From: Candidatus Bathyarchaeota archaeon
GTDB taxonomy: Archaea; Thermoproteota; Bathyarchaeia; TCS64
Assembly: GCA_963769425.1 (NCBI GenBank)
Contig: CAVYLP010000003.1
Coordinates: forward strand, 1-64,000
Reading direction: 5' to 3'
DNA: 64,000 nt
Shown here: positions 1-64,000 of the stretch, piece by piece
How positions within the stretch are numbered: position 1 is the first letter of the stretch
Layout of the letters: every line of letters starts with the position of its first letter
Position numbers and translations under genes: made by a program
The notes under the pieces: model-generated
The model's input: only the letters and a program-made list of their open reading frames with translations
Databases searched by the model: none
What the model was told of the DNA's origin: nothing

Positions 1-283
1 GGCCGTCTTCCGGCGGGTATGGCGCTCGCTCGTAAAGATGCACGGCGCAAGAATGCCAGAGTGCCGCGCCATGATTTCAATGCTCAACGCAACGCCGGTT
101 TGCTGTCGCAAATCCACCAAGCTGCATGCGGGCACTTCTCAAACGCGGAGGAATCCCTGCATGCCCGACTACGCCACGGGGCATGTATTGAAGATATCGA
201 CATCAGAATTTCACAGGCCGGGCACAAACGTGTGTCGCCCGGCCTGTTCCTTTTCTGTGTGCGCAAACGCGTCGCGCCAGCAA

Positions 284-2687
284 TCACGGTATCGTGACCC
301 GATAGAACCGTTTTGACTGCCCGGCCGAGCCCATGTCAATCCACACCTCGACCGGCGATGTCAGGGTGAGATTTGTAAGCGTGACCCAATTGGTTTGGTT
401 CACGTTCGTCGCACATTGGATGCAGTACGTCCTGCCCGCGACGCCGTCAATGGTCAGACCCGTGTACATGGCGAGCGACGTTGCTGCCGGACTCACCGTC
501 ACCATGGCGGCAGCACTCGCAATGCTGCCCATACTGTTTGCAACGACGACCGTGTAGCTGCCTGCGTTGCTGACATCCAAGTTGGTTAACACGAGCGTTG
601 AGTTCGTAGCACCCAGAATGGCGATACCGTCCTTGAACCACTGGTAAGTGAAAGGCCCACGATTTGTCGCAGTGACGCTGAGAGTCACGCTCTTACCCCA
701 ATACCCAACTTGCGATTGAGGCTGCACCGAGATTTCAGGCGGTACGACCGAGACCGCGAATCGAATATTATCCAAGTTGTAATCAACGCAGTTGCTGGTG
801 TAGCCTTCCATGAACAGGCGGCTGACCCCAAGATACGGCAAGCCGTTCCCAAACGGCACACTGATCGCCATGCTGAGCTGGGTCACCTGTTGGCCCGTGT
901 CCCGGTTCCACACGGTCAATTGCGCCAACCCTGCCACAGCGTCATACTGAAGGGATAGCCGATACCAAACCCCGTCGGTCCACAAGCCGTAATTACTAGT
1001 GTTCGTTGGACTGGACTCCGTTGTTGGCCATTACGGCGATGCTGATGGCCACCGTCCACCACGCTAAAGTCGGCAATAATGAACGCCTGGTTGTTCATAT
1101 TGCTCAGCAAGCCGGTCCCAAACAGACCGAAGGTGCATCCGGCTGACCATTCGCAGGAATTGATCTTTAGGTCGTAGTTCAGTTCGAAGGAGGCCTTGCC
1201 GTCCCAGTTGACCGGCGTGTAGGCATAACTGGTGCCGGTGTTGCACTGCCAGCCGTGGAAGGTGTTGTTGGTCGGGTCCCGCCGCAGATTCGTCGGATCG
1301 TTCGACACCCAGCCCGGATCGGCGGAGAAATCCTGGACGTAGGCTGGCAAGAAGGTGAGTTGGATGTTATCCAAGTTGTAATCAACGCAGTTGCTGGTGT
1401 AGCCTTCCATGAACAGGCGGCTCACGCCAAGATACGGCAAGCCGTTCCCAAACGGCGCACTGATGGCCACGCTGAGCTGGGTCACCTGCAGGCCCGTGTC
1501 CCGGTTCCACACGGTCAATCGCGCCAACCCGGCCACGGCGTCATACTGAAGGGATAGCCGGTACCAAACGCCGTCTGCCCACACCCCGTTGGTTGCTAGC
1601 CGGCGTTGTTGAACTGGTCGCCGTTGTTGGCCAAGATGGCGATGCTGCGCCCGCCGTCCACCACGCCGAAGGTCGGCAAGCAATGAACGGCTGGTTGTTC
1701 ATATTGCTCAGCAAGCCGGTCCCAAACAGACCGAACGTGTATCCTGCTGACCATTCGCAGGAATTGATTCTCAGATCGTAGTCCAGTTGAAGGAAGCCTT
1801 GCCGTCCCAGTTGACCGGTGTGTAGGCGTAACTGGTGCCGGTGTTGGACTGCCAGCCGTGGAAGGTGTTGTTGGTCGGGTCCCGCCGCAGATTCGTGGGA
1901 TCGTTCGACACCCAGCCCGGATCGGCTGAGAAATCCTGGACGTAGGCTGGCAGGAAGGTGAGCTGGATGTTGTCCAGTTGTAATCAACGGCAACTGTGGT
2001 GTAGCCCTCCATGAACCGGCGGCTGACGCCGAGATACGGCAAGCCGTTCCCAAACGGCGCGCTGATCGCCGCACTGAGTTCGGTCACTGTTGGCCCGTGT
2101 CCCGGTTCTGCACGGTCAATCGCGCCACCCCGCCACAGCTGTCATACCGAAGGGATAACCCGGTACCAAACGCCGTCGGTCCAGACCCCGTTATTACTAG
2201 TGGTCTTGGACTGGACGCCGTTGTTGCCGTTACGGTCAATGCGATGGCCACCGTCGGCCACGCGAAGGTGGCAACAATGATACGCCGTGCTGGTCACATT
2301 GCTCATCAGGCCGGTCTCAAACAGGCCGAAGGTGCATCCGCCGACCATTCGCAGGAATTGATTTTAGGTCGTAGTTCAACTCGAACGAGGCCTTGCCGTC
2401 CCAGGTGACTGGCGTGTAGACATAACTGGTGCCGGTGTTGGACTGCCAGCCGTGAAAGGTGTTGTTCGTTGGTCCCGCCGCAGATTCGTGGATCATTTGA
2501 CACCCAGCCGGGCTCTACAGAAAAGTCGTCACTGTAAACCGTCATCTGGGGGTAGAGGGCTTTCAAGCTCGCCCTGCCCTGTGCCTGTTGCGGCAAAGAG
2601 CAGCAACGTTGCGGCGAGGCCAGACACCATGCTTAGCATGACACCGCCAATCAGGGTTGCGAGTGAGCTTCTTTTCATAGTTTTCAT
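284..2687 (-). CDS. Secreted protein: signal peptide, 3 tandem ~200-aa ConA/LamG-like beta-sandwich repeats, Ig (I-set) domain and Verrucomicrobia-type C-terminal beta domain; frameshifted
   Basis: Stitched from ORFs 2529-2858, 2306-2596, 2142-2348, 1541-2074, 916-1683 and 284-985. N-term MKTMKRSSLATLIGGVML...; Ig motif PQSQ..GKSVTLSVTA..FTYQWFKDG..GATNSTLVL..AGSYTVVV; C-term GVAGRTYCIQCATN..NWVTL. The fold of the repeats is inferred. Confidence 0.7.
760..2530 (-). repeat. Three tandem ~600-bp intragenic repeats
   Basis: AATCAACG..TGGTGTAGCC recurs at ~781, ~1380 and ~1982; GGTACCAAAC/GATACCAAAC at ~961, ~1560 and ~2162. Confidence 0.9.
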
Positions 2688-3057
2688 AGGTTTCGTTTTC
2701 GTTTTTGTAATATTATTTTTCCTGAATGCGCCACCAACGGCGCACTCACCATCCCTTACGAGTTCATCGATGGAATCTTGCAGGGTTTTGCACGTGGATG
2801 GACTGCTTTCCTGAATCGTGGTGCCGAAGGACATCCCGGAAGCAGGGTTATTTGCCATTTGTTACTCGACCTTGCGAGACACGAAGAAGTATTTTGGCTT
2901 GGCGTCGGCCTGAGCGAGATATTGAATGCCGCTGTATCTGCGGGAATGCTGGCAGATGGCCAGTTTGCCTGGGACCCGTTACATCACTTGCACAATACAC
3001 ATTGTGGGTGGCAAGGCCGAACCTGACCGAACCTGACCCATGCCAGATTGAAACAAT

Positions 3058-3803
3058 ATGGATGTCAAAGTGGAGAATACATCTCTCTGGCCGGTAACGG
3101 GGAGGGCCTGGTCCGCCTTGGGGCACGCGGCTGAGGCCGTTGGCAAGGGACACAGAACCGCTGGAGCTCTGTCATTCGGAGATATCAAAAGCCCTTAGAG
3201 TTTATTGGTTTCAGTTTCCCGTGGCTTTGTCGGACGAGGTCGAGCAGCTCGTCCCGGAATTCTGCCGAAGATCGCATGCTCAAGGAAGGCTGCCCAGAGA
3301 AACCCCAATCTAGCCGGGGTCGTTTTCGGGACTTCTTGAAACGCTGTCTCGAGAACTTCGTTCTGATCGCCAAGAAGAAGGATCATCCAAAAGGTGCGCC
3401 GCCGCATCCATGAATTGGAGCAGGAGATTCCGCACCTCAGGCCGCTGCCGACTCGTTCGATCTCGACTGGACAAGGGCGATTCTGGACGAGGCGCTCAAG
3501 CGGATGGAGGAAGACTGCCGGAAACCGGGTAAAGACCGCCAAACGCGGCAATATTTGGGAGATCTGTTCAGATTCGCTGCTTGACCCATTCCTGGAGAAC
3601 ACGCAACCCTGGTCTTACGCGCAAGTGGTTGAACATTCAAACTGAGATCTCCCAGCGAAGCGTCAAACATGCTGCTCAGCGCAAAACGCATTTTCAGCGA
3701 CATCTGCTCGCAGTTATTTCCGAATACGAGGGCACGACAAAGGCAACGGACGGAACTTGAAGACGTGAAACGCCTTCTGGCCCGCATTTCAGGAGAAAAG
3801 TGA
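3058..3803 (+). CDS. ECF-type RNA polymerase sigma factor, multiply frameshifted, absent from the ORF track
   Basis: Manual translation across frames gives RGRFRDFLKRCLENF, DSFDLDWTRAILDEALKRMEEDC, SYAQVVEH, SEASNMLLSAKR and ELEDVKRLLARISGEK*. These resemble kinase-associated ECFs of PVC bacteria. Confidence 0.7.
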
Positions 3804-3836
3804 CGATGCGCAAGATTCACAAAACCAGAATCGTAT

Positions 3837-4389
3837 ATGAATGCGAAGACTGATGTGCACGAATTTGATTCAACTTCGGCTGTTAATCGCAGCGACGCCG
3901 GGCGACTGCTCCGTCTCCTCGACGTGAACGAACACACTTCCACCAGTTGGCCCATGGCGGATGTCGGGGCGATGTTCCAGCACCAATTGTCGGCGTCACT
4001 GGACTTTGACCTGTCCGGCGAGGTCGTGCACGGGGCAACCACCGTGGCAGCGTTGAAGGATCTGCCCGTCGCCGGGCACGCCGGCATCACGACTTTCGGC
4101 ACACTTTTTTTGCACAACGAACCGCCGATGAGTTTATTGAAGCTGTCCAAAGACTTCTTCAAGCGGACGGCCAAAAGCGCATCCGAAAGATTCTGATGAG
4201 CACCAGGTTGCTTACATGTGTTATCTGCTTGAGCGTGGTCGTGGCACGTTTGCGTCTGGGAAAACGGATCACGAATCTCAAGGATTCGGAGTTCTTATCA
4301 GGCATTGAGTGGGCGCTAAAGCAAGAGTGGGTCGGGGAAACCGTCCGTAAGCTCTTGTGGATGCCCGGACGGTCTTCGGCAAGAATTAA
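3837..4389 (+). CDS. Hypothetical protein downstream of the ECF sigma; frameshifted
   Basis: ORF 3837-4196 continues via frameshifts into the 4196 ORF (VVVARLRLGKRITNLKDSEFLSGIEWALKQEWV). The end is approximate. Confidence 0.55.
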
Positions 4390-4569
4390 CGTTCCAGAAA
4401 ATCCTCCGCCTCCCGGGGAGACTCCGATATTTGACGGCTGGATGAGGGTGGCGGGGACGATGCGACGAAGGGAGCGCCCGCTGTCGCCGTTCCCGGCTGT
4501 TAGCGGGTATCTTGACGCCGTGAAAGCGGAAATCGCGCGATGGCATTGTGCGGAGTTGTGCCGTTACTT

Positions 4570-7562
4570 TCACTTCTGCTGAGGCAGCTGGGTAGTTTCG
4601 TTGGAGGACGGCGCGGCACTGCCTTCAAGCAATGTCTTGGCCTCAGGCTTGAGAAATTGCCCGGACGCGCTTCTCAGCGTGTCGGGGTGTTTCTTGCCCA
4701 GTGTTCGCAGCGCGCTTCCATCGCCCGGTGGAAAAAGTGCTCCGCCCCGCGTAGTCGCCTTTCAGGTAAAGCAAGTCGGCCAGGTCGTTCACGCTGATCA
4801 GCGTGTCGGGATGCTCCTTGCCCAGCGTGCGCTCGCGCGCCTCCAGCGCCCGGCGGTAAAGCGGCTCCGCCCCGGCGTAGTCGCCTTTGCTCGTAAAGCA
4901 AGCTGGCCAGGTTGTTCACGCTGCTCAGCGTGTCGGGATGCTCCTTGCCCAGCGTGCGCTCGCGCGCCTCCAGCGCCCGGCGGTAAAGCGGCTCCGCCCC
5001 GGCGTAGTCGCCTTTGTTGTAAAGCAAGCCGGCCAGGTTGTTCACGCTGCTCAGCGTGTCGGGATGCTCCTTGCCCAGCGTGCGCTCGCGCGCCTCCAGC
5101 GCCCGGCGGTAAAGCGGCTCCGCCCCGGCGTAGTCGCCTTTGTCGCCAAGCAAGTTGGCCAGGTTGTTCACGCTGTTCAGCGTGTCGGGATGCTCCTTGC
5201 CCAGCATGCGCTCGCTGCGCCTCCAGCGCCCGCCGGTACAAGCGGCTCCGCCCCGGCGTAGTCGCCTTTGCTCCCCAGCAAGCCGGCCAGGTTGTTCACG
5301 CTGCTCAGCGTGTCGGGATGCTCCTTGCCCAGCGTGCGCTCGCTGCGCCTCCAGCGCCCGCCGGTACAAGCGGCTCCGCCCCGGCGTAGTCGCCTTTGCT
5401 TGCCAGCAAGCCGGCCAGGTTGTTCACGCTCGCCAGCGTGTCGGGATGCTCCTTGCCCAGCGTGCGCTCGCGCGCCTCCAGCGCCCGCCGATACAAGCGG
5501 CTCCGCCCCGGCGTAGTCGCCTTTGCTCTGCAAGCAAGCCGGCCAGGTTGTTCACGCTGCCCAGCGTGTCGGGATGCTCCGGCCCCAGCGTCCGCTCGCG
5601 CGCCTCCAGCGCCCGCCGGATACAGCGGCTCCGCCCCGGCGTAGTCGCCTTTGCTCGCCAGCAAGCCGGCCAGGTCGTTCACGCTGCCCAGCGTGTCGGG
5701 ATGCTCCTTGCCCAGCGTCCGCTCGCGCGCCTCCAGCGCCCGCCGATACAGCGGCTCCGCCCCGGCGTAGTCGCCTTTGGCCGCAAGCAAGCCGGCCAGG
5801 TTGTTCACGCTGCGCCAGCGTGTCGGGATGCTCCTTGCCCAGCGTGCGCTCGCTCGCCTCCAGCGCCCGGCGGATAAAGCGGCTCCGCCCCGGCGTAGTC
5901 GCCTTTGTCGTAAGCAAGACGGCCAGGTTGTTCACGCTGCCCAGCGTGTCGGGATGCTCCTTGCCCAGCGTGCGCTCGCGCACTTCCAACGCCTTGCGGA
6001 ACATCGGCTCCGCTTTGGGGTACTCCCCCAAGTGCCAGGTAAACTTCGCCGAGGGTACTCCGCAGCCACGGCCTCAATCAGGGGCTGGTTCTTGAGTTCC
6101 GTGTCCACGCGCGCCGCAGCCCGGTCCAGCATCTGCCGCAGCAGGGTGGTGTCCTTGCCCTTGGCTTCCTCCGGCTTCACGCTGTTGAGCATATCCTCCA
6201 GGAAGGTCGGCCACCGTCCGCGCCTCCTTCTCCGCCCGGGTCGCCCGCACCGCCTGCCAGGTGCTCACGACCACCCCGGCCACCAGCAGAGCAACCAGCG
6301 CGGCGGCGGTCGCCATGCCAACCCGGTGCCGCCGGACGAATTTCCGCACCCGATAGACGGCGCCCGGCGCGGCCGCGGTGCACCGGCTCGTTGCTCAGAT
6401 GCCGCTCGATGTCCTGCGCCAGGCCGTTGGCCGTCTCGTAGCGCCGCGCCCGGTCCTTCTCCAGGCACTTCATCACGATCCAGTCCAGGTCGCCCGCGCA
6501 CCAGGTGGATCAGCTTCGGCGGCTCGGCCTGACGGCGCTTGGCCGTCGTCGTCAGCTCCTCGCCTGCCAGCGTGCTCAGCCGCGTCGAGGGCCGCGCCGG
6601 CTCCTTCTCCCGGATGATCCGCCGCATCTCGTCCAGGCCCGCGCTGCAGCAGCTCCTTCGCCGTCGAACGGCGTGCTGCCCGGTCAGCAGTTCGTAGAGC
6701 AGCACGCCCAGGCTGTAGATGTCGCTGCGCGTGTCAATGTCCAGCCCGCTCATCTCCGCCTGCTCCGGGCTCATGTAGGCCGGCGTGCCGATGAACTGCT
6801 CGAAGTGCGGTGAACAGCGTCTTGTCGGTCAGCTGCTGGCTCGGTGGCCTTGGCGATGCCGAAGTCAATCACCTTGGGCACCGGCACGCCATCGTTGCAG
6901 CGTGACCAGGATGTTCGACGGCTTGATGTCGCGGTGGATGATCCCCTTCTGGTGCGCGTGCTGGATGGCCTGGCAGACCTGGATGAACAGCTCGAGCCGC
7001 TCCTCGGTGGAGAGCTTCGCTTCTGGTCGCAGTACTCGGTGATCGGGACGCCCCGCACCAGTTCCATCACGAAGTAGGGCCGGCCGGTCTCGCGTGGCGC
7101 CGCGCGTCGAGCACCTTGGCGATGTTGGGATGATCCATCAGCGCCAGCGCCTGCCGCTCGGCCTCGAACCGGGCCACGACCTGCTTGGTGTCCATGCCCA
7201 GCTTGATGATCTTGAGCGCCACCCGGCGGCGGACCGGCTCCTCCTGCTCGGCCACATAGACCACCCCGCAGCCGCCTTCGCCGATCTGCTCGAGGAGCTT
7301 GTAGCGGCCAATCCGGTCGCCGGGTTCGTTCGGTGAGGACGAAAACTTGGGTTTCGATCGCACCTTCTGACATCGGCAGCGGGTCTACACGGCCAGTCTT
7401 CGCTTTGTCGTGGGCTTGCAGCAGCGCTTCGACGCGCTCACGGAGGGTCTCGTCCTCGCCGCAGGCTTGGGCGAGAAAGGCCGCACGGGCCTCCGGCGTG
7501 GCAAGTTGGACTGCCTCGTTGAAGAGGGCTTCTTCCCGATCGTGGTGGGGTTCATTCTGCAC
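4570..7562 (-). CDS. Hanks-type Ser/Thr protein kinase with one TM helix and a C-terminal TPR_10/TPR_12 array; frameshifted
   Basis: Kinase motifs [40 protein letters not shown] and [15 protein letters not shown]; TM segment [17 protein letters not shown]; repeats [42 protein letters not shown]. Confidence 0.9.
4690..6030 (-). repeat. About 10 near-identical 126-bp (42-aa) TPR repeats
   Basis: GTAGTCGCCTTT anchors at ~4751, 4877, 5004, 5130, 5258, 5386, 5513, 5641, 5767 and 5895. Confidence 0.95.
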
Positions 7563-8171
7563 CTTCGATTTCGCCGTGCCGACGGACAGAATCCCACGAC
7601 CGAGGCGACAACAAAATGCCGGTTCATTTTCAGGCGGGCCCTTCGGACAAATGTCCTGAATGCTCGTTTCGTCGTCTCGGCCGCCGCCAAACCGTGCCGC
7701 TCGTGGCTTTCCTTTTGCCGACGTTGAAAGTCACCTCACCCAAGAGAATCGTGACGAATCCGTCATTGTCGAGGCTGGCGACTCCTCAGAACGCTTGGAG
7801 TTAAGGCTATCGTGTCCCGTCAAAGTTCGCGCAGGCCGTGAGCAACCGCAATCCGAGAGTGCACGTCACAGTGCAGACGACACAGCGTCCGCTCCCAAAA
7901 GTTTCAGAACAGCAACCGCAGCAGGCTGTCCATCCCCAGCTCCGGTCGGGCTTCGCCCTCCCCATCAGGTGATTGAATCGCGTCGGCAGGATTTTCACCA
8001 GTTTGTCGTTGACTCCGTTGTCGTGGCGTGGTGCCGGTGGGACCGGGGACAGGGCGATCGGACAATCAACAAAACGCGGCTAAACCTGCGGGAGTTACGG
8101 CCTTTGCCGATTCATTCCATCAACAGCCAGATGACCTTTCATGCAAAGGCGGTGGGAATTCGGGCAGAGCT

Positions 8172-8926
8172 TTAATTTCCTGCGTAAATGCAGCCAACAA
8201 CGTGACCGCGGTTGTTTATTCGAGTAATCCAGCCCGCATAACCTTGTGGAAAAGCAATAATGGTGTCGCGTGCAATCTTACCGTTGTTATTTACTCCATA
8301 AGAGGGAAGGGCAAATCCCCTGAATCCGCCTTGCTCGTACAGAAAACCACCGTCCTTGTCGCCATCGTAATAACCACCAACAATTTGTCCTTTGTCGTTG
8401 ATACCGTAAGGCTGCGTAGCGAGCGCGCCAGGCATGTCCAAAGTTTTGAAGCCGCCGTCAACGAACAGAAACCCATGCGTTGCGGACCCGTCCCAATAGA
8501 AACCAACGATGTCTCCTTTGTCGTTTATCCCAAAAGGTTCAGTGTAATCAACACGGGGATATTTGATTTCAGTGAACGTTCTGCCGTTGTACAGGAAGCC
8601 GTGTGAAGTCGAACCGTCCCAGTAACTGCCGACCATTGTTCCTTTGTTGTTGATGCCTGTGCATAACGTGCCTCCCGTCGCGCGCGGATGATCAACAGAT
8701 ATGTAATTCGCACCTCTCTTTATGAAACCGTGGTTGTTTCCTGCTGTTGGATACACGACCCCACAATCTCACCCCTGTCGTTTATGGCAAAAGCCAGCGT
8801 CTCAATAGAGCCGGGATAATTGACTCGGCTGAGCTCACCGTTGGCGAACAGAAATCCACTCCCCGCATACGCGGTGGATATGAATAACTGCAAAGTTACT
8901 AAAGAAGAAACGATTAAAGATTTCAT
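8172..8926 (-). CDS. Secreted HAF-type extracellular repeat protein; frameshift at ~8750
   Basis: Signal peptide MKSLIVSSLVTLQLFISTAYA; repeated GINDKG.IVG.Y.DG..HGFLY units. Confidence 0.8.
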
Positions 8927-9206
8927 AGTTCGTTGAATTCTGTTTTGGCTGCACGTCATGTGCAGCTTTCATTGTTCAATACGCGCCGCGAGGGTTGATC
9001 TTGCATTCAATCAGAAGTCAAAATTCAAGAATCCGCGCGTTGGATAAAAGGATCTGCCTTTGGACACGATTTCTGCGCGTCTGATGATTGCGGAGAGATT
9101 TCGGTGAAACTAAGGAAGCTGACGGCTTTTTTCGGCGCGGTCCGTTGACGAGGCTACCGCCGAGCGCCGATTAACGTTGCAAGATTGCCAACTGGTCAAC
9201 GTATGA

Positions 9207-9770
9207 ATGAGCGTGAAGCATACTTTCGCGCCCACCGACACGCACAGCCCAGAACAGTGCCGGGGAACGACACGCCGCGGCTTTCTCACCCAGTTGTCGA
9301 GCGCGGTTCTCGTTTCGGCTTATGGCTTGCCGCCAGTGGAATTGTCGGCGGGCGACCCAAACCGGAACTCCTCTACCAGGGTTTCAAAGAACTTGATCTA
9401 TGTAGTGGATGATCAAGCCGACCTGAACGGGCTGTATCGAATTGTGTTTGAGGAGACCGGTTACGAAGTGAAAACCTTTACCAACCGGGTGGAAGCGTTG
9501 ACGTCTTTGCTCGTTGCGAACCCGCAGCCAGCCTTGCTCATTACGGATTACGACGGTTACCCGATCAGCGCAGAGGAATTGATGCACTACTGCCTAGACT
9601 CTCAACCGAACCTCAAAGTTCTGATGGTGAGCGGATACGCAGAATCCTGCCTGAGCCTATGTAGTGTAAAGCCTGACCGCTTCTTGGAGAAGCCATTCGC
9701 CATTGAATCGCTGGTTGAGGGAGTTAAATCCCTGATCGGCCGCAGCCGGGGCCCAAGTTTCTGCGATTGA
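9207..9770 (+). CDS. Single-domain response regulator (receiver) with an N-terminal extension
   Basis: IYVVDDQ, LLITDY (phosphoacceptor Asp), VLMVSGY and FLEKPF. Confidence 0.85.
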   Translation: MSVKHTFAPTDTHSPEQCRGTTRRGFLTQLSSAVLVSAYGLPPVELSAGDPNRNSSTRVSKNLIYVVDDQADLNGLYRIVFEETGYEVKTFTNRVEALTSLLVANPQPALLITDYDGYPISAEELMHYCLDSQPNLKVLMVSGYAESCLSLCSVKPDRFLEKPFAIESLVEGVKSLIGRSRGPSFCD

Positions 9771-9811
9771 TCCTGCAAGATGTTTGAGTCCTCGGCGTAT
9801 TGAATGATAGA

Positions 9812-10733
9812 ATGAATACATTACTGAGCGATTACCTGCCGCGAATCAAGCTGGGCGAACCGCAGCAATTCAGGCATCTGACGATCTTCCCCCTCTTCAC
9901 GCCCAATGGGCGTGAGCCGAATTACCTTACATTGGCCGAGGCGCTGCAGCAGAATCTCGTCACCATCACCGAAACCAGCCAGGCTGGCCTGTTCCTCAAC
10001 TAAAGCTCACCAATGCAGCGACTGTAACCGTACCGCTGATTGAAGGTGAAGAACTTATCGGCTCGAAACAGAACCGCGTGCTGAATACCACCGTGCTGGC
10101 GAGGGAGAAGTCCGAAACCATCATTCCGGTGAGTTGCACCGAGGCGGGGCGTTGGCGCTACACTTCACCATCCTTAAGCCACTCGTGCTTCATGTCCCCA
10201 TCGAAGCTCCGGCAGACCAAATCCTCCAGTGTCAGCGCCGCCTTGAAACAGAAACTGGGGCACAAATCGGACCAGGGAATGGTCTGGGACACCATCCGAT
10301 GCTTTGAGCAGGCGTCGTCGTTCAAATCGCCGTCGCACGCGCTGCACGACGTTCTCAAGGCGAAGGAGGCCGACTTGGCGGCCTATCTCAACGCGCTGAA
10401 ACCCGTGCCGGGTCAAAAGGGATTGCTTGACTGGTCAACGGCCAGGCTGTCGGTCTGGATGTTCTCCGTTCGGAGCGAGTTTACCGGTCCATGCACGAAA
10501 AGTTCGTAAAAAGTTACGCATTTGACGCGGTGATCGGACGAGAGTCATCCGCTGACGAGCCTGCGTCCCGCGAAAACGCGACGGCCTTCTTTGAGGAATC
10601 GAAGGGGTGCGCCGAAGAGGTTTACCCGTCCGTGGGCCGGGGCGTGGACCACCGCTTCGCCGGCGGAAAGATTTCAGGCTTTGCCTTGGTGGATGAGGGC
10701 GAAGTCGTCCACCTGAATCTGTATCGAAACTAA
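9812..10733 (+). CDS. DUF6569 / ARPP-1 family protein; frameshifted
   Basis: YLTLAEAL..LVTITE, GEELIGSKQNRVLNTT, IPVSCTEAGRW, DQGMVWD and SYAFDA across ORFs 9800, 10078 and 10491. Confidence 0.75.
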
Positions 10734-10854
10734 GATGGATGGCCACGAACCTTAACAACTCAAGGCGATAATAAACCGGATGGCTTGTTCCATCACATTC
10801 ACCTTTCAAGAGAACGCAATCGAGAACCAGAGTTACGAGGAAAGAAATCAGTAA

Positions 10855-11382
10855 ATGAAACTTCTGAAAGGCTTTCATACATTGGTGGAACACTTTAGGA
10901 AACAAGGCTGGCACCATGAAACCAATGAGGAACGCGACATTCTATGCGCCCACTTCGCCTTACAGAATGGCGAATGTCGGTGCATGGCCGCGGTGAACGA
11001 AAACGATGATCTCCTTCAGGTTTTCATGATCTTTCCTGTTGTTGTGCCTCCCCAAAAGCGCGGGGCGGTGGCGGAGCTCTGTCTGCGGACATCCTGCGAG
11101 TTGAAGCTGGGCAATTTCGACCTGGATTTCAACGACGGCGAACTTCGGTTTCGGATCAGTGTGCTCTATCCCAAAGGGGAACTGTCGGATGACGTGATTC
11201 AATTCGTCATGGACACTATCCTGCTCATGACGGATGTTCATTTCCAGGCGTTCATGACCGTAATCTATGGCGCTCGGTCGCCGCACGAAGTCCTGCGGCA
11301 AGTTGAACAAGCGATGGCGAGAGTGCCCGAACAACAATCGGAACAGGAAACTCAGCCGCCTTCGAGGATCGCTTTCAACTAA
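10855..11382 (+). CDS. YbjN-domain (T3SS-chaperone-like) protein
   Basis: VVPPQKRGAVAELCLR..LKLGNFDLDFNDGELRFR is typical of the YbjN family. Confidence 0.8.
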   Translation: MKLLKGFHTLVEHFRKQGWHHETNEERDILCAHFALQNGECRCMAAVNENDDLLQVFMIFPVVVPPQKRGAVAELCLRTSCELKLGNFDLDFNDGELRFRISVLYPKGELSDDVIQFVMDTILLMTDVHFQAFMTVIYGARSPHEVLRQVEQAMARVPEQQSEQETQPPSRIAFN

Positions 11383-13240
11383 AGACAATTTCTACACATG
11401 ACGGAGGGGCGCGACGTGTGATTCACTGTTGGCGCGTAGTCGAACGATTTGCTGCGGAGCATCATTTGGGAACCAAGAAATGTGCCCAAGAGTCTATCAG
11501 CCAATGTTCGGTCGGGCGTAACAATTGACCACACAACACCGACAAGAAAGGTCGTCATCAAAACGATAATCACTACTCCACCGCAAAACCAAGGGAGAAC
11601 GGTTCGTTCGGATAAGCGGTGTTCAAAAACCACCAAACTGCGCTGCTGACTAAGAATGACGACGTCAGCCAACGCCTATCCGAAACTAAGCTGGACGATG
11701 CCGGATGCCCACTAGTCGTAACGACTGCTATACCGAAGGCTGTCAAGAGGGGAAACCTGTAGAAGGTAAATCGAGGTTGATCAAAATACAACGTATATGA
11801 TTCATGTTCAAAACACCTCGACAGAATGAAAAGAGAGCATAAGAATAGAATTACTGACAACCAGCCCCTCAATTCGGAGGCGTCAGTCAAGGATGGAGGG
11901 GATATTTCCGCAACCTAATAGGCTGACTAACAAAGGCACACCGCATGTTATGAGGAGTGCCAAACGCCGCCCTTGTGAAACTGAAGGGGCCCTGTGAAGC
12001 AGGTTCTTCTATTGCAACCGTCAGATCTTCATAGTTGTTAATACCATCCAACTCGTTGAAGAAACTGCGGGCATGGAGTGGCAGCGGGGACGCCGGGAAT
12101 TGGCGAACTTGATAGGCAGGTTTTACCTCGTCGCCTTCCAGGCAAATCTGGCAGAATCGCCGCAGGAACAAAACAACGGAGGCAATTGCTGGACTGCCTA
12201 GGGTTGGGATGTTGTCGGCAGAAGATTCGTCGCCCTCACTGTGGCCTTCGAAATCGAGCATTTTCACGCGGTTGTCTTCAGTGATCCACAGTCTGCCCAA
12301 GTCGAGTGATATTGGCGCGACTTTGCCGCGCTGAAGCGCTAAGTTCTGCAACCAAGTCTGCCATCCAATTTCGCACCAAATGCCACGGCTGTGGCTGTTT
12401 CACTATTTCGAGCAACGGCTTTCCCGAGGGCATTTCATAAGCGTCCCAGCACCCGTCCGGAGATCGCCGGCCGGCCAACCAGCGCAGGCGACCGTTTCGC
12501 GCCAATTCACACCTTGCTCGCGGAACGGGCGGGGTTCCGATCGGCTGCTTACGAATCCAAACTTTGCGTCGCAAGCGGTCATCATACGCGACAGGATCTC
12601 TTGTCGTGTGCTTGCCTTCAGGGTGCCAATTACCGAGTACGGGCCGATTCTGACAACGCTTTCTATTTCCGGGTAGTCCTGCACTTGGATAGATGCAGGT
12701 CGGAGGCGGAGATCCGCTTTCTCTACCACTCGCGTTCCGGTGCAAAGATCATGCAGAGCAGCAAATCCGTTGATCCTGCGGGCAGTGGAGAACAATAATC
12801 CCATGCAGATTGGGACTTCTGGCCGCATCAAGACCTCTATTTTGTTCAAAAAACCCGGACCACCACCAAGATCAATGGATATGAATTTAGTCAAGTAGGA
12901 TACAACGACTAGGCTGCCGCAAAAAAGTGATGAACGTAGAAAGGCAGTCCCGAGGTCGAGATGCATGCCCCCTGCTGAAACCACGCGCAGTCCACATGCT
13001 GCTTTGCCGACGCTTATCCCCCATATTCCTTCCAGGGTCCCATAATAGGAGACTCCGAGTAAGTAGCCCACCATAATCAGAGCTGGGAATGGCATGTCCG
13101 GCCACCCAAACTGCTTCTGAAGGGGTATTTTTATTTTCCATCCATCAAGACGCATACGATCAATCAACACAGAACCACGAAGCTTTAGCACCAGAAGTTG
13201 CAGCAAGCTAAGACTTGAAACGATCGTAAGCATCGTTTCT
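11379..13240 (-). pseudogene. RDD-domain / kinase-like membrane protein, 5'-truncated at the junction and frameshifted
   Basis: RDD motifs YYGTLEGIWGISVGKAACGLRVV..AFLRS and ALHDLCTGTRVV; a second RDD-like tail PDRTLADRLLGT; kinase-like RIGPYSVIG and LWITEDNRVKMLDF. Confidence 0.65.
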
Positions 13241-13339
13241 GAGTTGACCTGTTTTAGACTCATAAGACTAATGAGACCGAGCCCAGCGAGCACCTTGCTG
13301 TTCAATCGGTCAATCTTCACCATTGTATCTAAAATGATT

Positions 13340-13359
13340 TATCGATATATTAACTTTCG
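13340..13359 (-). promoter_or_regulatory. Archaeal BRE/TATA-like promoter ahead of ATG 13323
   Basis: The minus strand reads CGAAAG TTAATATA about 25-30 nt upstream of MVKIDRLNSK. Confidence 0.5.
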
Positions 13360-13762
13360 TTTGTGTCCAGTTTTTACAAGCCAAAGACTTTCATTTTAGA
13401 CTTTGGTTATGCTAATAAAGAAGGCCTATTTATTATAAAATTAGCAAAATCAAACAACATATACACGATTATCTTCCCGAGATATTAATTAAATTAATCA
13501 AAATTACACCAAAAAATAGCACTTAAATTATATCATCATTGCAAATAAACGAAACTTCCGCAAATAATCGAGTGTTAGATTCAATTAACTAGCATATGAA
13601 ATTCAGAAAGGGGATAAACATAACTCCTCCTTTAGACCTAAATTTTACACTTATAAGATATAGGCGGGCATTATACACAGAATCTTTATTTTCATCTAAA
13701 AATGTCTGAAACATTAGATGGATAGTAAGCTTTTTTTAATCTGGTCATTAGTTCTAGCACTC

Positions 13763-14052
13763 ATGAGGGTTTCAGCCCCATTCCAGGACGAGGTCCTGAA
13801 AATATTGTTACGATTAGGGAGACCTATGTCTCTGAGACAGATCACACAAAGCTGCTCCCTCGGATACCATCAAGTCGCAAGCTGCCTAGTCGCCCTAAAG
13901 GCAAAGGGCTACGTGAGAAACGTAAAATTCGGAGTCTACGAGGTCACAGAAGACGCAAAGCTGGAGGAGCTCTCACCAGAAGCCAGATAAAGATCTTAAA
14001 AAATAAAATTAACGAATTGGAAAACATAATTAAAAAGCTACTTATTAAATAA
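13763..14052 (+). CDS. Winged-HTH protein with C-terminal coiled coil; frameshift at ~13985
   Basis: VLKIL..GRPMSLRQIT..QVASCLVALKAKGYVRNVKFGVYEV continues as IKILKNKINELENIIKKLLIK*. Confidence 0.7.
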
Positions 14053-14066
14053 GAAAAATAAGCGTA

Positions 14067-14761
14067 TCTAATTTTGTTTGGGCTTCAGCAGTACAGAGCC
14101 ACAATTAGGGCAAACCACATAGTCTTTCGGAAGATTTTTGTTACATGTTGTGCAATGCAACATTTCCCGTTCAATGATATGTACTTCTCTTCGTATATCC
14201 CTCTTGAGAAAGTTGCATTATGGCTCCAATGAACAAGGATAGGATAATTGGGAAACCTACGCGATCAACAGCCCAAAAACCAGTAATAGTACCACCCCAA
14301 GCAACGAGTAGAGCACCTATACCCGTAGACAAAATTATGTAACCAATCCTATAGAATCGCAACCCCGCGTATGTGGACAAAGTAAAGGCAATTAGAATCG
14401 GCAAATAATTCAATCTTGTTTCAAGAATTGGATATCCAAAATTCCAACCGACTAGGGTTCTGGTAGATGTAAGATCGGAAACTATTGCAGCCCCAATAAA
14501 TCCACTGGTTAACCCAATTGAGATTTTCTCATAAATTATGAAAAGAGCACCCACAAGCACGCCAGCAAGTATCGATAAACCCCATAAGAAAACTACATCA
14601 CTAAAAAGATTAAAAGAATAAATAATGAGATCACAGGATATTACGCCTATAACAAATCCCGATAAAGCAATCATAGAACGATGAATTTTCCAACCAATCG
14701 TCGCGATGGTAAAACCTAATAATATAACAATCGCACCGGCTATAAGACTAAAATTATACAT
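14067..14761 (-). CDS. DUF4203/TMEM198-like membrane protein with a probable C-terminal double zinc ribbon
   Basis: Multi-TM ORF 14171-14761. Shifted frames beyond the stop give HCTTCNK and CPNCGS. Confidence 0.6.
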
Positions 14762-14874
14762 TATGATATACTTTTCATTAAAATGTCTAAATATTTAACT
14801 CTTTTCGACTCATAATATAAGATTATTATCTTTTCACATAGTACTTATTCAACAAAGTAATTCCAAATTCTATC

Positions 14875-15333
14875 TCATAAAAATATCCATATTTTATTTA
14901 ATTCTTTATCATTTGTGTGTTTATACCTATAGAAGATCACAAACACCATCAAAATAAATAGAACAACCTCCACAAATGTCTCGAACAAACCAGTCAACTG
15001 AATCGCCGGTGGAGCACCAAACCAGGAGGTTGAAAGTGGCCAAAACATCTGAGTCGGAGGAACTAGAAAATCACCAATGAGAATATGCGAGGCAAGCGCA
15101 GCGAGGTATGCCCAACCACCCCTAAGATAGATGAGAACTGGGACAAACGCAACAACTGCAATAATGAGGCTATGACCAGACCCCCTATGAGTAATATAAT
15201 TGTGGAAAAACTCATCGATGTCTGGAGCTATCGAAAAGAGCCATACCACGGGGATAATTATCTTCTCTCGTGTATACCTATTAATGAAAGAAGCTGAAAA
15301 ATATCCTAAGGCGAAGTGCCCAAGAAACCACAT
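14875..15333 (-). CDS. YdjM-like membrane metal-dependent hydrolase
   Basis: GHFALG..PDID..HRGSGHS..SHILIGD. Confidence 0.85.
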   Translation of the reverse strand: MWFLGHFALGYFSASFINRYTREKIIIPVVWLFSIAPDIDEFFHNYITHRGSGHSLIIAVVAFVPVLIYLRGGWAYLAALASHILIGDFLVPPTQMFWPLSTSWFGAPPAIQLTGLFETFVEVVLFILMVFVIFYRYKHTNDKELNKIWIFL

Positions 15334-15412
15334 GCTCTTTAAAAAAAGACATCTCAATGATTTAAACAGAAAGATACTCGCTCAGATTCGATCGGATCCG
15401 CGCGCTTTACAT

Positions 15413-17191
15413 TTAATTGATGGAGTTGCTGGATCCATTGTTTACTATGTTTGCTTTGAGACTGCCAGTGAAGGTATTGCCCGACCCGGAGCAACTATTG
15501 GTGCCACTTGAAATTAGCAAACCATAGATCCCGCTATTTGTTACTGAATTTCCATAGAGCTTTGCCCCTGAAGCATTATAAGCTGTCCAACCAAGGACGA
15601 TACCATCACCCCTTACATTCGAAATAGTGTTTCCGTGGACGGACCCATCTTGAGAAATACCTATTCTGATACCCCCAGTAGACCGCGCAAGGATTCCATA
15701 GTATGTAGCTTTAATTTGATTATTGATAATCACCTGTCCGGAGCTCGATGTTGAGCTGCCAGAGATATCGGGATCAACTTCTATGCCACAGGTTTTGTAG
15801 TTTTGCTTAGAATCGTAGATGATGTTGTCTTTTACTACATTGTTTACAACAGGACCATCAGCTTCGTAGAAGCTAATACCCACGCAGCCTGAGATTGGAG
15901 AGTTTGTACTTATCGAAGTTCCAAATAACCCATTATTGGCGCTTGAAGTTCCCCAGGTTAGATATGCAGTGTCTATATCGTTTCCCACGACGGTAACATC
16001 TTTGGACCATCTTAGTTTGACACAAACGTCACGACAATCTTTGATTGTATTATATGCAATCAACCCGGAGCCGGACCAGGAACTTGAAGAACCGCCTGTT
16101 GCGATGCCATATTGCGCTTTAATTATCGTATTGTGTAGGAATTGGAAATTCTGCGCACCATAAGCTAACAAGCCGTATTGAATGACATTTTTAATTGTGC
16201 AATATTGAACTGTGGTATAGCTACCACACACTATAATTGCAGGTGATATATTCGAATTATAGTTTGCATCGAAGATCAGTTTTTGGATCGTGACGCCATT
16301 TGTGATTGTATTTACTTTAAATAAATACCCGGTTAAGGAGTTGGATGCCTGTATTATTGTATTGTCTTCACCCGTTAACGTTACACCACTAACTGTTAAG
16401 TTGGGTGTCGTGTAAGCGATGTAAACACCATTCTGGAACAGAACAACATCTGAAGATCTAATAATGCTGTTCAATGAATTTATGAGGGCGCCAAAATCCG
16501 ACTGTTTTGAAACAATTGTGTTTTGAGAGACAGATTTTACATAATATGTTGAACCGGATACATACACTATGTAGTCTGCTGATCCGGCGGTCATTGATTG
16601 AATTTGAGTAAATGTTGCCGTTACCACTTTATTATTATTCATAGTAAGAGTCAACGGGTTTTGAGTGCTTGAAACCGCACCACTCCAATTATTAAAACTC
16701 CAGCCGGCGAGAGGAGTTGCCGATATCTGGACTTGATCGTTCATCGAATACGTGGACTTGTTGGGTGAGACCAAAATTGATCCCTGGCCGATAGTTATTA
16801 AGTTAAGTGTAAATTGTTGGGGTTGTGTACTTGTGAAGACCGCAATTAGAGTGAACACGGCGCCGCCCCAATTCGAAACGAAGGGGAGGGGATTTCGAGT
16901 CACTATTTGTGAGCCTTGATAAATCCAGTGATCAAAGATCCAACCAGTATTCGCTGTGGCAGTAAGTGTAATCGTCTGTCCTACCGAATAGCTGTGGGTT
17001 CCCGAATTTGGACTCGTTGTTCCTCCGCCTTGCGACGAGATCACAATGGAATAGGAACTAGATGCCGCAGCGAATGGTGAAAAACCCCCAATTTGAGTGA
17101 ATAATGTTCCGGTTACTATCAAAAGGAACAAACAAATTGATACTCCGGATCTACTCGTTCTTTTAATAGGGTGTTTTAAGATTTTGGTCAA
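15413..17191 (-). CDS. Surface protein: TM/signal, 2 InlB-B-like repeats and a right-handed beta-helix
   Basis: TLTATANTGWIFDHW and GWSFNNWSG repeats; Asn/Ile-rich beta-helix rungs. Confidence 0.8.
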   Translation of the reverse strand: MTKILKHPIKRTSRSGVSICLFLLIVTGTLFTQIGGFSPFAAASSSYSIVISSQGGGTTSPNSGTHSYSVGQTITLTATANTGWIFDHWIYQGSQIVTRNPLPFVSNWGGAVFTLIAVFTSTQPQQFTLNLITIGQGSILVSPNKSTYSMNDQVQISATPLAGWSFNNWSGAVSSTQNPLTLTMNNNKVVTATFTQIQSMTAGSADYIVYVSGSTYYVKSVSQNTIVSKQSDFGALINSLNSIIRSSDVVLFQNGVYIAYTTPNLTVSGVTLTGEDNTIIQASNSLTGYLFKVNTITNGVTIQKLIFDANYNSNISPAIIVCGSYTTVQYCTIKNVIQYGLLAYGAQNFQFLHNTIIKAQYGIATGGSSSSWSGSGLIAYNTIKDCRDVCVKLRWSKDVTVVGNDIDTAYLTWGTSSANNGLFGTSISTNSPISGCVGISFYEADGPVVNNVVKDNIIYDSKQNYKTCGIEVDPDISGSSTSSSGQVIINNQIKATYYGILARSTGGIRIGISQDGSVHGNTISNVRGDGIVLGWTAYNASGAKLYGNSVTNSGIYGLLISSGTNSCSGSGNTFTGSLKANIVNNGSSNSIN

Positions 17192-17347
17192 GTTACGCTT
17201 ATGTTGGTGATTGATTTAAAAACAATTCTGAGTTGTTTATATTAAAATCGAACAATTTCGAGATGCCTTGTGTATCGTACCGTTTAAAATATTAGGAAAC
17301 TGACACTGATTAATAGATATCTTTAGAATAAGAAAGGGTTTAGAAAA

Positions 17348-18217
17348 ATGGTTACGGTTTCAGTATTAATTACAATTTATAATGCTAAAAATGAGTTAAA
17401 AAAATGTTTAGACTCATTAGTAAATCAATCATTTTCTGACTTTGAAATAATTGTTGTCGAAGATCCTCCATTTGATGGTTCTAAACAAATAATCGATGAA
17501 TACGGCGATAATAGAATAAGTTACATTGGTAATACGAAGAGATTGGGGTTAAGTCAGAGTAGAAACGTTGCTATTGAAAATGCTCGGGGGAGATATCTAT
17601 TTTTTACAGATTCGGATTGCGTTGTTTCCTCAAAATGGATTGAATCAGGCGTTCAAACATTTCAAAATATTTCATGCGTCGGCGTAGAGGGGCGAACATT
17701 CTACGTTTCTGAAAACTACCAACCAACTTTTTCGGACAGAATAATTTCAAATTTGGACGGTGGAAACTATAATACCTGCAATATGGCTTATTCGAAAAAT
17801 ATCATTGATTATGTACATGGATTCGACTCCCGCTTTTCTTACCACGAAGATAGGGACATCGCATTCCGAATCTTAAAACAAGGTAACATTATATTCAATT
17901 CAGACATGATAGTATATCATTCTAAAAGCAAATGGAAGGCTTTTAAATTTATCAAGTTTGGTAATATTATTAAGAACAGAGTTCTGCTATTTAAAAAATT
18001 CAATGATACATATGGTATTTATCATAGGATAGTCTTTCCTAAGGATTTAGCGATTATTTTATTCCCTCCATTTTTAATTGGTCTATATTTAAATCATAAA
18101 AATAAATTTGTTAATCGCGAAGATTGGATTTTACTGCCATTAACCTATTTGCAATTGTGGGATGAACGATTAAATTTATGGCTTATGTGTATAAAGGAAA
18201 AGGTATTTTTAATATAA
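17348..18217 (+). CDS. Glycosyltransferase family 2
   Basis: VSVLITIYN..CLDSLVNQ..EIIVVED; FTDSDC (DxD); EDRDI. Confidence 0.9.
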   Translation: MVTVSVLITIYNAKNELKKCLDSLVNQSFSDFEIIVVEDPPFDGSKQIIDEYGDNRISYIGNTKRLGLSQSRNVAIENARGRYLFFTDSDCVVSSKWIESGVQTFQNISCVGVEGRTFYVSENYQPTFSDRIISNLDGGNYNTCNMAYSKNIIDYVHGFDSRFSYHEDRDIAFRILKQGNIIFNSDMIVYHSKSKWKAFKFIKFGNIIKNRVLLFKKFNDTYGIYHRIVFPKDLAIILFPPFLIGLYLNHKNKFVNREDWILLPLTYLQLWDERLNLWLMCIKEKVFLI

Positions 18218-18247
18218 TTCGATCATACAAATAAGAAAATATTTTTA

Positions 18248-19978
18248 TTAATTAATTATATTTCCGTTATCTAAATCTTTAATATTTTGTAAGCCGCTAT
18301 TTTTTATTATATTTTTGCTAATTATACAATTATTCGTTCCATTACTAATTTCTATACCAAATTGAGATGAATTAGTAATCAAATTACCAATAACTTTAGA
18401 ATTTGATGCGTTATTAATTGTCCAGCCCAAAAGAATACCTATATTTCTTGAGTTATTAATTTCATTACCTTCAATATCATCATTTATATTTATTCCTACT
18501 AATACTTTTGGAGATTTAATTATTATTCCATAGAATGCATCACTGACAGTGTTATTATAAAGTATTTGACCACTGCTATTAATTAAAATAGTTTTGTCTA
18601 ATCTAAAATCACTTCCAACTTCAATTCCGCAGGTATGAGCAGTTTTATTAGAATCGTAAATAATATTATTTTTAACTGTACAGTTTATATCAGGTCCGTC
18701 AGCTTGATAAAATTTGATTCCCTCACAACCAAATACTGGGTTATCAGAAGATACGCTAGTACCCCACATACCATTATTTTCATTTTGATTTCCCCATGTA
18801 AGATATCCTATATCAATTAAGTTATTTTCTACAGTTACATTATTACACCATCTTAATTTAACGCAACAATCTCTGCAATCCTTAATTGTATTATGGGCTA
18901 TCAAACCGTTTTGGCTAAAGGGATACCCATTACCCCCGCCTGTTGAAATCCCATATTGTGCTTTTTCAACATTATTGTAAATAATTTTAAAATGATTTGC
19001 ACTAAAAGCAAGTAGGCTATATTGAATGGCATTCGTAAATGTGCAATTCCGAACGAGATCAAAGTCTCCGGTTACCATAACAACTGGAGAAATGTTATTG
19101 TTATGATTCGCATCAAAAATAATACTCTGTATAGTGTCGTGGTCTCCAGTTATTTTTAGAATATAAGAGGATAAGTTTGTAGAAGACGTTAAAGTGGTCT
19201 CGGTTTCTCCTTGAATTGAAATAGCATTTTGCGTTATAAGGATTGGTTCTGAAACAATATAGGTTCCTTTTTGTATGTATATTTTATCATTCTTTTTTAA
19301 AACGTTATTTAGAGAGTTAATTGCATCTCCAAAATTATTGTCCAAAATAATCGCTCTATTGTTTGAACTTTTAATAATTATGTTAGATTCTGTATTAGAA
19401 ATATAATATCTGGTAATGTTTTCAATTGGGCTTACAATAATTGGAATTGAGTACTCAGAACTATTTAGATATACCTTATAAGAGATATTATTTTCTAATC
19501 TAAAATTGTAGGTTACATTAGAAGGGATTTTAAAGGAAAGAGTGTGATTTTGGAATCTTCCTAAATCCCAACTTGTTATATTATTAATGAATAATTTAGT
19601 ACTAGCTATTTGAGTAGGAGAATTTGGGTAGTCAATTACTAATGGAATTTTCTCTTTTGTAATCCCATCGAATTGAACGAATAAATTACCTAAAATGCTA
19701 GATTCTTTGATGGTTTCATTGTGAATGTAATTCAACCTAATTTTTGCTTCTATAGCAGTTATGCCTGTTTGATTTGTTAGGAGAGACAATGAATTTACAA
19801 CAGTCAGATTTGATAAATGAATTGGAGATGGACCGTATCTGTATGAAATTATTATCGAAGCAGAGACATTATTTATGTTTTGACGTTTAAGATTATGTAT
19901 GTTGGAGTAATTCCAAGCCGAAAAAGATATTATTAAAATTAAACCGATCATTAAAACATAGATTATTTTATTCTTCAA
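18248..19978 (-). CDS. Membrane-anchored right-handed beta-helix protein
   Basis: N-terminal TM; the C-terminal domain is paralogous to that of 15413-17191 (AQYGISTGG, KDCRDCCVKLRWC, FYQADGP). Confidence 0.8.
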   Translation of the reverse strand: MKNKIIYVLMIGLILIISFSAWNYSNIHNLKRQNINNVSASIIISYRYGPSPIHLSNLTVVNSLSLLTNQTGITAIEAKIRLNYIHNETIKESSILGNLFVQFDGITKEKIPLVIDYPNSPTQIASTKLFINNITSWDLGRFQNHTLSFKIPSNVTYNFRLENNISYKVYLNSSEYSIPIIVSPIENITRYYISNTESNIIIKSSNNRAIILDNNFGDAINSLNNVLKKNDKIYIQKGTYIVSEPILITQNAISIQGETETTLTSSTNLSSYILKITGDHDTIQSIIFDANHNNNISPVVMVTGDFDLVRNCTFTNAIQYSLLAFSANHFKIIYNNVEKAQYGISTGGGNGYPFSQNGLIAHNTIKDCRDCCVKLRWCNNVTVENNLIDIGYLTWGNQNENNGMWGTSVSSDNPVFGCEGIKFYQADGPDINCTVKNNIIYDSNKTAHTCGIEVGSDFRLDKTILINSSGQILYNNTVSDAFYGIIIKSPKVLVGININDDIEGNEINNSRNIGILLGWTINNASNSKVIGNLITNSSQFGIEISNGTNNCIISKNIIKNSGLQNIKDLDNGNIIN

Positions 19979-20219
19979 TAACGTATACCAACCTGAACGT
20001 ACTCTTATTATTCAGTTAGTACTTTCAGATAAGTATTTTCGTTTCATTGATTTTAGTAAGTTTATTGAGATTCATAGATATATTCATAAAACAATATTCT
20101 TTGTTTTGCATCAATAGTTAGGTTGATTTATCTAAAATTAATAGAATATTGAATTAATTATATTTTCGATTTATTTATAATTTGTATAGCGTGCGCATCA
20201 AAATACGTCGATAAATCAT

Positions 20220-21756
20220 TCAGTTTCTCGTTAATCTTTTGATGATTGCTAGTAATGGATCTCCGACTTTACCAATAGGGCCTAATTCCTTAAGAATGGT
20301 GTCAAGTTGAGCGAGATCCTTTGTTTTCAGTGCTCCGATTAGAGGTAGACCTAATATGTAGATTAGAAAGTAGGCTGCCCCTCCCAATACGAGAGTCTCC
20401 CATGCTTGTAGACTGAGATAATTTATCAGTAGATAAGTTGGAATCAAAGCTATCAAACCTACCAAATAGATTCCTCAAAGTTGAGTTCAAGTCCACATTC
20501 AAATTCAAGTTTTTCTTTGCCCATATTGTTTGGTAGAGCCATCCTGCCCTAGGAGATATCAACATTGTAACAAGGATCCCTATCATTCCAAAGGTGGGAC
20601 CTAAAACAATCACTAATGTGGCACCAATTATAAACGAGCATAAATCAGAGCGGAACATCACCTTTGATTCGCCGATTCCGAAAATTAGGTTATTTAGGGA
20701 TATGCCGCCTAAACCCTCCCAGACGTAAGTTAGTATAAAAAGGCTGAGATACTGGGCGACAAATGGGTATTCTGCGCCATATAATATATTTGATAGTGAG
20801 GATGAAAGAACGATTAGAACTAGAACCACCGGTAACGTTAACATGGTCGTATACTTCACTGCAATCTGGTAGACGCTTTTTAGTTGCTGATCATCCTTCT
20901 TGAATTTGCTAAACAATGGGAAGAGTGTTGTAGCTAAGGGCATGGTTATAAACGAAACTAAGACTGCGAAATTTGTGGCAGCGCCATAGTTACCTATTAA
21001 ATCGGTCGCTACGTAAATGACCATAATACTATTATATATTTGCCCAAGCACAGCTCCTAGAAAAGCCCCCATGAATACCGGTAACCCATAGTTTAGCAAC
21101 TCTTTAAGTGTGGTAAAACTCAAACCTATTCCGTTGCCTTCGAACTTTATGATAATAAAGATCAGAAAAACACCAAGTAAACCAACAACAAGTTGAGATA
21201 CCGTATTTGCTAATACTGCGCCGAAAGCCCCCATACCGATTAATAGAAAACCCACAGTAAAGACCGTTCGAGTAACAGACCAAATGATTTGAGATAAACT
21301 TCTAAATCCCATAAGCTCGTAGCCCACGAGAATAACTTGGATTGTTGATAGAAGCCCCCCACCACCTAAAACTGATAAAGCTGCTGCCTGAACAAGAGGT
21401 GTCATATCAGGCCTCTTGAGGAAGCCGGAAGCTATCGGTCCAGCAAATGCGTACATGGCCCCACTAAGCAAAATGCTGGTGGCAACGCTGAAGACTAGAC
21501 CAGTAATTACAACTGACTTGAGTTTGTTTAGCTGTCCTTCATGTCGATAGAGCGCACTGAATCTAACTAGCGCAGTATTCATACCAAGATCTTGGAAAAG
21601 TAAAGCAATTGAGACTGGCAATAATGCGATAGTATATTGCCCATATTCGGTTGGACCTAAAATTCTAGCCATCCAAATAATAGTTAGGGTTGAAATTATT
21701 GCTGTAATGATTTGACCTATTAGTAGCATCATGCTATTTCTAGCCGAGCTACGCAA
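20220..21756 (-). CDS. Oligosaccharide flippase (Wzx/MOP family); frameshift at ~20470
   Basis: ARILGPTEYGQY, DLGMNTALVRF and IGNYGAA; about 14 TM segments. Confidence 0.9.
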
Positions 21757-21920
21757 AACGTCAGATAAGTCCCAAGTCAGCTCAAGTCACCTTAATATCC
21801 ACAATCTGTGGTAACTAACAGATAAATCGACTCTTCTAGAAGACATAAAAGAAAAGACAATTGTATTCATAAATAGAGTTATCCAATCAAAAACTTTGCT
21901 AATTAATTAATATGAATTTC

Positions 21921-24900
21921 TTATCCAATCCACATTTTATTAACTACATTAGTGAAGATTGTGCCACTAATTGATGGCGTCGTACCTGGAACGAAGCAGT
22001 TTCGTATTCCAACATAAACTCCAGCAACGCTATTGTTCAATACGATCTGTCCCGATGACGAACCGGTATAACCTCCCCAGTTGACAGGAGCGTCGGTGTC
22101 TATTAAAATGCCTACTGAGCGATATGTCATGCCTGCCACAGTCCATGTAGCCGGTCCAGAGTTGACTATATTGTTATTCTCAACCGTTACAGAATTTGTT
22201 GGTCCATCTGCTTGGTAAAATCTGATACCGGTGGGTTGTTGATCAGTCTGAACTGTCTGATTGAGCCAAGTGACCCAAGCGATATCGATACTATTGTCGT
22301 GAACTATAGTGTTCTGGCACCATCTAAGCTTGATTCCAACCTGTTGACAGTCCTTGAACACGTTATAGGAGATTTCTCCATTTGTACTGAAGGGATATCC
22401 ATTTCCGCCGCCGGTGGCTATTCCGTATTGTGCCTTGTTGAAAACGTTATGACTGAAGGTGAAGTGATCCGATCCGAATACTTCGAGGCAGTATTGAATC
22501 GCGTTCTTAAAGGTACAGTATTGAACTGTATTATATTGACCGTTGACCATAAAGACAGGTGAGATGACACCGTTGTAGTTCGCGTTTATGGTGATGTTTT
22601 CCACTGTGTTGTAGCTTCCACTTAAGTCAAACCCGTAATGAGTTAGACTGCTTGAAATTATTAAGGTGGGATTGCCAACACCCTGAATAGTTACGTGACT
22701 GGAGGATATGAGGGGCATAGTTTTTACCATATAGGTCCCACTGAAAATAGAAATTACATCACCTGGGACAAGAATCCCATTCAAATTATTTAATAAATAA
22801 CCAAAATCAGTACTTGATGCTATAACGGTTCCTACCTGATTATATGAGCTATAAGATGATCCAATATTTTTAATGGAGTAGTTTGAATCCGGGATATTAG
22901 TGTTTTGAGTAAATGTAGCTACTAGCGCAATTTCCCCGGTGACTCTGAGTGAGACCGGATTCGAAGTGCTCAATGCATCACCACTCCAACCTGAGAAAGT
23001 CCAGCCTGTGGCTGGAATGGCTGTAAGTTGAACAGATGAGCCGTAGGTATAGGTGGTCTGACTTGGGCTCATTGAAACCGATCCTTGACCCGAGGTGGTT
23101 ACGGTAATAGTATATTGGTTCTGAATGAAAGAAGCCGTCACGACCTTAGATGAATCCAATGAAATGGTTACTGGGTTCGTTGAACTACTCAAGTCTCCAC
23201 CCCAGCTTGAGAATGTCCAGCCTAGTTGGGGGTTCGCGGTTAACTGAACGGTGGATCCAGAGGTATACGATTGCTGGTCGGGACTCTTGAGCACTGTTCC
23301 CGAATTAACTGGGTTGGTAGTCGTTGTGAGTGTGAAACCATTCGCGGTGAAAATGGCTGTTATAAGCATGTTCTTAGTCACAGTCGCCTGCAGTGGATTT
23401 GAGCTCCCGGAGGCGTCTCCACCCCAGCCAGTGAAGGCCCAGCCGGCAACTGACGTGGCAGTCAATTGTACTGTAGTACCGTAGTTGTACGAACTTTGGT
23501 TGGGGTTAATCGAAATAGTACCCTGTCCAGAGGTATTTGTGGAAATTGTGTATTGATTTTGTGTGAAGTTGGCAGTGAGCGTGTGTTCGCTGTTGATAGT
23601 CACGGTGAATGGGTTTGTAGAGCCAACTAATGATCCGTCGAGGACCCAATGGTCGAATGACCAGCCTAGGGTCGGGTTCGCTGTAACTGGGACGCCGGAA
23701 CCTAGGATATAGCTGTGACTACCAACGGTTGGAGACGTTGATCCAGACCCTGTTACGTTTATCACTAATGTTTTAGTGGTTTGTGTAAAGACTGCTTGTA
23801 ATTTGTGTATAGAATTCATGGTCACCCCTATTGGATTGGATGAACCTGAGTCAATACCGTCTAAAATCCAGTGGCTAAAGTACCATCCCGTCAATGACGT
23901 AGCCGTAACCTGAATTTGAGTGTTGGATAAATAACTTCGTGAACCTGCTGATGGGCTCGTAGACCCAGAGCCTGAGGCACTAATAGTGAGTGTGTACTTA
24001 TTCTGTGTAAATGTAGCCGTAACCGCCTTGTTGCTATTTATTGTGATTGTAGCTGGGTTAGATGAGCCGGTGAGGCTCCCACCCCACTTCGAGAATGTCC
24101 AGCCTGCTGCTGCTACAGGTGTCAATTGGACCGTTGATCCGGATATGTAGCTTGTTTGGCTTGGATTCCGGGTAACTGAACAACCAGTTCCGACAACGTT
24201 TACTGTTAGGGTGTAGGTGGTCAGGCTGAATGTGGCTGTTACCGCCTTGTTGCTGTCCATTGTGATCGTTATTGGATTTGAAGCCCCTGTGAGTCTTCCC
24301 CCAACTGGTGAATGACCCAGATGTTGGATTAGCGGTTAGTGTGACGGTCGTGCCGTAGACATAGCTTCCACTTGATGGGTTGATGGTGACTGATCCACTT
24401 CCTGAACCTGCGCTAGTCAGTGACAGTGTGTAATAGTTCTGAGTGAAGGAACCAGTCACCGCCATGTTCCCCATGATTGTAACCGTCCTTGTTGTCCCGG
24501 TTCCTGCTCCGTCTCCACTCCAGCCTGCGAATGTGTAACCGGGATTTGGGGCCTCTGTTCGAGTAACGACATCATTCAGGTGGTATGGCCCGTTGTTGCT
24601 CTTTGTGATGACACCGCCTGAACCCGGGCTCACGTTTACTGTCAGAGTGTATTGAATTGCGGTGAATGTTGCAGTTAAGGTCGTGTTTTTATTAATAATT
24701 ACTGAAAGGGGGTTCGATGATCCGGAGACATCGCCGTTCCAACCAGCAAAGGTCCAACCTGCATTTGGCGTAGCAGTGATTGTGACGGGTGTATTAGGAG
24801 CATATATGCCACCTGACGGATTGAAGTTGACCTTGCCACTTCCAGTTGTACCAACAGTTAATGTGTATTGCGCGGGTAAGATCTGTGTGAAGGTAGCCGT

Positions 24901-26750
24901 AACCGCCTTGGTCCCGTCGATGGTGAGGGAGGTAGGGTTCGCGGATCCCGTGATGCTCCCACTCCACCCTGAGAAGACCCAACCCGCTGCAGGTACTGGC
25001 GTCAGCTGAACACTCGAGCCATACGTATATGTAGCTTGATTTGGGCTCTTAATAACCGAGCAGCCTGCGCCAACAAACGTAACTGTCACGAACGTATGTT
25101 GTTTAGTGAAGGTTGCGGTCACAATCATATTACCTGTGATTGTAACCATCAGGAGAATGCCTGTCCAGATCCCTCACCTGTCCAGCTAGAGAAATAATAC
25201 CCCGCATTTGGAGACTCTGTTAATGTAACTGTGTCTCGTCTAGTGATACGATGATTGGTTTGGAATTGAAGTTACTTTTCCTCCGTTCAACGGGCTAATA
25301 GCGGCAGTTAACGTGTCAGGAATTCTGTGTAAATGTTGCCGTAACAGCTTTGTTACCATTGATTGTGATTGTGATCGAGTTTGTTGCTCCAGATAAATCT
25401 CCACTCCATCCTGTTAAGCTCGAACCTGGTACTGCCGTCGCTGTCAAAATGACGACTGTCCCTGCGGGGTAACTGCCCCCAGGAGGGGTTAATATCACTG
25501 AACCGCTTCCTGTGCCGGTTGTGGTAATCGTTAAAAGATAATTATTGATTATTGGGGTAAATGTTGCCGTTATGGTACTTGTTAGATCCATAGTAATTGT
25601 TACTGGGTTAGTTATTTCCGGATACGTCGCCATTCCAACTAACAAAACGCCATCCTGTTAGAGGGGTGGCTAAGAGTTGGACACTAGAGCTTGATGAGTA
25701 GGATTGTTTATCCGGATTTTTAGAGACGGAGCCTTGACCAACTATTAAGATGTTTATTTGATTTTGGGATGTTGCAGGCAAGTTTGGTGTTGACTGTTGG
25801 GGAGGAGTATTTTGTTGGGGTGGATCTATATGTTGCTGTTCTTCGAAGTTGGCGGTTATTACTTCGTTGCCAGAGATGGTTAAATTTAATGCTGATTCCG
25901 AGCTAGCTTCGTCACCTGACCAGCCAGCGAAAATGTATTCGTTGTTTGATGTTGGAATCAAGGTCACTTTTTCGTTTAGCTGATATGGCCCATCATGGTC
26001 TCTACTCACTGAGCCACTGCCAGCGGGATTGATATTTATTGTTAAGTTGTAGGACTTTTTCGTAAAAGTAGCCACAATCGTCTCGTTTGATGTGACAGTT
26101 AATTTGGTGACGTTGGAAATATTATTTGAATTACTCCATCCATCGAAGAGTGTATCGGAATTGGGTTTAGCAATGAGGGTTACTAAAGTTCCCTTTGTGT
26201 AGATCCCTCCAGGCGGGTCAAGTGTGACTGTCCCGTTTCCTGTCCCAATTTTTTCTACGGTTAAAACATATTTGGGAGAGTCCTGTTCTTTGAAAATCGC
26301 TGTAATTTTTGTGTCCTCAGCTATTGTTATTGTGATAGGATTTGTTGTGTTGGATATCGCACCACTCCACCTTTCGAAAATCCAACCTTCATCAGGGTGA
26401 GCGGTAAGCTGAATCGCTGAGCCTGAATCATATATCAATTGACTCGGAAATGTTGAAACGGTGCCATTTCCAACGAATCTTATTTCAAGTTCGTACTGGA
26501 TAGGTTTGATAAGGGCTTTATTAGTGCCATTAATTGATGAGCTGGAACCAGTAATATTTGAAACGTTAGTAATTGGTTCCTCGATTACGATAGTACCATT
26601 CGTGGCAGCTGCTTTCTGATTTATCCCTGAATTCATTGGATAGAGAATACCGCTATTTGCGACAAGTCCTACCCCGGTAACAATAATGATGAGTACTATG
26701 AAACCTAGCTGCATTATTGATGGGGGGGTAGTAGATGACATAGTACTCAA
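21921..26750 (-). CDS. Very large (~1600 aa) surface protein with many InlB-B-like repeats and a C-terminal beta-helix; split by about 4 frameshifts
   Basis: ORFs 25608-26750, 25316-25645, 24058-25149 and 21921-24260 share V.LTA.P..GW.F.GWSGD..NP..T.....VTATF repeats; the C-terminus has [14 protein letters not shown] and FYQADGP. Confidence 0.8.
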
Positions 26751-27036
26751 CTTGGAAAAAGTAACTATAATAGTAATTAAAAGGAAAATGGAATTATAAA
26801 ACTGTCACATGATATGAATTAAATTATATCTATTTTCAGGTATATTTTAATGAAAAACAGATAATACGTATCATATGTACATAATATCAAATAAATTAAT
26901 AATGATGTTATGTATTTCTAATATATTGAGATTAATACAGAGACGTTAAAAAAGTGACTAATTTGACTTTATAAAATATTAATACGAGTGTTATTTCATC
27001 TTATGCACGCGCGAACGTAAGCAACATGAACCAGGA

Positions 27037-28236
27037 TTACAATAAGTTTTGATATATTTTGAGGACCTTTTGAGAAATTGCGTCCCAAGTAAAGTTCTCA
27101 GAGTATTCAAGAATCTTATATACATCGAAATCTTGTTCGAGGGCTTGTTGGAGTTTATTGAAAAGGTCTTCTGAATCTTTTGGCTCTGCTATTAAACCAT
27201 AATCCCTTGATTTAATTATCTCAGGTATGCCTCCCACTCTAGTCCCGACAAAAGGTAACCCTACTGCTAAGGACTCAAACATCACAGTAGGATTCCCCTC
27301 ATTAAGACTTGATAAAACAAAAACATCACCGGAGCTCAGCCAAAATGGGATCTCTTCATGTTTTTTTCCACCTAAAATTTTAACAAATGAATCCAAATCC
27401 AGCTTTTTGACCATTGAAATTAAATCTTGTTTTAACTCACCTTCCCCAATTATATAACAAATAAAATCCTTTCGGATTTTACTCAATTTCAGCAATGCCT
27501 CTATTAAATAAATATGTCCTTTAACCTGCGTTAAATTTCCAACAGTAACTATTACTCTCTTATCCAATGGTAGTTCTAACATTTTTCTACATTCAGTTTT
27601 ATCTCGATATTTAAATAATGTATTTCTATAACCATTGGGCAATACCGTTACCGGGGTACTTACATTCAATTTCTTAATACATTCATGGTTTTTTTCACTA
27701 ACAGTAATTATATGATCAGCTGAATTCAAAACAGCCTCTATCTTATTTCTCCAATCACTATCTCTAAAAGGCAGATCATAAATATCATACCCATGAGCAG
27801 TTATAACAAGTGGTTTATTATATTTTTTTTTCAAATATGAACCAACATAACCTGAAGACCAAACAAAGTGTGTATGAATAAGATCCATTTTGAAATTTGA
27901 CTTATCTAATACTTTATTTACAGATTCAACATGTCTCTTCCCAACCCTCTTATAATCACTATCAAATGGCAAATAATAAAATGAAGTAACTTTAACATCT
28001 ATATTACTAGGTAAATTGGATAACGATAATAACTTATTACTATAGTTACTAACAGATTTTATATGTAGCATATTTCCCAAGGAAATAAAGGAATTGAAAC
28101 GAACAAGCGCCAATATCTGATTAAAATGGGGGGCAATTGTTTCTGTAAAATCCTTTACAACATCAATATAACTATGTGAAACTACTAATAAATTCTTATT
28201 TTTATAAAAAATATCACATCCCTCGATCTGTTCCAT
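27037..28236 (-). CDS. Glycosyltransferase family 4
   Basis: TAHGYD, VGNLTQVKG and EGNPTVMFE (EX7E). Confidence 0.9.
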   Translation of the reverse strand: MEQIEGCDIFYKNKNLLVVSHSYIDVVKDFTETIAPHFNQILALVRFNSFISLGNMLHIKSVSNYSNKLLSLSNLPSNIDVKVTSFYYLPFDSDYKRVGKRHVESVNKVLDKSNFKMDLIHTHFVWSSGYVGSYLKKKYNKPLVITAHGYDIYDLPFRDSDWRNKIEAVLNSADHIITVSEKNHECIKKLNVSTPVTVLPNGYRNTLFKYRDKTECRKMLELPLDKRVIVTVGNLTQVKGHIYLIEALLKLSKIRKDFICYIIGEGELKQDLISMVKKLDLDSFVKILGGKKHEEIPFWLSSGDVFVLSSLNEGNPTVMFESLAVGLPFVGTRVGGIPEIIKSRDYGLIAEPKDSEDLFNKLQQALEQDFDVYKILEYSENFTWDAISQKVLKIYQNLL

Positions 28237-28326
28237 GACTACTTTTTTTTTCCTAAAATATAAAAGGATTTGGTGATTTGAAATCTTTTAAGAAAAATAC
28301 TCCTTAAAATCTAATACATTAAGTCC

Positions 28327-29667
28327 TTATGAAATATTAATTAAATGATTAACAATTTCAGATATGTCAGATTTATTTACATAACTATGTATCGGCAGTT
28401 GTATTATATTATCTACTATATTCATAGAATTCTGCAAATCTTCTCCCTTAAAATGAATAATTTTTTTGTACGGCGATCTTAAATTAATTGTTTTTGGCCA
28501 ATTAAAATTTCCAACCTCATACCCATTAACGCATATGTCTTTATATATTTGCTTAGTATCAATATTAGTTTTATTTAGGATACTATAACGAATATACGCA
28601 GGATCAATGTCTTTTGTTATCGAAGGTAATTTATATTTTCCCGATTCAAATAAGCCATCTTTATACATAGAGGCATTTTCATTTCGAATACGCCTCAACT
28701 TCTCGTATGAGTTTAATTGATGTAAACCATATTTAGCACGATACGAATTCATAAAGAATCTTGACTCATCAATCAATTCCAGTTTATTGAAATTACTCAT
28801 CAAATAATATAGATCTTTTATCTTTAAAGTTAATTTATCTAATTTATTCATCGAATTTAATATTTTTCCCGTAATATCGGATGAATCATTTTCAATTGAA
28901 TTTTTAATAATTTTTTTGATTTTTTTATTGTTATGCACAAAATTTTTCGCGAAGTTAATGGATAAATCAAATTGATATACTGAAGGATCAGTTAAAATAT
29001 TATAAATCAACAATGAAAATAGAAGTTCTTCCTCAACCTCTATCGAAGTCTTCGAATATTTAGTTTTTGAAGATAAGGCATCATCTACCAAGTCAGAATT
29101 ATTAACGCAGAGCATTCCACCCTCACCAAGGGAAAAAGGTTTATCCACATTAAAACTGAAAACTGAGAAATCACCAAAGGTTCCAACATTTTTACCATAA
29201 TATTTCCCACCTAAACACTGACAACTATCCTCTATCAGAAACACATTATTTTCTTTACAATAATCAGAAATCTCCCCAATGTTGCATGGCTGACCAAACA
29301 AATGTGTTGCAACTATAACCTTTGTTCTATTTGTTACAATTTTCTTTAAATTATCGATTGGTAGATTAAAATCTTCATCTATATCTACTAATCTAACTTT
29401 CGCACCTAATTGTAATAAAGGATCGATGGCAGTCTTACAAGTATAAGTCTGAATAATTACTTCATCATCCTTTTTTACGTTTAATAGCTTTAACGCTAGA
29501 AATAATGCTGTCCTTCCTTTATCCATAGCTAGACTGAGTTTAGTTCCAACAGATCTAGAGAATGATTCTTCAAATTCTGCGATATTCTTCTCTGAAAAAT
29601 CTTCAGGAACAGACATATTCCTGAGAAGATCATCCAAATCAATTGTTGGCCGGAATCTATGCAACAA
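28327..29667 (-). CDS. DegT/DnrJ/EryC1/StrS sugar aminotransferase with a large central insertion
   Basis: HLFGQP, IEDSCQCLG and SFNVDKPFSLGEGG (PLP Lys). Confidence 0.9.
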   Translation of the reverse strand: MLHRFRPTIDLDDLLRNMSVPEDFSEKNIAEFEESFSRSVGTKLSLAMDKGRTALFLALKLLNVKKDDEVIIQTYTCKTAIDPLLQLGAKVRLVDIDEDFNLPIDNLKKIVTNRTKVIVATHLFGQPCNIGEISDYCKENNVFLIEDSCQCLGGKYYGKNVGTFGDFSVFSFNVDKPFSLGEGGMLCVNNSDLVDDALSSKTKYSKTSIEVEEELLFSLLIYNILTDPSVYQFDLSINFAKNFVHNNKKIKKIIKNSIENDSSDITGKILNSMNKLDKLTLKIKDLYYLMSNFNKLELIDESRFFMNSYRAKYGLHQLNSYEKLRRIRNENASMYKDGLFESGKYKLPSITKDIDPAYIRYSILNKTNIDTKQIYKDICVNGYEVGNFNWPKTINLRSPYKKIIHFKGEDLQNSMNIVDNIIQLPIHSYVNKSDISEIVNHLINIS

Positions 29668-29858
29668 ATAGATCTCAGAAATCTAACCAACATGACGTAA
29701 TAAAAAAATTTGCTTTTACAAATAAAAGCAGGGCCTTAAAGATTCGACATTGAATCTATCGGTAACAAGACTCTGCTTCTGAAAATCTTGAAAAACCTTC
29801 GATACTAGATGAATGATACTGAACAGAACTTCACAGCCTTTATTAATTAAATGAAGCA

Positions 29859-31583
29859 TTGATGTTATATATGGATTTAAAAAAACATTTATTATTAGAT
29901 ATTATAAATAAAAAACAAAAATGGATATTAGCCATATTCATAACGTTATTAATCATTTCAATAAGTTTGTTATTTATTTTAACTTATACATCAAAACCGT
30001 TTACTTTAACTGAAAATAGTACCCTCTTTAGTGTTCTTCCGCCTTTATATTGGGTTTTAACTTTATTAAATTTTATATTCATTTTTACCATTAGTAGATT
30101 TATTAAAAATAAAAAATTGCTATTCTCATTACTAATTTTGGATTCCTGCACTTCACTGTTTCTTAATTATATATTTTTTATACCTGTAGGACAATCAGAT
30201 ATAAATTCAGTAACAAAATATCTTACGGTATTAAATTCATCTAATAACATTGGCATAACCCAAATTAATATTGATAGCTATTTTCAATGGCCGATATATT
30301 TTATATTTGCGAAAATCATAATGCTTGTGTTCAACACAGATATATCAACAACAATTAAAATTGGGTACAGTCTATTCAATATTTTATTTACATTTTTTAT
30401 AACATTTTTCCTTATTAAACTTAATATTAGTATTAAAAATATATTTTACATTCTACCAATATATAACATATTAAGTTATCATTTTATAGTTTTACAATTT
30501 GCTCAACAAACATTAGCTCTTTTATATACCATATTGATATTTATTTTGTTCATTAGCATTGAAAAAATAAATGTAAAGTCATTATTATATATAATTTATA
30601 TAGCATTAATTTTCACACATCCATTTTTTTTCATATTTTTCATAACATCCATTTTAATAGAGATTACATTATTTAAAAATAAAAAGAAGATTATAAATAT
30701 TAATTTATTTCTCTCATTACTAGCCATATATTTAATAAGCTATAAAATATTCTTTTCGAGCATAAATTCTCAATTCATAGATCTAATAAGCAATGTTGGA
30801 TTATTTAAAAGCGAGACATGGACAACTATATTCAGCTTTTTAGGACTAAAAATTAACAATCAGACTTCTGCAACATATCCGTTTTATAATTTAGTAAATA
30901 TCCAATACCTATCACTTTTAGCTAATATATCAAGATTAATTTTACTATCATTCATAGGAATCCTCATGATCGATGGTCTTATAATGCTTAAAGAAAAACA
31001 ATTATTCAAAACCATTAAACAGTTAGACATCTCAATCATGATTTCTACACTAATTTTTTGGATAATTGGATTATTTTCTTCATTTTTAGGTCAACGCTCA
31101 CTTCAGGTGTTTTTCATACCAGTCGCAAAGAGCTACAACTATATAATTAAAAAATCGACCATCATGAAATCAATAATTCTATTACTAATAATTATATCCC
31201 CTATTGTTTTCTCATTAACTTCTTGGGGAGACACCTTTTTGACTGGAAGTTATTCAGTCAAAGATTTTGAGATGGAGAAATCGGGTCAAATTATTGACAA
31301 ATTTGCTCTGAGTGATCAAAAAGTTTTAGCTGCAAACAATGGATTTCCAACCGGGTATCCCTCAGGTCTTAAAATCTATTATGTTCAACCAGGGTACTTT
31401 GAGTACATCAATATAACAAATAAAACATCTAACATGGACTTAATTTTATATACGCCAAAAATGAACATGTTAATACAATACTACGGAATTCAACAAATTA
31501 AAAAACAAAATTTATTGAATAATAACGTATTATATAATAATAAGAACACTATATGCATAAATCCTTTACATGTCATCAAATAA
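29859..31583 (+). CDS. Multi-pass membrane protein, possibly polymerase or GT-C-like
   Basis: More than 12 TM segments, YFQWP motif, located in a glycan locus. The function is inferred. Confidence 0.6.
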   Translation: MMLYMDLKKHLLLDIINKKQKWILAIFITLLIISISLLFILTYTSKPFTLTENSTLFSVLPPLYWVLTLLNFIFIFTISRFIKNKKLLFSLLILDSCTSLFLNYIFFIPVGQSDINSVTKYLTVLNSSNNIGITQINIDSYFQWPIYFIFAKIIMLVFNTDISTTIKIGYSLFNILFTFFITFFLIKLNISIKNIFYILPIYNILSYHFIVLQFAQQTLALLYTILIFILFISIEKINVKSLLYIIYIALIFTHPFFFIFFITSILIEITLFKNKKKIININLFLSLLAIYLISYKIFFSSINSQFIDLISNVGLFKSETWTTIFSFLGLKINNQTSATYPFYNLVNIQYLSLLANISRLILLSFIGILMIDGLIMLKEKQLFKTIKQLDISIMISTLIFWIIGLFSSFLGQRSLQVFFIPVAKSYNYIIKKSTIMKSIILLLIIISPIVFSLTSWGDTFLTGSYSVKDFEMEKSGQIIDKFALSDQKVLAANNGFPTGYPSGLKIYYVQPGYFEYINITNKTSNMDLILYTPKMNMLIQYYGIQQIKKQNLLNNNVLYNNKNTICINPLHVIK

Positions 31584-31736
31584 GCATATAAAAATTTTTT
31601 AAATATTCTAATTTTAAATTTTAAAAACAGTTATAAAAAATATAACATCATAAATAAAAATAAAAATATGCTTTTAAGTAGAATAATAAGAAAGTTTAAG
31701 ACCCAATTCCCTAAGTAATGACTAAATGAATATATA

Positions 31737-32969
31737 ATGAAACAAATACGAATGGCGCTAATATTAGGAAATTTTTATACCAAATCTTTTCCGAGCTGGC
31801 CACAGGTTACTGGGGTATATGGTTTAAATTTACCAAACAAAGGACACCTCGTCGACATGTTCATGCCTTATCATGCAAATGCATTTCAAAAAACACAATC
31901 TATAGCTTTGTATAAAAGCAGAATTTATTTAATTCCTTGGATGAAAACCAATTCATACCTATTTTCTATGGTTACATTCATGATATACCAAATGAGACTT
32001 TTCTTTAGTTTATTAAAATTAAATAAGGAAAATCATTATAACATATTTCAGGTTAGAGACGAAATATTCTCAGGAATAACCGTATTATTATATAACATCT
32101 TATTAAAGAAAAAATATACATTCAACTACTCATTTCCATTTTTTGAGGGATTAAATGAAGCATATAGGAATGGTGAAAAAGTAAATAAAATTCAGTTATT
32201 ATTTTTCTATATTCAAGATATTATTTTAAAAAATTTACTATTCAAAAAAAGTACCTATATTTTTCCAATAAGTGGTGAAATGCTATCAGAACTGGTCAAA
32301 ATCGGTATTCCACGAGATAAAATGTATCCGCTTACAGAAGGAATAGAACCAACCACATTTAAAATCAATTCGAATTATAACGAACTGAAAAAAATTCTCA
32401 ACATTAATGATAACGAATTTATCATTTCGTACGTCGGATCACTATCATCTTCAAGAGGCATTGAAATAATAATAGACGCCTTTGAGATGGTTTTAAAAGA
32501 TAACCCCCAAACAAAATTATTATTAATTGGGTCAGGAAATGATTTCAATTACTTAAAAAATAAGGTTGACCGTAAAAATCTTAATAATTCAATAATTTTT
32601 ACCGGCCAAGTAAGTCATGATGAGGTTCCAAATTATATTTCCATATCTAACGTTTGTTTGTCTATAATTAAACCTTTAAAGAGCTTTTTTGTTAGTTCTC
32701 CATGTAAACTTTTTGAGTATATGATACTAGGGAAACCGATAATTGCTAATAAAGAAATTCCTGAACATGAAAGAGTAATATCAGAATCAAATTGTGGCCT
32801 ATTAACAGAATATAATACAAATGATATAAAAAATGCGATAAATTATTCCATTAAAAACTATGATAATTTTAAATTACTAGGAGAAAATGGGAAAAAATGG
32901 GTTATTGAAAAAAGAACATTTTCTAAGATCTCAGAACAATTAGAAGAGATTTATTTATCGCTTTTATGA
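31737..32969 (+). CDS. Glycosyltransferase family 4
   Basis: YVGSLSSSRGIE and SPCKLFEYMILGKPII. Confidence 0.9.
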   Translation: MKQIRMALILGNFYTKSFPSWPQVTGVYGLNLPNKGHLVDMFMPYHANAFQKTQSIALYKSRIYLIPWMKTNSYLFSMVTFMIYQMRLFFSLLKLNKENHYNIFQVRDEIFSGITVLLYNILLKKKYTFNYSFPFFEGLNEAYRNGEKVNKIQLLFFYIQDIILKNLLFKKSTYIFPISGEMLSELVKIGIPRDKMYPLTEGIEPTTFKINSNYNELKKILNINDNEFIISYVGSLSSSRGIEIIIDAFEMVLKDNPQTKLLLIGSGNDFNYLKNKVDRKNLNNSIIFTGQVSHDEVPNYISISNVCLSIIKPLKSFFVSSPCKLFEYMILGKPIIANKEIPEHERVISESNCGLLTEYNTNDIKNAINYSIKNYDNFKLLGENGKKWVIEKRTFSKISEQLEEIYLSLL

Positions 32970-33018
32970 TAACGATTGATTAAGAATTTCAATTCCGGCA
33001 CATAAAGTACAATAGTGT

Positions 33019-34104
33019 TCAACTACTAATGGTTTTGAATTTGTTCTGTAACGCTGGATCTTCCTTTATTTGAACCAAGCTTTCCGGATAATAGCTAATA
33101 AACCATACCAAGAAAGATGTCACATCAATTTTATCATTCAATAAATGATTTCTCTTGACACGCCAATCTTGTTTGACACCATTCTCAGATATCAACATTG
33201 TAGCGTATTTCAAAGCCTCAGAAGGATTCGAAAAACTATGCAAAAGATCATACTTTTTCTCAAGTTCCAACAGATTACCCATTGTATTCGATAGCGATGA
33301 AACGTATACCGAAGGAGTGCCCAATAAGGCGGCTTCAGTCGCCATCGAAGCCCCCTCCCCCACATAAAGCGATGCATAATACAGTAAATCATGGATATAC
33401 ACTGGATGAATTGTTAATTTGAATTTTTCAATATCGTTTGGCAATTGCCCTTCGGCACTCACAAAAACTTTTCCATACTTCGATAATTCTTCAATAAATG
33501 CCATTTTATCAAGAATTCCTGTTTGACGAACATCATGTGTGGCGGTCCAAGCACTGAATCGGATAATTGTGAACTTATCCTCAATCTTAAGGCTAAGCAT
33601 ATCAAGAACAGCTGGATTTGGTGAAAACCATCTTGGGTGAAGATAAACTATTTTTTGATCCCCTTGATACCTGATTTGTTTTGAACCTAAATTTAGCTTA
33701 TAGTTATCAGGGGTAAAAATGACGCTCGTGAAGGGTGCGTACAATCTATACTGTTCTCTCGAGTGCTCCGTATCTTCAAAAGTAATCGATGGTTTTTTTA
33801 ATAGCCAGGCTACATGTGCTGCACGAACCTATCCAAGACCGATGAAAATATCTGGCTTAAAATCCAATGCGGCTTTATACAGTTTTAAATCCATCAAAGG
33901 CATGTTCAATAATTTCTTAGTAATAGAATCGCCGTAATTACCAAAGTTGATATAATTAACACCATAGCAATCCAATAACTCAAAAACAATAGGTCTACCT
34001 GACGCTATAACTAATACTTTATTACCTAATCGCTCCATTTCACGGATAAAATATTTGAAAAAGTGAACATGAGCAGGATGATTAATATCCGTAATGATAT
34101 TCAA
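33019..34104 (-). CDS. DUF354 family (GT-B fold); frameshift at ~33830
   Basis: DINHPAHVHFFK, FEDTEH, AWTATHD and GASMATEAALLGTP. Confidence 0.85.
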
Positions 34105-34150
34105 TACACTCTAATATTATAGAATTGTTTTCTAAATATCAATTGAATGG

Positions 34151-35146
34151 TTATATTTGAGCCTCGATTCCCTTATACTTCAATTGCAAAATATTTTTAA
34201 AACAATCGAAAATTGGTTTTCTAATAAATTTATAATATTTTCCATAATTTACCAAATTTCCACCAAATCTTCTCTTAAACTCACGGGGCCCGTAAGGCCT
34301 TTGAGGATTTCCCGCCCCTCCAAAGTCAAAAAATTTATATCCATTTTTACTGCCAATTTCTAAACCTAACCATACCATTAATTCATTTGAATATTCAGAA
34401 ACGTCATTATACAAAGATCCAGCATACCAATCATACATTACATCCTTATAGGTCAGAAATATTCTTGTAACTATAGGCTCATCATTTTTATATCCAATTT
34501 TTCCTATTATTTGTCCCTTAAGATACTTAAAAGCATTGATAAAAACTATCTTGTTTGGATTAGGCATATTTACTCTTTTATAAGTATTACAAATAAGACG
34601 ATACGATTCATCGATATTTTTTTGAGTTTTAATATCGGAAATCACGATATTTTTACTTAATGCTTTTTTAATATTTTTTCTTCTATTTTTAGGAATTGAA
34701 TCCCATGTTATTTTTGAATCTAGATTTAGTGGTATTTCATAATTCAAGTGATCCTCATAATAATAACTTATTTTTGAAAGAGCATTTTTAATGCTGCTTG
34801 TATCCCACATATTTTTAATATCTATCATAGAAGAAGGTATAATTTTTGGATTTAATTCATCGATGTAGGATAATAGCATCGACGCATACATCGATTCATC
34901 GATAATTGGTCCCCCCTGAAAAGATAATCTTGAAAATAAATTATAATAATTTGTTAAATTCCCAACCATTAACCCCTTTATATTGTTATTATTTAATATA
35001 GTCAAACCCACTGATTTATTATAATTATCAATATTATTTACTTTATAATACTCAGGCGTTTGAAATATATTGCCAAATTTATTAGTTAAAACATACTCTT
35101 TCCATTGTTTTTCATTAACTTTATCTATATTCATAATTTGTAGCAT
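34151..35146 (-). CDS. FemAB-like GNAT (Acetyltransf_6 / FemABX-related)
   Basis: NIFQTPEY, RRKNIKKA, YDWYAGS and FDFGGAG..FKRRFGG. Confidence 0.85.
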   Translation of the reverse strand: MLQIMNIDKVNEKQWKEYVLTNKFGNIFQTPEYYKVNNIDNYNKSVGLTILNNNNIKGLMVGNLTNYYNLFSRLSFQGGPIIDESMYASMLLSYIDELNPKIIPSSMIDIKNMWDTSSIKNALSKISYYYEDHLNYEIPLNLDSKITWDSIPKNRRKNIKKALSKNIVISDIKTQKNIDESYRLICNTYKRVNMPNPNKIVFINAFKYLKGQIIGKIGYKNDEPIVTRIFLTYKDVMYDWYAGSLYNDVSEYSNELMVWLGLEIGSKNGYKFFDFGGAGNPQRPYGPREFKRRFGGNLVNYGKYYKFIRKPIFDCFKNILQLKYKGIEAQI

Positions 35147-35149
35147 AAG

Positions 35150-35914
35150 TTACCCTCCTCTAAAAATACGTATAGCCAATTTACCCGAGTTAAACAAATT
35201 ATCTAAACACCAACTTATTACAAATTCAGAATAATTCGTTGCCCATCTTTCAGGGTGAATATTTAAATATAATTTAGAAAAGGACTTTGTGGAAATTACT
35301 TTTATTAAATCATTTGTATTTCTTATTTTAATCGAATTTATATCAGTTTTAATGTAGTCCCTTAAATTGTTTTTATTATCCCAGCTACGTCCAGCATCCG
35401 TATAATAATCTATATCAGAAATAGATAGACTACCATCGCCAAGCAAATTAAAATCTTCAAACTTTACATTTTCCCAAATAGAGCTGCTCACATATCTCGA
35501 CAAGGGCCGCCCATGCATGCTAATCGTATTAACATAGCATATTTTTCTAAATTCTTCGAGCTCTTTCTTAAAAACATTAATGGCTTCAAATTGGTCACCA
35601 TTTGTCTTGCAGAGCGTCTCATAATGATAGCCAATCTCATGCCCCATAACCGAAATTGATCGAATAATATCCTTATCAAAAACTCCAGAAGAATATCTAA
35701 AATAATATGTCGCTGAAATTCCTAAATTGTATTCCAGTTCAGCCATTTTTAAGGCATTCTTGGGCTTTCGGTCAACATCATGTCTTAAAATTATAAATCC
35801 ATCCACCGGATGAGATTTTAAATATTCTTCTACGGTAATGAATCTATATCTAGAAATAATATTACACAGTTCTTTATACTTAGCTAATGTAAAATCAAGA
35901 GTCATATAGCTCAC
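35150..35914 (-). CDS. Polysaccharide deacetylase-like protein
   Basis: LRHDVD, ATYYFR, GHEIGYHYE, SMHG and HPERW. Confidence 0.8.
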   Translation of the reverse strand: MSYMTLDFTLAKYKELCNIISRYRFITVEEYLKSHPVDGFIILRHDVDRKPKNALKMAELEYNLGISATYYFRYSSGVFDKDIIRSISVMGHEIGYHYETLCKTNGDQFEAINVFKKELEEFRKICYVNTISMHGRPLSRYVSSSIWENVKFEDFNLLGDGSLSISDIDYYTDAGRSWDNKNNLRDYIKTDINSIKIRNTNDLIKVISTKSFSKLYLNIHPERWATNYSEFVISWCLDNLFNSGKLAIRIFRGG

Positions 35915-36055
35915 ATCGTAATGAATTAACGATCATAATTCTATTATTAAATAGTATGCAATTTATTAAGAGTACGTTTCGCCGTTATTACAATGATTGC
36001 CAACCTAAATAAGAAAACAGTATTACTTTGAAGAACTCGTGCTAACTAATGAGTA

Positions 36056-37054
36056 TTAAAAAAATCGCCTTTTAAGGAGCCTCAAATACACTGACTCTGC
36101 GAATTTACCCCGTATATTCTGTTTCCTAACGGTATAAAAAGCGGTAAGTTTCGGTCCAAATTTTGATTTATATGTGGCAATTCCTTCTTTGTTAGCGCCT
36201 ACAAAATCTATTTTTAGGATGCCTTCCTGCTTACATTTTTTTATGTTTTCCCAAGTGAGCAACTCATTTACAGGTATTTTTCCTTCAGGTCTTACGCTTC
36301 CAAGCCAATCCATGTAAGTATCATTGTGCCATAGAACAACTTCAGATCCGACTATATCCTCGCCATTTTTTACTAAGTGGATGCATATATTATCTGGAAA
36401 TAGTGCCCTAAGTTCGTTTAAATAATCTTTACTATATAATGGAATTGTTAATCCTTGTTCAATATATCTCTTTGAAATCATACCAAATACAAGATCACTT
36501 TTATCAGTTTCAACTATTTTTATATTCAATTCTTCCGCTTTTCTTATTTTAGAACGTTTCTTAATATTAATACCCTTCCAAATTGTATCTATATCGGAAG
36601 ATAAGTCTAGGATATATGTATAGTTAACATTCACATCATATCCACCCCAAATTAACTGTCTAGTATCAATAATATCAGGCATGAACGAAATAAATATGTA
36701 ATCGGGGTTTAATTGTTCTAATGTTTTAGAGAAATCATCATAAATAATCTTGAGATATTCTTCCTGTTTCTCTTGGTTAAAATCATAAAATGTGTCTTTA
36801 AGGGCATATCCAAGATAGGGTATACTAGCTCTCGGCGGTGGTGAGAATAACATCTTAACGGAATATTGTTGTTTATAGAAAACAGGGAATAAGCAAAACA
36901 GTTCATCGGTCTTAAAAAAACCGTAGGTTAACAAATCGAATCCAGAGTATTTAGCCGTTGTTTTAAGAAAATCCCAACGATGAAATATTGTTGAGTGACT
37001 GCAATCCTTAATGAATTTATCCCAGACCTGCGGGTCATCAATTATTTTTATCAA
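36056..37054 (-). CDS. FemAB-like GNAT
   Basis: STIFHRWDFL, YTYILDL, KIRKAE and DFVGAN..YKSKFGP. Confidence 0.85.
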   Translation of the reverse strand: MIKIIDDPQVWDKFIKDCSHSTIFHRWDFLKTTAKYSGFDLLTYGFFKTDELFCLFPVFYKQQYSVKMLFSPPPRASIPYLGYALKDTFYDFNQEKQEEYLKIIYDDFSKTLEQLNPDYIFISFMPDIIDTRQLIWGGYDVNVNYTYILDLSSDIDTIWKGINIKKRSKIRKAEELNIKIVETDKSDLVFGMISKRYIEQGLTIPLYSKDYLNELRALFPDNICIHLVKNGEDIVGSEVVLWHNDTYMDWLGSVRPEGKIPVNELLTWENIKKCKQEGILKIDFVGANKEGIATYKSKFGPKLTAFYTVRKQNIRGKFAESVYLRLLKRRFF

Positions 37055-37142
37055 AAGGCCAGTCCTCGGACTCTATCTAACAGCTCAAAGATAAATTGAT
37101 TATTATTAACCATATATATTATTCTTAACTTAATTATGTACA

Positions 37143-38183
37143 ATGAATTACGACATATTGAAATCAAGTGATAAAATTTGGGACATCTACACGGTAAAAA
37201 ATGATTATCAAATTAATGAAACTAATAATAATTTAAAACGCAACTCTGAAATAATAAAAAATCCTCTGGCCTCAGAATATCTATTTAAAAATGAAAAGGT
37301 GCCCGAATATCCAAATGGGGAGGGATTTGCTTTATGTCTTACACACGACGTCGATGAAATTTACTTTCCATGGAGCCATTTACTACAAGCCATAATTTAT
37401 TACGCCAAAAAAATGAATACGCATGGAATAATAAATTCCTTCCATTGGAAATTTCGTAAAAAAGAGAGTCCATATCTAGATTTTAAAAAGATACTCGATC
37501 TTGAGAAAACATACAATGTTAGATCCACATTCTTTTTCCTAGCAACTGAAAAAGATCCCATCAGATTTCGATATGTCATTGAAGACGCAACGGAAATCAT
37601 CAAAGATATTCAATCAGAAGGATTCGAAATAGGACTTCACGGTGGATACTATGCTTACAATAATCTTGAGGACATCATTCAACAAAAAATTAGACTCGAA
37701 AGAGTTTCTAACAGCCAAGTAATTGGTTACAGGAATCATTATCTAAATTTTAACGTCCCTCAGACATGGTATTATCTGACAAAAGCGGGATTTACATATG
37801 ATTCAACCATCGGATACAACACAAATAACGGATTCAGAAATGGCATGTGCCACCCATACAAACCATATGATCGGAATATTAATAATTATATAAATATTAT
37901 TGAAATTCCCCCAATTATCATGGACTCTGCATTTCCAAAAGGCACACTAGTAACTAATTGGTGGGAATTAAAGAAGATGTTAAAAGTTGTCGAGAAAAAT
38001 CACGGGGTTCTCACCGTTAATTTCCACAACGAAGTGTTTCACGCCCCCTACAAAGCAGACTTCATGAAGCTGTACGTGCATCTCCTGGAGGAAGGGAGAA
38101 GAAGAAAGGCTTGGATGACAAATGCCTCCGAGATACATGACTGGTGGAGAAAAAAATATATCGAGGAAGATATTATCACATAA
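37143..38183 (+). CDS. Polysaccharide deacetylase (CE4)
   Basis: LTHDVD, STFFF, EIGLHG, RNHYL, YDSTIGY and GFRNGMCHPY. Confidence 0.9.
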   Translation: MNYDILKSSDKIWDIYTVKNDYQINETNNNLKRNSEIIKNPLASEYLFKNEKVPEYPNGEGFALCLTHDVDEIYFPWSHLLQAIIYYAKKMNTHGIINSFHWKFRKKESPYLDFKKILDLEKTYNVRSTFFFLATEKDPIRFRYVIEDATEIIKDIQSEGFEIGLHGGYYAYNNLEDIIQQKIRLERVSNSQVIGYRNHYLNFNVPQTWYYLTKAGFTYDSTIGYNTNNGFRNGMCHPYKPYDRNINNYINIIEIPPIIMDSAFPKGTLVTNWWELKKMLKVVEKNHGVLTVNFHNEVFHAPYKADFMKLYVHLLEEGRRRKAWMTNASEIHDWWRKKYIEEDIIT

Positions 38184-38423
38184 ACTACCACATATATATC
38201 AGCGTCGCGCGCATAATAATCTAACTACTTCCTGATTAATAAATAATATACAGTATAACTTAGTTTTAAACGGTGTATAAAAAGAATTCAGCTCATATAA
38301 TAGTGGTACGAGCTAATTTTCAACTTGTCCAAGAATCGGAGAGGGTGATTCAGTGAGCATCAGCAAAACCTTCTTTACTTCGGTTCGGATGAGTATACAT
38401 AGTAGTTGAGTTCTTGAGTTAGA

Positions 38424-39513
38424 TTAATAGTAGTCCCCGTAGGAAAAGTGTATTTTGCTAGGTTGGGAGTTCTCAAGGAGTTTGAACTCCTTCTTTGCCA
38501 GGTCGGTATGGCAATACATCATAAGTGGCAGATTGCTTCTGACATCAATAAAGCCCAATTTAGATGCAATTTTCTGGTAGTTATGACCTGCCACAACTCT
38601 ATAATTTATAGCATTTACACTCAAGCCATCGAAGTAGTCACACGCGTCCACAAACAGGCTTGAAGCCACATCCAATCTCCCAGGTAAAGCAAGGAGGTCC
38701 ATTATGTAACCCTCCGATAACGCACCATCTCCCTTAACCTGAAGCACACAGTACCCCAGAATCTCTTCCCCCTCAGTGACCTGCTTGACAAGGATACGGT
38801 GCCATCGCGGATCTAAATATCTCCAATTCAGGTAATCTTTGTTCCTCTCAACCACGAAATTTAGACCCGCCTTGACTCTGTCGTAGAAGACATTGATACG
38901 TTCATCGAAGAAAGATTTCTCGGCGATGACAAAGTCACCTCGATAGCTAGGTTTGGGAATCAATCTACCTTCAATCGATTTCATTCCTTTGAAAGTGCTG
39001 AAAGCAAAGCACTTCATAGTAGCATTTTCTATAGACACTGACCTGAAGTATTTGCGAACGTTCTTCACTCTGAGCATGTGGCATATTGCATGTGGGAAGA
39101 CCCTTCGACCCTTCTTGAAGTGGTGCTTCACTATAATGGGACTTAGAGGAATTTCATAACTTACCTCATAGCCCTTACGGGTCAGCTCCAGCATGTTGGA
39201 GTCGAATACCCTAGAATATACCCCCAAACCTTTGAACTCCCTATGGGTAGCCGCGTCGTCTCCGTACCTCCCCATGAAGGTGCGGCTACCGATCTTTATT
39301 GTTAGAAGAATTGCATGATCAGCAGCCAACTACTTTTCCATCATTCACAGCAACAGTTATTATCGAGCCCTCGGGACAATCGATATACTTCCACCGCCAA
39401 AAATCAAGTGGAGCCTTTATTCTGGCCCAATCTGGAAATGACTGTATCAATAATTCCACTATTCCCTCCTCATCGCCAGATTCATAAGGACGGACATTAA
39501 AATCAAGACTCAT
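38424..39513 (-). CDS. Tandem-GNAT acyltransferase, paralog 1; frameshift at ~39325
   Basis: WRWKY, DDAATHREFKGLGVY, ERNKDYLNWRY and C-terminal HFSYGDYY. Confidence 0.85.
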
Positions 39514-39823
39514 GTAGTTCGATTGGGTAGAAACCTATATAAAAAAATAAGTATGTTTGTACGCTCTATCGTAGCGTTCGAGAATATCCTATACTTGGCA
39601 GTGATGTCATTTACGACCGAAAACAAAGCCCTTTTAACGAGGTGGTTGGTTTAGAAATAAAGTTCAAGTAATTAGAGGTAAGATAAAGTGCATGTCGGGG
39701 ACTATAAGGCGTGCACACATCACCCTAAAGAGCATCCATTTCATCTGACTGGAGACTCGGACAAACGATAAATATACAATTACAAAAAAGTATTGTCCCT
39801 GACGAGCACTTAGGAGGGAATAT

Positions 39824-40881
39824 ATGTCAAACGAGCTTCAAACAAGATTTTATAAAAATGGCGATGAACTGGAAATCGTAAAATTACTAAGGCGTATTTT
39901 CGATGACTGGGCTGCTCCGCATAAAACCAATTGACTTCTGGAAATGGAAATATCAATCTACGCCCCTAGGGTCATCTATTGCGCTTGTAACAATCGACGA
40001 TAAATTGGCAGGAATCTGGCCATAGGTTAAATTATCGAATTAAGATCGGAGAAAGGGTTCTAAGAAGTCATTACGGAGATGATTTCGCGACACATCCAGA
40101 TTTCAGGGGCAGAGGTGTATATAATAAAGTACTTAATGTATTAGAAGATGAACGTCATAATAGTGGGGTAAATTTTCTCTACACGATAACCACAAATCCA
40201 ATCGTAATGAAAGATAATATCAAGATGGGCAGATTTGACTTACCCCAGCCACTTCTACACATGATCCTTGTAAAGCAGGCTAGATCCGGAACGCAAGCAG
40301 GTCTTTACTTGTATGGCGGGTTAAAACGACTGACAAAAAGTCCTTCCCATGCCGCCTCCTCGAAACCCCATGGGGACTATTTAATCGAGACAATAAGGGA
40401 ATTTAACGGTGCATCTGATACATTCTATGAACGAATAAAAGACTCATACAACTTCATCGTCGAGAGAAACAAGGAATTCATGAACTGGCGGTACTGCGAC
40501 ATCAGAGGAGGCAGATTTTTAATTAAACAAGCAAAACGAGGCGATGACGTTTTAGGTTATATCATTCTTGAGGTTAAGACTAAAGGAGAAAACTCGGAAG
40601 GATACATCATTGATATGCTAGCTGAGGACGATGAGGTTGCTACTTCCCTTTTAAAAGATGGCATTAACTCTTTAGCAGTTCTAGGAGTTGGTACATTTAA
40701 CTACAGGGTTGTAAAGAACCATCCCTATCAAAAAATTTCAGAAAAACTTGGCTTCGTGGCACCACCTAATGTAATTGATATGCATGTCTACTGTCAATTT
40801 GATAACGCTGAAGAAGCAAAGGAGACTCTTTTAGCGACTGAACCAGGAAGTATACACTTCAATTATGGCGATTATTTCTAG
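39824..40881 (+). CDS. Tandem-GNAT acyltransferase, paralog 2; 5' part frameshifted
   Basis: MSNELQTRFYKNGDE, FWKWKY, DDFATHPDFRGRGVY, ERNKEFMNWRY and HFNYGDYF. Confidence 0.85.
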
Positions 40882-41204
40882 AAACCGGTATATATTTAAT
40901 ATTCATTGTTCAAAGAATCGTGTGTATGGAACGATATACATATTTTAGTACTAGACAAGTTCCTTAACTGAATGCTACGTGCGCAAGAGAGGATATTTCA
41001 AAACGATTAGGCTAAAAGTATGTTGTAGGGAATGGGTTTTTTAGTATCGGATTCCGTCCCCTCCAGGGTTTACGAATCTGGCTCTTAAAATACTTCTTAA
41101 ATTTAAACATTATAGATCTAGATGATCATGTATAATTACATATATAAAGGGAAGCGAATCATTAGTAAAAAACAATATAACTTCCCAACATATTAAACAT
41201 CATA

Positions 41205-42293
41205 TTGGACGACGATACAGTCATTAGAGTCTACAATCCAAGCGATGAGAATGGCATTGTTGAACTCCTACAGATGTCATTCCCATTCTGGAAAAAGATT
41301 AAATCCCCTCTCAACTATTGGAGATGGAAATACCTTGAAAACCCGAAGGCCCCAATCATATTCATCGCCGAAACAGACGGCAAAATCGTAGGAGTCGATC
41401 ATTTCACTAGGCTCAAGGCAAAAATAGGAGAATCAACCCAGGAAATATACTACGGTGACGACGCTGCGACCCACCCTGATTATAGAGGTCGTGGAATCTA
41501 TAACAAGATCAATAGGTTGCTTGAAGAAGAAAGAAAACGAAATGAGATTAAGATAGCTTTCTCGTTCACAACAAGCCAAACAGTTGTCAATAGGGGACTC
41601 GAAAAGGGCCGCCTTCCTTTTCCGCACCAACTAATTAACATGCTTAATGTGAATGACATAGACCTCTACCTTAAAACATCAAAGGTAAAAAACTTAACAC
41701 TATATAGTCTTGGTTTCAAAATCCTTAAGACGGGTAACACGATTGTTAACCAATTTAAAGAAAAACAAAGAAACACAAATTTCGAGATAATTCAGGTCTC
41801 AAAATTTAAAGAGAATATGTGGGAGTTCTGGAAAACAATAGAACAAGAATACTCTCTCATCTTCGAAAGAAGCAATGAGTACCTGAATTGGAGATACTCT
41901 GACCCCACTGCCGATGAAATAAAAATCCGAGAAGCCGTGATTAAGGACGAGGTAATCGGATATGTTGTGACCGAACTGAGGAATTATGCCGACAACATCC
42001 AAAAAGGCTACATTTTGGATCTTCTAGCGCTCCCCGAAAGACTCGACGCCGCTGGAAGCCTTTTAGAAAATGCTCTCAGTTACTTTAATAGTCTGGGAAT
42101 AAATGGTGTCGAATATCAGGTTATTAGGGGACACCCATACCAGAGTCTAGCGAGCAAATATAACCTCGTAGACACGTCGCTGATATCTAAAAGATACTTT
42201 TCATGGCAATACAAGGGTGCTGAGAAAGAGTACGAGACAATCAAAGCAGCACCGTCTAATAAAATTCACTTCACACTAAGCGACTATCTCTAA
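41205..42293 (+). CDS. Tandem-GNAT acyltransferase, paralog 3 (intact)
   Basis: YWRWKY, DDAATHPDYRGRGIY, ERSNEYLNWRY and HFTLSDYL. Confidence 0.9.
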   Translation: MDDDTVIRVYNPSDENGIVELLQMSFPFWKKIKSPLNYWRWKYLENPKAPIIFIAETDGKIVGVDHFTRLKAKIGESTQEIYYGDDAATHPDYRGRGIYNKINRLLEEERKRNEIKIAFSFTTSQTVVNRGLEKGRLPFPHQLINMLNVNDIDLYLKTSKVKNLTLYSLGFKILKTGNTIVNQFKEKQRNTNFEIIQVSKFKENMWEFWKTIEQEYSLIFERSNEYLNWRYSDPTADEIKIREAVIKDEVIGYVVTELRNYADNIQKGYILDLLALPERLDAAGSLLENALSYFNSLGINGVEYQVIRGHPYQSLASKYNLVDTSLISKRYFSWQYKGAEKEYETIKAAPSNKIHFTLSDYL

Positions 42294-42713
42294 CCACTGA
42301 CGTACAAAGCCAACCACATCAATCTTTCAATGGAATTTGACTTTCACTAAATCGGGGTATAAAATGTGACTCGTGAGAGTCGCCGGCAGTATGAAAGGGA
42401 ATCTGGCTTGTTCAGATAAACTGCATGACAATGATCTCTTTACCGCAAGATTTTTTTGTCAACATTATGGATAACGGTTTGAGAAGTGCTCACCAAACAC
42501 CTCTGATACCCTTAGCCAAGTAATGCGCGTTCTACTGTCCAGTTAAACTAACCGGAAAATAATACTTCGACAAATCGGTTAAATAGTTATGTGAATACTC
42601 ATGGCTGCTCAAGTAAACCATGCTAAATTGGTTTCAAAAGTTAAAAAAAAAGCGTAAATTCCCCTGTTAATGACTTGTTAAACACTATAAATATTTCAAT
42701 GCCTAATGAACTA

Positions 42714-43538
42714 TTAATAATCAACGATTTTTGCCTTTTTTAAGTCCAGATTATTTGTACTAGTAATCACTACATTCGAATGAAAAAACTTATAAAAATA
42801 CTTCATTTTAATTCTCCAGAAATAGTCACGAAGCAACAATCTAGACACATTAACAATATATCTTGTATAACGAATCTTCGATTTCTCATTGCCATAACGT
42901 GCAGGTATGTGGACGTCCATCACTCGGAAGCCAACCACATTTAGTTTCGCAAGAAGATCATTACAGTAGCCATAGGAGGGATAGACACCATTAAGATCAA
43001 TTCCATGTAGAGCTTTCGAACTGATAGCTGTGTACCCATTCTGAGGATCACCAATATTCCAATATCCTGATGAAAATTTGGTTAGCAACGTCAATAAAAA
43101 GTTCCCAAGTCTACGAAAGTTACTCATACCCTTCATATCTTTGATTGATAAAAGTCTATTTCCCTTGGTGTAGTCGGCCTTATCATCAATTATTGGGTCA
43201 ACAAGTGAAGGTATATAACTTGGATCCATTTGGTTATCTCCGGCCATTACAACTACTATGTCAATATTATCGTCGATGCTTTTTTTATACCCTGTAATTA
43301 TCCCGGCACCTACTCCCTTGTTTACTTCATGCTTAATTGGGTGAATTCGGAAATCAGAAAGTGCTAGTTCTGCTGCTATTTCGTATGTTCGATCAGGGGA
43401 ATCATCGTCAATTACGTAAATCTGATCAATGTAATCCGGAATTGTTTGTATGGTTTGTCCAATAAGAAGCTCTTCTTTGTATGCGGGTACGACTACAGAG
43501 AGTTTCTTATTTTTATACATTATCGGGACCCTATTCAT
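42714..43538 (-). CDS. GT2, dolichol-phosphate glycosyltransferase-like
   Basis: VVVPAYKE, VIDDDSPD, MAGDNQMDP and DPQNGY. Confidence 0.9.
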   Translation of the reverse strand: MNRVPIMYKNKKLSVVVPAYKEELLIGQTIQTIPDYIDQIYVIDDDSPDRTYEIAAELALSDFRIHPIKHEVNKGVGAGIITGYKKSIDDNIDIVVVMAGDNQMDPSYIPSLVDPIIDDKADYTKGNRLLSIKDMKGMSNFRRLGNFLLTLLTKFSSGYWNIGDPQNGYTAISSKALHGIDLNGVYPSYGYCNDLLAKLNVVGFRVMDVHIPARYGNEKSKIRYTRYIVNVSRLLLRDYFWRIKMKYFYKFFHSNVVITSTNNLDLKKAKIVDY

Positions 43539-43843
43539 TTTAATATGCTATTATGAGTAAATCTTCTATCTGATCGATGGATTATCATCGCACGCATATC
43601 AGTTCCGTTACAGAATATCCTTGACTTATTAATATCGTCTCCGATATTCTAGTTCTAATCTATCGTTAGGTAGTAAATTAAAATAATCTTAATAATTATT
43701 AGGTGCAGAATAAAAAACTATTAGACCCTGATAAAAGTGTTACAATCTTTGTCAAGTTAAATAAAGCATTGAATAAAACCAGTCGAAATAGAACAGCGCG
43801 CATTAAAGATAAGACGTATTGACCATATTGCCCATTTTACTAT

Positions 43844-44787
43844 TTAGCCCACCAGGACTCTCTGCCTTGTCTTCGAAGATCTCAGAGCCTCCTCACAGAG
43901 GGTAAGTGCACGAAGACCGTCTTCCCCGGTTATCTCAGGAGATAAACCGTTGGCGACGTGGTCTATGAATGAGCGAAGTTCCTCCTGAAGAGGTTCTTTA
44001 TATGGTAAAAAGGGCTGTACAATCATTTCGTTATTTTCGATGGTGATCTGCTGGGTAGTGTACTCGACGTTGATTATTCCTTCTGTTCCGGTTACTGTGA
44101 GTGTCCTGATTCTTCTTGGGGTAAGCCAGTTTGTTTCGATAAATGCACTCCGGTCTCTATCATAGAAAAGATTGATGTTAGCATAATCTTCATACTTATG
44201 CCTGATACACCCTGCTACGGCTGAAACATACTGTGGCTCCCCTATGAGAATGTGATTAATAATATCAATATCGTGGATGGCAAGGTCTTTCACAACACCA
44301 ACGTCACCAATCCGATCTGGACTTCGACTTACTCTACGGGAGTGAGCAAGTATTACATCTCCAATTTCGCCATTGGAACTTCTCTATACACCTCTTGGAC
44401 TGCGGGATTGAATCGTTCTACGAAGCCAACCGTTAGAAAGACCCCAGCTTTGTGGGCCTTATCGATCAGGTTTTTCGCCTCTTCAATTGTATTCGTCATC
44501 GGTTTCTCGACAAGAACATGCTTACCATTTTCAATGGCTTGTAGGGCGAGATCGTGGTGTGTTATAGTTGGTGTACAAATATCGACGACTTGTATGTTAG
44601 GGTCGTGGAATATTATTTTTGGATCGGTGTAGTATGGTACATGGTAAAGTTCACCGATCTCTCTAGCGGTAGGTTCATGAGCATCCGATATTGCCACAAG
44701 TTTGGCTCCGGGTAGGCTCCTGTAAACGCGAGCGTGGTTTCGACCCCAGCTCCCACATCCTATTACTGCGGCATTAATCGTCGACAT
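43844..44787 (-). CDS. Gfo/Idh/MocA oxidoreductase, NDP-sugar 3-dehydrogenase-like; frameshift at ~44350
   Basis: GCGSWG, VEKP, GFVERFNPA and DLAIHDID. Confidence 0.85.
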
Positions 44788-45061
44788 AGTAGAGATGTTG
44801 TTAGTTGAAGGATTAATGGGTTATTAAAATAAGGATACACTCTTGCCAATGATCAAGAGTCCAGAAGGAAAAAAGAAGCAATTCGCGGCAATTAATTAAC
44901 CTATTTTGCTTCGTCAAAAAATGTTTATAAACTTCAGGAAGAAAGTTGAAATTTTTATATAAACTGAGATTGTGAGCCTTAGGATCATCTACATATTGTG
45001 AGCTCCAGCACGTAGCACAGTGTAAATTAATTTAATAATTAGTCCCCGGTTTAAATTCATT

Positions 45062-45304
45062 TTAGCTGACTATACCGAGAACCTTAATTAAAGCAAAATA
45101 GCTAAGTGTCATAAGAAAGGCTACCCCAACTAAATCTACGTCTCGTCTCTTTTGTCTGAAAATTAGAGTTGTTCCAAAATAACAAATACTCAGAATTGTG
45201 AGATAGATGTCCAAAGTAATCTTTGGGATTAGGAATTGTGCAGTTAAGAGTGATACAAAGAAAACGATACTGAGTGTTGAAATATAGAGTTTTTGTTTAT
45301 TCAT
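45062..45304 (-). CDS. Small 3-TM membrane protein
   Basis: Hydrophobic 80-aa ORF directly downstream of, and co-oriented with, 45316. Confidence 0.65.
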   Translation of the reverse strand: MNKQKLYISTLSIVFFVSLLTAQFLIPKITLDIYLTILSICYFGTTLIFRQKRRDVDLVGVAFLMTLSYFALIKVLGIVS

Positions 45305-45315
45305 CTTTTATCACC

Positions 45316-46591
45316 CTAAATATCGCCGTAATTATTTTTCCAGTTGTATTCTCTTCCTTTAGAATAATTGGGGCGTGGTAGATTATTTGCGAGTACGCTA
45401 CCAACTATGCTTGTTTGGAGTGTTCCTAGGACGGCTATGTAGCGTGGAAAGTCGAAGTTGAGCGTGCTTACTTTCATTTGAATGAGGACGTCTTCACCCT
45501 GTTTGATCTCCTTAACCGACTGGATAAGGCCTAAACCCTCTACGAGAGTGTTTCTGAGTGCTTCCTCAATTGAAACATCATTATTTAGTGATTCGATTAA
45601 ATCGCCACCAATCGGCATACGGATCATTAGCCCTAGCTTCCTATCGATATCTATAACGAGCCTCGGTGGGGCATCTACCAGTTTTTTAAATAGATTAAAA
45701 TCAGTAGGCTCTCCGAGAGGTATATATGCATACGTTCTTCCCTCCTTACTAGGGAGATAGATCGCCTTCTCTTTAGCTTCGAATTGCTCGAGAATGGCTT
45801 CCACATTATATAATGACTCTTTTAACATCGCGAGCAGATTTTTATGGGGTGTGGGATCGTTTGGGAGCAGCATAGTGGTGGCGCCTAAAACGAATATGGC
45901 GATCCCTATCGCTGTAAAGAGACTGCTGTTGAATCTGAAAAATGCAATCACTGACAGCCCGGCACCGATGGATGTGAGGATGAACCCAAGAAGGATGTAG
46001 GGGGAGATCTTAATCTTTCGCGTTGCCTTCACCTTGGATGGGCTCGTTTTCGATTCATTACGGTACCAAACGCGTACACCCCAGATTAGTAATACAAATA
46101 CGCCCAAGGATGCGAGAAAAAGTGATACTCCTCTAGCGTTTATGTCTCGTAAAAAGTAGGAGAAGGGATGAGAAAAATCAGCTGAGACAACCCCATACCA
46201 GAGATACTTCGTTGCATTACTAAACGAATTATCAAAGTTGAGTCTATAGTATCCATTTTCGTTGGCTGTCCACGTTACTTGTTCAGGGTTGATGATTCTC
46301 TTTTCGACTATAGACGTATTCGAGGGACTCTTTATGCTGAAATCGAGGTTGTTATTTCCGCCAGATATGTGGATCTCGACAGACTACTTTTGTTCCTTGG
46401 GGAAGCCAAGTCAAGAGATAATTCTGGGAGGAGGGATTAATAGTCGAATTTGCTTCCGTTGGATAAATGTGGTAAGATTCTGATACTATTAACGGTCCTA
46501 CTATCATCAGACCAATACCTAGTAGTATCAGAAAAAAACCTGGAACTAAAAAAATCGTGTTGTTTCCCTTTAAAAAAGAACTCATGTCCAC
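45316..46591 (-). CDS. Membrane protein with an emp24/GOLD-like domain; frameshift at ~46380
   Basis: The joined frames give ISGGNNNLDFSIKSP..WTANENGYYRLNFDNSFS, then TM helices and ORF 45316-46107. Confidence 0.6.
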
Positions 46592-46884
46592 TAGTTACTT
46601 CGACCAGTTTAATAATAGTTTATGCCTTCTTGTTTCTGTTTGTTTTTTATGTAGAAAAGGTAGTGAAGAGGAAAGTAACAATGAGAACGAAAGTGCTATT
46701 GGGTTTCGGCGCACGCAATTCATAAATGGCTCAAATTAATTGGAAATTCATAACAGTTTCTACAATCATTATCACTTATTAAAAAGAGTGTTTCGGGAAT
46801 AAATTCTTATAAATGAGGATGAAAATCGCACCCTTTTCAAGGATGTATATTAATAGCTAAAAAAATAACTTTTATTGTTACAAA

Positions 46885-47162
46885 ATGGCATTCGATCCAC
46901 TTGAATTGGTTATTATCGTCGTAGCAGTTGCACTTCTTTTCTAGGGCCCAAGCAGATCCCCGAACTAGCGAGAGCACTCGGAAGAGCAAGAGGTGAGTAC
47001 AGTAAAGCCAGCAAGGAAATAGATAACGAGGAGAAGCCTAAATCACGAAAGGAGACCCCCGAAGACCCGTTAACAACTGTGGCCCTAAGCCTAGGAATAA
47101 GCGTGGAAGGAAAGTCAAAGGACCAGATTGCTAAGGAGATAATTGATAAAAAATCTTTCTAA
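46885..47162 (+). CDS. tatA: TatA/E paralog; frameshift at ~46940; absent from the ORF track
   Basis: MAFDPLELVIIVVAV..GPKQIPELARALGRARGEYSKA..LGISVEGKSKDQIA, paralogous to 48186-48482. Confidence 0.85.
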
Positions 47163-47230
47163 GAAAAGATGAGTTTTAGGATTCCTCGTCTAAGCGGACT
47201 CATTAGTCATGATATTTCACATAGTCAAGA

Positions 47231-48139
47231 CTATATTCTTGACTTCCCGCACTTCCGGCAGAATGCCTCATTCCCCTTAAACTTAGTCCCACAATAATTG
47301 CACTTGGATTCGACTGCTTTAGGGAATTCAATGAGGTTTGGAGTCACCCTGTTCTTCTCATACCTCTTAGCAACTATAATCGCGCCCTCGATCATTATAA
47401 TCACTGGTATGAATAGAGCAAGATCCGCGAGCGGGCCTCCATCTGGACTTATCAGCGCTGTGATGGCGTAGATTATAATGTAGAAGATCTTCCTGTTCTG
47501 TGTGATGATGGAGGTACCAACTACGCCAAATTTTACCAGAAGCACAAAAAAGACCGGAAATGTAAATCCAAATCCAGTGAATAGTACCGTAGTGAAGATC
47601 ATCGAGTAGAAATCAAGAGCCGTGATGATTGGCTGCGCGCCCACGAACTGTGCGAAAATAATCACCGTCAACGACATAAATGGAGCTAAAAATAGGTAAC
47701 CGAAGGCTGCCCCGGCTGCGAAGAAGAGTGTAAATCCTAACACAAAGGGGTAAACTGCCTTCCTTTCGTTCTCTAGCAGGGCTGGATTAATGAATTGAAA
47801 TATCTCGTATCCAATGATCGGGGAACTGACAACAAACCCGAGTAGGATAGAGGCGAAGACATAAACCTCGAGAGGATCACCAATCTGCAGACTGATAATC
47901 TGTAGCTCAGTTGGAGCAACATAGTTCTTGACGACCTCCAGCATGACCGAGATCATTGGTCTGTAAAATCCTGTAAGAAAACTTGAAGGATTAATTAAAT
48001 CAAGGGGATTCGCGGGGAAAAGCATGAAAAAGATAGTGCTTACGAGAAGTGCAATAATAATAACCTTAGATCTGTCGGCCAACTCCTGAACATGCTCAAG
48101 AAAATTAGCCACTATACCAGGTTCTTCAGTCGCCGCCAC
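47231..48139 (-). CDS. tatC: Twin-arginine translocase TatC with a C-terminal zinc ribbon
   Basis: FLEHVQEL, YEIFQFINPALLENE and ISPDG; tail CNYCG..FCRKCG. Confidence 0.92.
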   Translation of the reverse strand: MAATEEPGIVANFLEHVQELADRSKVIIIALLVSTIFFMLFPANPLDLINPSSFLTGFYRPMISVMLEVVKNYVAPTELQIISLQIGDPLEVYVFASILLGFVVSSPIIGYEIFQFINPALLENERKAVYPFVLGFTLFFAAGAAFGYLFLAPFMSLTVIIFAQFVGAQPIITALDFYSMIFTTVLFTGFGFTFPVFFVLLVKFGVVGTSIITQNRKIFYIIIYAITALISPDGGPLADLALFIPVIIMIEGAIIVAKRYEKNRVTPNLIEFPKAVESKCNYCGTKFKGNEAFCRKCGKSRI

Positions 48140-48185
48140 ATAGCATCCCTACAGGACTGGTGAGTAATTAAAAAAAGGAAAGACC

Positions 48186-48482
48186 TTAGAGGTTGGTCTT
48201 CTTCGCAACAATCGCGTCGGCGATCTCATCCCGCGTCTTCCCGACTGTTTCGATGCCGAGTTGCTGCGCCACCTCAATGATTTTATCGGGTGCCGGAGCA
48301 CTCTTAGGAGCCTCCTTCATGGCCTCCTGCGTGAAGACCTCTACCTCACTCGCGGCCTTAGAATATTCATTCTTCGCGCGTCCGAGCGCCCTGGCTAATT
48401 CAGGGATCTTGTTAGGTCCCCAGATCAGGAATATCATGATGGCTCCGACAATTACAACCAGTTCAAGTGGATCTAACGCCAT
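48186..48482 (-). CDS. tatA: Twin-arginine translocase TatA/E
   Basis: ELVVIV..IWGPNKIPELARALGRAKNEY. Confidence 0.92.
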   Translation of the reverse strand: MALDPLELVVIVGAIMIFLIWGPNKIPELARALGRAKNEYSKAASEVEVFTQEAMKEAPKSAPAPDKIIEVAQQLGIETVGKTRDEIADAIVAKKTNL

Positions 48483-48527
48483 TTTCCATCGATTCAGCGA
48501 AGGGAAGCTTTCTTAATATACCTAATC

Positions 48528-48559
48528 GATTAGCTATTTTTAATTTAAAATAGCTAATC
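48528..48559. promoter_or_regulatory. Perfect 13-bp inverted repeat with a 6-bp spacer upstream of tatA
   Basis: GATTAGCTATTTT-TAATTT-AAAATAGCTAATC. Confidence 0.6.
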
Positions 48560-48643
48560 AATTCATCAAGATACAGTTTTTCATCTTATCTATTTATAAA
48601 AAAAAATTCTAATGGAGAAACCACTGCTCGACAGCGAGGCGGG

Positions 48644-48673
48644 TGGTGTAGGAATGGAAATTGAACCAATTGT
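48644..48673 (-). repeat. Degenerate copy of the tRNA-Met 3' end (att-like)
   Basis: TGGTGTA-GGAATGGAAATTGAACCAATTGT vs TGGTGCCGGGAATGGGAATTGAACCCATGGT (50022-50052): 25/31 identical by manual alignment. Confidence 0.7.
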
Positions 48674-48768
48674 AATAGCCATATAACGGCTGTCCTTTTC
48701 ACACATCTCTATTCGACTAATTAACTGATGCCCCCAAAACCTCGCATGCAGTTGAGAGCACGCACATA

Positions 48769-49799
48769 TTGGTTAGAAAATACGTAACTCCTATAATGGT
48801 AAAAATCACATCTGTGTCTGATAACACATTGGAAAAAGTAGGCGAACCTTCATTAAAGCAATACTTGAACCAAATCATTGACTACGTAAAGACAAAAGAA
48901 CAACCCAACAAACAAATTACCTCAAATAAACTCGTAGAAACACTCTTCGACACACTACTCTCACACGACTTCTGCTACCTAACGAGAACCCAAGTCGTAC
49001 CCTACACATCGCAGATAATCGACGCATTCCAATCCGCAACACAGAAAAACAAACCACTACCCATGTACCTTGACCTCGGGCCCGGATACCACGCAGCCCT
49101 TGAAAAAAGCGACCCAAGACGCCTCTCCTTCGAGGTAGACCTAGGAGAACTCCTAGTTCTATATCAGATGAGAAAATTCATCAATAGAGTAAATAAAATC
49201 TATCCACCCGGGGCTGAGTTCAACATTATAATTGACAACGTGTGCGCTGTCTACGTAAACGACATCAACACTAAGGAAACGGAGCACTACTGCAGCCGAT
49301 TCAGGGAACTAATAAGAGAGATGAATATGGAGGACCATGTAAAACTCCTCGTCGAATCGGAGCACTTCAACGTATCAGACTATGATGTTAAACCAATCCC
49401 CGAAGATGAAATAAAATCCTACGAACTCACAAAAGATGAACATGAAAACGTCGAACGATTCATTGGGCGCGCCTGCTCCAAAGAAGAGGCAATTAGGAGA
49501 ATACTAACATACAAACAGATAGGAGACAGAACAGATGAGTTATTCTACAGCTTTTTCCAACACGGAGTACACATGACACAGAGAGCCTCAAAGCACAACG
49601 ATAAGCTTCAGACCATTCCCAGGAGGCGACTCTAGGATACAGAGCCGGAAAAGTCGTCCTCGGCATCAACAACAGAAACAAAGTGTATCCCTTCCTGTTA
49701 ACCAGCACCAACTACGAAAAATTCGTATATGAGAGCTTCACCTTCCCGGAGATTCAACCGAAGGCAATTCGAGAAATAACGTTCGCTCACCCATCATAA
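48769..49799 (+). CDS. Hypothetical protein with partial resemblance to the Dit1/PvcA (isonitrile synthase) fold; frameshifted near 49590 and 49645
   Basis: DLGELLVL..INRVNKIYPPGAEFNIIIDN..ETEHYCSRFRELI; shifted frames give FRPFPGGDSRIQ and ..FAHPS*. Confidence 0.55.
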
Positions 49800-50021
49800 A
49801 TATCCAATTAACAAGCGTTCAATCCTACTAAAGGATCGAAGGTCAGCCAAACGTAATTAATTCAATGGATTAGGCTTCATTCCAGCATTTCGAAAACAGG
49901 AACTAGCCGTCAAAGCAACCATAAAAACATCATACCTGCCACCTTGACGCTGCTAAAAAAGTCCAGACCCTCATGATTCACACCAATAATGAAGATTTCA
50001 GTTAATTATTAAAAATATAAT

Positions 50022-50131
50022 TGGTGCCGGGAATGGGAATTGAACCCATGGTCTCTATCCGGCTAAGGCACTGGTGCCTATAACCTCTGGATCATGAGTC
50101 CAGCGCATTAGCCAAGCTATGCTACCCCGGC
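50022..50131 (-). tRNA. tRNA-Met(CAT), elongator type, encoded CCA, 32-nt intron at position 43/44 (50055-50086)
   Basis: Acceptor stem GCCGGGG/TCCCGGC-A-CCA; anticodon arm CTGGA-CTCATGA-TCCAG; T arm ATGGG-TTCAATT-CCCAT; splice motif ATCC/GGAT helix with two AGA bulges; TTTAAA about 30 nt upstream. Confidence 0.92.
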
Positions 50132-50170
50132 CCTTCTGACCCATACACACTGCACAAATTTAAATCCTGA

Positions 50171-51367
50171 TCATCGCTCAACGAGCCTAGGTTCACTAAG
50201 GGCGATAGGTCTTCCCTTCTCAAAATACACCCTTGGTAACAGTGGATGCAACCCAACCATGAGGGAATACGTCATAATTCCGGCTAGTTCAGCCACGTTA
50301 TGCGCGTTATTCACACCACCACGCCCTATGGCTTCTACTACCCCACCCACGTCGACGTCTGTCCCATCAAGATCGACTAGGAAGTGATTGACAGATACCG
50401 TCCCTAGTACATGTTTGATCCTCCCATCCACCATGACTAGGCCTTTCTTCGTCAAGCCCCTCGGGTAGCCGTCGGAGTACCCGATATGAACTGTCCCCAC
50501 CTTCATCCTCTTAGAAGCCGTGAATCTCCTAGAATAGGTGAGGGACTCTCCAGACTCAACCCACTTGACCTGTTCGACTCGAGCTTTGAGGGAAATTGCC
50601 AACTTTAGGTCCAAACCGCTCTCCCGATCCTCAGGGTCGGGATAGAACCCGTAGAGCATTAAGCCCGGCCGAACAGCGTCCAAAAACGTGAAGGGTCTGT
50701 GGAAGACCGCGTTTCCACTTGCCATGCTGCGGACCCCATACCTAATCCCCAATCGATCCAACTCTGCGCTGACATCCTTCATTCTATCAACCTGAATCCG
50801 ATCAAGTTCCGCATCCTCCGACATGGTCGAGAAAATACCGGTTATCTCAAGGTGCGTAAGAGACGAAATATACTGAACGAGATCAACGGCTTCGCTCCAC
50901 CTTACACCAACTCTACCGAGTCCTGTGTCGATCTTAACCCGAGTCTCAGCCTTCTTCCCGACTTTTTGGGCTGCGGATTCTAGTCTCTCCGCCGTTTTCT
51001 TCTGGTAAATCGTCTGCGTGATTTCTTTTGTGACAACCAATTCATAATGCTCATCTGAGAAGAGGGGATCCATGCTGATCACACCACAATCAAGGTGAGA
51101 GTCCCTGATCTGCTCGGCCTCCCAAAGCTTTGCTACGAGGTACTGCTTGATGCCCATCCTCATCATATGCGCAACTACTGGTACCAACCCATGGCCGTAG
51201 GCATTCGTTTTAACACAGGGGATCACTTCGACTTGGACCTTTTTCTTAACTTCTTCAAGGTTGTATGTGATAGCGTCGAGGTCGATCTCGAGCCAAGAGG
51301 GAAAGCCCTGGATACGTTTCTCTATCTCTTCAGAGGAAAGCTGCCTAGCGAAATAGGCTTCAGCCAA
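50171..51367 (-). CDS. alr: Alanine racemase family (fold-III PLP) enzyme
   Basis: VKTNAYGHG, KIDTGLGRVG, VRPGLMLYG, LTYS and GYSDGYPR. Confidence 0.85.
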   Translation of the reverse strand: MAEAYFARQLSSEEIEKRIQGFPSWLEIDLDAITYNLEEVKKKVQVEVIPCVKTNAYGHGLVPVVAHMMRMGIKQYLVAKLWEAEQIRDSHLDCGVISMDPLFSDEHYELVVTKEITQTIYQKKTAERLESAAQKVGKKAETRVKIDTGLGRVGVRWSEAVDLVQYISSLTHLEITGIFSTMSEDAELDRIQVDRMKDVSAELDRLGIRYGVRSMASGNAVFHRPFTFLDAVRPGLMLYGFYPDPEDRESGLDLKLAISLKARVEQVKWVESGESLTYSRRFTASKRMKVGTVHIGYSDGYPRGLTKKGLVMVDGRIKHVLGTVSVNHFLVDLDGTDVDVGGVVEAIGRGGVNNAHNVAELAGIMTYSLMVGLHPLLPRVYFEKGRPIALSEPRLVER

Positions 51368-51676
51368 GTGACATCGACGGATTAACTGGCTCTAATCCTA
51401 TTAAATAGGTTTGGCGAATTAACACAATTTACCCAGAAAAGCCATGACAACATGGACTTGCAAATCCCTGACCAGAACCAAACACTCACTATGACCTTCA
51501 CAACGCTAGGGGGCTATCACTTATTGTAGCGTTCACACAAGGCCCTTGTAGATAGGATATAAGGGTCATGGCAAGGCGTAGAAATAAGCTAGAATTGACT
51601 TAGATTTAAGAAATTTCTCCTAACTATAAATACGATTCTTCCTTTTATAAAAACGGAGAACCGTGAGGTAGTAAAA

Positions 51677-52075
51677 ATGTCCGCTCCGATCCCTCCGTCA
51701 GCTATAGACTGGGGTAAGGTCTTCGAGATATTTCTCGTACTTGGAGCGATCGCCTTGACGGTGGTCATGGGATCAATGCTCTACATGCTTGTAAAATACA
51801 GATTTAGGGGAGGGGAGTGGACAGAGAGACCGATTGACCCATCTCACGAAAACACTACCCGTTGGAGGGAAGCGATAATCTTCGCCTCAATATCATTCCT
51901 TGTACTCTTTGGATTAGCCATAGTCTCATACAGGGCAGTAGTATACATCCAGAATCCGCCGATCGCCACTAATTCCTACGAGATAAAGGTCACGGCGTTT
52001 CAATGGGACTTCAGGTTTACCTATCCTAACGGATACTCAACGGTTGGGGTATGCAATGTCCCAGCTAATGCGCGC
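51677..52075 (+). pseudogene. coxB: Cytochrome c oxidase subunit II, N-terminal part, truncated by the IS
   Basis: Two TM helices, then IKVTAFQWDFRFTYPNG..VPAN. The CuA-binding half is absent after the IS. Confidence 0.8.
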
Positions 52076-53337
52076 TGCCTTGTCCCGAAATTAACGGCCA
52101 AACACCAATCCCTCGAGCAAGGAGACATAAAATCAACTCACAAAAACCACTAAGCCACATCAACCCCTCCGAAGCCCACAAAACACCCACAACAGACTAC
52201 ACCCCCAGAACCCCAAACCCACTACCCACTAGCCACCCCCACCAGAAACCCCTCAGACGAGACCCTCACACGTTGAAGAACGTAGGCGAAACAGCCTTCT
52301 CAGGCCGACCCAGACACTCAGCCGCCTCACGAACCAGCACGACACAGAGCAGGCTCAGCAACGCATACACCGAAACGCATCCCAGCCTCCTCACATTGTT
52401 CACGGTCAAACCGTACTGGGTCTTCAGCCAGCTGAACACCGACTCCACCAGCGGACGCTTATGGTACTCGGCCACGAGCCCAGGTGGACCGTGAGTCCTG
52501 AACCTACGATCAACCCTCAGAATCCCCTCACCTCTCTGGTTAGCAGTATACGGAATCACCGAATCAGAGACGAGACCCCTCACCGCCGAGCTACTGTACT
52601 GGCTGTCCGCCACCAGGCTCCTCACCAACCCGCCGGCCCTAACCAGCACCGCCCTGGCCTTCTCAACCAAGCCTGGAGCGTGCTTCTTCTCGTTGTCGTT
52701 AGCGGGAGCCAGCAGAGTGGCTAAGGGAAGCATCGTTTTGTGGTCCACCGCGACGTGGAGTTTGTAGCCGAGGTCGTAGCCCCTGCCGTTCCTGCCCACT
52801 AGGGCGTCTGGGTCAGAGTACGCGACCCTGCTGTTATCCGGGTGCCTGATGCTCCGTGCCTTGATGAAGCTCGCATCCAGGAGCACATCGACCTCAGGGG
52901 CTCTGAATCTGAGGAGTTTGACCACCTTCTCCTCGAGGATGAGCTGGAGGACGTCGGATCCGACCCGCTTCGTGAATCTGCTGATGACGGATCTGGGGTA
53001 GCCTCTCTGTTTCCCGTATATGAGGCAGAGCCGTCTGAGTCGCCGGTCGACGTCGAGGATCCGGGTGAGCTCGCGGAGGCTTCGGATGCCTTTCAGCCTC
53101 ATTATGAGGAGGGCTCTTAGGATTCCGAGTGGGTTTCTGGGTGGTCTGCCGGCTCCGGTTGTGTGGTAGCAGCCGATGAGTTGTTTTTGGGCAATGCTTA
53201 AGTCGACGTTTCTGAAGAGTGTTTCAAGGGTCTCGTGTTCGTCCTGTCCTAACGGACTCGACCTCCTCTGGTTCCCGCCATGGGTGACGAGACCCTAACT
53301 TTCAAGATAAACTTGTCTCGAATTTAGGGACAAGGCA
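52076..53337 (-). mobile_element. IS element (DUF772 + DDE_Tnp_1; IS5/IS1182-like) with 17-bp TIRs, flanked by GCGCGC on both sides
   Basis: Left end TGCCTTGTCCCGAAATT (52076-52092); right end AATTTAGGGACAAGGCA (53321-53337); GCGCGC at 52070-52075 and 53338-53343. Confidence 0.9.
52266..53252 (-). CDS. DDE transposase
   Basis: The frame is open upstream of 53102 (GAGRPPRNPLGILRALLIMRLKG); LDAS, GYKLH, ADSQY and YHKRPLVESVFSWLK. The start is uncertain. Confidence 0.9.
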   Translation of the reverse strand, partial: LGQDEHETLETLFRNVDLSIAQKQLIGCYHTTGAGRPPRNPLGILRALLIMRLKGIRSLRELTRILDVDRRLRRLCLIYGKQRGYPRSVISRFTKRVGSDVLQLILEEKVVKLLRFRAPEVDVLLDASFIKARSIRHPDNSRVAYSDPDALVGRNGRGYDLGYKLHVAVDHKTMLPLATLLAPANDNEKKHAPGLVEKARAVLVRAGGLVRSLVADSQYSSSAVRGLVSDSVIPYTANQRGEGILRVDRRFRTHGPPGLVAEYHKRPLVESVFSWLKTQYGLTVNNVRRLGCVSVYALLSLLCVVLVREAAECLGRPEKAVSPTFFNV

Positions 53338-53532
53338 GCGCGCGATAAGACTATGGCCCCAAACCCAAATTAGATCTTGATTTCTGCTAGATTTTTATTC
53401 TTTGAAAGAAAAAACTAAATATTTCTTAAAGTATGTGAAAGATGTGTATAGATATGCGCGCGCAGTTAAATTTAATATTTATAAACTCTGGTGCAAAATC
53501 GATCTATTGCACCAATAAGTGGCGAAAAATAA

Positions 53533-53783
53533 ATGACGAAAGAGACGTTCGAAATAGGTGAGACCGAAAAACACCTTATAATAGTTGACGCGAGCATATT
53601 TTGGAAACATATAACCATCGAAATAGATGGGAAAACAATGGTTAATGAGTACAGTTATTCACCGATGCCGAAGAAATTCCAGTTCGACGTGGGAACTTCC
53701 GAAAAGCATCAGTGGAAATCAGCGCCGGGGGCTTCTCACCCATCAAAGTCGTTGTAGATGGCAAAGAGGCTCAAAAAACCTGA
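53533..53783 (+). CDS. Small beta-rich hypothetical protein; frameshift at ~53712
   Basis: Internal repeat FEIGETEKH / FDVGTSEKH; continues EISAGGFSPIKVVVDGKEAQKT*; TTTATAAA and a GGTGCAA..TTGCACC dyad upstream. Confidence 0.6.
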
Positions 53784-53848
53784 ACATGCACCGCAGTAAT
53801 TCGTTAGACATGATCAACATAGAAAGCTAGCGAGAAAACTCGGAAATC

Positions 53849-54524
53849 TTACTGGGCCCGCGTCTCCATAACAGGCGGGACGCGATACTCGCCGTTCAGG
53901 ATGGCCGGGCCGGGCTGGTAGACGCGCAGCCAGAGTATGAATTTGCCTGCAGGCGCGGGCAACCAGTTGGATTCATGGCCTGCCGGAGCGGCGTTCTGAA
54001 TATAAATGTCGACGGAGCCGTCGGCGTTTGGCACGAGTCCCGACCGGTCGCTCACGCTGTACCGGTTGATTGGATTCGGCACAAAGCGATTGTGGTCATC
54101 ACCCATAGTCAGCGACCAGAATGCATTGTTCGGCGGGAGTTGTCCTGCCGGGAAGTGCATGATGTAGTCGTGCTCTCCGGAGAGCGGATGACCCGCGCCA
54201 TCTGCGTCCGTCGTCCAGTACATCGCCTCCTCCGGTACGTTTACCGGGCCAGGAAATATCTGGGCGCATGCGGCTCTGAACAGAAAGCCGATTGCCAGGC
54301 TCGCCGCATCCGAAAATGGTGGTCCAGCCGTTGACCTTCGTGACATAGATCCTCGCAATAATCGGGAGCGTGACAAACGCCAGCCCGAAGCCGAGGAGGA
54401 TGCCTTGTATCACGTCATTACGCACAGTTCTTGAATTGGGATTTAAGATGAACGAATTGATGATGAAAAAGACGAATACCACGCCGATGAGTACCGTCAG
54501 AATAGCGTATGTTCTGCTGCTCAT
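53849..54524 (-). CDS. DUF1214 domain membrane-anchored protein; frameshifted
   Basis: EEAMY..LSGEHDY.MHFPAGQLPP..FWSLTM..DGSVDIYIQ..NWLPAP..LRVYQP. Confidence 0.85.
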
Positions 54525-55111
54525 ATTGATCCCTCCTGGTTTAGCGGTGTGAGCCGTATCTGCTTTGCAAGATGATGGGCGGTCGGCAGGTCGCTGTCGC
54601 TCTCCACGAGCACTCGGCCGATGACGAGCACCGAGTTGTTCGGCGAGGATATCTGTTTCATGCCGCTCGGCACCTGTCCTTTCCAGTTCGGCCCCGTGAT
54701 GAGGTAGTCGCCGGCTTCGGTTCCCGTGGTACGTTTGCCGACGTAGGCGAAAACTGTGTTGTTCGACGGGTCGGTGAACTGCACGCTGTAGTAGCGGCCG
54801 TTCATGTCCGGGACGTGCAGGACTTGCGGCCCTTTTCTGAGGTCAAGCCAGCCGACCGTAGAGCGTGTCGCGGTTCACGCCGTAGTCACCAGGTTTGAGG
54901 CCGAGGCGGGCGGGTGGAGGGGGTCTGCAAAGAGTGTTTGGGGCTCCGTATAGAGCGTATTGACCGGGATGGGGCCTTCGCCGAACCCTTTAACGAGGAT
55001 CGCTCTCTTGTACACGTACAGAATTATGCGTGGCCAATTGTAGATGAAAAGGAACCATGTCACGACCATGATCGAACCGAAAATTAATAGATCTTCGAGT
55101 TCCCACATCAT
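54521..55111 (-). CDS. DUF1254 domain protein; frameshifted
   Basis: NRDTLY..LDL..P.VLHVPDMNGRYYSVQFTD..YVGKRTTGTEAGDYLITGPNW. Confidence 0.85.
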
Positions 55112-55266
55112 GGATTCATCTTACATGATTGTTTATACAGTTTGCCATGATCTCATCTTTGATGAGGAGGTTGTATTGAAAAATGCCAACAAACTTTCAA
55201 CGAAAATTATTGCGCGGTTGTGGGTAAATGTTGGTTGTCTTTATGAGTAAAATCGCGTCTCGCGCA

Positions 55267-55600
55267 CGCCCCGCTACCATTAGCTAACCCCTCAATCTCA
55301 GAGAGAGTACTCAAAGCGTTACGGAGTATCAGGATCCTTAACAAGAACTCTCAGTTGACATATGCCAAGCATCTCAGAAGGCTGGCTAAAGGAGTAAACC
55401 TTGATTCTTCCGAGAGGTTTGCACTAATCTTTCATCTGAGCAAACATGGGCTAAGACCCGATGAAATCAGTAAGATAAAACTCAGTTTTTAATGGGGATA
55501 GAGGTGAGCTTTCGGTTAGAACATCAAAGCTTGGTCTTGAATGGACGCTGAGATTGAAAAGAGAATCTAGCGATTTATTTAGAGATCAACTTGCCTTGAT
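55267..55600 (+). pseudogene. Tyrosine integrase remnant whose frame opens through a tRNA-3'-end-like sequence
   Basis: APLPLANPSISERVLKALRS..TYAKHLRRLAKGVNLD..HGLRPDEISKIKL, then in a shifted frame RGELSVRTSKLG. It begins at CGCCCCGCTACCA. Confidence 0.7.
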
Positions 55601-55664
55601 CCAGATGCATTTCTTCTTTGAATTAGTTATTGGGTTAGAGGTTTTTGCGACAGCGTGGCACTGT

Positions 55665-57182
55665 TTAATTTCCGATTATTCCATCAATCGCTTCCTCGAG
55701 ATCGCCCGCGGCCTTCTCTAGTTTTCTCCTCTTCTCCATGATGTATACTGAGTCTTCCTCGATCTTTCTCTGGCTGAGGCCAATCTCTTCTAGGACTCTC
55801 ACTGGGGCAGGACCACCGATGAGTGTTCGTCGATACACCATCTTCCGTGGATCCATAGCCTCCTGAATGATTTGGGTCGATAGCCCCAGATTCCTTCCAT
55901 AGTCGGGATACATCGTTGCAGCTTCGTCAAGATTCTCCTCCGTGACCTGGCTGGGTTTCACTCCACGTTCGACACCTACCCTGACAAGTGTCGCGACTAT
56001 CTGATGGGCGGTCCTCCACGATAATCCCTTCTCGCGCACAACGGCTGCGGCGAGGTCAGACGCCCCCGCCCAGTGGGCACCAGCTAACTCTTCAGCGCGG
56101 GAGGAATCTATCTTCAGGGTGCTTAAAATTCCAGGGATCATTCTCAGCCCATTGTTGATGTCGGTCCAGGATCTGTGCATCCCATCGACGGAGTCTGCTC
56201 CCAGCATCCTTGACTTGACGTTGACTGTCAGGTCAGCTAAGAATCTGAGGGCCGTGGGATTTCTCTTCTGCGGCATTATGCTGCTTGTTCCGCAGTACCT
56301 GTCGGCTGGGTCGACAAGTCCGAACTCGTTCGAGCTAAAGATGAGCATGTCGTAGAACAGACCGCTGATAACGTGGCTCAGAGTGAGGAGGACGGCGAAG
56401 CTGTCCAGTGTGTACCACTCGTGTTTCTCGGCGTCGTAGCAGTTCCTGTACAGCGCGTCGAAGCCTAGGAGGTCCATGGTGCGATGTCGGTCGAATCCAG
56501 GGATGTCGGTTCCCGTGCCAATCGCCGAGCCCGCGGGGCTGATCTGGGACAGATCGTAGGCGGCCTCAAGTTTTCTCTGCTCCCTTTCGAGCTGATTGAG
56601 GAAGGCCATCGCGTAGAACCCGAGCGTCATAGGCTGAGCATGCTGGAGGATGTAGCTTGAGCCATAGACTGTCAGCCCTGGAGAGTACATCGGCCAGATG
56701 GTTTCCACGTGTTTCTCCGCAAAGTCAGCTAAGGCCATCCTAACGGTGGTGAGCAACTCCATGGCTTCGAGGATGTATTCGCGCTGTGTGATGTGTTGGC
56801 TCACCGTGGCGAGGTCTCCAGTACTTCTCCCGATGTGGATTCGACCTCCGACCTCCCAGCCAAGCTTCTCAATCAGGTAGGATTCACCCGAGTGGTCAAC
56901 TCCGCCAACTCTGACGCGTTCCGCCAAAACACCCTCCGCCTCCATCTCCCTGAAGGCTCTGAGGATCGCCGCTCCGTCGCCCTTCGGAATTATGCCCTGT
57001 TCGGTGAGCATAACGGTGTGGGCCTTGTCGAACATGTGGTAGGCGAGGTAGGGTGGGGTCTTCTCCCACCCCTTTTCCGCTCTCTGGAACTCAGGCGCCA
57101 TCGGCTCTGTGAGGCGGCCGACTCCGGGCCTCATCGCGAACCATAGGTGACCTCTGTACCTGTACTCCTCTTTCTTCTCCAA
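55665..57182 (-). CDS. Argininosuccinate lyase / fumarase-aspartase family enzyme
   Basis: HIGRSTGD, QHAQP and signature TSSIMPQKRNP. It is divergent, so the substrate is uncertain. Confidence 0.85.
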   Translation of the reverse strand: MEKKEEYRYRGHLWFAMRPGVGRLTEPMAPEFQRAEKGWEKTPPYLAYHMFDKAHTVMLTEQGIIPKGDGAAILRAFREMEAEGVLAERVRVGGVDHSGESYLIEKLGWEVGGRIHIGRSTGDLATVSQHITQREYILEAMELLTTVRMALADFAEKHVETIWPMYSPGLTVYGSSYILQHAQPMTLGFYAMAFLNQLEREQRKLEAAYDLSQISPAGSAIGTGTDIPGFDRHRTMDLLGFDALYRNCYDAEKHEWYTLDSFAVLLTLSHVISGLFYDMLIFSSNEFGLVDPADRYCGTSSIMPQKRNPTALRFLADLTVNVKSRMLGADSVDGMHRSWTDINNGLRMIPGILSTLKIDSSRAEELAGAHWAGASDLAAAVVREKGLSWRTAHQIVATLVRVGVERGVKPSQVTEENLDEAATMYPDYGRNLGLSTQIIQEAMDPRKMVYRRTLIGGPAPVRVLEEIGLSQRKIEEDSVYIMEKRRKLEKAAGDLEEAIDGIIGN

Positions 57183-57306
57183 GTTTATCGATGATAGAGC
57201 TACTGTGCGCCTACATAGTACCTATCATTGGCCGAGGAGATCGACAGTTGTGCATGGAGAGTTATGTAAGAAATGATGCGAGTGCGCAACTCATGTGACT
57301 AAAGAT

Positions 57307-59070
57307 TTAGTCCAGGTTCAGCTGGGCGAGCCAAGTTGCCTCACCCAGAGCGTCTGAAACCCGGTTAGCCTCACGGACAAGCTTCGTCTTCAAGGCTTTG
57401 AAGCTGCTAGTATCGGGGTTTAACTTCACAAGTTCGGAGAGCGGATGCAGCACAGGTATTGGCTTGATGTATTCGGCGCCATAATGGTCCTGCCCGTATG
57501 GTCCGCTGAGGGTGTAGTTGATTGGGTTGATGACTCTGCAGATCTTCAACATCGTAGCGTTTGTTGATTTTGCTCTCGTCTCATCATCCTCGTGAGAATT
57601 TTCGGAGGCCCTGTTTAGTTCCTCTGTTCTTAAGTCGAACGTGACTGCAGCCTCCTTGAAGCCCTTGGCTTTCTCACTTAGCCCTGAGAGGTCTAGTGCG
57701 TCGCCTGAGATCTTCTCGAGCTCATCGAGGGCTGTGAGTGTCCAGTCCGCAACTGGGGTAAATCTGTATGGCAGTAATGGCAGAGTGCAGAGCCTCAGAA
57801 TGACAAGGAGGTGAGCCTTGTTAGCCATGTAGAGGGTCTCAGGGTCGCATTTCTCGATGGTGTCGTATTCGCTGTGGTACCACCAACCACCAGGTTTCTG
57901 CTCCTCTCCGTTAGGTGTCACAGTCAAGACCCTTGTGGATGGCACCCCGACCCCGAGGTAGGACTGGTCACCGGCTTTCCACGGTGTGTAGCCAGCGATT
58001 CTCCTGTAATCAGCTCCCTCGTATTCGGCTAGATCCTTGATCGTCTGGTCCATGAAGTCGTGGCAAACGGGGTCCGAGTCGACGGTGTATACCGTTGTCC
58101 CAATCATGCACGGCGTATCGTCGTTTAGGTATGCGACACAGTGTTGCTTCACTCTATCCCAGTTGTTGTCCAGGTAGTATGTTGATCCAGTCATGATGCC
58201 GGTCTCGTGCCCCTGGAAGAAGAGGAACTCCGCTCCTCTTCTCATCGGTTTAAGACTTGATAGAACCCTCGCGACTTCGAGAGTGCACGCGACCCCGACG
58301 GCGTTGCAGCTACCAGCCGCGGCCCAGGCATCCATGTGGCTGCCGAGTAGGACATAGTCCTCCTCCTCCCCCTGAATAGATGCCGTGGGCTGTCTTGTTC
58401 TAGCCCAGCCCCTTTCATTGCGGCCACGCATAAAGACCCTCACGGGCCCGCTCTGAAGGAGCTGCTTGAGCTCGTTTCCATCCTCATAGTTGATGAGAAA
58501 GGCTGGGATTCTCCCGATCTCGTCGATGTTCTCCGGGGTAGGGTTACCCCACACGGACTTGACTGTGCCCCTGTTTAAGACCCTGCGGGGGGCATGGTAA
58601 CTGATGACGATCAGACCTGCAGCACCCTTCAACACGCCCGCTACGTAGTTCTTCCAGGGCCTAGCTGGTCCGAGTTCGAACTCTGCCAGAACAATCTTGT
58701 CCTTGACGTTCTTATCTTTGTAGTCTTCGAGGCCGCCTCCGGCGACGTAGACTAATTCTCCCTCGACCCCTTCTGAACCGGTGGAAGCCATCTGTGCGAG
58801 AGGCATCGCATCTATGGACCTCTTTTTTGGCGCCGTGACTCGGAGTTCGGCTTCAGTAAGCTTGGGGAAGTCGAGCCAGCTCTGATACTCAACTGCTTTC
58901 GCCTGAACATGGTACCCTTTCAGGACGTTCAGTACGTATTCGACGGCTCTCTCGTTTTCCGGAGTTCCCGAAAGCTTCTGTCCTGATTCCGCGAACCATT
59001 TGGTGTGTTCCCAGCTCTTCTCCCTTGAGACTCGGTTAAGTGCCTCCTTTTCATAGTCCGTTAGAACCAT
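57307..59070 (-). CDS. M28 family peptidase with PA domain
   Basis: SGTPEN, SHMDAW, GHETG and YHSEYDT. Confidence 0.85.
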   Translation of the reverse strand: MVLTDYEKEALNRVSREKSWEHTKWFAESGQKLSGTPENERAVEYVLNVLKGYHVQAKAVEYQSWLDFPKLTEAELRVTAPKKRSIDAMPLAQMASTGSEGVEGELVYVAGGGLEDYKDKNVKDKIVLAEFELGPARPWKNYVAGVLKGAAGLIVISYHAPRRVLNRGTVKSVWGNPTPENIDEIGRIPAFLINYEDGNELKQLLQSGPVRVFMRGRNERGWARTRQPTASIQGEEEDYVLLGSHMDAWAAAGSCNAVGVACTLEVARVLSSLKPMRRGAEFLFFQGHETGIMTGSTYYLDNNWDRVKQHCVAYLNDDTPCMIGTTVYTVDSDPVCHDFMDQTIKDLAEYEGADYRRIAGYTPWKAGDQSYLGVGVPSTRVLTVTPNGEEQKPGGWWYHSEYDTIEKCDPETLYMANKAHLLVILRLCTLPLLPYRFTPVADWTLTALDELEKISGDALDLSGLSEKAKGFKEAAVTFDLRTEELNRASENSHEDDETRAKSTNATMLKICRVINPINYTLSGPYGQDHYGAEYIKPIPVLHPLSELVKLNPDTSSFKALKTKLVREANRVSDALGEATWLAQLNLD

Positions 59071-59380
59071 ATGTGGAGATTCGTAGTCTGCGGATATTTC
59101 AGTTGCGCGCGAATGACTCTCTTATTTTTAATAAAAGTGTCAAGTCAGACTCGCAAGTGAAAACGTTAGTATGGGGCTTCCCCCCGCTACTTTTAATAAA
59201 TTTATGAATATTATCCAGTTCAACTACACATTCAGAACTCGAATATGCAGAAGAGGAGAAAAATCTCGCATCCTGTCGCGCACGCGTAAGGATTATGGGG
59301 TTGCGTATATTATGTGCTGGTCATCCTCGCACGCTTGCCGTCTCATACACTTTTTAAAATTCAATTCTCAATACAGAATC

Positions 59381-59695
59381 ATGAATGCCGAAGCATTTGA
59401 CGATGAGGGATTTCTAATCAACGCCAATCTATGGACCAAAGAACTATCAAAGAGTATGGCTAAGACCCAATTCGACATAACCCTCACCGACCAACAGACA
59501 AAGATCATCCTTTACATCAGAGACTACTACAAAAAATGGGAGACACTACCAATGCTTAAAACAATCAGAGACGAATTCGACCTAACCACATCAGAGATAG
59601 ATGAACAATTCAAGAGAGGCAGCAGCACAGCGAGGGGAGTAATATGCAAACTCGCCGGGTTACCAAAGATGCTATGCATAGCCTCAGGATGCTGA
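59381..59695 (+). CDS. TusE/DsrC family sulfur carrier
   Basis: DDEGFL..WTKE..A..ITLTD..IRDYY..CKLAGLPK; TTTTTAAAA about 25 nt upstream of ATG 59381. Confidence 0.88.
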   Translation: MNAEAFDDEGFLINANLWTKELSKSMAKTQFDITLTDQQTKIILYIRDYYKKWETLPMLKTIRDEFDLTTSEIDEQFKRGSSTARGVICKLAGLPKMLCIASGC

Positions 59696-59702
59696 GCGAA
59701 CA

Positions 59703-60056
59703 ATGAGCGAAGAGCTATTGCTGGTATACGGCTGGGGACCGGAGGAGGATGGAAAACTCTCATCCCTCCTCTACATAGCAGAGACGGGGATATCGATGGG
59801 CATGAATACCTCGATCTTTCTCTTCACAGAAGCGGCGATCCTCGCCAAACAGGGTAACATCCAGAAGGTAAGCGTGGAAATGGACTCCAGGTTCAGACGA
59901 ATCACAAACGACCCCAGGCTCAGGGTATATGTGTGCGAAGAGGCGGCAAGGAAGCGTGGGTTAACACGTGATAACATCGAGGAAAAAATCAGCCTTATTG
60001 GGTACGCCACCTTCCTTGACATAGCTACAAAAACTAAGACTGTGATAACAATTTAG
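59703..60056 (+). CDS. DsrE/F family protein
   Basis: IFLFTEAAILA and VYVCEEAARKRG (conserved Cys). Confidence 0.8.
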   Translation: MSEELLLVYGWGPEEDGKLSSLLYIAETGISMGMNTSIFLFTEAAILAKQGNIQKVSVEMDSRFRRITNDPRLRVYVCEEAARKRGLTRDNIEEKISLIGYATFLDIATKTKTVITI

Positions 60057-60070
60057 GGGATAGATAAACG

Positions 60071-60463
60071 ATGATTGTGAAAAAGGTGAAGGAAGTCAAG
60101 GACTTCGACGTCAAGGAGGCGTATGGGCAGGATGCTGAGGGAGTATCGATCAGGTGGATCTCTGAGAAACGCACGGGCGGGGATGAGTATCTGCACAACT
60201 TCGCACTCAGATACTTCACCTTCAAGCCTAATGCCTACATGAATCCTCATAAGCATCCGTGGGAGCAGGAGATCGCCGTCACGAAGGGAAGGATTCAGGT
60301 TTTAGGAGCTGCCAATGTTCAGATTCTGAATGAGGGAGATGTAGGATATTTCCCGGCGAATGAGGTGCATGGTTTCAAGAATCTCTCTAATGGAGATAGC
60401 GAGTTCTATTGTGTGATTGGGTGTGTTGGGAAGGGTGAAAACTGTCTGGGCATACAGGGCTAA
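60071..60463 (+). CDS. Cupin domain protein
   Basis: HKHPWEQE..HGFKN. Confidence 0.85.
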   Translation: MIVKKVKEVKDFDVKEAYGQDAEGVSIRWISEKRTGGDEYLHNFALRYFTFKPNAYMNPHKHPWEQEIAVTKGRIQVLGAANVQILNEGDVGYFPANEVHGFKNLSNGDSEFYCVIGCVGKGENCLGIQG

Positions 60464-60654
60464 AAAACATTATAGTTGGCTAATTAATTGAATCTCTTCA
60501 TTCATTACCTACTTATTTGACTTGATTATGTTCTTGATGCCGAAGTATTGTAAATGAAAAAAAGATAGCGATTCTTAACCTAGCATCTTAACTAAAAGGA
60601 TTTAATAGAGAAGGGTTAAAATCGGGCTCCGTGTTGAAGCCGTTGGTATCCACC

Positions 60655-61668
60655 ATGAAGGGGAAGGCGCTCGCACTCATCTCCGGGGGGCTCGACAGCA
60701 CCCTCGCTGTGAAGATGGTGAAGGAGATGGGGCTCGAGGTCGAGGCTGTTCACTTCACCACCCCATTCTGCCAGTGCGACAAGTGCAGCGTCGACACCAC
60801 CGCGGAGCAGCTAGACCTCAAGGTCCACAACGTCTTCCTCGGGGAGGAGTTCCTCTCGATCGTCGTCGACCCGCCCCACGGCAGGGGCAGCCACATGAAT
60901 GTCTGCATCGACTGCCGCATACTCATGCTCAGGAAGGCGAAGACCCTCGCCGAGCAGATAGGCGCGGGCTTCTTCGTCACCGGCGAGGTTCTCGGGCAGC
61001 GCCCCATGAGCCAGCATGGGTCGGCCATGCGCCTCATAGAGCGAGAGGCGGGCGTCGAGGACCTGGTACTCAGGCCACTCTCGGGCAAGCTCATGAAGGA
61101 GACGCGCATGGAGGACGAGGGAATCGTCGACCGCGACGACCTACTGGAGATCAGTGGCAGGAGGAGGCTTCCGCAGTTCGAGCTCGCGGAGAAGCTGGGC
61201 GTCTACGACTACCCGTGCCCATCTGGCGGCTGCCTCCTAACCGACCCCGAGTTCGCCTCAAGGCTTCGGGACTACATCGACAACGAGGGCACGCCAACGA
61301 TCGAGTCGATACTGCTCCTCAAGGTCGGCAGACACTTCAGGGCGAGGGAGACACGCATCGTCGTCGGCAGGAACGAACTCGAGAACAATATTCTCGAGGG
61401 CTTCGCACAGAGAGGCGGAACGCGCCTCGAGGTCGAGGGGATAAACGGCCCCGTCACCCTTGTCATGGGATACGACGAATCCGCCATCAACGCCGCAGCC
61501 AAGCTCACCGCAAGATACTCGGATGCACCCAGAGACACACAAGTATGGGTAAAGGTCACGTCAAGCGCCTCCAAGAGCAGGCAACAAGTGGAGACCGTGG
61601 ACGACTATACGCTTGAGTCTCTCAGGATCAAAGGCGCGAAGATCCGGTCCAAGAATACAGGCGTCTAA
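60655..61668 (+). CDS. PP-loop tRNA thiouridylase-like protein (ThiI/MnmA-related, DUF814 type)
   Basis: SGGLDS, CIDC, TGEVLGQRPMSQ, PSGGCLLTD and GRHFR. Confidence 0.85.
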   Translation: MKGKALALISGGLDSTLAVKMVKEMGLEVEAVHFTTPFCQCDKCSVDTTAEQLDLKVHNVFLGEEFLSIVVDPPHGRGSHMNVCIDCRILMLRKAKTLAEQIGAGFFVTGEVLGQRPMSQHGSAMRLIEREAGVEDLVLRPLSGKLMKETRMEDEGIVDRDDLLEISGRRRLPQFELAEKLGVYDYPCPSGGCLLTDPEFASRLRDYIDNEGTPTIESILLLKVGRHFRARETRIVVGRNELENNILEGFAQRGGTRLEVEGINGPVTLVMGYDESAINAAAKLTARYSDAPRDTQVWVKVTSSASKSRQQVETVDDYTLESLRIKGAKIRSKNTGV

Positions 61669-61782
61669 CCCCCTTACTGATCCCTTCATATGCCCGCGCA
61701 AGCTGATAATCACAGGGAAGCTAAAAGATTACGAGTACAACGAAACTAAACCTATATATAATTTTTAAACAAATAGCAATGT

Positions 61783-61980
61783 ATGGCCTTCAAACGAATT
61801 TATCAGGACATCCCGGGAGTCAGCTGTCCATTATGCGGCGCATCCGTATTGAAAGATGCTAGAAATACAAAAAAGATCACCTATTTCTGCAGTGGAAAAA
61901 CAACCCACGACCTAACAAATAACAAGACCATAAAGGCCTTTTTAATTGGAGAAGCCCTAACCCGACCTACAACACACTAG
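61783..61980 (+). CDS. Small zinc-binding protein
   Basis: CPLC..C....H; TATATATA about 30 nt upstream. Confidence 0.6.
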   Translation: MAFKRIYQDIPGVSCPLCGASVLKDARNTKKITYFCSGKTTHDLTNNKTIKAFLIGEALTRPTTH

Positions 61981-62349
61981 ACTACGCCTACGCACATAGA
62001 AGCTAAGATAAAATCATTATTTCAAGAACATTATAGACTACTTAAATGCTTATCTCATTTTTCGAACTTGCCTTTAGCTCAAAAAAACAATCAAACATAC
62101 CGCCAGAAAATTAACCCAAAAGAACAATTACAAAACAACCAAAACCCATCAAAAAAAAAACGACCATGACATAAAACACAAAAAAACCCTAAAAACACAT
62201 ACAAACACACTTTAACAACCACTTTTTAACAAAAACAAGTGAATTGTGATGAAAGAGATCTCTTTCCCCGCTACCACGTACTACCCCCTCAACGTTCGCG
62301 TGTATAATAAGATAAATAAGGGTTATTTGCATTCTTTTTTTGACCTTGT

Positions 62350-62466
62350 ATGCCATGTAAGTGCAAAGAGTGTGGCGAAGTTTTTCCGAGTGCCAAGCAG
62401 AGAGATGCTCATATAGCCAAAGCACACCCAGAGAAGAAGACGCCAACAACTGCCAAGTCTTCATAG
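62350..62466 (+). CDS. 38-aa C2H2 zinc-finger microprotein, below the ORF-track cutoff
   Basis: MPCKCKECGEVFPSAKQRDAHIAKAHPEKKTPTTAKSS*: C-x2-C-x3-F-x8-H-x4-H. Confidence 0.8.
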   Translation: MPCKCKECGEVFPSAKQRDAHIAKAHPEKKTPTTAKSS

Positions 62467-62783
62467 AGCGATGGGACCTATACCCTATTTCGCTCGCGCG
62501 TATCATACTCAGATTTTTTCAGATTTCTAAGCTTTGAGAGTTCAAACGACAGCCTTGTACTACCCCCGCAACTTTTCAATTAAACTAAATATTATTTGGT
62601 TTAAAATACTTTTTCGCAAACGATGAAGGGCTTATGGCAAGAAGACCATAATGCTCTCGTGATATTAATTGAAAAATTTATGTCGATTTAGAAATAAAAT
62701 AATTATTTATTTATATTGATGATATTTTTTGAATATCAAATCGAGCAGAATTTTTATATCTAAAATAAGAAGATGAATAATGT

Positions 62784-63692
62784 ATGATCAAAAGTAATAG
62801 AAGTAGATTGATACAAACCCAGGTTATGGCACAAATAGCGCCTCCAATTCTTGAGTCACAAGCTGGTTTCAATGGGGGCTATCTAACAACGTGGGATGGG
62901 AGGGCAAAGCACGGTGCTGGCCCTGGAGGTATCAAATATAACGTAAGATTGGGATCACCATGTTTGGGTTGGCCAGAGACGGAGTATCTTGAACCTGGGG
63001 TATCATTAAAAGAGGTTGAGGCAAAGGCTGCACCATATCAGAATCCCTCCAGCTTTTCGACTACTATGCATACGGTATGCTGTCTAGGCAATGAAGCTAG
63101 ACTTGTATCCGGGGACGCAAAGAGTAGAAAAGGTGTAATTATAGGTAAGAGCGATAGACACGTCCTCGCTGAATTCTCTGATAAGATACTTGAGGACCTC
63201 ACGATTGGTGACCATGTTCGTATCATAGCTGAAGGTGTGGGACTCGAAGTTGAGGGCTTTGAAGGCAGCGTCTTTAACATGTCAGGAGAATTTCTCGACT
63301 CATTAAATCTAAGTTTGAATGGGGGAAAACTTGTATTCCCTGTCGCCAAAATCATTCCGGCTTATGCTATGGGAAGTGGGGTCGGTGGATCAGAGGCCCA
63401 GAGGGGTAACTTTAGTATTCAGAGTAATCCGCCGGAGCTTGTTGAGGAACTAGGAATTGCGGATTTGAAGATGGGTGATTTCGTTGCTCTCAAGGACATT
63501 CTGATGCATTATGGGAAGGCTTACCATAGAGGTGCGATTACGGTAGGTGTAGTGATGACTGGAGCGAGTGATAACGCTGGGCATGGTCCTGGTGTACTGG
63601 CGCTTGCTTCATCAAAACCTGGTATGATCCTCCCCGACGTAGATAGATCAGCAAACCTAAGGCGCTACATCGATGTGACCTACTATGATTGA
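62784..63692 (+). CDS. DUF4438 family protein
   Basis: GGIKYNVRLG..EPGVS..CLGNEA..SGDAK..MGSG..GHGPGV. Confidence 0.8.
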   Translation: MIKSNRSRLIQTQVMAQIAPPILESQAGFNGGYLTTWDGRAKHGAGPGGIKYNVRLGSPCLGWPETEYLEPGVSLKEVEAKAAPYQNPSSFSTTMHTVCCLGNEARLVSGDAKSRKGVIIGKSDRHVLAEFSDKILEDLTIGDHVRIIAEGVGLEVEGFEGSVFNMSGEFLDSLNLSLNGGKLVFPVAKIIPAYAMGSGVGGSEAQRGNFSIQSNPPELVEELGIADLKMGDFVALKDILMHYGKAYHRGAITVGVVMTGASDNAGHGPGVLALASSKPGMILPDVDRSANLRRYIDVTYYD

Positions 63693-64000
63693 GACCAATA
63701 AGGATCGACTCGTAAAGGTTGCCGTAATGGGCGAGGTTAATATGCCTTGGGCTAATGAGACCTACTCCACGGCGTTCGATGGTTCACCAAGAATTGGGAA
63801 TGGACTTAGGCTTGGTATGAATGGAGTAAAATGTAACATCAAGATAGGTGACCCATGCGCTGGCTGGGTTGAGGGTGAGCACGTAGAGCCTGGAGTGAGC
63901 GTCGCGAACCCAGATAATTTGCAGAACAACGCTCTCGCAGTACTCGCGTGTGTTGGCAACGAAGCCACGGTAAAATCCGGGGATGCCAAGGGAGCTAATG
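63685..64000 (+). CDS. Second DUF4438 family protein, runs off the window
   Basis: MIETNKDRLVKVAVMGEV..NIKIGDP..EHVEPGVS..CVGNEATVKSGDAKG; overlaps the previous stop. Confidence 0.8.
   Translation, partial: MIETNKDRLVKVAVMGEVNMPWANETYSTAFDGSPRIGNGLRLGMNGVKCNIKIGDPCAGWVEGEHVEPGVSVANPDNLQNNALAVLACVGNEATVKSGDAKGAN

Follow-up and report, generated by a model that had tools for sequence, protein, structure and literature searches.

The window analysed here, the whole 64,000-nt stretch at the start of a Candidatus Bathyarchaeota contig (CAVYLP010000003.1, assembly GCA_963769425.1), includes surface-protein, flippase-like and glycan-related genes, three GNAT-family paralogs, M28 peptidase and DsrC-like genes, and an insertion sequence (IS) of the DDE type. 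Short C-G alternations lie between these genes (Table 1). The tracts are typically 6–10 bp and up to 12 bp in length, with C-A/T-G variants tolerated. Two definitions are used: the S6 family comprises the 14 alternating purine-pyrimidine hexamers with at least 5 G/C, and pure tracts are runs of at least three CG units, (CG)≥3.

The original prediction had listed 19 such tracts as module boundaries. The strings and coordinates of all 19 are exact, and each contains an S6 hexamer; the spacer tracts at 55211 and 57205 had been missed, and the IS flanks at 52069 and 53338 were unlisted. The whole window has 101 S6 tracts. With spacers set by a deliberately generous collection of ORFs (greedy ORFs of at least 70 aa), the range 15399–62502 has 18 S6 tracts in spacers and 23 in ORFs; a further four (46709, 59277, 62297 and 62495) are in doubtful ORFs with no Pfam match. 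About half of the S6 tracts of this range are thus inside ORFs, and these had not been listed.

Table 1. Alternating tracts and associated features, by position in the window.
Feature	Position	Strand	Context
CGCGCGC tract	15399–15405		7 nt past stop of beta-helix surface-protein gene (15413–17191, −); 41 nt before start of next gene
GCGTGCGC tract	20189–20196		105 nt past stop of flippase-like gene (20302–21756, −)
TGCACGCGCG tract	27004–27013		23 nt past stop of GT4 gene (27037–28236, −); left edge of 27–38 kb low-GC block
CGCGCGCA tract	38206–38213		Convergent spacer, 22 nt past stop of deacetylase-like gene (37143–38183, +); right edge of 27–38 kb low-GC block
GCGTGCAC tract	39709–39716		Divergent spacer between GNAT-family paralogs A (38424–39329, −) and B (40207–40881, +)
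CGTGCGCA tract	40978–40985		Between GNAT-family paralogs B and C (41205–42293, +)
TGCGCGT tract	42524–42530		Convergent spacer after GNAT-family paralog C
CGCACGCA tract	43589–43596		50 nt upstream of GT2 gene start (43538, −)
GCGCGCA tract	43796–43802		41 nt past stop of split GFO/IDH/MocA gene
Segmental duplicate of contig C6 1003708–1011217 (−)	45233–52075	+	Identity 87%, then 96%, then 99%; ends at tract beside IS
GCGCACGC tract	46709–46716		1.1-kb spacer (46108–47230) with only doubtful small ORFs inside
GCACGCAC tract	48758–48765		Divergent spacer between TatA and PvcA/DIT1-like genes
TGCGCGC, IS left flank	52069–52075		Exact end of match to 99%-identical duplicate on contig C6, which has uninterrupted 12-nt tract at this point
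Insertion sequence, 1262 bp	52076–53337	−	Terminal inverted repeats beginning TGCCTTGTCCC; DDE transposase 52266–53102 (−); inserted in CoxB-like reading frame (51677–52153)
GCGCGCG, IS right flank	53338–53344		First 4 bp repeat last 4 bp of left flank (GCGC)
TGCGCGCGCA tract	53455–53464		Spacer 53345–53848
Two tracts (55211–55216, 55261–55269)	55211–55269		DUF1254/DUF1214 unit; homology to relative's copy ends at 55260
Two tracts (57205–57210, 57282–57288)	57205–57288		Between M28 peptidase stop (57307, −) and lyase start
TGCGCGCG tract	59104–59111		Divergent spacer between M28 peptidase and DsrC-like genes
CGCGCACGCG tract	59277–59286		Inside long form of DsrC-like ORF, upstream of alternative start 59456
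CGCGCA tract	61695–61700		26 nt past stop of ThiI/NFACT-R gene
Small conserved unit	62297–62501	+	Tract 62297–62302, AT-rich box, 38-aa C2H2-like zinc-finger gene (62351–62467), tract 62495–62501, then T6 run

Tract placement and enrichment

Shuffling of the spacers of the window (500 dinucleotide-preserving shuffles of each of 41 spacers, 9463 bp in all) yields 6.7 ± 2.4 S6 tracts (maximum 14), compared to the 18 observed, a count that none of the 500 shuffles reaches; pure tracts number 7 vs 0.83 shuffled (maximum 5). The enrichment over shuffled spacers on which the original prediction depended is therefore present. Its finer claims of placement hold in part. Tracts are found 18–28 nt past the stops at 27037, 38183, 57307, 61668 and 62467 (hand-read from ORF tables), but no stop is found at 20220, where the nearest ORF end is 20302. 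The tracts at 38206, 39709, 40978 and 42524 do bracket three paralogs (29–38% identity), of which one has GNAT domains. The 27–38 kb block has zero S6 tracts between 27013 and 38206, but this zero is not significant, as the internal spacer of the block is about 0.84 kb and about 1.6 tracts are expected (hand estimate). The small zinc-finger unit is conserved: its homology to 10 relatives begins at or right after the left tract, and an alternating GC tract is kept 7–25 nt upstream of the AT-rich box in 10 of 11 orthologous copies, while its position and letters drift.

The tracts are not a peculiarity of the island or of the flanks of the IS; they are genome-wide and lineage-wide, even in samples with no or almost no IS copy. 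GCGCGC and CGCGCG rank first and second, in either order, among the spacer hexamers of four Bathyarchaeia genomes of two genera (3.4–13-fold), based on all 2080 hexamer classes in G000, G072 and G011 and on 228 GC-rich classes in G065. The relatives are samples of 229–633 kb that are mutually kin and not independent, and gene calls are rough ones made in this analysis. The spacer observed/expected ratios of the two words are 4.1/3.4 in G000, 9.2/8.2 in G072 (633 kb), 11.4/9.2 in G011 (400 kb) and 7.35/7.6 in G065 (229 kb). In genes, the two words are under-represented, at 0.36–0.69 in G000 (0.36–0.63), G011 and G065, and at 0.82 and 0.45 in G072. The spacers of G000 hold 190 pure tracts and 635 S6 tracts. 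Perfect 8-mers are enriched 12–20-fold in G000 and 57–81-fold in G072 and G011, and variants that keep the alternation (3.6–11.5-fold) exceed those that break it (1.4–2.6-fold). According to the available part of a survey (PMC4060949), alternating G-C runs are generally suppressed in prokaryotes; relative to that account, the spacer excess thus runs counter to the usual pattern. Samples of G002 and G027, from two other lineages of the same order, lack both the tracts and the IS.

The surroundings of the tracts show no conserved context. No base is conserved beyond the adjoining position, AT content stays level on either side at distances of 2 to 40 nt, no spacing to AT-rich boxes, gene starts or stops is fixed, and tracts do not peak relative to starts. 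This flat profile and the missing peak speak against an archaeal promoter element linked to BRE/TATA. The tracts show no T enrichment downstream in gene orientation, and the 3'-end or termination signal offered as an alternative in the original prediction finds no T-rich or other conserved flank, only a weak stop-side lean. An archaeal terminator is likewise not supported, and tracts are also present in divergent spacers. Restriction sites of the GCGCGC type are known; a search confined, among methylase classes, to cytosine-5 methyltransferases (PF00145) finds none in the 18 genomes of the genus and 3 among 79 of the order, and gives no support to the tracts as the site of such a system.

Insertion target and variable neighbourhoods

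The IS of the window has GCGCGC on either side, as the original prediction stated. Insertions of this IS and of its short derivatives fall inside tracts and produce a 4-bp duplication, mostly of GCGC and once of GCAC (C6 355973–357093); the presence of GCAC on both sides of that element identifies the repeated 4 bp as duplicated rather than element sequence. In G000, an alternating GC-rich 4-mer lies directly outside 17 of 21 candidate ends of the IS or its derivatives, and 13 of the 17 are GCGC. Of ten distinct full-length copies with paired flanks, eight have GCGC on both; these are from G000 and six relatives (65–86% protein identity). A further copy at a contig edge has GCGC on its single readable flank. 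The tracts are the insertion target of this IS family, in support of the original prediction. The transposase matches PF01609 (DDE_Tnp_1) at 62.8 bits (cut-off 23) and is below the cut-off of every NCBIfam IS-family model, the best being IS1182 (72.8 vs 270 bits), with IS5 at 49.4 vs 140.

Tracts are associated with gene neighbourhoods that are not conserved. Among spacers of at least 40 nt, pure tracts occur at conserved adjacencies in 7/176 (G072), 1/38 (G011) and 5/103 (G065) cases vs 81/290, 38/237 and 11/43 (p=0.0007 for G065) at breakpoints or beside accessory genes. The separate breakpoint and accessory classes agree (20/78, 24/79 and 37/133 in G072; 9/81 and 29/156 in G011), and the logistic odds ratio in G072 is 6.6 in a model with spacer length, orientation and GC. 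In G000, the contrast is found for S6 tracts (25/169 conserved vs 16/47, p=0.0055), while that for pure tracts is not significant (4/169 vs 3/47). The association is correlative and could also arise if tracts were simply removed from conserved spacers or tolerated in variable regions. The original proposal of module boundaries that serve as IS targets is partly supported, through the tie to non-conserved neighbourhoods and the IS target; the IS as the shuffling agent finds no support.

At the nucleotide level, the predicted coincidence of breakpoints and tracts is not significant in a first test: BLAST block ends do not lie closer to tracts than spacer positions drawn at random, with 2/46 ends within 10 nt in G000 (1.8 expected) and 5/46 in G065 (2.6 expected, p=0.12). 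Hand-reading of indels between G000 and G065, carried out after that test, finds a tract within 2 nt of the breakpoint in 5 of 18 resolvable cases (about 2 by chance, by our own estimate). In one, 1933 bp of a HerA-NurA gene pair is missing from G065 and a 7-nt CGCGCGC filler occupies the deletion junction. At the remaining 13, no tract is 2 nt or less from a breakpoint, and the junctions have simple microhomology, filler of unrelated sequence or a sequence replacement. G065 also has an inserted module with a tract at one end.

Proposed hot spots of genome flux and rival explanations

The placement in variable neighbourhoods and the landing of a mobile element make the tracts look like soft spots for the exchange of gene modules. 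The reading favoured here, with about an even chance of being correct, is that the tracts act as hot spots of flux and as junction elements in the genomes of one lineage of Bathyarchaeia. They are dispersed, fast-evolving C/G alternations between transcription units, and would be preferred end points of insertions, deletions and rearrangements. Palindromic, identical everywhere and predicted to be prone to Z-DNA formation, they would thus provide the same 6–12 bp microhomology, in either orientation, in hundreds of spacers, and the DDE-type IS and its short derivatives would have specialised on them through mid-tract insertion with a 4-bp duplication. The tracts may themselves promote breakage or joining. 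A tract may be the target that precedes an event or the scar that the event leaves, and both probably occur. Ku, unusual in archaea, is carried by 15 of 18 genomes of the genus, including G000. In a speculative and rather improbable extension, the end-joining of the cell would both make and re-use the tracts: alternating C-G filler would be laid down at repair, since self-complementary CG ends anneal best, and would then preferentially attract the next break, microhomology joining and the tract-seeking IS, in a self-reinforcing shuffling of cassettes that writes its own junction sites.

The tracts could instead be boundary elements of transcription units, acting as a supercoil sink by B-to-Z transition or binding a chromatin or regulatory protein between independently transcribed genes. 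The excess at non-conserved adjacencies would then be secondary, since co-regulation of conserved neighbours makes a boundary unnecessary. Such a role, unlikely but not negligible, is consistent with the lean of tracts to the stop side of tandem spacers (mean relative position 0.44, p=0.018, n=138) and to the middle of divergent ones, with the richness of convergent spacers (46 tracts in 70 kb vs 48 in 138 kb for divergent), with the tract retained in the zinc-finger unit and with the favoured alternation. The contrast between conserved and non-conserved adjacencies, however, persists in pairs that are never co-transcribed (in G072, 1/47 vs 23/93 for divergent and 0/10 vs 27/58 for convergent). 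A boundary element is also at odds with the absence of fixed spacing and flanking signal, with the two tract-free lineages of the order, and with the poor conservation of tracts in alignable G000/G065 spacers, where 28% of S6 windows (only 18) are identical vs 47% of other spacer hexamers.

That the tracts are products of the IS family is improbable. Each insertion would duplicate GCGC, loss of the element would leave GCGCGCGC, an even better target, and tracts would grow wherever the family has been active. The mostly-GCGC 4-bp duplication fits this scheme, as do the prevalence of runs in the G-first, C-last phase (140 vs 98 of the opposite phase) and the co-occurrence of IS and tracts at the clade level: AT-flanked tracts per control palindrome (hand sums) are 0.43, 0.27 and 0.54 in clades g1, g3 and g9, with IS matches at 11/17, 4/5 and 2/5, vs 0.06 and 0.02 in g11 and f2, with 0/4 and 0/6; the G002 and G027 samples that lack both agree. 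Element ends are, however, far rarer than tracts, with 21 candidates in G000 set against its hundreds of tracts, one credible end in the 633 kb of G072, and none in the G011 and G065 samples despite a 7–11-fold tract excess. Odd lengths (133 of 371 runs) and the 98 runs of the wrong phase are similarly unexpected. Moreover, elements sit in tracts of about 8–14 bp after subtraction of the duplication, and thus the tract was there before the element.

A mutational by-product is equally doubtful. Here, self-complementary CG repeats would expand by slippage, and selection would clear them from genes and constrained spacers only, in agreement with the fast turnover, the 6–12 bp range of lengths, the missing context and the depletion in genes. 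Yet the remaining dinucleotide repeats reach at most 3.3-fold, relatives of similar GC content have no tracts and avoid the word more strongly in genes (observed/expected 0–0.17), and the general suppression described in the available part of the survey (PMC4060949) runs against such expansion. A chance pattern, or one that arises from composition when GC-rich patches stand out in AT-rich spacers, could draw on the looseness of the motif family and its unlisted occurrences in ORFs but is rejected as most improbable by the shuffle tests, by non-alternating hexamers with at least 5 G/C at 1.0–1.1-fold in the same spacers, and by the top two ranks in four genomes.

If the tracts are indeed hot spots of flux, a 6–12 bp C/G alternation would predict the fluid sites of the genome in one lineage of abundant, uncultured archaea of sediment and peat, and would help to trace the gain and loss of accessory modules, surface-glycan islands among them, in archaea. 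Short Z-prone palindromes, avoided according to surveys, would here have a natural part in genome evolution, and the IS would be one that finds safe spacer sites by recognising tracts. In metagenome-assembled genomes, tract-rich spacers would flag strain-variable junctions.

Likeness to known systems

The IS resembles the IS5 group in its DDE_Tnp_1 transposase with a DUF772-like N-terminus, terminal inverted repeats, length of about 1.26 kb and duplication of a 4-bp palindromic target. The target of IS5 is CTAG, whereas here it is GCGC inside a longer alternating tract, and the transposase is below all NCBIfam IS cut-offs. Similarly to the attC sites of integron cassettes, the tracts would be short, recombination-prone elements that bound single-gene modules in a variable region. 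By contrast, attC sites are structured and 57–141 bp long, with cassettes in one orientation in an integrase-linked array, while the tracts are 6–12 bp and spread genome-wide; island genes face both ways and no integrase is among the Pfam matches for 12–64 kb, which speaks against an integron.

The tracts belong to the same sequence class as Z-DNA-forming alternating purine-pyrimidine repeats, being by family definition runs rich in CG steps. Z-DNA formation is linked to genomic instability in bacteria and to double-strand breaks in animals in work cited in the available part of a preprint (bioRxiv 10.64898/2025.12.30.697008). The repeats associated with instability are long, unlike the tracts, which are short.

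REP/BIME elements are extragenic palindromes of enterobacteria targeted by IS1397 and ISKpn1. A link to synteny breakpoints as strong as that found here is not a known part of the REP picture, and REPs have a conserved, hairpin-folding sequence of about 35 bp (about 20–40 bp) that makes an imperfect palindrome, a form that the 6–12 bp pure alternations, with no conserved flank, do not have. Like REPs, the tracts are confined to spacers and present in many copies: hundreds of GC-rich palindromic elements, 3'-biased and lineage-specific, that serve as a specific landing site for an IS.

Enrichment of alternating GC tracts in intergenic spacers

Each of the 19 short alternating purine-pyrimidine GC tracts that the original prediction placed at 15399..62502 is found where it was placed (19/19). 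Counted by S6, the set of 14 hexamers in which purines and pyrimidines alternate and five or more bases are G/C, the tracts of this region number 18 in spacers (by a generous ORF set), plus 4 in ORFs of doubtful status and 23 in the remaining ORFs. The 18 spacer occurrences compare to 6.7 ± 2.4 in dinucleotide-shuffled spacers, with none of 500 shuffles reaching 18, while pure runs, (CG)≥3, are seen 7 times versus 0.83 by per-spacer dinucleotide shuffle.

The enrichment extends through the source genome (G000), for which rough gene calls were made here (2860 genes, 83.5% coding). Observed/expected ratios of S6, based on a first-order Markov model, are 1.78 in spacers and 0.59 in genes; those of non-alternating hexamers with ≥5 G/C are 1.10 and 1.03, respectively. 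GCGCGC (4.1 in spacers, 0.63 in genes) and CGCGCG (3.4 and 0.36) rank first and second in spacers among all 2080 strand-symmetric hexamer classes. The per-spacer shuffle, which is stricter, gives 635 S6 hexamers versus 539 ± 18 and 188 pure runs versus 99 ± 9.5 in spacers genome-wide, and in genes the shuffle test finds 520 observed versus 823 expected. This confirms the predicted abundance of tracts, which proves both stronger and more widespread than could be seen from the window.

The window is the 64-kb start of contig C3 in an archaeal genome of 2.55 Mb (six contigs, 52-57% GC by contig) and includes a low-GC island at 12-50 kb (25-48% GC). The island carries surface-glycan genes (GT2 and GT4 glycosyltransferases, a DegT aminotransferase, a flippase-like gene and beta-helix/InlB-B-repeat surface proteins), as well as FemAB/GNAT-like genes, a deacetylase and several split genes. 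Three genes at 38.4-42.3 kb, said to be separately bracketed paralogs, are indeed all paralogs. The 27-38 kb block, also described as bracketed, is tract-free inside, but this zero is not significant as the internal spacers total only ~0.84 kb (hand estimate). The tracts are no special feature of the island. Most units of a tandem array outside it include GCGTGCGC and CGCGCGC with one base between them; the array period is no multiple of 3, and the first 12 kb of the window are poor by the coding model.

Features of the window and of related loci (positions are of the window unless a contig or locus is named)
Feature	Position	Strand	Remarks
Tandem array	4668-6013		period 127-128 bp; 10.5 copies; 91-92% matches; 65% GC stretch
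InlB-B-repeat surface protein	24058-26750		split gene, three ORFs
DUF354	33019-34104		split gene, two ORFs
GFO/IDH/MocA oxidoreductase	43844-44787		split gene, two ORFs
tRNA	50025-50131	-	107 nt, presumably with an intron inside; Rfam match 55.5 bits; missed by ARAGORN
Cytochrome-oxidase-subunit-II-like protein, N-terminal piece	51677-52153	+	reads into IS; TIGR02866 46.5 bits, below cut-off
Insertion sequence (IS)	52076-53337		1262 bp
DUF1214/DUF1254	53849-55111		split gene, three ORFs
Zinc-finger gene	62351-62467	+	38 aa; C-x2-C ... H-x4-H pattern; 75-88% nucleotide identity at 10 loci in 8 other genomes of genus
Ku homologue	G000:C6:595358-595840		131 bits
HerA-NurA pair, intact	G000:C6:873328-876230 (L183)
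HerA-NurA pair, truncated	G065:L115 9583-10142		1.9-kb deletion
80-nt element	G073:L003 1180-1260		directly adjoins IS copy

Gene neighbourhoods and junctions

The tracts mark spacers of non-conserved gene neighbourhood. This was determined in spacers of ≥40 nt from relatives, scored as conserved when the best hits of the flanking genes are neighbours in G000. The contrast is kept in every spacer-length bin of G072, where the odds ratio is 6.6 in a logistic model that includes length, orientation and GC. No co-transcription is possible in divergent or convergent pairs; thus, operon structure does not explain the contrast. Likewise, G072 spacers of the breakpoint class (both genes shared, adjacency differs) are as tract-rich as those of the accessory class, so the tracts are not merely imported with foreign DNA. 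When the spacers of G000 are scored against the G072 sample, S6 is noted in 25/169 conserved and 16/47 breakpoint spacers (p=0.0055), while the difference in pure runs (4/169 versus 3/47) is not significant.

Spacers with a pure tract in three relatives, by conservation of gene adjacency in G000
Relative and spacers	Conserved	Breakpoint	Beside accessory genes	All non-conserved	p
G072, all	7/176	20/78	24/79 and 37/133
G072, divergent pairs	1/47			23/93
G072, convergent pairs	0/10			27/58
G011	1/38	9/81	29/156
G065	5/103	3/14	8/29		0.0007

The predicted coincidence of synteny breakpoints with tracts is supported by this adjacency link, but not by the ends of G000/G065 BLAST blocks, whose distance to tracts is no shorter than that of spacer positions taken at random. 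At base level the junction evidence is mixed. Aligning the short allele locally to both borders of the long one resolves 18 of 21 G000/G065 indels, and a tract lies ≤2 nt from the breakpoint in 5 of these (~2 expected, own estimate). In the clearest case, a 1933-bp segment of G000 that includes most of the HerA gene and the end of the NurA gene is missing in G065, and the remnants are joined by a 7-nt CGCGCGC supplied by neither border; here a tract was created at the deletion joint. Another, a 1356-bp insertion in G065, opens with an alternating tract of 10 nt (CGCGCGCGCA). The remaining 13 junctions have ordinary microhomology, unrelated filler or replacement sequence and no tract ≤2 nt from the breakpoint.

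Two loci of the window also border on tracts. Positions 45233-52075 duplicate C6 1003708-1011217 of the same genome, with identity of 87%, then 96%, then 99% that ends exactly at the tract beside the IS. On C6 the 12-nt tract is uninterrupted and unrelated sequence follows; the cytochrome-oxidase-like copy there continues past the tract. Thus, the two flanks of the IS are unrelated to each other, which is what recombination at an IS or at a tract would produce. The pair may represent a true duplication, or else one locus that entered the assembly as two strain variants. Peat-metagenome contigs aligned to positions 44-64 kb are short pieces, of which one stops matching at 52069, with no other usable breakpoints. 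The second locus is a small zinc-finger unit (62297-62501) that other genomes of the genus carry in different surroundings, with homology that begins at or beside the left tract. Some alternating GC tract is located 7-25 nt upstream of an AT-rich box in 10 of 11 copies of the unit, and a longer ORF on the opposite strand (62189-62506) is probably spurious.

About an even chance is given to the reading of tracts as hot spots of genome flux and as elements of its junctions, in which they may precede rearrangement or result from it.

Signal roles, the insertion sequence and other origins

A role at transcription-unit boundaries, with the link to flux secondary, is a doubtful but not negligible alternative. 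Tracts of tandem spacers lean weakly to the stop side (mean 0.44, p=0.018) and those of divergent spacers weakly towards the middle, while positions relative to starts or stops have no peak. Base composition 2-40 nt either side of 319 spacer tracts from three genomes is flat, whether oriented by the downstream gene or symmetrised; thus, the tracts are neither BRE/TATA-linked nor associated with a T-run. Single examples had resembled a tract plus TATA, and this promoter element is rejected on the pooled profile, as is the 3'-end/termination role of the original prediction, for which the T-rich flank is absent. Rfam and ARAGORN find no matches at tracts. Alignable G000/G065 spacers include only 18 S6 windows, 28% of them identical versus 47% of other spacer hexamers.

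The IS family is supported as one that targets tracts. Candidate ends with the inverted-repeat terminus number 21 in G000 (the IS and transposase-less derivatives of 0.5-1.1 kb), and 17 have an alternating GC-rich 4-mer immediately outside (GCGC in 13 of 17). One element is flanked by GCAC on both sides, which identifies the 4-mer as a 4-bp target duplication and not part of the element. Full-length copies with paired ends number 10 distinct, from G000 (2 copies) and seven relatives. As predicted, GCGC-IS-GCGC within longer tracts is found in 8 of 10 (G000 and six relatives, 65-86% protein identity); the second G000 copy is missing the tract on one side, and a further copy at a contig edge has GCGC on its single readable flank. 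Minus the duplication, the targets are ~8-14 bp of alternation. The left-flank search for an empty site of the G073 copy found none and matched instead the 80-nt element beside the IS. This element is bounded by GC-rich alternating words, recurs elsewhere in four genomes, at ≥11 additional places with 74-98% identity, and is no tRNA by ARAGORN.

An origin of the tracts as IS footprints is, nonetheless, improbable: credible element ends (1 in the 633 kb of G072, zero in the samples of both G011 and G065) are far too rare for the IS to account for them. Co-occurrence of IS and tracts at clade level (ratios summed by hand) fits an element needing its target. Of the original reading as junction scars or target sites for module shuffling, possibly by this IS family, the module boundary and the IS target find support and the scar is seen in one case, but shuffling by this IS is not supported. 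Slippage is an equally improbable origin, since dinucleotide repeats other than CG have no comparable enrichment and general slippage is, therefore, no explanation. Chance, beside the shuffled-spacer counts, is hardly credible.

Two further candidates are rejected: (i) restriction-modification avoidance or restriction-mediated integration, as cytosine-5 methylases are nearly absent (3/79 genomes of the order), and (ii) Ku as a required partner, as none of five genomes of genus g3, including tract-rich G011, carry it. End-joining genes are rare in archaea. Ku is present in 15/18 genomes of the source genus (including G000), 13/32 of genus g12 and the single genome of g5, and was not found in the other large genera searched.

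Distribution among relatives

GCGCGC and CGCGCG likewise rank first and second in spacers of three relatives: G072 (same genus, 633-kb sample; 9.2 and 8.2) and G011 (another genus, 400 kb; 11.4 and 9.2), among all 2080 hexamer classes, and G065 (same genus, ~86% nucleotide identity, 229 kb; 7.35 and 7.6), among the 228 GC-rich classes tested. Perfect 8-mers in G072 and G011 are at 57-81x expectation. Pure runs in spacers number one in G027 (another genus of the family, 345-kb sample) and zero in G002 (another family, 168 kb), and the genes of both avoid the two words still more strongly. The tracts are lineage-wide, not order-wide. Whole-genome counts of AT-flanked hexamers in 79 genomes, confounded by coding sequence, provide a rough clade index only, on which the spread within genera g9 and g12 is based.

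The phenomenon was not found reported in the literature searched, with subscription journals outside coverage. The accessible text of a tree-of-life Z-DNA preprint (10.64898/2025.12.30.697008) mentions neither this lineage nor spacers. According to a survey (PMC4060949), alternating G-C runs are generally suppressed in prokaryotes.
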